64,000 nt of DNA. Source: Rhina ancylostomus (Eukaryota). This document shows, piece after piece, positions 1 through 64,000 of the stretch; positions within the stretch are counted from its first letter, which is position 1, and every line of letters begins with the position of its first letter. The notes below the pieces were generated by a model. It saw only the letters and a list, made by a program, of their open reading frames with translations, was not told where the DNA came from and ran no database searches. The DNA is taken from positions 26,695,627-26,759,626 of the forward strand of contig JARFYF010000036.1 of assembly GCA_030265395.1 (NCBI GenBank), written 5' to 3'. Both the position numbers and the translations under genes were made by a program.

Positions 1-420
1 GACCAGGATTTCCCCAAATCCAACTCCAACAGCATCTCCTACACTCGCCACCTCTTCCACCAAGGGCAGCAGGTGCATAGATGGCACCGGAGTGTGGCGA
101 CTCATTGCAAGCTGCTCTCTACATATCTACTCATTACCAATACCAAATAGGAACACCACCACCTGCAGCTTCCCCCTCCAAGCCACATGGCATCCTGTGT
201 TGTGGCTTAACATACCTTAATTGTTATCGAATCTAAATCCTGGAACTCCCCACCCAACAACTCTGTGCAAGTACGTTTATAAAAAGGACCATCTATTCAA
301 CAAGGTGGATCATCACTGCCTTCTCAAGGGCAATTATGGATGGGCCATAAATGCCAGTGACATCTGCGGCCTGAAAATTGAAGGCATTAACACCACAAAA
401 TTGTTTGCTTATTACCACAT
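1..420 (+). mobile_element. Degenerate CR1/L2-clade LINE 3' end with a small SINE-tail fragment (about 80-150)
   Basis: Contains aaatcctggaactcc, caaggtggatcatcactgccttctcaagggcaatt and taaatgccag, which resemble a common chondrichthyan LINE tail. Recognised by eye. Confidence 0.5.
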
Positions 421-607
421 CATTCTTTGTGGGAAATTATTATGCATGAAAAGCCTTTAAGTTATAAAAAGACTCCATTTAAATAATACATTATTTACTA
501 TAAAGGACATTGGGATGTCCTGAAAAAGACCTGAATTGCATAACATTCCTGCAAATTATTTAGTTAGTGTCAGACCAGAACCAAGTCCCTTCCTGCCAGT
601 TGAAAGG

Positions 608-990
608 CAAAGATGCTGGAAATCTGAAATAAAAACACTAAATGATGGAACTACTTAGATGTACAAGCAGTTTCTAAGGCAAAAGAAACATGTTAATATT
701 TCAGATTGATGATCTTTCATGAGAACTAGGAAAAGTTGGGAAACAAGCACATTTCAATGTTGCAGAGAAAGGGCAGTGCTACTTATTGAGACACAAAGCT
801 TTGTTAATTACAAATGACTGTATGGAAATATAAATCATAGGAAAGGAATGAGGGCACCTCTCTCTTTCCACCGTTCTACAACTTAAATTACGCTTGTTAA
901 CTAATTTCTCGTGGTTCTGGTGAGAAATCATTGACCATAATTTTTCTCTAAAGGTGCTTCCAAATCTGTGATTATTTCGGTTTTTATTCC
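608..990. mobile_element. Old, decayed Penelope-derived inverted-repeat element
   Basis: Left arm gatgctggaaatctgaaataaaaac...tttcagattgatgatctttcatgagaact, with a decayed inverse arm at about 905-990. Same family as the better copies listed below. Confidence 0.55.
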
Positions 991-1384
991 TTCCAGATTA
1001 CACTGAACTGAGAATAGCCAAATGCATGTATTGAAGGAGTAATGTCAATTAAATTTACCTCTTAGATGATTTCTTCAGTATAGTCAAATTATCACTTATT
1101 ATATACGCAAATTGTAATTAAATAATTAATTTGTGACTGATTGTGATATCTCTTATAATTTTATAAGGATAAAGTTTAAAGAAAAATTAGGATTAGAATT
1201 GTACCAACATTTTAATGGTTGGATAATTGAGATTTAATTTTAAACTTGATCTGTATGGACTATGTCCAGAATAATAAATAATCAAGTGTGACTATTTTCA
1301 GTAAGCTGTTGACCCACCAGATATCATTGAAACACCACCCCCACCCAAATATTTTTGCAGATAACTTGCAATAAGGTACGCAGT

Positions 1385-1670
1385 TAGGACCGCTGCGGCA
1401 GAGCTTCAGTGTTTGAATTTGTTACATGTGGAATTTGCACTTTCTCCCTGTGACTGCGCAAATTTCCCCATATCCTCCAGTTTCCTACTGCATTCCAAAA
1501 TACATGCTGATAGATTACTGTAAATTTCCCCATTGCAAGTAGATAGCAGTAAAATTAGTGGATGATAGAAAAGGAAATAAGTGAGGAACTGTGATTGACA
1601 GGAATGCTCTGAGAACTGGAATAGACTTGATAGGCCAAATGACCTCCTCCTAAGTCATAAGAAAATGTGA
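1385..1670 (+). mobile_element. V-SINE (HE1-like), decayed
   Basis: V-domain-like core tgtggaatttgcactttctccctgtgactgcg...tccagtttcct...cattccaaaa, followed by a CR1-type tail ggccaaatgacctcctcct. Confidence 0.65.
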
Positions 1671-3355
1671 ATTATTCACAATTATGTCTTTGATGCATAA
1701 TGATGAGTGTGTGAGATCCCAACACAAAGGAAATTACATTTTGTAAATTAATGTATTCATTTTTGCTGACATTAAGACCAAATAATCTACATAGTAACAA
1801 TAAATGTATTGCAGCTGTTGCATCTCCTAATGTCCAGAGTACTTTGCATCAGCTAATGAGCATACAAGATTCTACAAATGTCAAACAAATGTGAATATAC
1901 AAGTCTTGAAATAATGCCATAGCAGTAGGTATCAAAGTGCCAGCCCATGAGCCACATACATCCTCAAATTTCATTTGGATGCATTAGATGGGTAATCCTA
2001 TTTCTTATTTGTTGGGTTGTCCTTTTAATAATTGCAAGGCTGGGAGTCTGTAAAGGGCTTTTCTCCTGTTAGCTAATTGGTAAATAAATACCAAAGCAAA
2101 ATACCTATTATCTATTATTTTGAGCAATTGTATGTAAATTGATGGTACCATTAAATAATGGCATTATGGTGAAGTTATCAGAGCTTACAATTTCCAGAGT
2201 CTAGTAAATGGTGTAACTTAAAGGCCTGAGCAGATATTAGGCTATCAAATCCATTATTGGGAATCTGCTTCAGGGAAGTCTTATTGGAGCTGAAAATTTG
2301 AAGAATCACCCAAACTGGCTTCCCAGTTAAAACATAACCCTTGCAATTGCTCTTCTCAGGGCCCCAAATAACACCACCACCGCACTGTGGACCTCAAACG
2401 AAATCTGCAGACTTCAAGATCCATGTGGTAAGTTCTCAGTTTTACTTAAGTATATTTTCAAAGGAATTGCTGATGTAGCATTGATATTACACAACAATTT
2501 CTAGACAGTTGTTCTCATGGGTCGCAAAAGTTGGTGGGATTGGTCACAACTAAAGGCTTGTAATTTGCTATTGGTGACATGATAAACATCTCCACAACTC
2601 ATTACACTTAGAACTACTTGAAGACTTTTGTGCAACAAATTAATAAATTCAGCGATCATTTTCCGTGCAGCATCTCTATCCAGAGAGCAACTGCATATCT
2701 CTTCCAATATCAAAAAATTCTCAGGGTTTAAACCATTATCAATCCAATATAAAATTATATGCACAGAGCAAGCTAAAAGGAAAAGAGATGCTTTGCAGAG
2801 CAAGAGGCAATGGGAAATATAAAGAAAGTTAAACAATCTGATATTTTCAACAATAATTCTGAAGCAAAGAGGTTTCAAGCTTTTAAGGTTGAAATTTAGG
2901 GTCAGTTACTAAGATATCATGCTATCAATAATTCAGTTAATTTTTAAGGATAAATTCTGGTTAGGTAATTACAAAGTGATTGTGTGTGCACAGCCCCCCA
3001 GCACAATAGCATCTTCAGCCCGGACAAGGCTGATTTCCAAACTGAATCACAAATCCAACCCTTCGCCACTCCAATAACCCAGGCAATCAAAAACATCTCT
3101 TTGTGATGTGTTATGCATGGCACTTCAAGTTTCCTGCAGAACAGAATTTTCCATTGGCAGATCACTGAAAAAAAATTCTTTGGCCCGCCATGCATCAGTG
3201 GCTTAACACCAATGTTAATCTTTCTAGTACCAATAAGGAAGTGATTCTCAATTCTTTGAAATTTATTTCTTCTATTTCAGGAGATATCATTCCATTTATT
3301 TTGTACTTAAAAATAAAGCTGTCCGTGCACATCAGCAGCAGGTGTATTCTACTAA

Positions 3356-3424
3356 TGTCACAATGTTGATCCAGATCAAACTCACAGAGAACCCAAATGC
3401 AGCACACCAATACACGACTGGAGT
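3356..3424. mobile_element. LTR-family end (TGTCACAATGTTG...) running into a gap
   Basis: Nearly the same sequence occurs at 13668, 41488 and 41848 (tgtcacaatgttg...cacagagaacccaaatgcagcacacc...gactggagt). Confidence 0.7.
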
Positions 3425-4332
3425 NNNNNNNNNNNNNNNNNNNNNNNNNNNNNNNNNNNNGCTTAACTACAAAATGACAACATTGCAATGTGTAGTATTT
3501 CACAATGTCAAATATTTTAGTGCAACTATTTTGCCTCAGTAATAGTGATGGTAAACATTTCTGCAAACAATATTTTTTCATAAGTCAATTCATTAATTAC
3601 AAATCTCTAACACCAGAGGGCAAGCTTGTCTCAAACAGTTGCCTGATCAAATATAATCAACAATTCATCTGAAACTGGATGACAAAAATACTTTGTTATT
3701 CAGCTGCTATGAAGCATAACTTTATTAGATAAAAGCAAAATAAATAAGTAGGTTTATTCCTTTAATCTCTTTACCACATATTAAATTATTTTCTCCTGCT
3801 GCATCTATATCTTTGTTTACTTTCCCAATCAGTTACCAGGTTTCTGGAAATAATATATATTTCTTTTAAATTTTTATGGATTTGTAACACAAAGGATACT
3901 TCTGTATATTAAAAAAAATATAACCAATATATAAGTATAGATTTCAATTAAACAAATCCATTTTATTTCTGCTTTTAAAGAATTAGAATAATCAACATCA
4001 AGCTACATCAGTAAAAGTGCATTTATTAAGCAGCATCAGATAGTGGAAATGAGGTGTGCGATTCCTTCACCAAAACAAACATGAATGCAAACTTCTTGGT
4101 TATGCGTTTCCTAACAAAATTGTTCAGTCAGAAGTTAGTTTATAAGTGTGTACAAAGAAACTACAGAAAGTTCTTGGTAGTAAAATTTTAATTTTCCTGG
4201 AGTTATTTATATTATTGAGTTTATCAAAATAATACCAATTTGAAGAGGTTGCAGAAGTGAGAGTTTTATCAACTAAATAATAAAAATGAAATATAGCTCA
4301 AGTATGAAATATCTGTATTTTGTCAAACCTAC

Positions 4333-4442
4333 CAGTTCTTGAGGTCCACACATAAACTGGAGTTTCATCTGCTTCAGGTATGTGGCAGTAATGGGCATAT
4401 TATAATCTATCACCCCAGCCAGTGATGAAGGTCTTTCATTTT
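4333..4442 (-). CDS. NOL4L: NOL4L internal coding exon, probably exon 4, 110 nt, phase 1/0
   Basis: G|AA completes a Glu codon, then the exon reads [36 protein letters not shown], containing the family motif [14 protein letters not shown]. Acceptor is ttttgcAG (4444-4443); donor is GTAGGT (from 4332). A 107-nt intron separates it from the previous exon. Confidence 0.92.
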
Positions 4443-4549
4443 CTGCAAAATGCATGAGATAAACTGCATGATGATTTATCGTTTCCAGGTATCAGGAATA
4501 AAATTGCTTCTGCAGAAATTTACCAGGTTTAGTGATTTTCAATATTTAC

Positions 4550-4661
4550 CTTTTGAGTCCACACCATTTGGGTTTATGTGCATTCGTTTTTGACATTCGG
4601 TGCAGCTCATTAGAAACCTTGTCACTGCTTCTCTTGGGAGGAATGCATACGTTTCAGCTAT
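4550..4661 (-). CDS. NOL4L: NOL4L internal coding exon, probably exon 3, 112 nt, phase 0/1
   Basis: Translates IAETYAFLPREAVTRFLMSCTECQKRMHINPNGVDSK plus one base (G). As I recall the human proteins, IAETY and SCTEC match NOL4L rather than NOL4 (ISESY, SCSEC). Acceptor AG is at 4663-4662 and donor GTAAAT starts at 4549. It is in frame with the 14431-14586 exon. Confidence 0.93.
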
Positions 4662-7600
4662 CTGATTTTGAGAAATGGAGAATATTCCAGTTAGGATGTA
4701 ACTGCCATTTGATTTACAAAGGCAATCTGCAATTGAAGGCATACAATAGTACAGAACAAAAAAGAAACCTTCTTTCGTGATTATTAAACATCTGTCACTT
4801 CATGACTTAATCTGTGTAATCATTAAGTGTTAATATTTGTATAAAATTGTTGTAATATAAAGATTTCACTGGTTGATGGTTGCCACAGAAACCAAGCTCA
4901 TCCTTGGAATAATCTAAACAGTTAGTCTACCATATGATTTGTAGTTAGTTCAGCAAAAATATATATAAACAAATATGAGTTGCAACCAATCTTGTTCACA
5001 ATTATTCCATCATTAAAACAATTACTCATTATTATTGGAAACTTAGTTTGAAAATATAATCTTGTTGGTGATTCATTTCAATTTAGTCATTGCTGGCATG
5101 TATCAAGAGAAAATGCAAAATATGCTGGGACAGATATCTTTGGAGCTAACCCACTTATTGGTATCATTGTCCACTGTCCTTGCCCACCTGCACTCATCAG
5201 ATGGCTGAAATGTGGTGGGCCGATTTTCTTGGACCTCCTCACCCTGGAGTCTCATTGTTAAATAGGCTTCAGATGGCAAAGTGTTGAGGACCCACCATGG
5301 GAATGACCTGACAGAGGGCAAAGCTGGGAGTGGAATTTGGGGTTCTATCAAAGATCTCTTGTTGCATTTTACTGGCGCTATTTTGATAATGCCGTCAAAA
5401 TTGTGAAACAGNNNNNNNNNNNNNNNNNNNNNNNNNNNNNNNNNNNNNNNNNNNNNNNNNNNNNNNNNNNNNNNNNNNNNNNNNNNNNNNNNNNNNNNNN
5501 NNNNNNNNTAAACAGTTACAAATCACAAGGGGTAAGCTAGTCCCATGGAAATGAATCCCAGACGTGTGTATTGATATGCAGTGTGCTTGACCACACAAAG
5601 TCTACGTCAATTATTTCTTTAAAATTATTTTACCTTAAAGGTACATATAACGCAAAAGTAAAATAACTTAAATAAATAACTTGCCTTCCCCATTCCAGGG
5701 CTAACCTTGCATACATAGAATTGGACAGGCGCATTTTGCAAATGTGATTGTCCTGGACTTCACGATGGAGCATATTGTCAGATACAGGGAGAATCAGTCA
5801 CTCATTAAGTCCTGGATTTACAGAAGGCTTTCATATGTCCAGGACATGCTTCAATGGGAATGGCTAGCAGTTCCCATTAGTAGAGCTGGACACAGCCAGG
5901 AAGGTTCAGTTTATTCTGAAGTAACCAAAAACCACAATTCAATTATTTTTATATCTACAAAATGCTACAAATTGAGGTGCTTTTTCAATCTTTTCAATCA
6001 AAGCACATAGAAACAATTCGTCTCTCTATTGGATTGATAATTTAATTTCATGTTTCTTTAACAAAATTTCTAAATAAATTCTTGCTAATTCTGTTTTCCA
6101 GTATGATTTCTTGATAGTTATAGCATAAGAAAAATGGTACTTTGTTCCTTTAAAATAATTCACACATGCTCTATTTTTCTGGGCAAAAAGACATGCAATA
6201 TTCAATTTACATCAAGGAACACTATTAAATAAAATTTTAACCACCCTCTTTGAACCAAGTACTGTTTGACATTTTGTGCCAGTTATATTATTTACTTTCA
6301 GGTAGATGAAGTAATAGAAATACCAAATGCAGTCTGGAAATTCAGTCATTATGTGTTAGGAACTTTTAACTTTAGATATTGGAAAAGAAATGTACTTTTG
6401 GTCATTGGCACTAAACAATCAGCTGTCAGTTGGATTCATCTTCCAAATTTGGATCCACTCAAATCAATGAAGCCAAATGTCAGGAGGTGAATGCTCTCAA
6501 ATGTTTAGCATTAGTAACCATGAGAGACTAATTTCTCACCAACTAAATCAAATGCACTCTAATTCTATGTGTGTCCAGAAAGAAATTTACATTGTAGGTA
6601 ACAGAGAATCACATATGATCTGTAATAACTAAAGAAGTTTTATCATAAGAATGTTCTATCCCCTAGTTTGCCATTCTGATTTTCAGAAAATGGCACATTT
6701 AATTTTTGGCATTGCAAACTGGATCCCCACTTCTGTTGTTCATCTGACAAAATAAGAACTCCCAAAAAGGGATTTTTTTAAATTTAATTTGGAGTTTGTG
6801 TATAACTTTTCCCCATTATTGCCAGCACTAATATGGACATGTTGGTTAGATGTGCAGTGCTTCATTGATTAGAAACTGCAGAATGGCACTTTAATTAGAT
6901 GCTATTCATCTCACATGAAGAGCTTAATTAGTCCCTTTTGCAATAGATGTGCAAACCCAGTTTTAAACATTTTAAAGCAATATAAGATAGGTATTGATTT
7001 GATGTATGTACCATTACTGTTTTGCATCATGTGAAGAGAGACAGAAGAAAACCAACAGTGAGAAAAGTACCCTTGATATCTTCAAAGGATTTATTGTACA
7101 TACTTATTTCAGCAATACACAGGATACAATTAAAGATTTTAAATAATTGATAAGTATAATATTAAATTATCAAGGTCATTAGATAATTGTACACATACTT
7201 CTGGATCATTTGGGAGGATGGTTGGTACAATACTGCTGTATATAATGAACGAGGCCAATTTTATATGCTTTTATTTCTTGAAAACTGATCACTTATTTTG
7301 AACACAATAAAATCAGTGGTAATAGCAATCATTTAATATAGTGGGCTTTCTTAACACAAACTGTAGGAGTTAGATTATTTCATTAGATAATGACATATCT
7401 ATAAAATAATTCATAGTGAAGCAAAGATGGTCAAAGGATTTTTTTCCAAAAATGAGATAAATGTTTCCTATCCTGTGTACAGGGAAAATAAATCTGCAAA
7501 AGATAACTGTAGGGGTATAAATTAAAGTGTAAAGCAACAGTCTACATAACGTGTACGCTGCACGATCAGGTTCATTTAGCTCTTATTAATAATACAAAGC

Positions 7601-8784
7601 ACTGTAGAATAAAATGATGTACTTGGGTACATAGAAAGAAAAATAGCTATACATAATCAACACATTGACAGCTACAGCAGTGTTTCTGTTTGGCCTCAGG
7701 AATGCAAGGTTCATTAGAATTTCAGTATTTTAAAAGATGGTTTATTTGGAGAGTTCACCCTATTCAAAAATCATGATTGGTAATAGTTACAGGTCACAGT
7801 ACTTCTGGAGTGCCATTTACATGTGGCATATTCAGAAAAAAACAGTACTTCACCAATACCATGCAATCATTATTTGCAGACACCCACACCAACCAATCAC
7901 CACCTTCAGCCATGTTACCAGAGACTACACATGTACCTTGCGTATATTCACTTCAAAACATGTACTTCTTTGGTGATATTAAAAAATTAAAAATCAAATG
8001 ATTAATAAAGATGAATACTGGTAAGCACTGTTCCTTTATCGGTTGACATTTGTTTCAATAATAGTGTTAAGCTAAAGATTTAAGCATTAAAATCCAAACT
8101 TGAATTTATGAAACTGAAGAAAAATGGGGTTTTCATTTTTTTTAAAGAAAAAATATAAAGTAACACAGAAACAACTGACGGCATTTTAATCAGTTTAAAA
8201 ACTGGAAGTTCTAACTTTTATGTTCACTTTAGTTCATTAATCAACACAAGCTGATACAGGGAAACTGACTTATTTCCTTCTGTCATTATGTAAATGAATG
8301 CATAACATTATAGAATAAACTCAACAAATTGAGTAGCCACATTAATTATTTTACTAATATCAAAATGAATACATTTTCACCGATTTGCATGTAGATATGT
8401 TGGAAATTTCTTATGCACCAGCAGTTTTTGATCCAGAAGTAATGAACTTCTTTCTAATAATATCAAAGTTACATTATCAATTATAAAATGAAATAACCAG
8501 ATTTCACATTCTGGTTCTAAGTTATTCCCCGAACACACCAATGTTCAGTGGGGCCTTAAAAAAAGGAAAACCAAAGTTAAAATCTTCCGATTTCCAATTT
8601 TAAAAAAATCAGACAAGGTGCTGTCTTATATCTTCCCCTTTACCAATGTTTTTTAGAGACCAGACTATTTACAGACTATCTATTAAAACGCTAAAGCCTA
8701 CAATGTTGTCATTTGAAAAAAGTGAATTGTAATTATAAAATTAATTTCACAACTGTCAAATGAAGTATCATTGAGCAGTCTTGA

Positions 8785-8930
8785 ACATACAGTAGAAGAG
8801 GCCCTTCAATCCATGATGTCTGTGCCAACCACAATGCCAGTTTAAACTAATTCCATCTGCCTGCACATGGTCTATATCCCTCCATTCCTTGCCTGTTCAT
8901 GTACCTGTCTAAACACCAATTAAACATTGT
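8785..8930 (-). mobile_element. CR1 LINE 3' tail fragment
   Basis: ggcccttcaatccatgatgtctgtgcc...atatccctccattcc...cctgtctaaa is the reverse complement of the CR1 tail at 17220-17370. Confidence 0.65.
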
Positions 8931-10189
8931 TAACTGGAAGTTTTTTGTAACCTCAAACCCTCATCATTATCATTCATAGCTGATTTAAATTACTTAACTG
9001 ATGAAAATTAAGAATTTATTAATCTGAGGCATGAAAATTTGAGAAAAATATACCTCAGTTATGGTCTTTGTCCAGGCAGAGTGTGCCATCATCTTATGGA
9101 ACACATGAACTTGGACAAAATTAAGTCTGGGAGAAGTTTCACAAATGCCAAGTCACTTTTTCTTAACCACTTATCTTCGTATGCTAAATTTATAAAACTA
9201 TAAAAGGGCCATCATTGTGTAGCCATTGATTTTTCTTTGACTATGCTTATTAATTTGCATAATGGTTATATATAATACAAATGAAATAACAATAGTAATA
9301 TTCTATATTGTCATTTTGCTTTCTTCAGAGTAAAGGGAGCTGAACTTAGTAGAATCCACCTAAAGTGTACCAATTCTCCCCACTCCTCTTGGAGTCAAGT
9401 TCTGATATAGAGCTAGGTACCTCATAAATATAAAATGTGGATGAGGAAGCATACAAGAGCCACCGGGTGTTAATGGAAAATTGGAGGACAAAGATACGAG
9501 ATGCCACAAGAAATTGTGCCCATTTTGGTTCTAACACTTTTCAAGTAATTGTATAATACAGAATTATGTTGACTTGTTTATCATCAGTGGATACAATATC
9601 GCATGCAGAACTATAAACAGGCATACATATGAGCAGGGGTGACAGTAAGGCTGCATTTTACTGCATTAAAGGGGTACCATAAATGCAAATTAAAGTTGTC
9701 CCTAACATATAGAATCACTGACTTCTGTTTCCCGAGTCTGCAATCAATTGGAAGATCCAGTTACATGTAGTACATTTAGATTTCAGAAGTAATTTAATAA
9801 TTTGGATAGCTAGGTTAGAGAAAAACAGTCAAGTTGTATAGCTGATTTTATCATTTCACATTTGGCCCACTCCCCCATCACTGCATTCAGTGGTAATTTT
9901 GCATCTGCTAACAAGAATAAACATACATTAACACAAATTCTTTCCCTTCGGTGTCAATGTTTCTAATCAGTGGCCTTTCTTTAGGACTGAAAGCTTTTCT
10001 ATGCCTGATGAGTGTTTGCTTACTTGAAACATTGTGCACAATTATGGTCCTTTTATAGTTTGCAAATTTAGCTTATAGAGATAAGCTAAACATTAGCTGT
10101 TTCTCCTCATATACTGCACATTTCCAACAATTTGTATCATTATTTCAAATCTCCAATATTTTAGTTTTGAATATATATTACAGTACAGA

Positions 10190-10425
10190 GAGTCTTTAAG
10201 CTTATTGATTCCATACTGTCTCCCAACAGAGCAACCCCATTCCCCCTCTTTTTTTTCCCTTGTAGCCCTGCAGTTCTCATGCCCATCAACTCCCCTTTGT
10301 TCTCGCCACTTACACTGAGGTGTAACTAACTTTAGCCAATTAATCTACCAACAAGTCTTTGGGAAGTTAGGAAGAAACCAGAGTACCTACCACTGGGACA
10401 ATGAGCAAACTCCACACAGACTGCA
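10190..10425 (-). mobile_element. V-SINE, decayed
   Basis: gtctttgggaagttaggaagaaaccagagtacc...caaactccacacagac is the reverse complement of the V-domain. Confidence 0.6.
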
Positions 10426-11469
10426 GCTTATTAATGATTTTCACAACTCCAGAATGATTGATTAAAGTTAAATAAACAACGTGTCTAATCATTCGCAATT
10501 GTTTGTTTCATTCAGATACCTGTAAATTACAATTTTTTTTCTGAAAGCAGCAAGTTGAATTGCAGTAAATTAGTTCTCGGCAGGTCATCAGATTAATGCA
10601 TTGTATTAATTACTTAAATCAGACTAATTAATTACATAGACTTTGCCAGTAAAACACTGTCCCTGTACAAGGTTTGTTTAATTTTAAACATGTATTTCAC
10701 ACGTCTCCCGTAAATGTAATACAGGTAAGCACTTAATCCCACAAATAAAACAGCTAATTTTTTAAAAATGCATAAAGTTGGACAATACTGTGCAGTCAAT
10801 GATCTCCATATACAAAACAGTGGAAAGTGATAAATATGTAGCTGAACTAAACAGTTATGTGTGTGTTTTTTAAACTTGCTTGGTGAATACTTCAAGAAAA
10901 CCATGAAATAGAGATAATTCACTGTTCCACACTCAGAACACAGCTATGGGCTAGGTGAAATGCTATCCAATAATTGAATGCATGAATCAGATCATTAGGA
11001 CTTATTTCACCAATAACTCTTCACTATCTTATAGCATACTTGAGTCAATCTCGGCTCCACCCTTTATTCAAGGCCTTCAAAATCTTCAGCAGTGCAGACA
11101 TGTGGAACTGATACATATAGAAAGGTTTTTTTTACTTTTCTTCCCATGATCATTAGTTCAGTTTAAGGGTGCTTTTTTTTCAATTTTTAAATAGGTCAGT
11201 AAAATTACTTAAGTTTGGTTATTAGGAAACTTCAGTCAATAAAATATATCGGTCTCTGTATGTATAACTAAACTAAAATCACAGTCAAAAGCTGATGTGA
11301 TATGTCTGTACATTGATATATGGTAAAGCTGTTCCATAATTTGAAATCTACTGTCCAGATTTGAGAACCGCAATATGGGAGCTCTTCCACTTGTTGGACA
11401 TAATGACAAAGTCTAGTTTTAATTCTGCTTCTTTTAATGAAGCAGTGGATTTTCTAATACATGGTGATG

Positions 11470-12560
11470 CTTTCTTGCCAACATCTTGAGCAATCCCTCA
11501 GGGTGGAGGATGACTTCTTCCACTTAGTTCATTACAATATAAATGTGGTTGATATGGCAGAATCTGCAGATACCACATGGGTATCTGCAGATTCTACCAC
11601 AAGTGGAATAGGAGGTACACTGAGGCATTTTCTTCCATTATTTATGCTGGGCTTCCAGAAACAAAAGTTCTCATTGCAACCCCTTTGCTCAGTCATGGGT
11701 CAAATGACTATAAATGTTATATCTTTTTCAAGGAGGCTTTGAGAACATCTTTGATTATTTTATTTTCCATCCTCTTGACATAACAATGTTTGGAAAAGAT
11801 AAACTATTACTGGTATTAATTATATGGCCCACCCATCAGAGCTGGCTGAGTAATTACAGCCTTCATACTGGGGATAATGGTCTGGCCCAAAGATAACATT
11901 TGTTCACATTCTGCCAGGAGAACTTTACAGAGAATGTGTTGATGGTACACCTTTAGTACCTTAAGGTGCTTGCAAGAGGTAGTGTCAGAAGTATACAGGA
12001 GAGCAAGGATTACTGGTTCCTAATAGACCACAAGCTATCTGCTGGATATGAGATCTTGATCTTCAAATATTCTTTTCCTCATATAGCCAAAGGCTCTGCT
12101 GATGCAGTGAAGGCATGGTGATCTTTAATGTTTGTCATCAATGTGGCTCTTGAGATATAGTAATTGGCCTGTGTTTTCCAAGGTTTTGTGCTGTACCTTT
12201 ATCGTCATGGGCTATTGATGTAGTATGGGCCCAGATTGGTCAAAGATCTTTGTTTTGCAGATTTTAGTGCAAGGCTCATTCTCTCAAGTCCCTTCACAGT
12301 TGCTAGTTATGATGTGTTTAAGGACAGCTGTGGGCACACTGTGGCTCCTGTTAGTTGGGAATCATCAGATTTGTCTGTGGGATGTCGTCTGAGAAGAGTT
12401 TTTATTTTGAGTCCTTAAGATATTCAGCATGGATTTCAGTATGGCAGTGTTTCTCTGGCTTCCACTTGTTTTGATGCTAGGCTGACTGCAGTAATAGAGC
12501 AGTTTAAGTTGTGGTCAGTCCAACAGTCTGTAGTACTTGTCATAGTGCAAGTGATGTGGA
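11470..12560 (-). mobile_element. RTE (BovB-like) LINE 3' fragment, decayed
   Basis: Has the 3' end caatccctcagggtggaggatgacttc shared with other RTE copies in the window, and an LLYTSDT-like remnant on the reverse strand near 11985-12010. Confidence 0.6.
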
Positions 12561-12794
12561 CATCCTCACAAGTCTCTCTCTTGTACAAGTCTCACACTCT
12601 CTCTCTCTCCCCCTCTCCCTCAGCAGGTATTGGTTATAAAAAGCCCACGTTCCAAGATTTTGCCAAGAAGAGGATTCTGTTGCAGTTAGCTTTCCCTACT
12701 TTTTCCCCCTTCCAATCACACCTTTCCCGAGAACTGTGTCCTTTCTGATCCTGACAATGTAGTGACTCAGAAGGATCAATTTGTCTTTCTCAGA

Positions 12795-13235
12795 TGTGCA
12801 GTGAAAAACGTACTTGTAGCAGTGTCATAGGCACATGGTATCATATAAGCAGCATTCACAAGAAAAACAAATTAAACAAAAAATATACACAATTTTTACA
12901 AGAAAGAACACAATTAGAACAAAAAAATGTCAGTTTTGGTGCAAAGTGATCAAAGTGTTGCTAAACTGTAGTGATTAGGGCTGTGCCAGTTGGTTCAGTA
13001 ACTGAGTGGTTGAAGGGAAGTAGATGTTCTTGAACCTGGTGATGCAGGACTTCAGGCTTCTGTAGCTCTTGCCCAATGGTAGCTGCGAGACGATGGCTTG
13101 GCCCGGATGATGGGGATCTTTGATGGTGGATGTTGCCTTCTTGAGGCAGCGCCTCTGGTAGATACTACCAATGGTGGGAAGGGATGTGCCAGAGATGTAC
13201 TGGGCTGAGTCCACTATTCTCTGCAGCTTCTCAGA
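12795..13235 (-). mobile_element. Rex1/Babar LINE 3' end
   Basis: ORF 12975-13268(-) reads KLQRIVDSAQYISGTSLPTIGSIYQRRCLKKATSTIKDPHHPG...LPLGKSYRSLKSCITRFKNIYFPS, the typical Rex1 post-RT C-terminus. Confidence 0.85.
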
Positions 13236-13667
13236 ATGAGCTGATGACCATGGTGCACTAGTTTCCAATTAGAGTAAGCCAGAGGGTGAAGATGAGTTTT
13301 ACTTATCCCATAGGATGGTACTTTATTCAGCACAAGAACTGAAAGGGCTACTTTACAGTCTGGCAGGAAATGTGCTTTGAACCCAAAACTGATCATATTT
13401 ATCACAATTCTTATTGGTTTACTTTTACCAAGACAATTGTGGTTTTGTTTAATACTGCTGGAGACTATTCACAATATTTCCAATGGGCAACCCAGCTTCT
13501 CGAACATAATCCCTTAGAATGAATACCTTCAGCAAAATCTTAAATTTTTTCCTCTTTTTGCCCTGTATTTTTACTTCAACTTTCTCTTCCACCATGTAAA
13601 GCATTTATAATGAGTTCCACAGATCAGGACTCCAAGAAAGATTTGAAAACCTTGTACCTTCTGAAAG

Positions 13668-13766
13668 TGTCACAATGTTGATCCAGAGTAAAGTCACAGA
13701 GAACCCAAATGCAGCACACCAATACAAGACTGGAGTCAGGATACTTCCTCAGGACAAATGCAGGCA
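13668..13766. mobile_element. LTR-family end running into a gap
   Basis: tgtcacaatgttgatccagag...gactggagtcaggatacttcctcaggacaaa matches 41848-41957. Confidence 0.72.
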
Positions 13767-14430
13767 NNNNNNNNNNNNNNNNNNNNNNNNNNNNNNNNNN
13801 NNNNNNNNNNNNNNNNNNNNNNNNNNNNNNNNNNNNNNNNNNNNNNNNNNNNNNNNNNNNNNNNNNATAGATGTTTCTGAATGGTTGGATTTCAATTAGC
13901 TCAGAAAAACTGCCTCCATCAAAACCAAGCTAGATTAGAACAGGTGAAGTATCAAGTGTGTAACTTCGCCTGCCTATTACAATCCAAATCAATTATCAGA
14001 GTTGAGAATGTGTAGCGTAGGAACAAATTCATTGATCCATTTTATAGTATGAGTGTTTTAGAGTGCATTTTATAAGGAAGCATAGAAATCAAGCTTAAAG
14101 AATCAATATTAATATTCTTCCAAATGTGAAGGGCATGATTCAAAGCAGTGCACCCCTTTCTGGCATCAGTACTACATGGCAAGAAGCACAATTTGAATGA
14201 AGCTGCTGTCAAAATACTTATATTGAATTTACAATGTGATTATAATATTTAATATGTGCAATCATTTTATGATCGAGGCAAAGTTGGAATAAATGATACT
14301 TTATATGTTGGATTCAGGGGAAATAACAACATAAACAACAACATAGTAAACACTTTATAAGAACCCAAGATTACAGTGTAAGGGGATATTTATTTGAAGA
14401 TAAATAATTAGTGAAGAAATTTTAGCTTAC

Positions 14431-14586
14431 TGCTTTGTAAGTCCGTTTCTGACCGGCGTGTTTCACCATCCTCCCAGTCTCAGTTCCTGTTTCCACATGC
14501 ATAGAATAAATAATATCGAAAAAATCCTCCACCACAGCTACACGTTTCAGAGAGATGCTCTCCTTAGTGGTGACTCCATCTCCAGT
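14431..14586 (-). CDS. NOL4L: NOL4L (nucleolar protein 4-like) internal coding exon, probably exon 2, 156 nt, phase 0/0
   Basis: The reverse strand translates TGDGVTTKESISLKRVAVVEDFFDIIYSMHVETGTETGRMVKHAGQKRTYKA, matching the NOL4/NOL4L motifs SLKRVAVVEDFFDIIYSMHVE and KHAGQKxTY. Acceptor is tgtgctttcacAG (14588-14587); donor is GTAAGC (from 14430). It is not in the supplied ORF track. Confidence 0.93.
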
Positions 14587-16331
14587 CTGTGAAAGCACAT
14601 TACAATATTCACCAACAGCAATGGTTTCATAAACATCTTAGACTGTATATCACTGGTGTGTTTTTCGTTCACGATGATAAAGTATCAGTGTTATAAATAG
14701 GCAAACACTCATTACAAATTTCAGATTGCGATAAGAAATAAGAATACACAGGGACGATCGGAAACCTAATTTGGCCTGTCTGCAAGTTACAGCAAACATC
14801 TAATTCGTCCGATCTCATTCCACGAAATGTCAANNNNNNNNNNAACAGTGGCAAAGATTTTTCTTCAAACTCACTGGTAACTCGAGCTACATGCTTTATG
14901 CATTACACAGTTAATTACATCTTTAGGGTGGTGCTTAGTCTTCGTGTCCCCAAAATGTAGCTGTGATCCAAACATAGTATTTCAAATATATCAAGTGAAA
15001 TTTATTTGATAGGATAAACCAAACTTGGAATAAACTTTTAATGATTTGTAATCTTTTTAAACCATTACACAAATGAGCCAAACATGAATGTTTAGTGCCT
15101 ATTGAATTAAGAAACTTAAGTAAACTAATTTTGCATTTGGTCACTTTGGGTGCATGTAGAAGACAATATTCATAGATGAATATTTAGTGAATGTTGAAAA
15201 TTAACAGGTCTGTGAGTTAAATAACTCATTAATCACATCAGCCATTATTTTCCATTAAAGTAATTCCCAATTTATACTCTTCCCCAGCAGCTTTGCCCTA
15301 AGTGCTGAATTTATAGTTAATTGCAGTCTGTGATATCCTAACTGATGAAACCAACACTGAAACCACTCAAAACTTAAGATGAAAAGAACTGCAAATGGAA
15401 ACACAAGTTGCAGAAAATAGCATGATTCTTAAATATGCTAAACATTTTATCTATTACAAATCTAAACGCTTTGTCATAACTGTTTTAGGCAGACTACAAA
15501 GTCACACCAGCGGTTCACAATGAACAAAGAAGATGTTTGGAGATGGGGGGGGGGGGGTGAGAGGAGCGATAAAAGAGGATGCAGACAGTTAGATACAAGG
15601 ATAGATTCTCTGCAAAGGTCAACATGACAAAAATGAAATCATTTTGTCTTGCTATGATCTGGTACCAAACTCTTCAGATAAGGCATATTTAAAAAGCTTG
15701 CATATTGTGTTTACTTTCTACACATAAACTTTCACTCTCTTGAATTTATAATAGACACCATTCCTGTCAACATTACATATTACTGAGTTTTTCATTATCT
15801 TTTAAAATGAACAAGTCTTGTCCAGCTTTACCATCATAGTTTGTCAAAGCACCAATCTAACCATGAAATTATTTTTATAAAATTGTTGGTTTGACTCTTT
15901 TTTTAAAAACACATTTCTTATGTGCAAAGTTTTAAACAAAATAAGAATAAAGAAACAGAAAGAATGTTTGTTCATTAAATTGTCCTTTGTGTATAACTTG
16001 ATTACATTTTTACATTTAGTTCTCAGCCTCTTTAAGGTTATGGATTTAAACCAGAGATGATTACCTGACAGTGATTAGAAAGAGCTTTCAACAATTTCTG
16101 TGTCTAAGCATGAACATTTTTAACATGCAAACTCTGCATCAAGAGAAGCTGAATCCCCTTTAGTAAACATTTATCGGTTTATTTTCTATAAAGGTCTTCT
16201 AAAAAGGTCTTTGAAACAACCTGGAATTCATATTGTTGAAGATTTTTTTGGACAAGTTAGCATTTATTGACATCAATAACAAAACAATTGTCAAAATTTC
16301 TCAATTAACAAAACTGTTTTCTATCGCCCTT

Positions 16332-17372
16332 AGAAGACAAAAAGTAGTGGAAGGCTGTTATTCTGGCCGGAGGTCCGTGACCAGTGATGTTCCGCAAGGA
16401 TCAGTGCTGGGACCTCTGTTTGTGATATATATTAGTGACTTGGATGAAAATGTAGATGGATTGATTAGCAATTTTGCGGATGACATCAAAATTGTTGGAG
16501 TTGTGGACAGTGTAAAGAACTATCAAAGAATACAGTGGGATATAGATCAGTTACAGATATGGGCAGAGAAGTGACAGATGGAATTTAATCCAGGCAAGTA
16601 TGAGGTGTTGCACTTTGGGAGGTCACATGAAAGGAGAAAGTATAAAGTAAATGGTAGGCCCCTTATTAGCACTGAAGTACAGAGGCTCTTGGGGTTCAAG
16701 TTCACTGAGAGTGGCTATGCGTGGATAAGGTAGTAAAGAAGGCATATGGCATTCTTGCCTTCATTGATAGGGGTGTTGAGTATAAGAGTAAGGAAGTAAA
16801 GCCACAGCTATATAAAACTTTAGTCAACCACACTTGGAGTATTGTGTGTATCACCCCATTACAGGAAGGATGTGGAGACAGTGGAAAGGGTGCAGATGAG
16901 GTTTACCAGGATGCTGCCTGCTTTAGAGGTTATGAGCTAAAGGAAAAGTTGGACATAGTGTTGGAGGCTAAGGGGAGACCTGATAGAGGTTTTTTAAATT
17001 ATATGAGGCATAGATAGGGTAGACAGAATCTTTTCCCCAGGATAGAACTGTCAAAACACCAGAGGACATGCTTTTAAGGTTGCTGGGGGGTTGGTGGGAG
17101 CTTAAAGGTGATGTGAGGGGCAAGTTTTTTTATGCAGAGAGTGATAGGTGCCTTGAATGGGTTACCAGGGGTAGTAGTGAGAGGAGGCAGAAGGCGGCAG
17201 TTTGGTGGAGTTTAAGAGGCTTTTAGGTAGACACATGAATATGAAGGGAATGGAGGGATATGGATGATACACAGGAAGAGAACATTTAGTATCAATTGGC
17301 ATCAAGATCGACGCAACATCGTGAGGTCAGATGGCCTGTCCAGTGCTGTCCAGTTCTATGTTCTACATTCTA
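16332..17372 (+). mobile_element. CR1 LINE, 5'-truncated (RT C-terminal half and 3' tail)
   Basis: Peptides RSVTSDVPQGSVLGPLFVIYISDLD...NFADDIKI and KVVKKAYGILAFIDRGVEYKS, with stops and frameshifts; terminal ttctatgttcta repeat. Confidence 0.92.
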
Positions 17373-18159
17373 CTAAGGTCTGTTTGTGGCAGAAGGAAAA
17401 AGTCAGGAAATTCTGCGTATCAAACCTACAATTTTCTTGTCACAGATTTTAATAAGCAGATATGTGTTGATACTTTACCAGTGTTGGATGGTTCTTTAAA
17501 AATGGTTTAGGGCCCACCATAATAGCTCTCTGTCCTCACAGTCTGTCTGGCATCGCCCAACAATATAATTCCAGAATACTTTCAATTCTATTGGACTATA
17601 CGCAAGGCAATGTTCCAGTAGATGTGCACTCCACACTCCTTCTACGCCCATTCCTGACTCTCCATGGCACTGCACTAGAGACTAAGTCACTTCTAAACCC
17701 TGAATATGAAAATCAAATTTTTGGATCCACTGGTAAGCTAGTTCAGGTAGCATTTAAGTATGACAAGGACTTCATGGTTGAAATTTTGGAGCACTCCAGA
17801 GAGGAAAAGATAAAAACAGAATCTCCTTTGCTTTGGCTAAAATCAAATAAATAAGAATTAAACCAAGGAATGTTTTTTCTTTGTGGAGGATGAACATTTC
17901 CAAAGGGGTAATGGTGCAGTTGATGGAGGCCCATTATTAGATATGCTTTGGTTACAACGTAAGAATGGAGCTAAGTGACAGTTCTTTAGGGATGGCATTG
18001 TTAAAAAGCTTGAAGATTTGGGAATAATGAGCATGAAGGGATTTAGGAGGATAAAGAGACAGGATGTGATATAGAACATTCCAGTGTAACATTATCAAAC
18101 TAAATTTGACACACAATTAGCTATTAAGCTAGTTGAACTTGTGGAAGATAGATTTTGTT

Positions 18160-21060
18160 GTTGTCAGTAGCGATCCCTTAGGTCAAGAATTTTTATGGGT
18201 CTTTAGATGACAGGGGAATCTGCTCCTGAAATCATAGACACATTTGGAAGCATTACCAGTGATGTTAGAAGACATGGATGAGCCACATTTGCTATGAGAA
18301 AGTATTTCCTTTTATGGAATTTAACTATGACTAAACTGAGACAATTTTCCATGCCCTTTTCTAATAAGTTTTTGCTAGAGAGCTTCGTTCTTGGCTATTG
18401 TCTGCCAATGTTTGATGTTGAATCTTTTGATGTTTGTCTTCAGGGTTTCATTGAAGCTTTTCTTTTTGGCATTCCAGTTTCCAGTCTCCACTGGCGAGTT
18501 GGTCAAAAAACAGTTGTTTTGTTAGGCATGCTTCAAGGATATGCATTTGTAGAGCTGACTTTACCTCAACTGATGATGAATTGAGGTAGTCAGGCACTCA
18601 GCACTGAAGATGCTAGCCTCCGTGAGTGTTTTGATCCCACCCATTTATATGGAGATTCTTCCAATGGATGTGCTGGCATTCCAGGTTTTCCAGATATTTT
18701 CTGTAGATCATCCATGTCATGCAGCCATAGAGGAGAGTTAAGATTTACCACTGCCTTGTAAAATTCTGGTATATATTCTGAAGTAACCCAGCAAGACAGC
18801 CTGCCAAAGACAAGGTAAGCACAATAAATACTGTACTGAATCTCTATATCTACATTTGCCCTCTGGCAGAGATAGTTGCCAAGGTAGGCAATGTGTTCTA
18901 CATTTTCCAGTTTCTCACTGTCAATATAGATCTCCTTTGCTGGACTTGATGCTCAGAGCAGCATGGTGAAGAGCTTTAGTTTTGCTGATGAATTAGCCCT
19001 GGGCTAATATAAGCTTCAGAGAAGCAGTTACACACTGTTTGTGTCTTTTGTTCATTGTTCAACAACGGTGTGATCATCTGTCTACTGGTGTTTGATTACT
19101 GATGCTTATGTCACTTTAGTTCTAATGCCAAGGTGAGAGAGGTTGAAGAGGTTCCCGCCAGTCCAATATTGGATACTGATGCCCTGTGGTAGACATACAA
19201 TTTCAGATAAATGTTTGCATATTGATGGAAAAATGGAGAAAGATGCAAGTACACAACCTATTTTATGCCAGATCATGAGGCAAAAAGCTCCGATGTAGAT
19301 CTACCATTCAGGATAGACACAGATAGTAAAGGAATCTTACAACAGTGGTTTGGACAGCCAAACTTTACTTTTCACAGAGCCTTATGATTGACAAAGTTAT
19401 AAGCTTTGCTCAGATCAATGAAGACCATTTACAACTCCAGGTGACATTCTGACACTTTTCCTGAATCTGCCTGTTTGCAAAGATCATATCAATTGTGTCT
19501 CTTACAGTATGAAGTCACAGGGGGGTCTGGGAATATTTGTAAGAGGAAGAAAGTGATTCAGTAAGAATCTTCCCTCTGAGACGTTAACAATGCCTAAATA
19601 GTTGTCATAGTCAGCTCTACCATTTTTAAAATTGGCAACAATATTACTGTTGGGCAAATGAATGGGAATTTGTTTCGTACACCAGATTTTACAGGACTGC
19701 AAATGGAATTTGTTTATCAGTGTTTCTGTTCCCCCCCCCCCACCCACCCCCCACTATCAGTATTTCAGATGAAGTGCCATCAAGACCTTGTGCTTCATTT
19801 TTCTTCATTTGCTTAATAGTATTTGGACCTCCTCAGAAGTTGATGGCAAGGACTTCCCACACCAGTACCAAGGGATAGAATCAATGGTGCCATCAATCAC
19901 AGTCAGTTTTCAATTTAGGAGCTTTTGGAAGTTTTCCTTACAGTGTTTTGTGGTGGATTAATTGTCTTCAAGAAGGGTACTACCGTCTTTAGAGTTCAGT
20001 GGCTTGAAGCCACATAAACTCATGCTGTACAGGGTCCTTACCTGAGAAAAACTCTGTATATTATGTCTGTCAACAAATGATTGGATTTTTTTTCCCCTTT
20101 GTCCACCCATCATGTATTTTTCCGATTTTGTCAGTCATTCTTTGAACTTCACTTTGGAGATGATGAAAAGAGCTCTGCTTCTGACTTTAATAATAGATGG
20201 TTTTGCCAATTGCAGAAAACTTCCCTATTCTGGTCCAAGAGGTCTGTGATCTCAATCTTGTCATCAACTCAGTCCTGATGACAACAGAAAACAAGGCCAA
20301 TGGATTCATCACAAGCCACTTGTGTGGTCTATTTTAGTGTTTCCCAATCTTCATCACTTGTATTGCTCTTTCCTAGTGTACATATGGATAGAGTTTCCAC
20401 TGAGGTGTGCTTGGAAGTTCTTCTAATGCACTGAAAATGTTAGCCTTCGGCTGTTGTATCATCATCTGTGTGATTTGGATTGTTTTCTATGTTTTGATAC
20501 ATGTACTTGACAAATTATCAAGCAGTGACTAGTACTGCAATTATAGGCCTCTCTCTTAACACTTAATGCCACTTAGATCTGTCATACAATGACATAATCC
20601 AAAAGATGCCATTGTTTTGAACAGGATTATTGCCAAGTTCCTTTGCGTTTTTTGCTTTGTCTTAAGATTGTGTTTGTGATCACAAGGCCATTCCACACAT
20701 ATGCATAGTATAACCACAACATTGGAATTGGGCTTGCCCACATCTCCGCTCCCAATGAAATTGAGAGCTTCTGCTACTTTTTTGCATTAAAGTTCCTTAA
20801 ATGGATGAACCTGTCTGTTTTTGGAATAAATGAAGGGATGTTGCTGAGATCTGTTAGGGCATGTGTTGCTGCATATGCACTAATGCTGGCAAAAGACTTA
20901 CTTGCCAGTCAAATGCAGTGAGTCATTGATGCCAAGAGGCAGTACAACCAGGGGATTGACAAGAAGAGTTTTAATTGCCAAGCAATCATCATGTATTCAC
21001 TTGTCATTTACTGTATTTCCTTCCTAAAAGATGTAGCTACATCTTCTTTCTGCAGATGGC
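18160..21060 (-). mobile_element. Long decayed RTE (BovB-like) LINE
   Basis: Reverse-strand remnants LPQGISIQYWTGGNLFNL (about 19140-19195) and GIK*GCVLAS (about 19245-19272). (ttg)n tail and RTE 3' end at about 18155-18190. Confidence 0.78.
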
Positions 21061-21189
21061 CTTCTTCTCACTGAGATCACTAATGCCACTGTCACCTCTA
21101 GAGTTTTAGGGTGACAATTGCTATTTTGAGTTTTTCCTCTCCCCTTTTGAATTCTTTAGTACTGTTAGATAACATTAATTAATTAAGAA

Positions 21190-21335
21190 CAGAGTTATTG
21201 TTTTAGGTTGATGCCTTTTCTGCAGAGTCTGATCAACTTGAAATGTAGACTTGGTTTCTCTCTCCATAGATGTTGCCTGACCTGAGTATTTCCAGCATTT
21301 TCTCTTTTTATTTCAGATTTCAAGCATGTGTTTTT
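21190..21335. mobile_element. Decayed Penelope-derived inverted-repeat element
   Basis: aacagagtt...ttaggttgatgcc, then tctctccatagatgttgcctgacctgagtatttccagcattttctc...atttcagatttc. Confidence 0.6.
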
Positions 21336-23387
21336 TTTTGCTTTGAGGACAGTGAAAGCAGTGGCTTTGAAAGGGAAGCATCTGAGATAGATTATCCCAA
21401 CATACTGATATCAAAGTAAATTTAACACAAATGTTATTGGCATGTTAAGAGGAAATCATGAGAAGGAATTGCATGTTAGGACCTAGACAACAGAAGACAA
21501 GACCCTCAACTTAGAACAATTTAAAAAAAGAGGCCAACATAGAGAAGATTACAACAATGGGGAGAGACGAAGCCACAGAGTAGGGGAGAAGAGGCATACT
21601 GACTCTAGATCAGCAAGCACCTGAGTGATGGGTTACCTGGGCAGTGTGAATTAAACACAGCAGCAGAGTTTATGGAGGGTAGAATGAAGGAAATGGGTCA
21701 GGAGAAAATTGGGATAGCAAGGGCTAGGGTAACAACAGCAGAGAAGCTGATATAAAGATGGAGTTCATCAATGTTATAGAGCTGAAATTAGGCAGTCTTC
21801 CTGAATTTTTCTGAATAATGTTGGCCATGAAATCTGATAATTGGAAGCAGAGAAGTGGTCAAGACAGAAGGAGGTGTCATCAATGTACAAGTGGAAATGC
21901 TTTGATTTTTGGATGACAAAAAAATTGGATAGGTCCACCAGTTATGCCAGTGTGAGTACAGGATGAAAAGCCATGACAAATGGTTCTCTGGCTATGTAAA
22001 CTTGTCGTGCTGTATTAGTTCCTCCATCTATGAGTGGTACTAGAGCACCTCCATTGGGAAGAGGTGGTAATTACAGAACAATGAGTTTATTAAGCATTTT
22101 CTTTGAAAAATGTGAAATTGATTAAGAAGTTGTGTTTCAAGAAAACAACAGGAATTGCAAATGCAAGGTACTTATTTAAAATATGAATATAGAGCTATAA
22201 AATATTTACTGAGTATGGCAAGATCTCCTTTTTAACTGACTCCAACTGTGTTGGATGTTGAGAAAGAATAACACAATCAATCCCTGTCCATTAAGAGGTA
22301 GCAAGTAGGATTTATTTTTCTTTCATATATATCTTCAAATGCTAAATGCTTGTTTTCTGTCTAGGGACTGTTTCACCTAGGGAGCTTAATGTGCTGTATT
22401 TCCACATAATTTGTTTTGTAAACCTGTGCCAATCCCACAGCATGTGTACAATCCAGACACCTGTCTCCAAGACAATAAAGTAATCACAGCTGTGTGCTCA
22501 AAAGGTCAGTTTGACATCATACACACATAGTGCATGTTGCCTATGAAACTTTGTGCTTCTAATCCTGATGCATGAAATTAAACTCTCCATGAGCACTGGG
22601 AATTTGGATCCCTCACTTTAATAATGTGATTGGGTTTTTTTCTACTGACTAAGAAATCTAATCAGGTAATTCTTTTCAAATTTTTAGTTTTAACATTACC
22701 ACTAAATAATTCAATACATTTAATTAATAGAAGCTTCTCAAATGTTTTAATTAGCCTGCAGTTTTACAACAACTTTAAGATCACCATTAACTAGTTTCCT
22801 TCACATTATCAGTATGTTGTTTTCAGAACAGGTTTTGAAAGAAAGTACAAGCTTATCCAGGATATGCACAGTATGTAGCACAAGTCACAAGCAACGAGCA
22901 ATTAAAGACATGTCTCCAGTATTCTATCCTTCACCATATGGCTATCAGCACTTAATGATCAAGAGGGCAATGGGACCTCTAACTGATATTTTTGCCAATG
23001 GCCTGTTTGGGATGTCCAAACATTTTAATGTTCAAATGTCATTTAAACCTCCACAGTGACTCATGAGCATTAAGGCAAAACAGAACATTATCCTTTATTC
23101 AAGGGAGTGGAAATCTAATGGGTGCCATGTAATTAGAAGCACATGTAATGAGTTGTAGTAGGTCAGGTGAAACAATCAAAAGATGGACAGAGGAGATACT
23201 AGTAGGTGGCAAGATTACTTGGGGGGGGGGGCACGTGCAGCATTCCTTTCAAATTGTTCCAGCAGTTCTTTTAAGGGCAGGTGGCTAGGCTCCTTGTGGG
23301 TACTCCTTGAGGGTACTCCCCAGGGGTGAAATATTCTCACCATGACATTCTTACCTGTAATGTTGTTAGGATTCTGAATACATTTAT

Positions 23388-23547
23388 TGTCATGGTTCCA
23401 AGTACTGGCCCTCAATTTGGCTCCATTGATGGTGCCTTGTTGTACGGCACATGGATTCCATGCTCAACTAATTGCATAATGACACACACCTGAGCCCCAT
23501 TAGGGGCCTAGCATAAGTACCTGGGTTTCTCTAGCACTAGTTGCCAG
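23388..23547. mobile_element. LTR-family opposite end (TGTCATGGTT...), inverted relative to the 41848-42161 copy
   Basis: tgtcatggtt...ggccctcaatttggctcc...gcacatggattccatgct...cataatgacacacacctga is the reverse complement of 42058-42161. Confidence 0.72.
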
Positions 23548-23649
23548 NNNNNNNNNNNNNNNNNNNNNNNNNNNNNNNNNNNNNNNNNNNNNNNNNNNNN
23601 NNNNNNNNNNNNNNNNNNNNNNNNNNNNNNNNNNNNNNNNNNNNNNNAA

Positions 23650-24720
23650 ACACAGGAGGCCATTCAACCCTTTATGTCCATGCCAGTTTAAAAATCTCTT
23701 CTACACTTGATCCATAGTCCTGCAGATCACGGCTCTGCAAGTACACATCCAGTTACTGTTTAAATGTGACAAAAGTTTGTGTCTGCTACGTTCTAAAGCA
23801 ATGAATCACAGACCCCTATCATCTATAGGGCCAAAAATGTTTTCCTCATCTTCCTCTAATCCTTCCACAAATTTATTTTGAACCATGCCCCTTGTTTTCA
23901 ACTGCTTTGCTAAAGGAAATAGTACATCCTATCCAGTTAGGCCTCTCAAAATTTCGTACACCTGAATTAAGTCGCCCCTCAAAGTAAATATTTATCTATC
24001 ACATCTTTCCTGAGCTACAATTTTCTAGACCTAGTAACATCCATGCAAATTTCCTCTGCATCCCCTCTGCTGCCATGGCACCTTTCCTAGAATATGGTGA
24101 CTAAAGCTGTATGCCATATTCAAGCTGTGACTAAACTAGTGTTGTACATAAAACTGGCATAACCTCCTCTTTTTATGTTCTATGCCTTAATCAATAGAAG
24201 GTAGTATTCCATATGCCTTTTTAACCAACTTATTGACTTGGCCTGATACATTCAAGGGTCTGTGTACTTACACTTCAAGGTCCCTTTGGTTCCTCCACAC
24301 AGCGTGAAGTGGGACCTTGTCAAAATCCTTGCTAAAAATTCATGCAGCCTACATTAAACACACAGGCCTTATTGACCCTCCTTGTCACCTCCTCAATGAA
24401 TTCAATCAAATTAGTTAGACACAACAAATCCATCTGATTGTTACTGATTGATTAATCAGTACCTTTCCAAGAGGTTCATACTGTCTCTTCTAATGAATTC
24501 CAATATTTCTAACATCACCAACTGGTCTGTAATTACTTGGTTTATCATTACCTCCCTTTTTTGACATTGGTACAGCATTAGCAGTCATCCAATCCTCCAA
24601 CACCAACACTGTAGCCAGAGAGGATTGAAATTGAAAAATTGAAGTTAGATCCTTGCAATTTCCTCCCTTATTTCTTTTCAGAGCTTATGATATATTTCAT
24701 TGGGCCCTGATAAGTTATCC
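23650..24720 (-). mobile_element. CR1 LINE fragment, decayed
   Basis: CR1 tail aggaggccattcaaccc at the left end; reverse-complement RT remnants such as ccatatgcctttttaacc (VKKAYG). Confidence 0.7.
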
Positions 24721-25169
24721 ATGTTTAAAGATGATAAACTTCTTAAAACTCTCTCTTTTGCTATTTTTTATCCTATCGAATTTCTAATGCTTATTTACCT
24801 TAATGACAACATTGACATCATCACCCTCTTTGGTAGTTTTCTAAATACAACAGCATTGGGGCACTCTTACAAAAGACAAGTAAAATGGTGATAGACAATT
24901 TGAGGAAAGAATGAGACAGTAAGTTCGGCTTTATTGCTGCCAGCGAGGACGATGTAAATTTCTCACCCTGCATTTCATATTATCCAAACACATACCTCCA
25001 ATCGTCCAGCAGAAGAAAGTGAAAATCCTGGTAGTGGGTGAGATTGTTGTAAAGCTAAAGAGCTAGTTAATATACGAATCTTAAATGAATGGGCAGGATG
25101 AAGTAGCCAGCTTTATTGAATGACTTACATATAAACATACAAATTAGCAGAAAGAAACAACTTACCCCC

Positions 25170-26090
25170 CTCTATCCTACTCCACCATTCAATATCATGG
25201 CCGATTTAATTGTAACTTCATCCTGTCTACCCCCAGTAACCTTTCACCTCCTTGCTTATCTAGAATCTATCTCTGTCTTAAAAATATTCCAAGGCTCTGC
25301 TTCCACTGCCCTTCAAGGTAGAGAGTTCCAAAGGCGCACAACTCAGAAAAATTTCACCTCATTTTAAATGGCTGTCTTAAATAATATAACCCCTTATTTT
25401 TAAATACATCTACCCTGTCAAGACCTCTCATAATCTTGTTTATTTCAATCAAGTCCCGTCTTGGCTTTCTGATTTCTACTGGATACAAGCCCGGACTGTA
25501 TGATCTTTCCTCAGAAGGCAACCCTCCCATTCCAGGTATCAGTTGAGCATACCCTTCTGAACTGCTTCCAATGTATTTATTCCTTCCTTCCTTAAATAAG
25601 GAGCCCATTATTGTACACAGTACCCCTGATTTGCTCTTGCCAATGCATTATATAACTGAGGCATAAACTACCTACTTCTGAATTCAATTCCCCTAGCAAC
25701 ATCATTCCCTCATACTTGATGTACCAGCATATCAATCTTTTAACTTCATCCAAGTCATTTTTATAAATTGTAAAAAGTTGAGGCCCCAGCACTGATTCCT
25801 GGACACCAGGTACAAGTGGCCAACCAGAATAAAAACATCTGTGCTTATTCTCAGTTTCTTGTTAACTAGTCAATCTTCTGTCCTGGTCGGTATGTCAACC
25901 CCTTTTATTTCCTGCAATAATCTTTAATGCAGCAACTTATCAAATGTTGTCTGGAAATCTAAGTGTAGTACATTCAGTTCACTTTTATCTACAAGCCTGT
26001 GTTATTTATTCAAAAGCACCAATAAATTGGTCAAATATGATTTCTCTTTTGCAAAGTCATGTTGCCTTTTGCTGATTACTGTGAATCCAT
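25170..26090 (-). mobile_element. CR1 LINE fragment
   Basis: Minus-strand ORFs contain SVLGPQLFTIYKNDLDE and RDLIEINKIMRGLDRVDV. Confidence 0.8.
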
Positions 26091-26269
26091 CCATAATCCT
26101 TCTATAATGTATAATACTCCATATGAAAATATGAAATAGCTAAAATGCACTATGACATCCCATAGTGGTTACGATGCTCACAGTAGTGAGAAAGATTCAG
26201 AAACATGTTGGGGCAATAATATAGCTGTGTTTGATACTGTTCTTCACTGAGATAGACTCTGTTACAGAT

Positions 26270-28180
26270 ACATGGTTGGCATCATGACTTGCATGCTCCA
26301 TGGACCAAATGTAAAATGGACACCATTTTCTGTGGACACCCAGAGGAGCATGTTCCACAGTCCCAGCCAATTAATGCTTTAATGAGATTAATGAAGGATA
26401 ATAGATGATGTCACTCCCTCCACATCTTCATTATGTGATAATGAAGATGGGGAGCTTATCTTCAGAACTACTGGGGAGCTATTCAACCTACAGCAACCAC
26501 ACTCCAGAATCAAGGTCACTTTGAAGCATTTGTAAATGCTCAGAGGTCATGTTACAAGTCATCATTAGATAATTCACTGAAGTGTACTATAGGACTTCAA
26601 CAAACTCAACATCTGTAGGTTCACAGTGAGACCCTGAAAAATTTGGCTGCCCTGCATCATAAAAAACAACGTTACTGCAACCTCAAGTATTGAGCTGCAG
26701 TACACAGGCAATGCTTGCACACGTGCTTACTTTAAGGCTGAGCTCCAAATTATTACTGACGTTTACTGAAGCTTTCAAGAGAATGGGTCTTGCGTTTAAC
26801 ATCTGCAGGATAATTGTTCTTTACCAACTGCCCAAGTGCACCACATTGTCCACCAACAATAAAGGTTCACAGCAAGACTCAGGAAAACATGGACCACTTC
26901 CTAAATCTTAGAAGCCATCTCTAGGCAAGGGCAGACAATGATGTTGAAATTCACCATCATCCTCAGTGCACCAATACAGCCTTTGGTCAGTTGAGGAAGA
27001 CGATATTTAAAGATCTAGATCCCAGACGTGGCATAAAACTCATGCTCTATTGGCTACCAGATATCTCTGCCCTTCTATATGCTTCTGAGAGCTGAACTAA
27101 CTGTAGCAGGCACCTTAATGCTTTGAAAAGATACCATAAATGCTTCCTCCACATTCAAGGATAAGCAAATCAATAACAGAGTCTTCTCCTAGGCTAATTT
27201 TATTAGCATTAAGGGCCTAGTTACATTCAGCTGGCTACATTGGGCAGGCCACCTCATTTGCATGCTTGACTCCAGACTCCCAAAATAGACACACCATTTC
27301 TAGCTGTGTCATGGGAATAGATTGCCAGAGGACAGATGAAAAGATTCAAGGATGTGCTCAAAGCCTTCTTGAAGAAATACAATATCCCCACTGAAGCTTG
27401 GAAATCTCTGGCCCATAAGTGCTCAAAATGGAGAAGGAGCATTTGGTAATAGTATACCAAGTCTTTTTATTCATGATAGGGGCACAGGTTTTCTGCATAT
27501 AACAAAAACTATGGATGCCTCTTAGGCTGCTGGCAATAATACTAATGTCATACTGCAGTCAGCTTATCCATGGATATAACAACTTCTATGTAAGTAATCT
27601 TCAGCTTATAACCCATCCACGTTCCTGACATCAGAGTTACCAATTCCAGCCTGATCCCAATCCTGGATCTAGTTCCACCCCTGCTCCAGCCACAAAGCTA
27701 CCCGTGTTCTGAACCCAATTTCATGAGTATGCAAATGAAAAATACGATGATGCTGGAGGAACTCAGTAGGCCAGGCAGCATCTGCAACACCTGAAGAGTC
27801 CCGACTGGAAACGTTGACCGCCGGCTTTTCTCCACGGATGCTGCCTGGCCTGCTGCATTTCTCCAGCATCATCGTGTTTTTCATCTAGGTTCCAGCATGT
27901 GCAGTCCTGTGTTTCTCGTTCATGAGTTTGCAGATCTACAGAGGGTACGTCAGCAATATAATGAGAACTTAGTGTATTGACACCAAGTCCATGTATCAGG
28001 AGCCAACAGCAGCACTGCGTAAGCAGCTGAAGGAGCAGCCCACCTCAATAACTACCCATCCACTTGCCCCAACTGTGAAAGAGTCTGCATTTCTCACATT
28101 AGTCTCATGAGACATCTCAGAACCTATCAAACCAGACTGAAAATGTTATCTTCAATATAGAGGTAATGCCAAAGAAGAAA
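26270..28180 (+). mobile_element. RTE (BovB-like) LINE, decayed and interrupted at about 27450-28010
   Basis: Remnants RTTGELFNL (about 26464), FTEAFKRMGLAFNI and LLYASES*; RTE 3' end near 28080-28180. Confidence 0.72.
27737..27918. mobile_element. Penelope-derived fold-back mini-element with a 17-bp TSD and a hammerhead-like remnant
   Basis: Arms gaaaaatacgatgatgctggag...ccaggcagcatc and gatgctgcctgg...ctccagcatcatcgtgtttttc. Flanks ttcatgagtatgcaaat (27720-27736) and ttcatgagtttgcagat (27919-27935). Core ctgaagagtcccgactggaaacgtt. Confidence 0.8.
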
Positions 28181-28825
28181 GAGGATCCTCATATTTAAAT
28201 TTCTTTTTCTCTTGATTCAGCCTCTGGCTATAAAACTCAACCAGTTGAACTTTAATTCTCCAAATCAGATTAACCCCTGCTTTACACAATCTATGTTAGA
28301 AATCTTGCTTTTTTACCAATATTCCTTTGTCCCACTCTTCACAGAAAGTGTTGTCCTAACTTCCCTCGAGCTAAAATGGCTTGAAACTTAAGCTGGCTAT
28401 CAATTTCCCCCACCCTACTCCTACAGTAAATTCTTAGAAGAAAATCCAATATAGTTCTATGCATTCCTCCTGGGCTCCTTCAGAACTTTAGGTGTGAATG
28501 GCTGAGGGTGGGGGGGGAGGGGTTGAGACTAACCAATGAATTACATATTATCCCTGGATGTGGATAATGTTTAATTCCAGGCTTATTAACATATCAATCT
28601 CCCTTTTGTCCCAGAAGCTGCTCCATTTGGCCGAAGAGATTTTTAAATTGTGAACTAACTTTAGTCTGAAACATACCCTAAACTGCAAAACTGGTCCTAT
28701 ATAAAAATACTTAGACTCCTTAAAGCATATGGTATCATCTTTTAAGAGTAATTTTCACATTATCATCAGTACAAAGTCCACATCACTATGCCAAAAGTTT
28801 GCATCAAAAAAACATAACAACTCAG

Positions 28826-29210
28826 GAGACACAAGAGATTCTGCAGATGCTGGAATCTGGCCCATCCAGCCCTTTGAGCCTGCTCTGCCATTCATTAGAA
28901 TAATGACAGTTTTTCTGCCTCAGCATCCCTTTCCAGTACTATCTCCATATCCTTTGATTCCCTTCAAATCTACAAATCTATTGACCTCCGTTTTGAATGA
29001 ACACAATGATGGAGCCTCCATAGCTTTCCGGGGTGGAGAATTCCAAAGGTTACCACCCTCTAAGTGAAGAAATATTTCCTCCTCTCAGTCCCAAATGGCC
29101 AACCTTTTTATTTTGAAACTGTGCCTGCTGGTCCTGGACTCCTTGGCAAGGGGAAACATCCTTTCTGCAACTAGCCTGCCAAGCCTTTCAAGAGTTTTGT
29201 GTTTCACTGA
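28826..29210 (-). mobile_element. Short Penelope terminal fragment (28826-28860) fused to a CR1 3' fragment
   Basis: gagacacaagagattctgcagatgctggaatctgg is followed directly by the reverse-complement CR1 tail cccatccagccctttgagcctgctctgcc...gaattccaaagg. Confidence 0.6.
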
Positions 29211-29879
29211 TCTCTATTGTAATAAGGGTCCTCCACAACTGTGTTCTCTCAGTGGCTGAGCAGCTATTCCCCAGACTGCAAATATGAATGCCATCCATCA
29301 AGAGGCATAACAGATGTGATTTTCGCTGCATGACAACTCCAAAAAAAGTACAGGGAATACGAATAACCTTTTATGCCCTTTTTTGTATCTCTCAAAATCC
29401 TTTGACTCCGTCAAGCTACGGGAACCTTGGACAATTTTTCTCAAATCTGGGTGCCCTTCAATATTTATTTCCATTTTACACCTATTACATGTTTATATGC
29501 ATGTCATGATTTTAACCAATGGGTCCACCAATGTCTCAATACCTGCGAGACCAGGGTGAAGCAATGCTGTGTCATCACACCTATCTTCTTTTCAGTCCTC
29601 CTTCCCCTAATATTGAACCTCACTCCAACCAACTTCCTACTGTCTACAGGACAATTGCAAAGCTGTTAACCTCCATTGCCTCTACTGCAGAAACAAAGCC
29701 ACTTTAACCTCTGTCATTGAATTGCAGCACTCAGATAACACTTGAGCTTATGCACATTCAAAGGCTGTGCTCTAAGTCATCATTGGCTCATTGAATGGAA
29801 TATGCAAGAGAACATATTTTACACTAAACATCCTCAAAACAAAGATCCACTACCAAACTGCACACTCCCCAATACAACA

Positions 29880-30545
29880 CCATTCCCAACAATAAAAGGT
29901 CCATGATGAAAAACCCTTTCCATAACAAGGAGCCAAATCTCAGCAAAGGCAGATACCCTTGATAAAATTCACCTTCTCCAGTGCACCAGTACCTATGACC
30001 ATAGAGGAAAAGAATGTACAAAGATTGAATGCTCAAATCTGGCATTAAAGTCATGGTTGGCCAGATGACAGTGATCCTTCTGCAAACTTCAGAGACGTGG
30101 GCTATCTACAGCAGGCACCTCAAAGCACTGAAGTACCACCGTCAATGTTGCCTCTGCAAAATTGTTCAAAACAATTGGCAGAATAAGCCAATTGACATCA
30201 GCATCCTTTCCCAGGCCAACATCCCCAGTACTGTGGCTCTGACTATGCTCAGAATATTCTGAATGCCTCATTGAAAAGAAATGCAATATCCTCACTAACT
30301 CAGTAATCCTTGGCCTGTGACTGATCAAAGTAGAGAAAAACCAAGCTGGTTGTAAACCAATGAAGAGACTTGAACCGATAATTTTTGCCCAGCAAAAGTG
30401 GTGGAAAAAGTGCATCACTTTCTGTGTTTATTCACCCACCCTCCCCATCAAAAACCTGTGGCAGAGTCTGCGATTCCACATTGGCATCATCAGCCAGCTT
30501 AGTACCCTGAAAACTGGAGAGAAGCAACTCATCCTCAATGCCAAG
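29880..30545 (+). mobile_element. RTE LINE 3' fragment
   Basis: ORF 30029-30262 reads SETWAIYSRHLKALKYHRQCCLCKIVQNNWQ, the RTE post-RT motif; RTE 3' end near 30470-30545. Confidence 0.78.
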
Positions 30546-30669
30546 GGAAAATATCAATTAGCTGTTGAAGTGTGTTCAAGTTGTAAAATGGGAGAGAGTG
30601 ACAGTTGTTATCCAGTTATTTCATAAGACTCCAGTGACTGTGGTAAACTCAAAGCTATTAAAAAGCTTT

Positions 30670-31080
30670 GAAAAAGAGAAAGATTTATGCTTACATAACA
30701 GTTTTTGGAATGTTCTAATATGCTATACATTCAGTTAAGTACTCTTAAGCCAAGGAAAACATTCAGATATTGTAAATAAGCAGCTAATATGCTCATAGTG
30801 ACCAGATAAAGTAATTTAGTACTATTGAATGAGGGATAAATGTTGGCCAGGATACAGGGGATAATTCCCATGCTCTTCTTAGGAAAAGTGCAATAGGATC
30901 CTTTATTCCCATTGAAAAGATCTTAGTTTAATAATTTTCCAAAACACAGTACCTTCAGTACTGTACAATCCCTTCAGTATGGTCTTGGACTTCAGCCTAA
31001 ACCTTTTGAGCTCAATCTTTGAACCACTATCTTCTGACTCAGAGTTTAGACTGTGTTACTAATGGAGCAATAACCAACAT
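30670..31080 (-). mobile_element. Deu-domain SINE (SacSINE1/AmnSINE1-like)
   Basis: gagggataaatgttggccaggatacaggggataattcccatgctcttctt...aggatcctt...ttgaaccactatcttctgactcagag resembles the Deu-SINE consensus as I recall it. Confidence 0.7.
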
Positions 31081-31869
31081 TTCAGACTATTTAAATTTAT
31101 GTACAGAGAAGGAAACAACTCACAAGTTTAATTTTCCTTAATTATAAGATCATTCATAAATGTATTTGAAAACAACCAACTTGTTGGTTTCCACAGATTA
31201 TGGTTCTATCAGCTGATGTAACTTTAGCGATAATTTTTTGACCTACTTTCTCTGTTAACAACTTCTTTTAGCTCCTTTATGAAATTATTTATATAATTTT
31301 GTTGATAAATCTTTATCCCCGTCTGAACAGTATGTTTTTTCACAGACTGTTTGCAAGGCACTTATTATAAAAATTACAGAAACACTCAGTAAGACACTGA
31401 TAGGTTGATGTACACCAGAATCAAAGCTTGATACAGGGAGAGTTGTGTAATCACGCGATAATGTCAATGAGTTGGATATGAAGCTGAAGAAGCTCAGAAC
31501 AAAAACAGAGCACAAAAGTAGAATTTATTTCACATAAATAGCTTCCAAACCAAAACATTCACTTCATATGACCAATACTTGTGATTTTTTTCTTGTTGGT
31601 TTATTGGTTGGCACTGAAGTTGGTTTGCCTCTTTAACCTTGACTTGTCTGTGAACTGATTTGGGGCAATGCAAAGTATAAATCCTGGAATCTGCACTTGG
31701 GGTTTTGCACTGAAATGACAACTATAGCACAAATGTACCACAATCTATACTGAAAAACAAAGTCTATAAATAAAACAAATTCAGAGAATTGCTCCAACAC
31801 GGGAAACAGCCATTCAGCCCATTGAATCTATGCTGGCTCCTAGAAGGGCAATCCTCTGAATTGGTACTT

Positions 31870-32780
31870 GGTAATTGTTAATTAGTTTATTATTTTTACA
31901 TGTACTGAGATACAGTGAAAAACTTTGTTTTACATGCCATTCCATACAGATCATTTCAAAACATAAGTACATTGAGATAGTATAAAAGGAAAACAACAAC
32001 AGAATGCAGAATATAGTGTTACAGTTAGAAAGTGCAGTGCAGGTAGACAAATGAGGTGCAAGTGCCAATGACAAGGTAGATAGAGAGATCAAGAGTTCAT
32101 CTTTCTCATACCAGAGATCTGTTCAAGAGTCTTATAACAATGGGATAGAAGTTGTCCTTGAGCCTGGTGGTGTGCGTTTTCAAACTTTTGTATCTTCTAC
32201 CCAATGAAAGGGGGGAAGAAGAGAGAATGACTGGGGTGAAAAGGGTCTTTGATTATGTGGCTGCTTTCCCTTGGCAGCAGGAAGTGTAGACAGAGTCAAT
32301 GGGCGGGGGGGGGGGGCTGGTTTTCATGATGGACGGAGCCGTGTCCATAATTCTCTGCAATTTCTTGCTGTCTTGGGCAGAGCAGTTACCATACCAAGCT
32401 GTGATGCATCCAGATATGATGTGGTGCATGTATAAAAATTGGTTAGGGTCAACAGGAACATGCCAAATTTCCTTACCCTTCTGAGGAAGTAGAGGCAATG
32501 GTGTACTTTCTTGTTTCGATCAGGATAAGCTATTGGTGATATTTACACCTAAGAGCTTGAAGCTCTCAACTATCTCAGTTTCAGCACCATTGAAACATAC
32601 AGGGGCATGTTCTCCATCCCACTTCCTGAAGTCAATGACCAGCTCTTTTGTTTTGCTGACATCGAGGGAAAGGTTGTTGACTTGACACCATGCCATTAGG
32701 CTCTCTATCCCCTTCCTTTACTCCATCTTGTAGTTTGAGATCCAGCCCACTGTGGTGGTGTCATCTATGACATTTTAGAT
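31870..32780 (-). mobile_element. Rex1/Babar LINE, 5'-truncated
   Basis: ORF 32253-32498(-) reads IISGCITAWYGNCSAQDSKKLQRIMDTA. The 3' tail ...catgtactgagatacagtgaaaaac is shared with the 55050 and 63110 copies. Confidence 0.85.
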
Positions 32781-32799
32781 CCCATTCCTCTATACTGAT

Positions 32800-33960
32800 T
32801 CTGTTTTCACTACCTTTTAATGGCAGTGAATACCTGAGATTTTCCTCACATCCCCTTTATATCTTTTGTCCAAAATTTTAAATTTGTGTTCCTTGTTCCT
32901 TGATCCTTGAGCCTTGAGCCATTCACTAACAAGGAGCACTGCCCTTTATCTACCCTATCTAAACTAGTCATGATCTTGTGCATCTCTCTCTGATCTCCTC
33001 TCAACCTTCTTTGCTCAAAGGAGGACACTCCCAGCATCACCAGTCAAAGCTGAAATCCTTCATCCCCGGAGCTATTTTAGGAAATCTTTTCTCCATCCTC
33101 TCAAATTTATGAATCCTGGCAACTTACATACTTTATTAAATCACTCCCTGAAAACACTCTGCCAGTTGAGGATTACTACACATTTAAACTTAAATTCTCT
33201 TACTTCACACTTTGGTATTGTGCCATTTAGTCCATATTGTCCCTCTATATTTGTTCTGCCAAAATGAATCACTTCACACTTCTCTGTACTAAATTCTATC
33301 TGCCACTTCTTATCCAGTCCATCTATATATTCTTGCAGTCTATGATTATTCTCGTCACTGTTTCCCTTAGTTTCATGCTTTGTGGTAAACACAAATTTGG
33401 AAATGTTACCCTACAAACCCATGTCTAAGTCATTAATACACATCAAAAAAGGAGTGATCCCAGTGTTTGCTTCCATTAAATGCTGTCTGGTTTTAAGCCA
33501 AATTTCCTATATGTGCTCTTAGCAATCCTTTAATTCCTTAGGCTTCAATTTTATTAACCAGTCTTTTGTGTGGAACTTTAGAATGCCTTCTGTAAATCTA
33601 CGAAAGTGAAATCTACTGCATTTCCTTCAACAAATTCCATTAGATTACTCAAATATGACTTGCTTTTAAGAAATTTGCATTACCTCTCTTTTATCAACTT
33701 AAACTTTTCTAAGTAAAGTTTTCCCTGATTATTTTTTCTAAAAACTTTTCCACAGCTCAGGTTAAATTGACACCTGCAGTTTTTTGTGATTTCCTGGCAT
33801 GCCCTTATACCCTTTTTTAAGCAATTGTGTTACATTTGGCATTTTCTGTTCCTCTGGCAAGTCCCCCATATGTCAGGAGGATTAGTAAATTATGGCATGT
33901 TCCTCCACACTCAGCAGCTACCTGAAATGCATCTTCTCCAGAGCAGGTGACTTAAGATGA
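32800..33960 (-). mobile_element. CR1 LINE fragment
   Basis: Peptides QRRLRGDQREMHKIMTSLDRVD and KWQIEFSTEKCEVIHFGRTN. Confidence 0.8.
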
Positions 33961-34763
33961 ACATAGCCACTATCTCATTAATTTTCACTCTGTCCACTAT
34001 CTCTATGACCTCCCCTTCTTCCAAGTTCCTCTTGCTTGGTAAATACAGAAACAAAATCCTCATTTTACCTTCTGACTCTGTGCTTAGATCCTTCTCAATC
34101 CCTGATCATCCTCACCCCTCCAGTTACTACCTAGCTGTAGAAGACATTTGGGCTCATTTATCTTTGCTGGCATTCGCTTCCCTTTGCTAGCATTATTTTC
34201 TTTTTCACTTCCCTGTTCAGCTGATACTCATTGGAGTTCAGTCACTTGGCATGCATCATCCACCTTCAATTCCTTTTAAATCATCTTCTCCGTCTTCTTC
34301 CCAATTCCAAAGAACAAAAGCAAATTCCGTTGACAACAGTGATAACAGAATTTTTATCCAGGATTTGGCTTTTACACAGCCACATTAATGTTTCTTTCAA
34401 ACTGTAAATGTACAAACAAGTGCAAAGTGGATGTTATAGCACTTTTCATGGATCAAGTTTATCTCCAGCACTTTACAGTGAATAACTATTTAATGAAAAA
34501 AAAGAGATTGGAGTAGAGATCCCACTTTGAGTGCACACAGCAGTCTGGGTGCAAATTGCACAGTTTTATATGCTCATGCTGCCAACTGTTATCAGTGAAT
34601 ATAAAGTCTTCCCTGAACAGTAGTCTAGAATATAATTTTAAAGCATTTACTTTAAAAAATCCTTTATTCCTTAAGAGTGGTAACCTGAAGTTTTAGAAGT
34701 GCACCTGAAAATGATTCATCATAAAGCAAACATTTTTCATTAGAAAATCTAGTTCAGCACCAG

Positions 34764-34803
34764 ATTTTAAATAACTAAAAATTATTTTAAATAACTAAAA
34801 ATT
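34764..34803. repeat. Perfect 20-bp tandem duplication
   Basis: attttaaataactaaaaatt occurs twice in tandem. Confidence 0.85.
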
Positions 34804-36779
34804 CAGAGCTATATTACAGAATATTTATCAATTTCATTTGTGTACTGTAGCTAATTCCTAAGTATTCCTGGCTTCCTTTCCCTTTGTTCATCTACTTCTA
34901 CATTTGCTGCCCGGTCCAATTGCAGGACAAAGACATTCATGTTGGCAATTTTAAATTTTAGACAGTGCCTCTCACTCCCAAACTGGTGGTCAGAAGCCCA
35001 CATTTTTCAGCTCCTTCCACTGCAGAAGGGTCTACTATGCAAGTGGCCTGCTGTGAACATTCTGGAAATCCTAGAATGACAGCAGCTCATTTACAAATAG
35101 CACTGAAATCAGATTGGTCTGGGAATGTAGTGAGGGTTAAACTGCCCTGCTGGTTTTTTTTGATCAGATATTAAACTAAGGTTCTGTCTGTAGAGATAAA
35201 ACTCTGAGACAAGTTGTGGTTTCAGTAGGTGCAGGTGGTTTGTAGCTTTCAGTCTGTGCCAACAAACTGAAATTCACAACTCTGTATGGCTTTAGAAATT
35301 GGCAAAATCTTCCAGACAACAAGTTAATCGTAAACTAACCAAGCATTTGTCAATCCAGTCATGCATTTAATCCCTTTAAGAAGTACAAGCCTTATATTTG
35401 TAGGCAGGTGCAAAATTATTCCTTTGGTAACTTGCAATACCTTCCCTACATTCTACAACTTTAACACCATATCATGACACACATTATGTTCCTGTTGAGA
35501 TTTATTGTATAAAAGACAACATGACTTAATCCATCAGTGAGCATTTCAAAGGATATACAGCATGAAAGTGTTTACTTCAACCAAGACATCAGGAGCCCTC
35601 ACTTTGGTAGGGTCTCATCTTTTATTCTTGAACCACTCTTATATAACTCAGATAATTCAGCTTGGGAGCTTACAACCAAAGAATGGGAGTTACAGTGAGC
35701 CACATTGCCTCTAGCTATGAAGCATGTTACAAATTGATTACTGTGGTATTCAATACAATGCTGCAACTAGCANNNNNNNNNNNNNNNNNNNNNNNNNNNN
35801 NNNNNNNNNNNNNNNNNNNNNNNNNNNNNNNNNNNNNNNNNNNNNNNNNNNNNNNNNNNNNNNNNNNNNNNNCAAAGTTGCTTTGAAGTATACAGCCTTC
35901 TGCTTGTTGTAATTTAAAGAATCACCTGTCAGAACTGTTTGTGAAGTTGAATTGGCTCCAACTGGCTAAGAAACAAGATTAAGATCTCACACTATAATTT
36001 AGGCAATCTAAGTATTTCCACCATATATTGCCATTTTTCGTGCACTGCCTTGTAATTCATGAAGAGAGGGCATAATGTATTTGTGGAGATAATAAATGTG
36101 GGAAAAGGTAACTTTGTAACATACATATGATGGTAACATAACCACATGATGAAATTCCTTAAACACTTTCAGAACCTTTGACAATCTTTTTCAGTTGTTT
36201 GTACCTAATATTTTGCAATCAATAAAAAAAAAACTTGCATTTATACAGCATCCTTCATGTAGGTAATTGTCCCAAGGTGTTCTACAGCTTTGTTATCCAA
36301 CAGGATTTGACACATAACCCCAAAGACTGAAGGAGTATAAGCCACCTAGCCTCCTTTGCCTGTTCCACCATTCAGTCCTATTTCAGCTGATTTCTAATCA
36401 AATTCCATGCAACTTTGTGTTACATTTCCCTTACTATTGGTAACAAAAGATCTATCAAAGTTAAAATTAGCACTTGGCATAGTGATTTGAAGCAGAGCTC
36501 CAAACTTCTGCCAACCTTTGGATGTAGAAGAGTTTTATGCAAGGCCAGGCTTTACATCATGCTACTGAGGCCTATCTGTCCTGTTGGTGTACTGGGGCAG
36601 ATGACTGAAACTGTGGGACAATCTGGGAACCAGATGGAATTAAACAGACTCAGAGGATTAGATGAACAAAGTTTGATAGTATCTGATCAAACAGAGGGAA
36701 GGAAGATCCTTGATGATTGTCACCCATACCTTACTTCAATATTGCTTGATATTGAATACCACTTGGAAAGTGTTGCAGA

Positions 36780-38655
36780 GGATAGTAAAGGTGTTGAATT
36801 TATAACAAGGAACTAATATGTAAAATTTATTGTCGGGAATAAGGAAGTGGCAGAGGAACTTAACAATTGCTTTGCATCTGTCTTCAGATCTGTCAAGCAG
36901 ATGCATAAAACTCATCTGATATGTTAGAGAAACAAGGTTCTAGTGAGAAATAGGAACTGACTGAACTTAAGTACCAGCCAAAATAGTACTAGAGATGTTG
37001 GAAAACTTTAAAGTTGATAAATCCCAAGGATCCAATGATTTATATCCTAGAGTTTGTAAAGAGGTGGCTTTAGATATACTCTTTTTATCATCTTCTAAAG
37101 TTCTATAGATTCTGGAACTATTCCATGGATTGCTGGGTACAAAATGTGATCCCACTACATATGGAAGAAGAGAGAAAACAAGGAACTACCAGCCAGTTAG
37201 CTTATTGTCAGTAGCAGGGAAAATAATGAATCTATAATGAGGGATATAACAGAGCACCTTGAAAAGAATAATAGGATTGAACAGAGTCAACATGGATTTG
37301 TGAAAACAAAATTGTGTTTGACTAAACCGCTGGAGTTCATTGAGGATATGATTAGTCAAATAAAGAAGGAGGAACCAAAGGTTGTGATGTATTTGGATGT
37401 TCAGAAAGCATTCAATAAAGTCCCAGACAGGTTGGTCATCAAGATTACAGCATGTGGAAGTTGGGCCAATATACTGACATGGATTGAATATTGATTAACA
37501 GACAGAAAGCAAGGAGCAGGAGTAACAGATCGTTCTCCAGTTGGGAGGCTGTGTCTATTTGGGTATAGCAGGGATGAGATCTTTTCACAATCTATATCAA
37601 CAATTTTTCTGTGGGGATAAAATTTCATATATTGTCAGCAAAGTCAGATATCAAATTCAGTGGGCTGTGTGAATGGAGGAAGATGTAAAGAGATTTTAAG
37701 GAGTATGGACAAACAGAATGAGCAGGTGAGAACATGGAAGATGGAATATAATCTGGAAAAATATTAGGTTATCTGCTTTGGTAGACATAAAAGCACATTA
37801 GTTATTAAATAATGAGAGATTGGGTTGTGTTGATGTTCAAAGGGACTGAGGTGTGCTTGAACACAAGTTTCTGATGGTCAACACCAGGTGAAGCAAGTGA
37901 TTGAGAGGGCAAACAGTACGTTTAGCCTTTATTACATGAGAACTTGATTACAGGAAGTCTATTGCAATTATACAAGGCCTTAGTGGCACAGTACCTGGAG
38001 TATTGTGTACAATTTTGAGCTCCTTACCTTAGAAATGATATACGAGACTAGTTTCAGGGATGGCATACTTAACATATGAGGAAGTTGTATCATCATCAAT
38101 ATAGAATATCAATGAAGCCAGTCCAGAAGATGTTGTTTTCGTGGACTTTCGTGAGGCTGTTGACAAGGTCCTGCATGGTTGGCTGGTCCAAAAGCTTAGA
38201 GCCCATGGGATCCAAGGGAAGCTGGCAAATTGGTTCCAAAATTGGCTTGGTAATATGAGGCAGAAAGTGGTGGAGAAGGATCATTTTTATGATTGGAAGT
38301 CTGTAACTTATTGTGTCCCACAAGGTTTGGTGCAGGGTACCTTGATATTTGTGATATATTTAAATAACTTGGATGTGAATGTAGGAGGTATGATAAATAA
38401 GACTGCAGATGGCACAAATATTTATGGTGTTGTAAATAGTGAGGAGGATGTCTTAGGCTATGGCATGATATTGATCAGCTGGAAAGTTAGGCAGAGCAAA
38501 GGCAGATGGATTTGAATTCTGACAAGGCAGTAGCGATGCACTTTGAAAGGTCAAATAAGGGTGGGACATGCCTGGTAAATGACAGGGCCCTAGAATGTTG
38601 ATGAAAAGAGGGTCCATGGGGTACAGTCCATAGATTCCAGAAAGGTCTATAGGTT
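36780..38655 (+). mobile_element. Two adjacent CR1 LINE RT fragments (about 36780-38080 and 38120-38655)
   Basis: First copy: QSQHGFVKTKLCLTKPLEF...YLDVQKAFNKVP. The second restarts with DFREAVDKVLHGWLVQKLRAHGIQG...VPQGLVQGTLIFVIYLNNLD. Confidence 0.85.
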
Positions 38656-38755
38656 NNNNNNNNNNNNNNNNNNNNNNNNNNNNNNNNNNNNNNNNNNNNN
38701 NNNNNNNNNNNNNNNNNNNNNNNNNNNNNNNNNNNNNNNNNNNNNNNNNNNNNNN

Positions 38756-38910
38756 GTCTTTGGAATGTGGGAGGAAACCGGAGCACCCGGAGGAAACCCG
38801 TGCAGACACGGGCAGAATGTTCAAACTCCTTACAGGCAGCAATGGGAATTGAACCCAGGTCTCTGGCACTGTAATGGTGTCACACTAACCGCTATGCTAC
38901 TGTGCCGCCC
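38756..38910 (-). mobile_element. tRNA-headed V-SINE (HE1-like), well preserved 5' part
   Basis: Reverse strand starts gggcggcacagtagcatagcggttag. Pol III A box TAGCATAGCGG (38899-38889), B box GGTTCAATTCC (38855-38845), then the V core gggtttcctccgggtgctccggtttcctcccacattccaaagac. Confidence 0.88.
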
Positions 38911-38929
38911 CATTAAATGCCACCCTATA

Positions 38930-39165
38930 ATTTTGTTCTCCTCTGACCTTGAATCTATTTCCTTTAGTTCTAGGCTCCTCTAGCCTGGGGGAAAAAAGCT
39001 CATCTATCTGATGTAAACCTCTCTAAGGTCACCTTTCACCTCCTGTTTTCCATGGAGAACAAACCCAGCCTATTCAATCTCTCCTTATAACTACCGCCCT
39101 CTATTCCAGGCAACACCCTGGTGAGTCTCTTCGGCACTCTCTCTATTGCTACCACATCCTTCCTG
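38930..39165 (-). mobile_element. CR1 LINE fragment
   Basis: Peptide RKDVVAIERVPKRLTRVLPGIEGGSYKERLNRLGLFSME. Confidence 0.8.
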
Positions 39166-39567
39166 TTCCTTTCTCCCATTAAGTTCAAGCTCTCCATATT
39201 ACTGCTTCCACCAGACAGGATCATGCATGATCTGACCCACCATTCATACCTCTCCTCCTTGCTAGCCCCACACTGACCCTGGTGACCTCAATACTTCAGT
39301 TCTGCAGCCATCCTGTGAGTGGATCAGCTGTCAATGGTGACCAAGGAGCCAGGCATTACATCTTAAAACTTGCCTGCATCTTCTGATGAATCTTAACAGC
39401 TTGTGGATTTAGAAGCCTCTTGCACTATTTAAAACTTCTAAAAATAGAAATTTAAAATTAGTTGAAATTCATTTTAATAATAAAATAAAAATTAGTATAC
39501 TTAAGGCGATATTAAAGCACTGCTAATTCATTACTAAACTTAAATATACATTAATAAGTGTAAATAT

Positions 39568-40110
39568 AGGCCGCATCTGGAGTGTTGAATTTTGTTCTGG
39601 TCACCCCATTACAGGAAGGATGTGGAGGCTTTGGAGAGGTTGCAGAAGAGCTTCACCAGGATGCTGCCTGGATTAGAGGGCATGAGCTATAAAGAGAGGT
39701 TGGACAAACTTGTGTTGTTTTCTCCGGAGTGTCAGAGGCTAAGTGGCGACCTGATAGAAGTTTATAACATTATAAGAAGCACCAATAGGGTAGACTGTCA
39801 AAATCTTTTTCCCAGGGTAGAAATATCAAATACTAGACAACATCCATTTAAGGTGAGAGGGGGAAAGTTTAAAGGAGATGAGTGGTCAAGTTTTTTTTTA
39901 CACCGACAGTGGTAGGTGCCTAGAACAGGCTGTTAGTGTAATGGTGTAACCAGATAGGAGAGTGGTGTTTAAGAGATTTCTAGATGGACACAAGAATGGA
40001 GGTATATGGATCATGTGCAGCCAAGAGATTTAGTTTAAATTGGCATCATGTTCAGCACAGACCTTGTGGGCTGAAAGTCCTCCTCCTGTGCTGTACATGT
40101 ACGATGTTCT
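39568..40110 (+). mobile_element. CR1 LINE 3' end
   Basis: Peptide FWSPHYRKDVEALERLQKSFTRMLPGLEGMSYKERLDKL...GDLIEVYNII, followed by the tail atgttcta. Confidence 0.9.
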
Positions 40111-41404
40111 ATTTAAAAGAAAAAACCTCTAAAACATGCAAAAACAATTTAAAAATATTTAATTAATCTCAATGAATTTAAACGTATGTGAACTATCATA
40201 TCCTTTGAGGCCTTCCTCACCATTGAAATGGAGTATGTAGGCATCTATTTTATTCCCTTTTGAATCTATTTTGTATTTGCTTATGTGCCCTCTAGTCCCT
40301 TTTATTTCAAGCTCATCTAACATTTTCTACAGTGTCTAACCTGGCATGTTCCTCCATGATGGTGATTTGCATGAAGTTGGCGCTCTGTTGCCAGACACCA
40401 TAAAGCAGTCCAACATTAGAGCAGAGCAAATGCTTGTCAGGAAGCTTGTAGTTTAAGAGTAAGGAAGTCCTGATCTTCTTAAAGTGCCAGAAATTCAACC
40501 AGGACATTAAATAAATGGACTAGAAGGTTTGTATGGAGAGAGAAAAATTAGATTTTAAAGGAAAATAAATGGAAATTTGTGTATTGATGAGAGGGTATGA
40601 TAATCAGGGTCAGATAGTTTAATGTTAAGAGTACACAAGTAAATAAAGTCAATTCAAGGAAATAGAAATAAAAATAAAAGCATTGTATTTGAATGCATGA
40701 AATACATGAAACAAAATAGATGAAGTGATGGAACAAATGGAGATTAATGGGTTTGATCAAATCGACATAAGAGACATGGTTACATGTTGATCAAGGTCGG
40801 GAATTAAATATTCCAGAGTCCTTGAAGTTTCAAAGAGACAAACAAATAAATATAGGGTGGGTGTTATAGAGTTTGTGGTGGGGAAGAGAGGAAGTTATAT
40901 AAAGGCAGTACTGAAGAATATTTTTCCAGAGCTAAAACCAGGGTGTGGAATTAGTAATTGTAAGTGATAACAAACAACATAATGTGGCTATAATTTCCGA
41001 GTTTCCTAATTTCAGCATTACAGTTGAAGCAAGAAATAAATTAAAAAGTAAGATGGTCTTGAAGCAAAAATGACTTAATAATTATATTAAGTCATTCTAT
41101 TTAGATGGAGGAAGCTTTACATAGATTGAAGAAATACTATTGCGGGAGCCCTGGCTGAACTATATGCAGCCTCCAGAAGACTGAAGGCTGGCTAATGTTG
41201 TATCTTTATTTATGATGGCTCCAAAGAAAAACCTGGTAACAGCCACATCTGTGGGAAGAGAAACAACCTTAAAGCTTCAGGTCAAAGACCTTTGTCAGAA
41301 CTGGGAAGACTTGTTATTTGCAGCAGATCTGTCAAGTGTCAAAATAAAAGGAGATGAGTGAAAACGGAGAGGAACAAAGAAGTGATGGAACTGTGAGATT
41401 CACA

Positions 41405-42200
41405 ACACTGCAGTTGCTGGAAATCTGAAATAAAAGAACTCTAGAAATTCCCAGTAGATCAGGCAACATCAATGGAGAGAGAACACCTGTCACAATATTG
41501 AGCAAGGAGCAAGCTCACAGAGAACCCAGATGCAGTATCTTGTGTCTTCACCAGGATGTTGCCCAGTTTGGACTATTTTAGTTACAAGATTGGATAGGCT
41601 GGCATTGTTTTACCTGAAGGGGAGGAAGCTGACAGGTGACCTGATGAGGTCTACAAAATGAGGGGGATATAAAGAGTAGATAGTAAGAATATTATTCCCC
41701 ATGGTAGGGATATCTAAAGCAAGATGTTTTATGTATAAGGTGAGAAGTAGGAGGTTTAAAGGGTCATGGGGGGAATATTTCTATGCAGACAGTGGTTAGA
41801 ATCTGGAACGTGCTGCCTGAAAAGGTAGGGGAGGCAGGTACTCTAACTGTCACAATGTTGACCAAACTTACAGAGAACCTAAATGTGGCACACCGATACA
41901 AGACTGGAGTCAGGATACTTCCTCAGGACAAACACAGGCAGCAACTGGAAGGAATCTNNNNNNNNNNNNNNNNNNNNNNNNNNNNNNNNNNNNNNNNNNN
42001 NNNNNNNNNNNNNNNNNNNNNNNNNNNNNNNNNNNNNNNNNNNNNNNNNNNNNNNNNTCAGGTGTGTGTCATTATGTAATCAGTCCAGCATGGAATCCAT
42101 GTGCTGGACAACAAGGCATTAAAAGGAGCCAAATTGAGGGCCAGAACCCAGAACCATGACAACATCAGAGTTAATGATATAAGTTGATGACCCTTCATCA
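41405..42200. mobile_element. Nested cluster: a Penelope arm interrupted by LTR sequence (41488-42161) that contains a CR1 fragment (about 41545-41847) and a second LTR start (41848)
   Basis: The arm reads ...catcaatggagagaga acacc|TGTCA...TGACA|acatc agagttaatg...gacccttcatca. The CR1 piece reads accaggatgttgcc...ggaacgtgctgcctga. Confidence 0.75.
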
Positions 42201-42229
42201 TCAATATTATCAATATCAATATTATCAGT

Positions 42230-42960
42230 ATCAAAAATACTGCAATAATATAGATTTTTCCATTTTAACTCCTGACCAGAATAAACTATGCGTAGACTAA
42301 TATTGTCAACTGTCTAATCCTGAAACAAATATCTTAACCACCTTATCCATCTGTCCTGCTTCCTACAGGAATCTATAATTGTATTCCAGAGTTCCTCAGT
42401 CCACTGTGCTTCACAACATCCTGCAATAGATTGTATTTCCACACCATCTGCCTCCTTTACCCTCTCCAAGTGAACTACCATGCACTTTCTTGGATTGTAA
42501 TCCATTTGTCATTTCCATGCCCAACTGACCAGTCCATTGATACCTTGCTGCGATTTCAGACTCCTTCCTTAATGTTTACCCCTCAGCTAATTTTCATCTG
42601 CAAAGTTCTTAATTTTGGCTCCTAGATTTAAGTTTAAGTCATTGATATATACTACAAAAGAGAGGGATCCAGCTTTGAATGCTGTTAAATTCCACTGCAA
42701 ATAACTGTTAAGTTACATCAATGCCTGTTGATCATTATCCTTTGCTTCCTGCCACAGAACCAGTTTTGGATCTGGCTTGCCACTTTACTTTGGGATCCCA
42801 TCCAGTTTTTTTTGACCACTTTGCCACATGGGACCATGCCAGAAGACTTGTTAACACCCATATGGACACATAATTTATGATTATTCTGGTGTTTAATCAA
42901 AAATACTGCAATAATATAGATTTTTCCATTTTAACTCCTGACCAGAATAAACTATGCGTA
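42230..42960 (+). repeat. Perfect 65-bp direct repeat (42230-42294 and 42896-42960) around a decayed minus-strand CR1 fragment
   Basis: atcaaaaatactgcaataatatagatttttccattttaactcctgaccagaataaactatgcgta occurs twice. The CR1 remnant KVASQIQNW...RKQRIMI lies between them. Confidence 0.88.
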
Positions 42961-43600
42961 TTGTTAAACCTGAAGCTTTATGCTTTACCTGCAAATAGGA
43001 CCAGGAGAATTCTGGCAACAGATTTGCCTGATATAGAGATTTATATGGAATCAATATCCTTGCTAGACTTTCTAACATCATCCAAAAATAAAGATGCAGA
43101 TGTGAAATTATAATGTGCCAGATCCAGAATACTAGCTGGAATTGACACGATATGTAATGTCTCTAATTATCCACATTCCCGGGACAAGTCCACATTCATC
43201 TCCTCTGTGTTCTAGACGTATAGGCTCTCCATGGTAATTAGAAAGACCATGTATGAAGATGGGGTGTTGAGCCACATATGCTGAACACACTAGCTCATTT
43301 ATGTATGAACAAAATGTAAACTAAAACTAATATTGGAAACATATGGTCAAATTGTAAATCAAAACAAAATGAATTTCAAAAGACCCTTACATTTAAATAA
43401 CATGTAGAAAATGCAATTGTTGAAAATCTTTAAATGAGAGTAGCTGCTGAAACTTAACAGCTGAATTTTTTTTAATATAAAAAGTAAAGAATTAACATTT
43501 CACCTTTCTGAACCGTGACTTCAATCATACTTAGATCTACCCTCAGGGCTACTTCAAATTGGTGAAAAGAATGCAAAATCTGCTAGTCTAATTTAACTGC

Positions 43601-43868
43601 AGCAACACAAAAAGCTGGAGGAACTCAGCAAGTCAGGCAGCATCTATGGAGGGAAATGGACGCTCAACATTTTGGGTCGAGACCTTTCATCTGGCCTGAA
43701 AAAGAAGAGAAAACGTGGTAGAAATGATGATCCCTCTACAATCTCAGTCCAGATGAAGGATCTTGACCCGAAATGTTGACTGCCCATTTCCCTCTACAGA
43801 TGCTGCCTGACCCACTGAGTTCCTCCGGCTTTTTGTGTCTTGCTCCAGATTCCAGCACCTTGTGTCTG
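43601..43868. mobile_element. Penelope-derived fold-back element with about 100-bp arms and a variant hammerhead-like core (CAGAUGA)
   Basis: Arms at 43601-43699 and about 43744-43845. Motif cagtc-CAGATGA-aggatcttgaccc-GAAAT-GTT-gactg at 43745-43782. Confidence 0.82.
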
Positions 43869-44903
43869 CGTCAATTCCATGGCTCCTAGTTCTACTAAAA
43901 CCAGCTAATTATTTATTTAAAAAGATTAAACATACTTTCACATGGGTGTAAGATGTATCTCATCTCTTAAAGCTCAAATTAGACATCTGTAATTTTCGTC
44001 ATATTTAGAACACTGCATCTACCCATTTTAAATGTTGAGGTGAAGTAATCTGTGGAATGCTTAAACAGACTGTATATTTGTTCCAGCTATGGTCTCTAGA
44101 ATGAAGTCTTCATGATAATTAAGATTATTGTGCTAATTAAATCTAACTTCCTTGTTCATACAATAGAAAAAAATGTTTTGTTTTGAGGTGATTGACTCTC
44201 TTATGAGTCTTAAGAAATCTAGTTAATGAACAGTTGTCTAAAAGCTACAGAATTAATTGTGTGACTTAAGTGAGCAAAGCACTTTCAGTCTCAGGTAATT
44301 TATATGGCAGGCAATATAATGTTTGTACACAATAGCTATATAATAGGATTATTAATCTACTGGCATTGCTTTCTGCATAAAATGAATGTGTATAACCTTC
44401 CATCAAAATGTGTGTTCAAGGTCAGGTTGGATTGACTCATTGGTAACTTGTCAAATAGTGGGTTTGCACTTCAGTCTGTGTAGCTTGTTCCAATCCGTAA
44501 ACTTATCTTTTTGTGATGGGGAATTAGGTAAAGAGACACTAGTGAAAGCCCTTCCTGCCACATGCTTTCATGAACGTAGCCAGTGTCTTCAGCAGTTAGA
44601 CCACTGCGATCAGCAGTGCAACATAGGGTCATTATTAACCACAGATGTGGGCAGTGTTTGTTCCCTCATATCTATTCAATTGTCCTGCTGTAGGAACTGT
44701 TACTCATGAACTACATGAAGCAAAGATAATACCTTAAAAAGAAAAAAGTGGATGGATAATTGTATTGTGCAAGTCAAACTCTTTCAAAAAGCATAAAATC
44801 TAGNNNNNNNNNNNNNNNNNNNNNNNNNNNNNNNNNNNNNNNNNNNNNNNNNNNNNNNNNNNNNNNNNNNNNNNNNNNNNNNNNNNNNNNNNNNNNNNNN
44901 NNN

Positions 44904-45113
44904 AAAAAGCTGGAGGAACTCAGCAAGTCAGGCAGCATCTATGGAGGGAAATGGACAGTTGACATTTCAGGTTGAGATCCTTCATCAGGACTAGTTTCGA
45001 TCCAAAACATCAACTGTCCATTTCCCTCCATAGCTGCTGCCTGACCCGCTGAGTTCTTTCAGCTTCTTGTGTGTTGCTCCAGATTTCCAGCATCTGCAGT
45101 CTCTTGTGTCTCC
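44904..45113. mobile_element. Penelope-derived fold-back element with a minus-strand hammerhead-like motif
   Basis: Inverted arms. The reverse strand of 44956-44992 reads agtc-CTGATGA-aggatctcaacct-GAAAT-GTC-aactg. Ends in ...gcatctgcagtctcttgtgtctcc. Confidence 0.82.
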
Positions 45114-45432
45114 AGTCTAATTTAACCATATTTTTTATTTTTACCTGGGTGAAGGATATTGTTTTCCGTGGAGGGGATTTTTCCCATTTCAGATATCCAC
45201 TGTCAGCACCCACATTTTCAGATCAGGTACAGCTCAGATTCTTCTCTGCCAAAAATATGCCCCAGCTGCAGTGTAAGAAGCATGACAGTGCGATGTGCTC
45301 CAAATTAGAGAGATCCTACATTGCTCACTAGGTATTAGATTGTAACTCCCTGAATTAATTTGAAGAGGCTGTTTGTCCCAACCAGTCCATGTGAGTCTTT
45401 ATCCTGTGAATCTAGTAATTTTAATCTCATAT

Positions 45433-45600
45433 GGAGTCACAGAGTCATACAGCACGTAAACTTAACCTTTGGCCCAGTTGGTCCATGCCCATCACAATGC
45501 CCCATCCAATCTAGTCCCATCTGCCAGCATTTGGCCCATTAACTTCTAAACCTTTCCAATCCATGTACCTGTTCAACTGTCTTTTAAAAGTTGTGCTTAC
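45433..45600 (-). mobile_element. CR1 3' tail fragment
   Basis: gagtcacagagtcatacagc...ggcccagttggtccatgccc...tccatgtacctgttc. Confidence 0.65.
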
Positions 45601-47545
45601 CATTTCCCCTTGCCTCCTTCTCCCCTTTGGTTAAAGTTTGCATCCTATTTTATAATCTAATATGTCATAATTATTGACATGGGCCTCTACTTTAAGCATC
45701 GACTGATAATGCACTTCACAGTCTCATGACCCTCTGAGTAAAATTGGTTGCCTGTTCTCTTTCCTTAATATCTTACATTTTACTTTACATTCATGTTGTC
45801 TCATTCTGGACCACCCAATCACATAAAAAAAGATCAGGATCCTAAAAATTAGCAGATAAAGCACTAAACATTCCATCAGTCACAACTGGGAATAAACTCT
45901 GTGAAAAAGGTAGAAATAGAATGTGCCATGCAAAATGCTTGCCCAGCAATCTGAATTCTTCCCATTAGAAAGTCATGTCAATTCTTCTTCAGAATATATT
46001 TTTACAGTTTTATTTTGCTTTCTAATGGACAAAAGGAAAACTACAACATCTGCCAGTGTTTGCTCATTTTAACATTCATTTCTGCCATTAATGTCATTAA
46101 ATAACAGCACAAAAGCTTGCTTGCTGTGTTTGATTATTAATAAGGAATTATGAAGGAATAACTGATTGGTTGCATGATAGAGGAGGTTAACTGGTTACAC
46201 TCTGGTACCTCTGACTTTAAGAGTTTGATTCTTTTTCCCCCTTTCTGCTTTTTTTGCAATAAGAATTGAGGGCAGTTGAGGAAATTGCATGAATATACCT
46301 CACCGCCAGCTTCCGTTTCAGGCTACATAATGTATGTCGGGGGAACCAGAATCATCAAAGCTTGGCTTTCAGTAAAAAGAATAACTGCCAGGATTTTTTT
46401 TACAATACAACAGTGTGCACTTTCTTTAGCTATCAGACTGCTTTTTACCTCCAGGGAAAGAGATGGAGACATTGATATGAAGGCAAAATGGGAAGTGCAT
46501 AGCTGCAGGAAAATTTTATTTTTTTTCTATTTGGAAATTCACTATCTGTGAAAGAACTAATTGCTAACATGCTTCTGCTGAATTTGAAACAACAGAGGCT
46601 ACCAATTCCTCTGAGAGACTGTCCATCGATCTATCTGTATCTGCACACCAATATATAAACACTGTATATTAGAGACAGGTCACTTAACTGGCATGATACC
46701 TTGTTTTTTCCAGTGGTTTTGTATATATATTTTCTCAGTTTGTCCTCCTGTTATTGTGCATCCTGTTTTGTTCAGAAATTAGATTAACTCTTGCAAATGC
46801 TGTGTCAGGCAGAGTAGCCTTAAGGTGCTGCATCAACAGTCATTTGGTTCTAATTATTCACCACTTTAAGGTTTTACATAGTCTCTGTTCATTCAGAGGG
46901 AACTTTGGATTTAGTTCATTCATGAACAGCAAATTTATAAATAAAAGAAATAATTAAAATCAAATATCTTCCATCTTCATACAGTTGCAAATTTTCAATT
47001 AGAAATGACAAAATAAACATAAATTGTCCAATCTTTGGGATTAACTTTCCTCTAACACTGTTTGAACATGTTGTCAAGCTTGTCATATGAAGACCTGAGT
47101 TACAGAGCACCAGTCAGTTCCAGAGAATTTGTTTTGCTCAGGGCACATTTTAACATTACAAAGGAAAGGTAATTTAAGAAACTTTTACATTAAGAATTGA
47201 TAAGTGCATGTCAGGACTAGTAAGGATGAAAAATGAAAATATTAAAATAATTTCTAAACATTGCTTGGTTTTGAACCAATCCCAGCTGTGATTTCTTCTT
47301 CTCAATGAAGCTGTACTGGGTTTCCAGTTGGTAATTTAAAATAAAATTTTTAAATGGAATTGCTCATTCCTTTTTTATCTTCTTATTACCTAGGAAACAA
47401 TTTTAATTATGAGAAAAATTCAGAAAAATTTCATTTAATTTGCATTAACACTTGGCAGTGAAAAAATCAGAAAATTAAAATCTGCTGTGAAATTAATTAG
47501 TGAAAAAGAAAGTTTTTATTATTGTAGCAAAATCACAAAGTAACT

Positions 47546-47758
47546 GGAACAACAAACAATCTGCTGCTGGAACTCAGCGGGTTGAGCAGCACCTGCAAGA
47601 AGAAAGGAATTGTCGACGTTTCAGGTCAAGCCCTGCGTCAGGACTCAAAATGTCGACAATTTCTTCCCTCCCACAGATGCTACTCAACCCACTGAGTTCC
47701 TCCAGCAGATTGTTTGTTGCTCCAGTTTCCAGCATCTGCAGTCTCTCGTGTCTCCGTT
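47546..47758. mobile_element. Penelope-derived fold-back element with an 11-bp TSD and a hammerhead-like motif
   Basis: TSD acaaagtaact at 47535-47545 and 47759-47769. The reverse strand of 47612-47645 reads agtc-CTGACGC-agggcttgacct-GAAAC-GTC-gac. Confidence 0.85.
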
Positions 47759-48846
47759 ACAAAGTAACTTTTGGCTTTGAAATTTCACTGTGGCGTCATC
47801 GCCTTCAAACACATCCCACATTCAGGTAAAATCTATCTCTGCAATTTTTCAGCAGTAACAGTTCCCTAAAATATCAGAAAAAGATATTTCAAGAATATAA
47901 TTTTGTTTGTTGATTAAAATCCTGTGGTCTGATGTCAGGGCATACCATACAATATTTTATTTTAAATTACAAGTTGTCATTTATAATTTTTATTAATGAA
48001 ATATATACTTATTTGGAACTAATTTTAGAATACATCATGGTCATACAATAAGTAGCTCTTGTCAGAACTATGACCCATTTAATACCCAAAGCCAGTTTAA
48101 CTTGTAATGCTGCAGGTCACATTTTTCAGAAGCTTATTAAATAACTTCCATTAGAAATAGGTAAGGAACACTGATGTCTACCTTCTAACCAGCAACTAAA
48201 TGAGCAAGTCTTTGAGATTTTGTATTAGACTTATCAACTGTGCTGACATTACACGGTTTTACTGAGAAAAGTAACTGGGAGAAAATCATACCAGGAAAAT
48301 CTGGTGATTTGTTGATTGTGTAGAATACTGCACCTTCAACCAACCTAAACATTACCTTTTAGCAGACTGACTATGGTGACTAAGAGGTTTCTGTTAGGGG
48401 TTATGCCTAATAAGCTTATCATAGGAATTCCAAATCCGTATTACAAAATATAAGGATCTTTTATTCCTTCAACCTTTTTGTTTATAATATTTACATATGA
48501 CAATGTCTGGAAGAGCTTACAAGAATTATACAAAAATGTTAATCATTCAGTGAAGGTAGTAGTATCATTCTAACAATCAGTGCCCAAAACAAAACAGGCA
48601 TCTTGCTAGCAAGTGGAGATCATAGTATGGACATAATTGCATGAAAATTGAAACTACCCTCTAACAGTTTGCCCAGATGTGGGAAGTGTGTGGACTAGGA
48701 NNNNNNNNNNNNNNNNNNNNNNNNNNNNNNNNNNNNNNNNNNNNNNNNNNNNNNNNNNNNNNNNNNNNNNNNNNNNNNNNNNNNNNNNNNNNNNNNNNNN
48801 TGCACAGATGTGGGAAGTGTGTGGAATTGGAGAAATTCACACACTA

Positions 48847-49075
48847 AATTCCCGTTGCTGTCTGTAAGGAGTTTGTACGTTCTCATCGTGTCTGCATAGA
48901 TTTCCTCTTGGTGCTCCGGTTTCCTCCCACATTCCAAAGCCGTACAGGTTAGGAAGTAGGGCATGCTATGTTGGTGCTGGAAGTGTGGTGACACTTGTGG
49001 GCTGACTCAAGAGCACTCTACGCAAAACATGCACTTCACTGTGTGTTTTGTTGTACATGTGACTAATAAAGATAT
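48847..49075 (+). mobile_element. V-SINE
   Basis: ctgtaaggagtttgtacgttctc...ggtgctccggtttcctcccacattccaaag, ending in a Rex1-like tail gtacatgtgactaataaa. Confidence 0.82.
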
Positions 49076-51706
49076 CTTATAAATGGCAAGAGGTGTTCTT
49101 CTGAAGTTGTAATTAAGGCATGTTACTGGGACATGCCACATTATTTGTGGATGCTGTACAACACTGGGTCTTAATGTGGGAATTCTTGACAGGGAGAGTA
49201 TGAAGTGTGACTAATCTAATGGTTAGGAAGAATGAGGAAAGACCAAGGAAGGTATTGGTTTGAAAATATAAAGACAGATTACCTTGAGGTAAATAGTTTT
49301 GTGATGAAGATCTTTGCCAGAATGTACAACTTGGATCTCAGAATGGTGTTAAATGCTAGTACAAGTTTAGGTAAAGTTACTCTTGGGAAATAAAACTATT
49401 ATTATTGAGATATATTTTCTCTGGAAGTGGATATATTTGCATCAGCTTTTCATGTGTAAATCATGCAAAAATATTGACTATTTTAAGTCATTTTATCCAC
49501 ATGTCGGAAGCCCTCCACCCATACACCCCCACTGGAAAATTGGCCAGGCATTTCATGTTGCAAACCACCTTGCACAGGTTTCATTTCCCTGTCATGTTTC
49601 CTGCACACGACAGCATCATCAGCATGCATGGCTTGCTTTAGTACAGAAATTGGTTCAAAATAATCATAATAAAGGAGCAAAACACAGTGAAAATAGTGAA
49701 TGCCCCATTATGTAAAAGGACATTGCTGGGATATTAATATTATATTTTATTCATCGCCCACTATTTTCTCCATGGTAGTTATTGCAGCTCTTGGCTCATC
49801 CATGGCTTAACTGCAGCATCTGCCCGCTGTCCCAGTTGGTCTGCTCCATAGCCTAAGGTGCCTGTGTGCCATTAAAACCCTCTCCCAATGATTCCCCCTC
49901 CATCCCTCTACTTTCCCTCCTCCATTTCTCTCCAAAATGCTTTAGTGTTTCTTAAAGGAAACAAATCATGTTACCAATTTCTTAAAACAAGTATAATTAG
50001 TTCAGCAACAATGACTAAAGTCTAATTTACAGGCAAACATGTTCATAGAGAGTGATTTAAATAAAAATCTAGCCAAATTTTGCGCATACTAGGGCACTAC
50101 AAATTTATTGGTATGGTATTTGTAAAAAGCTAAGTGTAAAAAAAAAACTGAGTTGAGGGGATGCACAGCCCAATCTCTTGACATCCTGTCAATTTCCTGT
50201 CTAGGTTAAATATTTTTGGCATCACTTTGTTGCAGCATTATTTAGAGATAACCCAGATTTATGCCTAAATCCAGTTATGAAAAATTGCCCAAGTGAAAAA
50301 AATTACATTTGTTCTTTGCATAGATCAGATCAAGGTCCCTTATTGTGGACAATTATGAAATAAAGGCCAAGATCACTCAAACAGGCATTTATATTAAGGT
50401 GGGTGGAGCTGTGAAGGCAGTGCAGTACCACAAGCAGATCGGTCTGGAGGAAAGCATCTGTGTCTTCAGAGGTGCAATCATTCAGGGTCGTACTACTACT
50501 GTAAAGAAAAACTTAACATTTGTTATTCCCCCCTAAAATTGGAGTAAACCCCTACAGAAATTAGTCACCTTCCACTATCTTTACGAAGTGGCCATTTTGT
50601 GGTCCCTGCAAGTAAGCATGAACAGGCAATTTATACATAACCATCAGTCAAACTTTCCTCGCTCTGTGTCCTTACCTCTGTGCATGACCAGTTAGTAATC
50701 AACAGCAAGAATCCTAATTGATTTCCCCAAAGAAATCTACAATATTTGCACTACAACCATTACAGAGATAAGCCAAGACTATAACTGAAAAGCCTCCAAT
50801 ATTTTTTCAATGTTTGAAGAGACGAGAAACTTTTGAATTGAAGTCGCAATTGTAATATTTAGAACTAGCATTTTAATGATAACCCTTTGTCAATTATTCA
50901 TATAATGGCATTAATCTATTTGTTTTCATAAAATAGTTTAAAATAGCCAACAAGATTTTTGCAATACCAACTCAAACACCTTGGGCTCCATGCTTTTCTT
51001 GAAAACTCTGAACTCCACACTAGAATAACTAACCCACCAGGCAGAGTGTTGTTTAGATTCTACAGTCTTGAAATTGAGTTTAAGGACATCAAATATTAAA
51101 TGCTTGTTATGACAATCTGTAAGTATTCTCACTCATATCTAATGTCTCTATTAAAGCATAAAGTACGGAACACTTTGAAGGAAAATGTAATATATTCATT
51201 TGCTTCTATTATATGATGCAATTGCAAGATTGATGTCTTTGAAGTCTCTAACAATGTTGTGATTATATATATATTTTAATTATGACCTCAAACAGTATGC
51301 AACATATGCTCAAATCCCACACATATACAGAATGAGTAACTTATTAGAAATTTGTTGGATAATAACTTGCCAAATCTACTTTTCCTCAATCCATTTTAGT
51401 TAGAATATATATTAATCAAGCATGCTTGCTATAACCCAGCAAAGTGTATCCATTGTAATTGAATATCCATGATAAACTTCCTCATGGTAATGGCCCTAAC
51501 CATTCTGGGCTGTCAGTTGTATAGGAGGGGCAAATTGTCCCATGCTGTACATCTGGCTGATATAATAAGCATTTCACAAAAGCAGAACCATTGAAAGGGC
51601 ATATTATAATACCAATAACTCAAACTCCATCAATACACCATCTTCAACAATTAGAAGCTCTCATGTGCAAAAAGAGCTGTCACATAGAAAGCTTCTCTNN
51701 NNNNNN

Positions 51707-51920
51707 AGCTGGGTGGAGCCCACTCAGGTAATTCAAACAAGCCAATGATTCAGGGTCAAGAGCAAAGGTGGGTTACAAGCCAATCCTCAATGGGTGGGGT
51801 GGAGCCAGACCCTTGATTGACAGTGGTGTAGCTTCTGACCCAATGGGCAATGCTATCATCTGACCATGGGGGTCAGTATTGTTGTCACTGTCATCTGACC
51901 CCATGGCCTTTCACACTACA
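51707..51920 (-). mobile_element. Possible LTR U3 fragment rich in CCAAT and GC boxes
   Basis: Ends in ...cacactaCA (TGTAGTG on the minus strand). CCAAT at 51742, 51780 and 51840; gggtggagcc at 51711 and 51797; three ctgacc(c)-atgg-type repeats. It abuts a gap and I found no TSD. Confidence 0.4.
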
Positions 51921-53199
51921 ATATCTGCACATTCTTCCTGCTTCAATTTTTGCTCATGTTCCTATTATAATAAAAACTCTGTGTGTTACTTTGTCATAAT
52001 GAGACTACCTGCAGCTAATGGCATTTTAGCTTTGCATCTCCAAGTTCTTTGGTCTATGCTGTAAGGGAACTGCTATGCTGCACCTTCTATGCTTTCAAAT
52101 ATCCATAGTTTCTGGCAAAATATTGTACAAAATAATTGTAGAATTCATGGGTTAAAAGTGGGAACTGAATTACATCTGCATTTCCTGGTTCAATTATCTT
52201 GCTTTCCCATCTCCATACTCACTGCCATAAGAGACTGATCAAACACACGAAATTCATTCATAAAAGTCATGCAAGTATGATGCCACAGATTACTGTTGAA
52301 ACCAAGATATAGCTCAAAATGTAGGAGACCTACCTACCAGTTTTCCACATGGAATGAAGGTTGTATTTGACAGCATCAAGTTACCATCACCTAAACACGT
52401 CATGACAGATGTGTTGTTCTATGATAATTACCATGGTTGTATCTTCTTGAAGCAGTGTAGTCTTTGTTGTTTGAACTCCTATGCTATGCTAGTAATGTAA
52501 ATGGAGCAGATCAGATCCTTATCTAAGAGGTAGTTACTGCAAACTATTTCATGTACCAGTTCAAACATTTAATAGGCCTGACACTAGATAAACTGTGCTA
52601 TGAAGTCATTTAATATGAAGTACTTTAATAAGTTATTTCCTTTTTTTTAAGATTATGAAGATTTCTTTCAGAATTTTGCAAAGAAGATTGTATTAACAAA
52701 AAACAGTAACACATTGAGAATAAAGCAGATATCAAAAGAATCAAAACATTAAATACGATCCTCTTGCCACAACCAGACCAAGTTTTGGTACAATGAGTAA
52801 ATTCTTGCTAATTTTTGGTTTTATTGAAAAGAACTGCCTTTAGAGCCAGAATAATTTTGTCAACAGAATATTTATTCTTTGGGGTAGCTATGCATCAAAT
52901 ATCTTTTGCTAACAATGAATGATTGCAGTATTCTATATTTTTGCAAGTCAACTAACTAATGATGGTAAAGTCATCCAATTCAAATTCTGATTAACAAAAT
53001 GTTAGAATGTCAATTTCACTGCATTTCTGTCTTATTATCATAATGATAACAAGACACTGTACTCCCATTATCACTAGCACTTAGTAACAGAAGAGGTACT
53101 GTATGTAGAGCTACCATCGAACCACCATTTGAAAGTAGACATTCAAAAAGTAAAGTTACTTCATGGTTTTAAGGAATCTTCCTGTGCACAAATTGTCTG

Positions 53200-53860
53200 C
53201 TGGAGTAGGCCATATGGTCTCTAGAGCCTGCTTTGCTATTCTGATCTGATCTCTGCCTCAAATCTGCAATCCTGCCTCTGGCCCATCTAGTCCTTGATAC
53301 CCCTTTAGATAAAATGTTTTTCTAACTGTGCCTTGACTATATTCAATGATCTGCAGCTCTCTCGGGTAGAGAATTTCAAAGATTTGACCTTCAGTGTGAA
53401 AAAAAACTCTTCCTCAACTCCATCTTAAATAGTTGATCTTAGGTCTTCATTCCCCCAAGAGGGGAAACTTTCTTTTGACATCTGGCCTATTGACCTTTAC
53501 TATTCAAAAGAGCACAAACCCAGCTGGCTCCAAAGATAATCCATTCATCCCAAGAATCAACTTAGAAAACCTTTTCTGAGCTGCCTCCTATCCTTCCTTA
53601 AATAAGGAGACCAAAATTGGATGCAGTATTCCAGTTGTGGCCTCGCCTATACAGTTTTAGCCAAATCTCCCAATTTTTATATTCCTTCCTTTTCAATGTA
53701 TAGACCAACAATCCATTCACCTTCTTTATTACTTGCTATACCTGTATACTAATTTGCTGTGTTTCATATATGACCCTGATCTGTCTGAACCCCCACACTA
53801 TATGTTGTCTCTCCATTTTACAATATACTGTTTTTCTGTTTGTCTTAACGAAGTAGATAA
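53200..53860 (-). mobile_element. CR1 LINE 3' fragment, decayed
   Basis: ggagtaggccat...gagcctgct...gggtagagaatttcaaagatt...ccttaaataaggagaccaaaa resembles the 25170 copy. Confidence 0.68.
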
Positions 53861-54173
53861 CTGAACAGAGTTAATATTTCAGGTTGATGGCCTTTCTTCA
53901 GAACTTTCATCCACATATTGTCTAAATGGTGAGGGATGGTGGAGGGAGTGATGATCTTATTGAAAGGTGGTGCTGGTTTGAGAACTCAAGTGACCTACTC
54001 CTGCTAATTCGTATGTCCGTCAGCTTCTTTACCCATTTTTAACCTGATACTATGAGATCTCATGAGACCTGGAATCAATGTTGAGGAATCCTATCTGTAT
54101 AACATTGCCACCACATCTGATGCATCTGTCATACTGAGGGGACAGGATGCACCAGGGATTGTGATGGAGAAGC

Positions 54174-54338
54174 AAACAATCTGCTGAAGGAACTCAGTGG
54201 GTTGAGTGGTATCTGTGGGGAGAAAGGAATTGTCAATGTTTCAGGTCAAAACCCTGCATCAGGACTTTCGCCTGCACAGATACTCCTCATCCCACTGAGT
54301 TCCTCCAGATTCCAGTATTTGCAGTCTCTGGTGTCTTC
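54174..54338. mobile_element. Penelope-derived fold-back element with a 16-bp TSD, inserted into an older LINE-like repeat (about 54050-54890)
   Basis: Flanks attgtgatggagaagc (54158-54173) and attttgatggaaaagc (54339-54354). The reverse strand of 54232-54266 reads agtc-CTGATGC-agggttttgacct-GAAAC-ATT-gac. Confidence 0.8.
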
Positions 54339-55049
54339 ATTTTGATGGAAAAGCCTGGCACATTGCCTTCAAGTATGATTTTGTGATTATAACTATGTCA
54401 CACTGTTGTTTGACTTCATCTGTGCAACAGCTTTCCTAATGCAGATATCAGCGTGAGGAGGTCCTTGTAAGGTTGGCTGGCCTGGGAGTGTCTTCATCAT
54501 GTCCAGGTTCTGTGCCTAGTCAACACAAGGTAGTCCCTCTAGTTTTATTGTTTCTCTGTTTGAACATTGCAGTAATGGTACAACTGAATGGCTAGTTAGG
54601 CCACATCAGGTGGCATATCAGAATTAGTCACACTGGTGGGTCTGGAGTCACATTTAGTCTGGACCAGTAAGGGATGGCAGATTTCCACCCTTGAATCAGA
54701 TGGGTTTTACAACAATCCCGTCGTTTTTGTGCTCACTGTTACCACGACTAGTTTTTTTTTCCAAATCTGGGATTACTTACTGCATTTAAATTCCCACCAG
54801 TGTTGTGGTGGGTTTGAACTTGAGTCTTTAGGTTGTTAATCCAGGCCTCTAGATTACTAGTCTGATAATTTAACTACCTTGTACCCGCCGTACCCCAGTA
54901 TTATTACATCGCTGTTTTCGGGGCTCACTGTATGTTAGGTGGCTGCTTTTCTTTCCGCATTACATGCTGGTAAATTACAGCACGTTCATGCTTTGCTGCA
55001 TAGAGGAGTCCAACACCAGAGTACAGTCAGCAAAATCCCAGTGGTATGT

Positions 55050-55690
55050 TATTGGTTTATTGTCACATGTACCAAGATATAGTGAAAAGCTTTCGTTACA
55101 TGCCATCCAGGCAGATCATGCATTACACTGAGGTAGTAAAAAGAAAACAGAATGCGGAATATAACATTGTAGCTACAGAGAAAGCGCAGTTCAGGAAAAC
55201 AAATACAGTGCAAGGACCACAATGAGGTAGATTGCGAGATCAAGAATTCATTTTTAGCAAATGAGAGGTCCATTTAAGGTGTGCTAACAGTGGGATAGAA
55301 GGTGTCCTTGTGCCTGGTGGCACATAATTTCAAGCCTTTGTATCTTCTGCCTGATGGGAGATGAGAGAGACGGGTTCAATTTCTGCTGCTGTCTGTAAGG
55401 AGTTTATACATTCTCCCCGTGACTGTGTAGGTTTCCTCTAGGTGCTCTGGTTTCCATCCACATTCCAAAGACACACGGGTTAGGAGGTTAACATGGCTGT
55501 AACTGGGCAGCACGGGCTCGTTGGGCTGGAAAAGCCTGTTACAGTGCAGTATAAATAAAAGTTTAAAAAGTTTGAAGAGAGAATTATCAGGCTGAGAAGA
55601 GTCCTTGATTATGTTGGCTGCTTTCCCAAGGCAGTGGGGTGTGTAAATGGAGTCAATGAATGGGAGGCTGGTTTACGAGATGGACTGAGT
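55050..55690 (-). mobile_element. Rex1/Babar 3' fragment interrupted by a plus-strand V-SINE (about 55371-55570)
   Basis: Collinear with 31870-32340 on both sides of the SINE. The SINE reads cgggttcaatt...ctgtaaggagtttatacattctccccgtg...aaataaaa. Confidence 0.8.
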
Positions 55691-57719
55691 ATAGAGCAGT
55701 CAGCAAGTGTGAGTTCATAAGGGAATCCTTGTGACACTGATGCTGAGAAATCCCAGCAGTTCAGCATGGAACAATTGATTTTCCATTTGTTTCGTTCCAG
55801 CAAAATGTTGTGTTCCTTTGCTGCAATTTCTAAAATATATGGCTGACCAAATGGAACCAAGTTACAAAATGCACAGCTATAAACATTTCACTGAACTGCC
55901 ATGTGATGTTTGTTTATTGTGCATGTACAGTGGAGGAAATGGCATAAGCAATTAATAGCATACAAGCAGACAGTGCAGATAAGAATTTTGAAAGTATGCA
56001 GCCAGGTCATTTTATAAAATGACATGAAAATAAGTGCAGTATTTGGAAAGAATCTACTTGGTACAGCTGGTGGCGGAAGGGAAATATAACAGAAAGGTTG
56101 GAGTATAAGATTTGTAAAGTACTTATCTGGTACTATGTGTGTTCTCCAGGAATGAAAGATTAATCACCCAGAGAAGTCTGCAACGATTTTGGGAGAAAAG
56201 ACGGAAATTGAATTTTCAATTTGCATAGTGATCCTGGGAGTATGACTCCATGTCACATTGCTTCTGTCAGTCTCTTCCTCCATGTTCAGCAGATGAACAA
56301 TCCAGCTGTAAACAACACCCAAATCCTTTTTGTCCCAGAGGGGAAATGCCCAGCTACAGAAGTTTACATTCTTGGAGAGGCTAAACAATTCACAGAGATT
56401 TTTACACAGAAGTCACCATGCAGAAATTGATCATTCAAACACAGTGAATTTTCTATGCCTTAAATGGGAACAAACCATCACGTAATCAGAACCTGACCTT
56501 CAGAGTGAGGACAAAAACAGACCTTACCCTCTGTTACATTCAGTGATTTAAACCTGTTTTTTTTGTCAGGGCTGATGAATGGCTAAGAAGAGTGCACTTC
56601 AGGTGACCAGCTATAATGTAACTTTCCTCTTACCAAGACTTGCAGGATTAAAAAAAGAGTGTTCTCTTGCTTCTTTCAGTCCACCAATGAAGTAGAGATT
56701 CTTGCCCAATGGCTTTGAGTTGAAGGAGGGCAGACCACAAAAAGATCCACATTGGTCACTGCTGGGGTTGTCCATGCAGGTTCTAATGTTCTGGATCCTG
56801 AACTTGAGTAGGGCCTATGTGTGAATTCACCTACCATGGTGTCGTGACAGAGTGGGGTCATGGTCCAAAGCAAGAGGACCAAAGACAATTGGAAATGGGG
56901 TATTGCTGCTTGAACATGCACACAACTGCTTCTCTGTCCAAACAGATATACACACCTTGATTCTCTTCCCTCAGTCTCTTTCCCTCACCAATATTTCCAG
57001 ATCACTGCCTGACACCTTTTCCCTCCCTCTCTCAGCCCCTTTCACAACTTTGTCTTCCTCTTTTTTGTACCCCTTACCACTCAGTGCCCTCTCTCCTTTC
57101 TTCTTTTTCTTCTCTAAATTTGCCTCTCTTTTTCTCCTGCTCTTTGTCTCCCTCACACATCCTCCTACCCATGTACTCAGTCCCATACCTCACTCCCTGC
57201 CCCCTTGGCTTGCTCTTCAGTCTTGTGGTCTGCAGATTGTTTTCCATCTGGTTCCGGTGAGCAAATGATCTGAGGCTTATGACCCATGATGGACGCTCCT
57301 CCTGTGGGCTTCCTCTGAATATTTTGATAAATCCGTAGTGGCCTGCCTGAATGTAGTCTCCCCATATATTGCCGAGGAACTGAAGGGTCCTAAGTGCATA
57401 TCTTTGGCTGTATCCTCAGTCCAAGAGAGTCCTTAAACAAACATATCCCTCAGTGACCAAAGAGATCAATGGTAGTGCTCACCATCAGCTCCAATATACC
57501 AGTGCAGCCACCTAAAGAAATCCATGTTCGAAGATCAAGACCTCAAACCTGCTTCTCGGCAACAGTGATGTTGCCCTCCTTCACATATTAGAGGCATGGA
57601 CTACCTACGTTAGGCTCTTCAAAGCACTAGAGTGGTACCGACAACACTATTGCTTCAAAATCCTCCAAATCCAACGGTAGAATTAGTGAACCTACATCCT
57701 TAGCATCAAGGTTCTCATT

Positions 57720-58050
57720 ATACTCAACCAGCTCCATTAATGGTCACATGCCCAATCCCAGAGTCTAAATTCCATCACGATAAGAGATTACCAGAAGGCA
57801 GAGACAATTATTCAATGATGTTATCAGAGCCCTTTTGAAAAAATGTAACATCCTCATCTGTTCTTAGAAATTCCTGGCCTCTGCCTGCTGGAAATGGGAG
57901 AAGAGCATCTAGGATGACACCAAGAACCTCAAAGCTCTTCCAAAGGCACAATGTGTAGACCAAATGAAAATGGTGGAAGGAACACAGAACCTCAAAAGCA
58001 ACCCACCCTTCTGCCTCACCTGTGCAGAGTCTGTGGATCCCTCATAGGAC
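57720..58050 (+). mobile_element. RTE LINE 3' fragment
   Basis: ttcaatgatgttatcagagcccttttgaaaaaatgtaacatcctc parallels 27340-27400; ends in cagagtctgtggatccctcatagg. Confidence 0.6.
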
Positions 58051-58224
58051 TCCTTTTTCCCCCACAATTATATATTATTCATAAAATGTGTAATATATAA
58101 TACAGTATATATTACCACTCAGAGCACAAGACAGAGCTTTCCACATTCAAACAAGATTCACATTATATCAGCAAAATATCAATTTCTACAAATTTCTTTT
58201 GCAAATCTCTTGCAAATTTCTGCA

Positions 58225-58327
58225 GATGGGGAGCATTCTGACTGGTTGCGTCACTGCCTGGTATGGAGGCTCCAATGCACAGGATCAAAAGAGGCTGCAG
58301 AGGGTTGTAGACTCAGCCAGCTCCATC
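58225..58327 (+). mobile_element. Rex1/Babar fragment running into a gap
   Basis: Peptide SILTGCVTAWYGGSNAQDQKRLQRVVDSASSI. Confidence 0.82.
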
Positions 58328-58504
58328 NNNNNNNNNNNNNNNNNNNNNNNNNNNNNNNNNNNNNNNNNNNNNNNNNNNNNNNNNNNNNNNNNNNNNNNNN
58401 NNNNNNNNNNNNNNNNNNNNNNNNNNNCTAGAGAAGGGACACGTTCGGCACAACTTTGTGGGCCAAAGGGCCTGAATTGTGCTGTAGTTTTTCTATGTTT
58501 CTAT

Positions 58505-59285
58505 AAGGTGGGGGAGGGGAGGATCACGAACTGGTGGGTGCTGGGTGAGAAGGGGGAGGTAGATGGGTGGGGGACAGGGGGAACAGGAATGATGTGAGAA
58601 GCTGGGAGGTAATAGGCGGAAGAGGCAAAGGGCTGAAGAAAAAGGAATCTGATAGGAGAGGACAGTGGACCAGGGAATGAAGGGGAGGAGGTGACGAACC
58701 AGAGGGAGGTGATGGACAGGTCATGAGGGTGAGGGAGGAAAATGAGAAGGGCGGAAGGGGCCACAGGAATGAGGGAAAAAGGGAGGAGTGGGGGGGGGAA
58801 GGAAAACAGATGGGAGTGCTTACAGAAGTTAGAGAAACTGATGTTGATGCCGTCAGGTTGGAGACTACCAAGACGGAATATGAGGTGCCGCTCCTCGAAC
58901 CTGTTTCTGTCCTCAACGTGGCAGTAGAGAAGACCATGAATAGACATGTCAGTGTGGGAATGGGATGTGAAATTAAAATGGCTGGTCACTGGGAGATTCT
59001 GGCTGTTGCGGCGGATGGAGCGAAGTGCTCGATAATGTGCTCCCTCCAATCTGCGTCGGGTCTCACCGATGTAGAGGAGGCTGAACAGGGAGCACTGGAT
59101 GCGACAAATGACCCCGATGAATTCATTTCCTCACCCTCTTCCTTTCCAGTCCTGAGGAAGGGTCTCGAGCCGAAACATCAATTGTTCATTTCTCTCCGTA
59201 GATGCCACCAGACCTGCTGAGATCCCTCAGCACTTTGTGTTTGTTGCTCCAGATCTCCAGCATCTGCAGAATCTTGTGTGTCTCC
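58505..59285 (-). mobile_element. 5'-truncated Penelope-like retroelement: GIY-YIG endonuclease C-terminus, pyrimidine-rich 3' region, and an inverted pseudo-LTR carrying a hammerhead-like motif
   Basis: The reverse strand from about 59115 reads GVICRIQCSLFSLLYIGETRRRL...LRSIRRNSQNLPVTSHFNFTSHSHTDMSIHGLLYC...EERHLIFRLGSLQPDGINISF. The plus strand at 59147-59185 reads cagtc-CTGAGGA-agggtctcgagcc-GAAAC-ATC-aattg, followed by the same arm as the mini-elements, ending gtgtctcc. Confidence 0.88.
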
Positions 59286-59859
59286 TGCTAACTTTAGCAG
59301 CTGTGTGGGTTTTTTTCTGTTCTGATCTGCTGCATGTTAACTGATGGGATTAATTATTTAGTCCAAGGTCTTTAACAAGAACCATTGATTGTAGGACAAT
59401 CTATCAGGACCTTAGATGTTAATCAAATGCAGACGAATTAAAATAAAAGCACAACGCTAAATATGACAGTTGAACTGTCAAATGGCTGGAGGAATAGTTC
59501 TCTGTCCAACTGGGCTGTGGTTCTTCTGCCAAAAGATCTTGAAACATTATGGATAATTGCATTGGGCCAGATAGTTCTCAGCTCTGGCTACAGGGAACAC
59601 TGCCTGTCTTGTCCTTGCTCTTCAACTTGTCTACAATTTCCATGCCTGAGCATTCAAGTGTGGACACCAGAGGTGAGACAGGGATCAAATCCCAACACAA
59701 CTGACCTCCCTCTCTGCCACTGTAGTCACTGTTGAGTCTGGGGTTTTGGTGGTGGGTGGGTGAATTGGCAGAATGAGGTAATGTGGCAAGTGCTTTTTGC
59801 ACCCACAAGCCTAGCTTTATGCCATCTATGGCAGGCTCAATGGTGAAACCTCGTTATTC

Positions 59860-59985
59860 CTTTTTTGCACTATTTATTTATTTTTGTAACTTATGGTAAT
59901 TTCTATGTCTTGCACTGTACTGCTGCCGCAAAATAACAAATTTCATGACATATGTCAGTGATAATAAACCTGATTCTAACTCTGA
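59860..59985 (+). mobile_element. Rex1-type 3' tail fragment
   Basis: gcactgtactgctgccgcaaaataacaaatttcatgacatatgtcagtgataataaacctgattct. Confidence 0.6.
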
Positions 59986-60275
59986 ATTTTCTTTAACACA
60001 ATGGTACATAGGGTTTTTACATAGGTTCCAGTCCCTCAGTGTGCAATGATGGCAAGGCTTTAACCCGTGGCCTTCCCCATACAGTCTCCGCAATGACTGT
60101 ATCAATGTATAGTAAGTCTTTCATTGTGTAGTCCTGGGCAGTGGAACGTATCAGTCTGCAATATTTGGTCATGGACAGCTCCTTGCCCTGGTCAATAAGC
60201 ACGTTTTGTTTTAGGTTTGTACAGTGTAACACTTTTCAGCCACATGAGAACAAACAGAAATTGAATGGAAACAAG

Positions 60276-60393
60276 ATGAAAAGCACTATAATGCTGGAGG
60301 AACTCAGCCGGCCAGGCAGTCTCCGTGAAGAATCCGTGCAGTCCTTTGTTTCTTTCATCTAGATTCCAACATCTGCAGTTCTTTGTTTCTCTA
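60276..60393. mobile_element. Short Penelope-derived insertion with a perfect 13-bp TSD, inside an RTE 3' end
   Basis: gaatggaaacaag occurs at 60263-60275 and 60394-60406. The arms resemble the 27737 copy. The hammerhead region is absent. Confidence 0.8.
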
Positions 60394-63109
60394 GAATGGA
60401 AACAAGTTGTCCTCAACCCTAAGGATGTGCCTAAAGAGACAAGATCACAAGCAGGTGTGCATGCACAGCTTGGAATAATATAGTTTTTAGATATCAAAAC
60501 CGAGTGATAGATCCATTTTTTGCAACACTGAGGGCAAATTATATGTATTTTTAAGTTGCAAGAAGTGTTTTAAGTATTGTTGGTTTAAAAAGAATTACAG
60601 AGATGTGAAATTGGTCTTTGGCAGTGGTGCTGAAGTGTTGACAGCAAACGGATGGCCTGTTTTATACCCTATTGATTGAAGTCGTTGAGAAAAAAACTCA
60701 AGTGTAAAATGAGCTCCTGATTTACTCCTGCTCTTGTGTGTTTCACTAACAATCAACTCTTATGGCCACATTCTCTCCAAGCTATGGCTGAGGGTGCAGT
60801 CAGAACATGTACATCATGTTGATATCTTTTACTTTAAATGTGCTAGATATAGATTCTAGTTTCCATTTAGTCAACTGAAATTACAAAGAAAACTTATAAG
60901 ATCCCAAACAGGAACATAAAATGCTAAGAGGATTCAGGCATCAGGCAACAAGCAGAAAATAAAGAAGTTGTTAATGTTTCAGCACCTTATCAGAAACTGC
61001 AAGCCTTGCTGATGATTTCTGGCATTTTCTGATTTTGTTGGAAATTATGAGAAATTGTCACCTATAGTTTCTAAGAAGTACCTGGGAACGAAGGAGCTCA
61101 CCTCTCAGGACAGAACTGGAACATTTCCTTGGGGTACTCTGGAAATTTTTACCAATCAACAAAATCTCATTCTTTAGCTTGCTGTTGGTGAAGGCACTTT
61201 GGACAAGGAATCTACTCTTTATAAAGGTAAATGTAATAATGTTTACAAACAGCAGGCATGGATCATGTGAATGTAATATATTGAGACTAATTATCTCATG
61301 ATTAAACCTCCAGGAATAGGTCAAAACAAAGTTGGCATCTCTGAAAGCCTTTCATTGGGATTATACCCTTAGAATAGAATATATTAAGTACTACATGTCA
61401 GCATCACTGAAGTTGCTTTTCCTTTTTTCATACCAAGATTTCTCAATGCCTCAATCTTTACCAGATCCAAAGTAAATTCATAAAAATTCTTAAAGTTTTC
61501 TTTACCAAATCTGGCAAGTTTACTTTGAGATGGCCTCCTTTGTATGAAACTCATATGTCAAAGCTGACAGCATGACCAAGGCATTTCAGATAACATACAA
61601 GCCGTTTTAGTGAGACATCAGGAAATTTGGAAGTCACATCCAGTGAATTTACTTCCTTCTCCTTCCTTTTCAGGAAGTGGATGGCCTCTCGAAGTCTAAA
61701 AAAGCAGGTGTAAACAGGCAGAAGTATTTTAACAAAAGCCAAGTTTGAAAAAATTGACAGTATTATATGCAGTTTACATACAAATGACGCAAAGAGACTA
61801 ATTCTCAGTATTTTATTCTTAATCTGTCCTGTTTAGAAAGTTGGATGCAATTCCGCAGGATATTGCATTCATTTTTTATATATCAGAAAGTGTATACAAG
61901 GGTCTAACCACATGCTGAAAGAGCTTAAAGTAGCCCTTGTATTGTGAAACAGGAAGTCATAAACCTGTCTACTTGCCCTTAGTTTTGTTGAACCACTTAC
62001 TTCCAAAGATTCTACTGTTGAATGTTGATTAGTCTTTATCCTTAGGCTATTGATTGACAACAGGAAAAACAGGTCCCTCTCTGCAGAAAAGTTAAGGGAT
62101 GTGGTTTACTGCTTTCTCGGTACTTGTAAGGAAAACATCCATTAAAATGACAAGCAGAATGGTACAATTGAATATAGCAGGCCACAAGACTGCTATTCTG
62201 TTCTCCATCAACTTTTCACACTCTTTATTTAAAGGAACAGCTCAAAATAAACCATTGTCAAATTCATACAAGTTAAATCAATTTATGCACTAAATCTGTT
62301 ATGAATTACAGGGAACATTAGTGGAGTAATTTTGTGGCCGTTTTTTTGTTCCTAACTCCTACCACTTCACTCTGAAGAGTTTTTTTATATAGTAATCTTT
62401 CATTCTCATCAGACAAAGGGTTACTGGCACAAAGGAATGGGGTGATTTTAGAGGTCAGATACCACTTTTAAGCTTCAAGTGAAGGCCAACTATTTTGTAA
62501 TGAATTTTGCAGGTTACGCACCTGAAACTGCTGGATCCTTAAGGTTAGCTCCTTACAGCTACTTTTAATTTCCTTGGGGCTGGTTTGGCTCATTCGAAAA
62601 CATACAGTGAGAAAAGTCAGAAAGGATGCTTTCCAACAAGATTTAAAGAGATGCTCATTTGCAGTTATATCTGCATTTGACCCAAAAAATGGAAATACTC
62701 AGGAGATCAGGCCCAATCTACGGAGAGAGGAAGAGAATTTACATTTCAGTTCAATGTCCTTTCAACACAACTCTCACATTTTTACTGAATATGGATTAAT
62801 TTCAATTCAGTTCAAGTTAATTCTCTGATTTGGTATTCATGTATATCTGTTCCTTCTAATGCTATGTTATTTTCAGAGAGAAATTTCTGATCCATCAACT
62901 GTGGATTTGTGCAAAATACTGACAGAGATTCAACTTAGCAGTTCCCTTGCCCACTTCTCTATCTTTTAAGAGTGCCTTTCTTATCGTTGCTTTCTCAGAG
63001 GGACTACATTTGCAAAGCTAGTATTCTAAAGCCTGAGAATGCTTTTGTTTCCCTTCTTCCTGCTGAGGATGAGATGGTTCCTTTCATGGGTTCTGCCAAA
63101 ACAGAAAGA

Positions 63110-63495
63110 AATTTGTGAATGCAGCCCAATCCATCAAGCAAACCAGCCGGCCCTCCATTGACTTTGTCTACACTTCCCGCTGCCTCAGGAAACCAGCCAA
63201 CATAATCAAGGACCCCTCCAACCCTGATCATTCTTCCCTCTTCCTTCGGGCAGAAGAATCAAAAGCTTGATATGCCACCAGACTCAAGGACAGCTTCTAT
63301 CCCCATGTCATCAGACTCTTGAATGGACATCTCATACGTTAAAGATAAATCCTTAATCTCTCAATCTACCTCACCGTGGCCTTTGCACGTTATCTGTCTG
63401 CCTGCACTACACTTTCTCTATAGCTGTTCTTTGTAGTTTTTCACTGTATCTCAGTACATGTGACAATAGTAAACCAATAATAATAAACTAATAAT
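63110..63495 (+). mobile_element. Rex1/Babar 3' end with an (aat)n tail
   Basis: ctccattgactttgtctacacttcccgctgcctcaggaaaccagccaacataatcaaggaccc...cagtacatgtgacaatagtaaaccaataataata. Confidence 0.82.
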
Positions 63496-64000
63496 TCTTA
63501 GGTGACTGATAGGGCCAATGTGGGATCTATTCATTCTTCTACAAGTGTTGCAGGCTGGTTGGAGAGGTAGTTTGGGAGGTGTGGTTCTTCTGCCATTTTA
63601 GATTAACTTTCAATGCTCCCAACAAAAAGAATCAGGACTCAGTGTGTGCCCCTTCTCCATTTTGTGCAGTCATGGGTCAGGGGCTCTCATGAGTTATTGA
63701 TGACATTACTTTTGTAATGGGGGCAGGGGTTTGAGATCTTCCTTCATTCCCTTTCCTTGTTCCCTGGTTTTTTTTTGCTTTGATGGAGGTTGGAATAGGA
63801 TGAAAGAGATATAGTCCCATGCATTGATTCATTTATCCTTCCCATGGATTTGGAGGATTTTACAGTCACAGAGTTGGTGGTACCTCTCCAGTGCTTTGAG
63901 TCACGTGTTGCAAGTAATCCATGCCTCTGAAGCATACAGCAAGCGAACGATCACAACTACCCATTAGACCACAAATTTAATGCTGAGATTACATCAGCAA

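Follow-up and report, generated by a model that had tools for sequence, protein, structure and literature searches.

Among the EN+ Penelope-like elements (PLEs), Neptune and Nematis insertions are described with 5' truncation, an adjacent inverted 5'-truncated copy and a tail of 30-40 bp, and Nematis elements share a CX2-5CxxC linker motif (Craig et al. 2021, PMC8557442). [quoted passage not shown] In metazoan PLEs, minimal hammerheads occur as opposite-strand pairs with a spacing of 100-700 bp, and in one 5'-truncated PLE the 5' end carries a second motif on the other strand; the covered rows of the hammerhead tables and alignment contain no chondrichthyan (Cervera and De la Pena 2014, PMC4209133). 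For Poseidon of Anolis carolinensis (PAc), both strands are cut and extended, two reverse transcriptase (RT) start sites define the tail, the hammerhead is dispensable for insertion and uncleaved RNA was used in vitro (Frangieh et al. 2024, PMC11167929). Non-LTR retrozymes were reported in the sole chondrichthyan sampled (bioRxiv 10.64898/2026.07.22.740005). All comparisons refer to the covered parts of these papers.

The window, i.e. the whole 64,000-nt stretch of Rhina ancylostomus DNA analysed, contains seven well-preserved units within 63 kb, all with head-to-head parts when a marginal one at 60276 is included. A TSD of 11-16 bp encloses each unit, in which a 5'-truncated copy carrying a tail of ~32 nt is paired with an inverted copy lacking the tail. 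Taken together, the units are probably old dead-on-arrival insertions made by autonomous Neptune-type PLEs. The six insertions listed in the original prediction are all present and span 116-273 bp. The sample is seven units, and arm borders were placed by eye. The single family proposed originally gave way to three well-preserved subfamilies (A, B and C; ~74-86% identity within, mostly 53-76% between) plus an older type. The main features are as follows.

27720-27932, no strand assigned: head-to-head unit, subfamily C, 14-bp TSD; left arm 27735-27787 (minus), right arm 27788-27917 (plus) with a broken motif and a 32-nt tail
43585-45126, no strand assigned: compound structure, subfamily A, within one 13-bp TSD (TSD score 13)
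47535-47769, no strand assigned: head-to-head unit, subfamily B, 11-bp TSD; body 47546-47755; left arm to 47647 (minus), right arm 47648-47755 (plus) with a 32-nt tail
54158-54354, no strand assigned: head-to-head unit, subfamily B, 16-bp TSD; body 54165/74-54338
60263-60406, no strand assigned: very short unit without motif, subfamily C, 13-bp TSD; body 60276-60391
59132-59285, plus strand: inverted terminal-repeat arm with tail, head-to-head with an endonuclease fragment; hammerhead-type motif at 59147-59184
58825-59124, minus strand: 5'-truncated, degenerate C-terminal coding fragment of a GIY-YIG endonuclease, probably of a Neptune-type PLE (tblastn)
58502-58824, minus strand: putative 3' UTR rich in pyrimidines, located downstream of the endonuclease; read directly from the sequence

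Four individual TSDs had been claimed, and these were recovered for the units at 27735 (27720-33/27919-32, 14 bp, 1 mismatch), 47546 (47535-45/47759-69, 11 bp, 0 mismatches), 54165 (54158-73/54339-54, 16 bp, 2 mismatches) and 60276 (60263-75/60394-406, 13 bp, 0 mismatches). Their scores are 10-13; a score of at least 10 was reached by 0 of 3000 random position pairs. The units at 43601 and 44904 lack TSDs of their own and are enclosed by one common 13-bp TSD (43585-97/45114-26). TSD lengths vary across the five events (11, 13, 13, 14 and 16 bp) and are longer than the 8-10 bp in Adineta vaga (Arkhipova et al. 2013, PMC3846280). The TSD search found none on the left side of the 59132-59285 copy and none for the copies at 28825, 41246 and 41395. 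A tail is present at one end only in 5/5 TSD-bounded events, at a constant offset tied to the TSD border. It measures 32, 32, 32 and 33 nt in four events and 40 nt in the fifth, where it shrinks to 31 nt if a 9-nt overlap is assigned to the arm. Inverted arms were confirmed, except that the 60276 unit has an inverted overlap of only ~8 nt, its right part reaching scarcely beyond the 33-nt tail and a partial tail repeat. The right arm of the 54165 unit (54267-54338) carries an internal deletion.

The compound structure consists, in order, of a unit at 43597-43869, ~930 bp of unrelated DNA, an N gap at 44804-44903, which cuts the left end of the following unit, and that unit (44904-45113); its tail, taken over the outer arms, is 32 nt long. 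An identical run of 53 nt occurs in both left arms; in the 36 positions that follow, 11 differ. Either the assembly is chimeric here or terminal repeats have captured host DNA between them, for which unrelated DNA between solo pLTRs inside a TSD in Adineta vaga is a precedent (PMC3846280). Penelope families of that species also resemble the window units in their inverted pLTRs and tail (31 bp there), and differ in being low in copy number and mostly ORF-containing (PMC3846280). The window units share 5' truncation, the adjacent inverted truncated copy and the one-end tail with Neptune and Nematis, whereas nearly all window insertions are cut down to 116-273 bp of pLTR (PMC8557442).

A Penelope-like origin had been proposed without sight of the linked GIY-YIG fragment, which now supports it. 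The fragment (59124-58825) matches the ray proteins P0009-P0011 with 59-63% identity over 100 aa (tblastn, E ~1e-32 to 1e-33) and has no Pfam family match itself. P0009-P0011 show a Y[IV]D[DNK] RT motif, a CX3-4CxxC linker and weak Pfam GIY-YIG matches. All six longer homologues (P0009-P0014) have a CX2-5CxxC linker; it would lie upstream of the point at which the window fragment begins. Among homologues of at least 700 aa, CX2-5CxxC lies within the last 260 aa in 32/32 and [YF][IV]DD occurs in 30/32, while a Pfam scan of five homologues returned RVT_1 in 4/5 and GIY-YIG in 5/5. Because the homologues carry the RT and the Neptune-type linker, in the order RT, linker, GIY-YIG, the family is placed among the PLEs and not among MITEs. 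This C-terminal arrangement matches Neptune and Nematis (PMC8557442), and protein similarity may point to a Neptune-type clade. In contrast to those elements, the window lacks a full ORF and a direct pLTR tandem, and the linker is taken from the homologues; a full-length element and the RT were likewise not found in the window. Of the CCHH motif, the fragment keeps the histidine pair and only one aligned cysteine. Among named proteins, the closest come from Hypanus and Mobula, which makes the suggested chondrichthyan lineage probable.

This endonuclease fragment is the only one found in the window. It lies 7 nt from the 5' end of the 59132-59285 arm in head-to-head orientation, the layout of the published 5'-truncated PLE with an opposite-strand 5' motif (PMC4209133). 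Only subfamily A is tied to the endonuclease, via this one copy, at whose left end another repeat and a gap interrupt the sequence. The putative 3' UTR is broken at ~58502 by that repeat and the N gap at 58328-58427 and has no second copy within the window; a protein search for read-through of the UTR into a hammerhead arm scored 0 of 21 candidates.

Further and decayed copies were located mainly by profile search, for which the best of 10 controls had E 0.22.

28825-28862, minus strand: solo tail fragment
21187-21330, no strand assigned: older decayed head-to-head unit; profile match 21221-21330 (E 3.8e-12), left part by eye
611-965, no strand assigned: decayed unit of older age; a minus arm at 611-731 (E 7.6e-7) retains part of the tail, possible plus arm ~912-965 (E 0.66)
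41246-41492, minus strand: two older decayed arm fragments, 41246-41307 (E 0.0012) and 41395-41492 (E 9.9e-9)
62690-62761, minus strand: older decayed arm fragment (E 1.2e-5)
53856-53906, minus strand: older-type motif remnant with a GUU-type triplet position and a U-A closing pair; descriptor match, weak profile match (E 0.13)

Of the decayed copies named originally, those near 608, 21190 and 41405 were recovered by profile, 60920 gave a weak match (E 0.61) and 9950 was not found by profile. The earlier list had missed 59132-59285 with its endonuclease, 28825-28862, 41246-41307, 62690-62761 and 53856-53906.

The majority consensus of nine arms, one of which (27735R) is misaligned, reproduces the 38-nt motif first drawn by eye letter for letter. 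It comprises CUGAnGA, GAAA, the UH core, an extra base before stem II, G10.1-C11.1 and a palindromic, loopless helix III (ACGU), and fits the published definition of a minimal type I hammerhead, as predicted (PMC4209133). The palindromic 15.2-16.2 without loop 3 and the U-rich 5' flank are further features of metazoan PLE hammerheads. Unlike those, stem II in the window is short (4 bp plus a tetraloop), and the left-arm motifs of the two subfamily B copies (47610-47646 and 54230-54267) carry a C at position 9, which the published CUGANGAH consensus does not allow (PMC4209133). Other individual motifs are as follows.

43661-43698 (minus strand) and 43745-43782 (plus strand): two opposite-strand hammerhead-type motifs, both with U4 changed to A
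44956-44993, minus strand: of all motifs in the six listed units the best preserved, with an intact core and mostly paired stems but a decayed palindrome

The hammerhead descriptor search proposed at the outset gave six matches in the window with a relaxed descriptor, which was loosened after data inspection to allow C at position 9; 194 of 200 shuffles gave none and six gave one. With the Rfam hammerhead models, no match reached the gathering threshold in the window, and none had E up to 10 in 43500-61100. The core (CUGAnGA, GAAA, UH) is kept in 5/16 motif segments and the ACGU palindrome in 2/16; core, palindrome and both stems together occur in 0/16, contrary to the earlier statement that nearly all listed copies contain the motif. 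The left arm of the 44904 unit is the only arm of a listed unit with the core and both stems mostly paired. In 13 segments, 61-63% of the stem I and II cells are paired vs 17-41% in slid registers, and stem covariation was not significant (score matched by 37-78 of 500 shuffles). Stem I closes with C-G in seven segments and with U-A in four, probably one event between subfamilies. A strand-swapped dimer was modelled at -19.3 vs -34.9 kcal/mol for the best co-fold, the model omitting non-canonical core pairs.

In eight arms, 22 of 60 CpG positions depart from the consensus, all 22 by transition, including the departures at the palindrome CpG. Divergence within subfamily A is similar in the core (4/49) and in downstream arm sequence (25/296). 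Decay looks neutral in pattern and mostly located at CpG, and judged from their sequences the present copies would be inactive as ribozymes. As internal junctions differ in 7/7 units, 5/13 arms lack the core 5' half or the whole motif (four of them being entirely downstream of the cleavage site), none of the copies is intact and decay appears neutral, the hammerhead counts as a passenger of the parent element's terminal repeat.

According to the proposed explanation, the parent RNA would carry a minimal type I hammerhead within its terminal repeat (pLTR), and the GIY-YIG endonuclease would nick both target strands 11-16 nt apart, as the TSDs indicate. One 3' end would prime reverse transcription at an outer start site and yield the tailed arm; the other would prime ~32 nt further in and yield the tail-less inverted arm, apparently helped, at some insertions, by pairing with the RNA. 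Both cDNAs would end early at variable points and be joined head-to-head, most of them after 50-150 nt and hence with pLTR sequence only, one having extended ~620 nt or more into the endonuclease. Arm 5' ends range from -20 to +70 relative to C3. The template would be uncleaved RNA, in line with arms spanning the cleavage site (9/13; 0/13 start at it) and with unprocessed RNA as the in vitro substrate. Neutral decay and loss of the ribozyme would have followed. PAc would share the tail from two RT start sites, extension of both strands and the uncleaved RNA; it differs in belonging to the Penelope/Poseidon clade and in a ribozyme overlapping the ORF start (PMC11167929). PAc priming was reported as non-homologous to the target (PMC11167929), whereas in the window 3/5 targets show a partial match to the RNA at the inner site. 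Target ends at the tail-less arm match the element at 23/50 positions (p ~0.001, post hoc).

The proposed two priming events are the most interesting part. The tail-less side extends further 5' than the tailed arm in the units at 44904, 47546, 54165 and 60276 and in the 59132-59285 copy, though not at 27735 and 43597. Neither arm can therefore be a copy of the other in these five units; each has sequence missing from the other (4/6 short units, 5/7 counting the endonuclease copy). This lopsidedness suggests that both cut DNA strands primed copying at insertion and makes two independent priming events more likely than fold-back copying. The original term 'fold-back' probably fits the DNA shape and not the mechanism. 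Self-priming on one template within a PLE is a published proposal for head-to-head structures with junction palindromes (PMC3846280); it agrees with the nearly symmetric 43597 unit, where the U4 change is common to both arms, and with 27735, where the tailed arm may contain the entire other arm. We consider it unlikely in view of the sequence private to each side in five of seven units, the constant tail offset at the TSD border and the extension of both strands by purified PLE protein (PMC11167929).

The original prediction saw a ribozyme-bearing mini-retroelement family in its own right, i.e. non-autonomous PLE derivatives transcribed and re-mobilised as short fold-back units via their own ribozyme. 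The density of very short units would suit this reading, and the covered literature describes non-autonomous PLE derivatives, retrozymes and the mobilisation in trans of pLTRs on their own. The ends of three left arms fall in a span of 2 nt (-4 to -6) where stem I begins, a possible sign of a recurring structure that was re-amplified. However, no junction is common to two units, clean TSDs flank both the motif-less 60276 unit and the 27735 unit with its broken motif, and folding predictions for a unit transcript place the motif inside a long hairpin or have it displaced by one. With no intact copy and neutral decay in addition, this origin is improbable. Dead-on-arrival truncation products are most likely, because every internal junction differs. 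Animal non-LTR retrozymes are likewise short, hammerhead-bearing and related to PLE pLTRs, but are head-to-tail tandems with at least two same-sense ribozymes (bioRxiv 10.64898/2026.07.22.740005); profile matches in the window are dispersed or head-to-head, with no head-to-tail units.

Three exons on the minus strand (14586-14431, 4661-4550 and 4442-4333) belong to a gene that, by its motifs, is probably NOL4/NOL4L-like, NOL4L presumably being the right paralogue. The exons support the gene named originally; its 'intron' is deduced, as no upstream exon was found in the window. A role of some copies in this gene, as ribozymes within its introns or as regulatory hairpins, might be suggested by the left-arm motifs at 43661, 44956, 47610 and 54230, which would be sense in its pre-mRNA, and by the long hairpins predicted for the units, five of six at -79 to -173 kcal/mol. 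Such a role is very improbable, given 0/16 intact segments, neutral decay, six motif segments that fold no better than shuffles (z +0.63 to -1.34) and the inactivity of published minimal motifs as monomers (PMC4209133).

A tRNA-derived SINE is not supported: ARAGORN predicted 0 genes in the window, although it tests only weakly for heads that have decayed, and the arms have no common 5' head. Least credible is a cut-and-paste MITE unrelated to Penelope, the alternative already named in the original prediction, with the endonuclease adjacent by chance: the units are short, hairpin-forming and TSD-flanked, but one arm overhangs by ~32 nt where terminal inverted repeats should be symmetric, TSDs vary from 11 to 16 bp instead of being fixed, junctions vary, the consensus is a textbook minimal hammerhead, and the only endonuclease fragment found in the window abuts an arm in the expected orientation.

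All six insertions named in the original prediction are present in the window, starting at 27735, 43597 (previously 43601), 44904, 47546, 54165 and 60276. Each unit consists of a reverse, tail-less copy followed by a sense, tailed copy. The individual target-site duplications (TSDs) claimed for four units were confirmed at 14, 11, 16 and 13 bp with 1, 0, 2 and 0 mismatches, respectively, and among 3000 randomly drawn pairs of positions none reached such a score. Among 35 left-right pairings tested, these four and one more stood out, and a TSD search for the copies at 59132, 28825, 41246 and 41395 found none. When the window was searched with a profile of 14 of its own arm segments, 33 matches reached E 10 or better. 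Nineteen of these, with an E of 0.0012 or better, were the 14 seeds and the following five new matches:

611-731, new profile match
21221-21330, new profile match
41246-41307, new profile match
41395-41492, new profile match
62690-62761, new profile match

The best match in reversed or shuffled controls (n = 10) had an E of 0.22. The decayed copies proposed earlier were recovered only in part: the profile matched the one near 60920 weakly (E 0.61) and missed the one near 9950, though a hammerhead descriptor matched at 10001. By pairwise identity, the well-preserved arms form three subfamilies, A (43597, 44904, 59132), B (47546, 54165) and C (27735, 60276), and the decayed copies are mostly of an older type. 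The two arms of one unit belong to the same subfamily wherever their overlap allows comparison; the right part of 60276 is too short to be placed. In the seven well-preserved head-to-head units (27735-60391), the tailed arm always has the plus orientation, opposite to that of the host gene. The tailed fragments at 611, 28825 and 41395 are on the minus strand, and the numbers are too small for an orientation test.

The insertions are real and derived from Penelope-like elements (PLEs), an origin which had been proposed before and was borne out by an endonuclease-linked copy at 59132 that the prediction had not listed. Its arm (59132-59285, plus strand) is arranged head-to-head with a minus-strand frame, part of which (59124-58825, minus strand) aligns over 100 aa, at 59-63% identity, with the C-terminal domain of proteins from Hypanus sabinus and Mobula hypostoma. 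With these as the closest proteins that carry a species name, the host is probably a cartilaginous fish. Besides a YIDD-type reverse transcriptase (RT) motif and a CX3-4CxxC linker, these homologues show weak Pfam matches to GIY-YIG. A homologue profile was searched against 1.84 billion representative proteins at E up to 1e-30 and matched 1174. The 150 matches listed include 32 of at least 700 aa, every one of which contains CX2-5CxxC in its last 260 aa and 30 of which contain [YF][IV]DD. In a Pfam scan of five homologues, RVT_1 was found in four and GIY-YIG in all five. The CX2-5CxxC linker is described as a mark of Neptune and Nematis elements in the accessible text of PMC8557442, and Neptune is reported to be widespread in vertebrates (bioRxiv 10.64898/2026.07.22.740005, accessible part). 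For the endonuclease frame of the window, Pfam returned no family, and a PDB sequence search with the homologue profile gave no match at E up to 1. On its left, the fragment runs into another repeat and a gap, where its end is lost. The frame continues past 58822 through the UTR, and with this UTR read-through frame as the query none of 21 candidate proteins joining UTR and ribozyme scored. Given the missing Pfam match, the lost left end and the missing read-through protein, what ties the insertions to the endonuclease is adjacency, in the orientation that all other units show. The same layout is described in PMC4209133 for a wasp PLE that is truncated. One homologue, P0010, annotated in Hypanus sabinus as 'divergent protein kinase domain 1C isoform X2', is made up of a Penelope-like RT, linker and endonuclease and is probably a gene-model artefact.

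For the five TSD-bounded events, the overhang of the tailed arm measured from the TSD border was 32, 32, 32, 33 and 40 nt. In the excerpts consulted, PLE tails are given as 30-40 bp (PMC8557442) and the tail of a rotifer element as 31 bp (PMC3846280); in vitro, the tail is as long as the spacing of two RT start sites (PMC11167929). With borders set by eye, the 5' ends of 13 arms are located between -20 and +70 relative to hammerhead position C3, and no junction is common to two units. None of these 13 arms starts at the ribozyme cleavage site and nine span it. The tail-less side reaches further 5' than the tailed arm in 44904, 47546, 54165, 60276 and 59132; 27735 and 43597 are without this further reach. 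In the former five, each side has sequence which is missing from the other, hence neither is a fold-back copy of the other. The left arms at 44993, 47647 and 54266 all end within 2 nt (-4 to -6), at the 5' border of stem I; RT may pause there, or joining may favour this point.

Very probably, the insertions are truncation products of a PLE. Nicks 11-16 nt apart in the target would leave two 3' ends, of which one would prime at an outer site and the other about 32 nt further in, at an inner site. Both cDNAs would then stop early and be joined head-to-head, and the template RNA would be uncleaved. The PLE protein of Anolis, a predicted dimer, is reported to cut and extend both strands and to start at two sites (PMC11167929, accessible sections). 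A PLE origin with dual priming as its leading form is considered probable, and the dual-priming step taken by itself is at least somewhat favoured. Since rival readings have parts of this account in common, the degrees of confidence are not meant to sum to one.

Between the last 10 nt of the target and the element sequence after the inner end, 2, 2, 5, 8 and 6 positions match (23/50). The null has a mean of 12.5, and 126 of 100000 random draws were as high as 23; this test was devised after the pattern had been seen, comprises five events and uses a sister copy as the reference for 54165. At the tailed end, 1, 0, 3, 0 and 2 extra bases are present.

The units 43601 and 44904, an N gap and roughly 930 bp of other DNA all lie within a perfect 13-bp duplication (43585-43597/45114-45126). 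An identical run of 53 nt is found in the left arm of both units, after which 11 of 36 positions differ. The region 43585-45126 is more likely an assembly chimera at the repeat, but a capture of other DNA between pseudo-LTRs (pLTRs) inside the TSD would be precedented, by analogy with rotifer Penelope elements in which unrelated DNA captured in this way is described (PMC3846280, in part). It is a tentative and rather doubtful reading that cartilaginous fish genomes keep a very large fossil record of Neptune-type dual target priming, in the order of 10^5 copies when extrapolated on the condition that 7 per 63 kb is typical. The target strands would be nicked 11-16 nt apart, the inner start, about 32 nt off, would be picked by target pairing, the outer start would be without homology and often with extra bases, and 43585-45126 would represent about 1 kb of host DNA between pLTR pairs. 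If true, this reading accounts for both the inverted pLTR and the one-sided tail of PLEs, and it qualifies the homology-independent priming seen in vitro.

The hammerhead motif derived by eye proved to be the majority consensus of nine arms. This consensus has an extra base between positions 9 and 10.1, a G10.1-C11.1 pair and a palindromic 15.2-16.2, all three of which are listed for PLE minimal hammerheads (PMC4209133, accessible text). Its best predicted fold contains stems I and II at -12.4 kcal/mol, the bare hammerhead fold being predicted at -10.2 kcal/mol. A relaxed descriptor matched 6 sites in the window versus 0 or 1 in each of 200 shuffles, and a plain core pattern matched 16 times versus a chance mean of 7.1, mostly outside the family. 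For the individual copies, which had been said to contain the motif, only parts of it were found: 5 of 16 segments keep the core, 2 of 16 the palindrome, and none the core, the palindrome and both stems. Judged by sequence, the motif copies are relics. In eight arms (excluding 27735R, which is misaligned), CpG positions differ from the consensus at 22 of 60, all by transitions; the core of the same arms differs at 4 of 68 and other positions at 21 of 133. Within subfamily A the core diverges (4/49 positions) like the downstream arm (25/296), which gives no indication of post-insertion selection. Covariation in stems I and II, suggested earlier as a check, did not reach significance with either register of stem II; two lengths of stem II are mixed in the alignment. 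Folding of six genomic motif segments gave none better than shuffles. Rfam had no match at the gathering threshold in the whole window, and none of the 15 sub-threshold matches in 43500-61100 is a hammerhead. In both motifs of subfamily B (47610-47646 and 54230-54267, minus strand), core position 9 is a C with an A after it, which may be a core variant of the whole subfamily or a bulge that has shifted; in 43597, position 4 is A in either arm. Minimal motifs are described as silent as monomers and weak as dimers (PMC4209133), and the Anolis motif as needing its protein (PMC11167929), each in the portion available. With variable junctions and relic motifs, a family of ribozyme-bearing mini-elements was not upheld.

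Six of the seven arms reaching upstream have a YAG across the start of stem I, in most cases preceded by a pyrimidine tract, as at a 3' splice site:

59125-59156, plus strand, YAG at stem I
43723-43754, plus strand, YAG at stem I
43689-43720, minus strand, YAG at stem I
719-750, minus strand, YAG at stem I
41294-41325, minus strand, YAG at stem I
9980-10011, minus strand, YAG at stem I

For Penelope of D. virilis, the intron end is given as the 5' end of helix I (PMC4209133, in part). From its sequence, the YAG site could mark a pLTR intron or just a U-rich flank common to such motifs.

Inverted truncated copies, one-sided tails and minimal pLTR hammerheads of PLEs are already published (PMC4209133, PMC8557442, PMC3846280), and a 2014 survey described motif pairs on opposite strands, 100-700 bp apart (PMC4209133), according to the parts available. 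The repeats reported for the whale shark include Penelope. Retrozymes are reported to occur in one chondrichthyan (bioRxiv 10.64898/2026.07.22.740005, accessible part). Further literature was drawn on in part (PMC6155905, PMC7229834, PMC8969392, PMC6765202, PMC8455134, bioRxiv 10.1101/2025.06.08.657570). The minimal hammerheads of PLEs are extended here to a cartilaginous fish lineage absent from the accessible rows of the 2014 survey (PMC4209133). No published description of the family was found in the openly readable papers covered; an entry for it could well exist in Dfam or Repbase. For annotators, such short palindromes are retrotransposon debris and not MITEs or microRNA hairpins; their microRNA-type Rfam matches are weak and sub-threshold only. 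The larger value is mechanistic and concerns the way in which the inverted pLTRs and one-sided tails of PLEs arise. Short, abundant, TSD-bounded insertions display both junctions at once, hence dual priming and microhomology can be tested by counting in one genome.

As to the proposed location in a NOL4L intron, three putative NOL4/NOL4L exons are present on the minus strand (14586-14431, 4661-4550 and 4442-4333), judged by motif matches. The units are 5' of these exons in the direction of transcription and would therefore be intronic if the first exon is outside the window. Inspection by eye of 286 short frames (of 1018 with 34 aa or more; one pass used a 32-aa cut-off) and of 63 long frames revealed no host exons; these were revealed by short motifs. 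Three reverse transcriptase fragments were detected with Pfam RVT_1 and are presumably CR1-like:

16215-16571, reverse transcriptase fragment, E 1.8e-4
37201-37491, reverse transcriptase fragment, E 5.6e-5
38105-38512, reverse transcriptase fragment, E 1.3e-8

Related repeats are present at 16851/39601 and 16957/39728. Decayed C-terminal fragments of non-LTR elements are assumed to be Rex1/L2-like (12964-13268, 32256-32717, 58189-58327) or RTE-like (18580-18952, 26911-27092, 30029-30259); a Pfam scan of two of them gave no match. A separate repeat family, D5/D10 (3347-3424, 13659-13736, 41507-41535, 41833-41910), has an assembly gap beside it at three of its four sites and breaks into the arm at 41395. 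A dispersed repeat of about 110 nt, which we take to be SINE-like, has copies 81-87% alike at 38756-38864, 48847-48957 and 55364-55488. Two 65-nt copies, 42230-42294 and 42896-42960, are 100% identical and 666 nt apart, possibly due to an assembly duplication or a recent local duplication.
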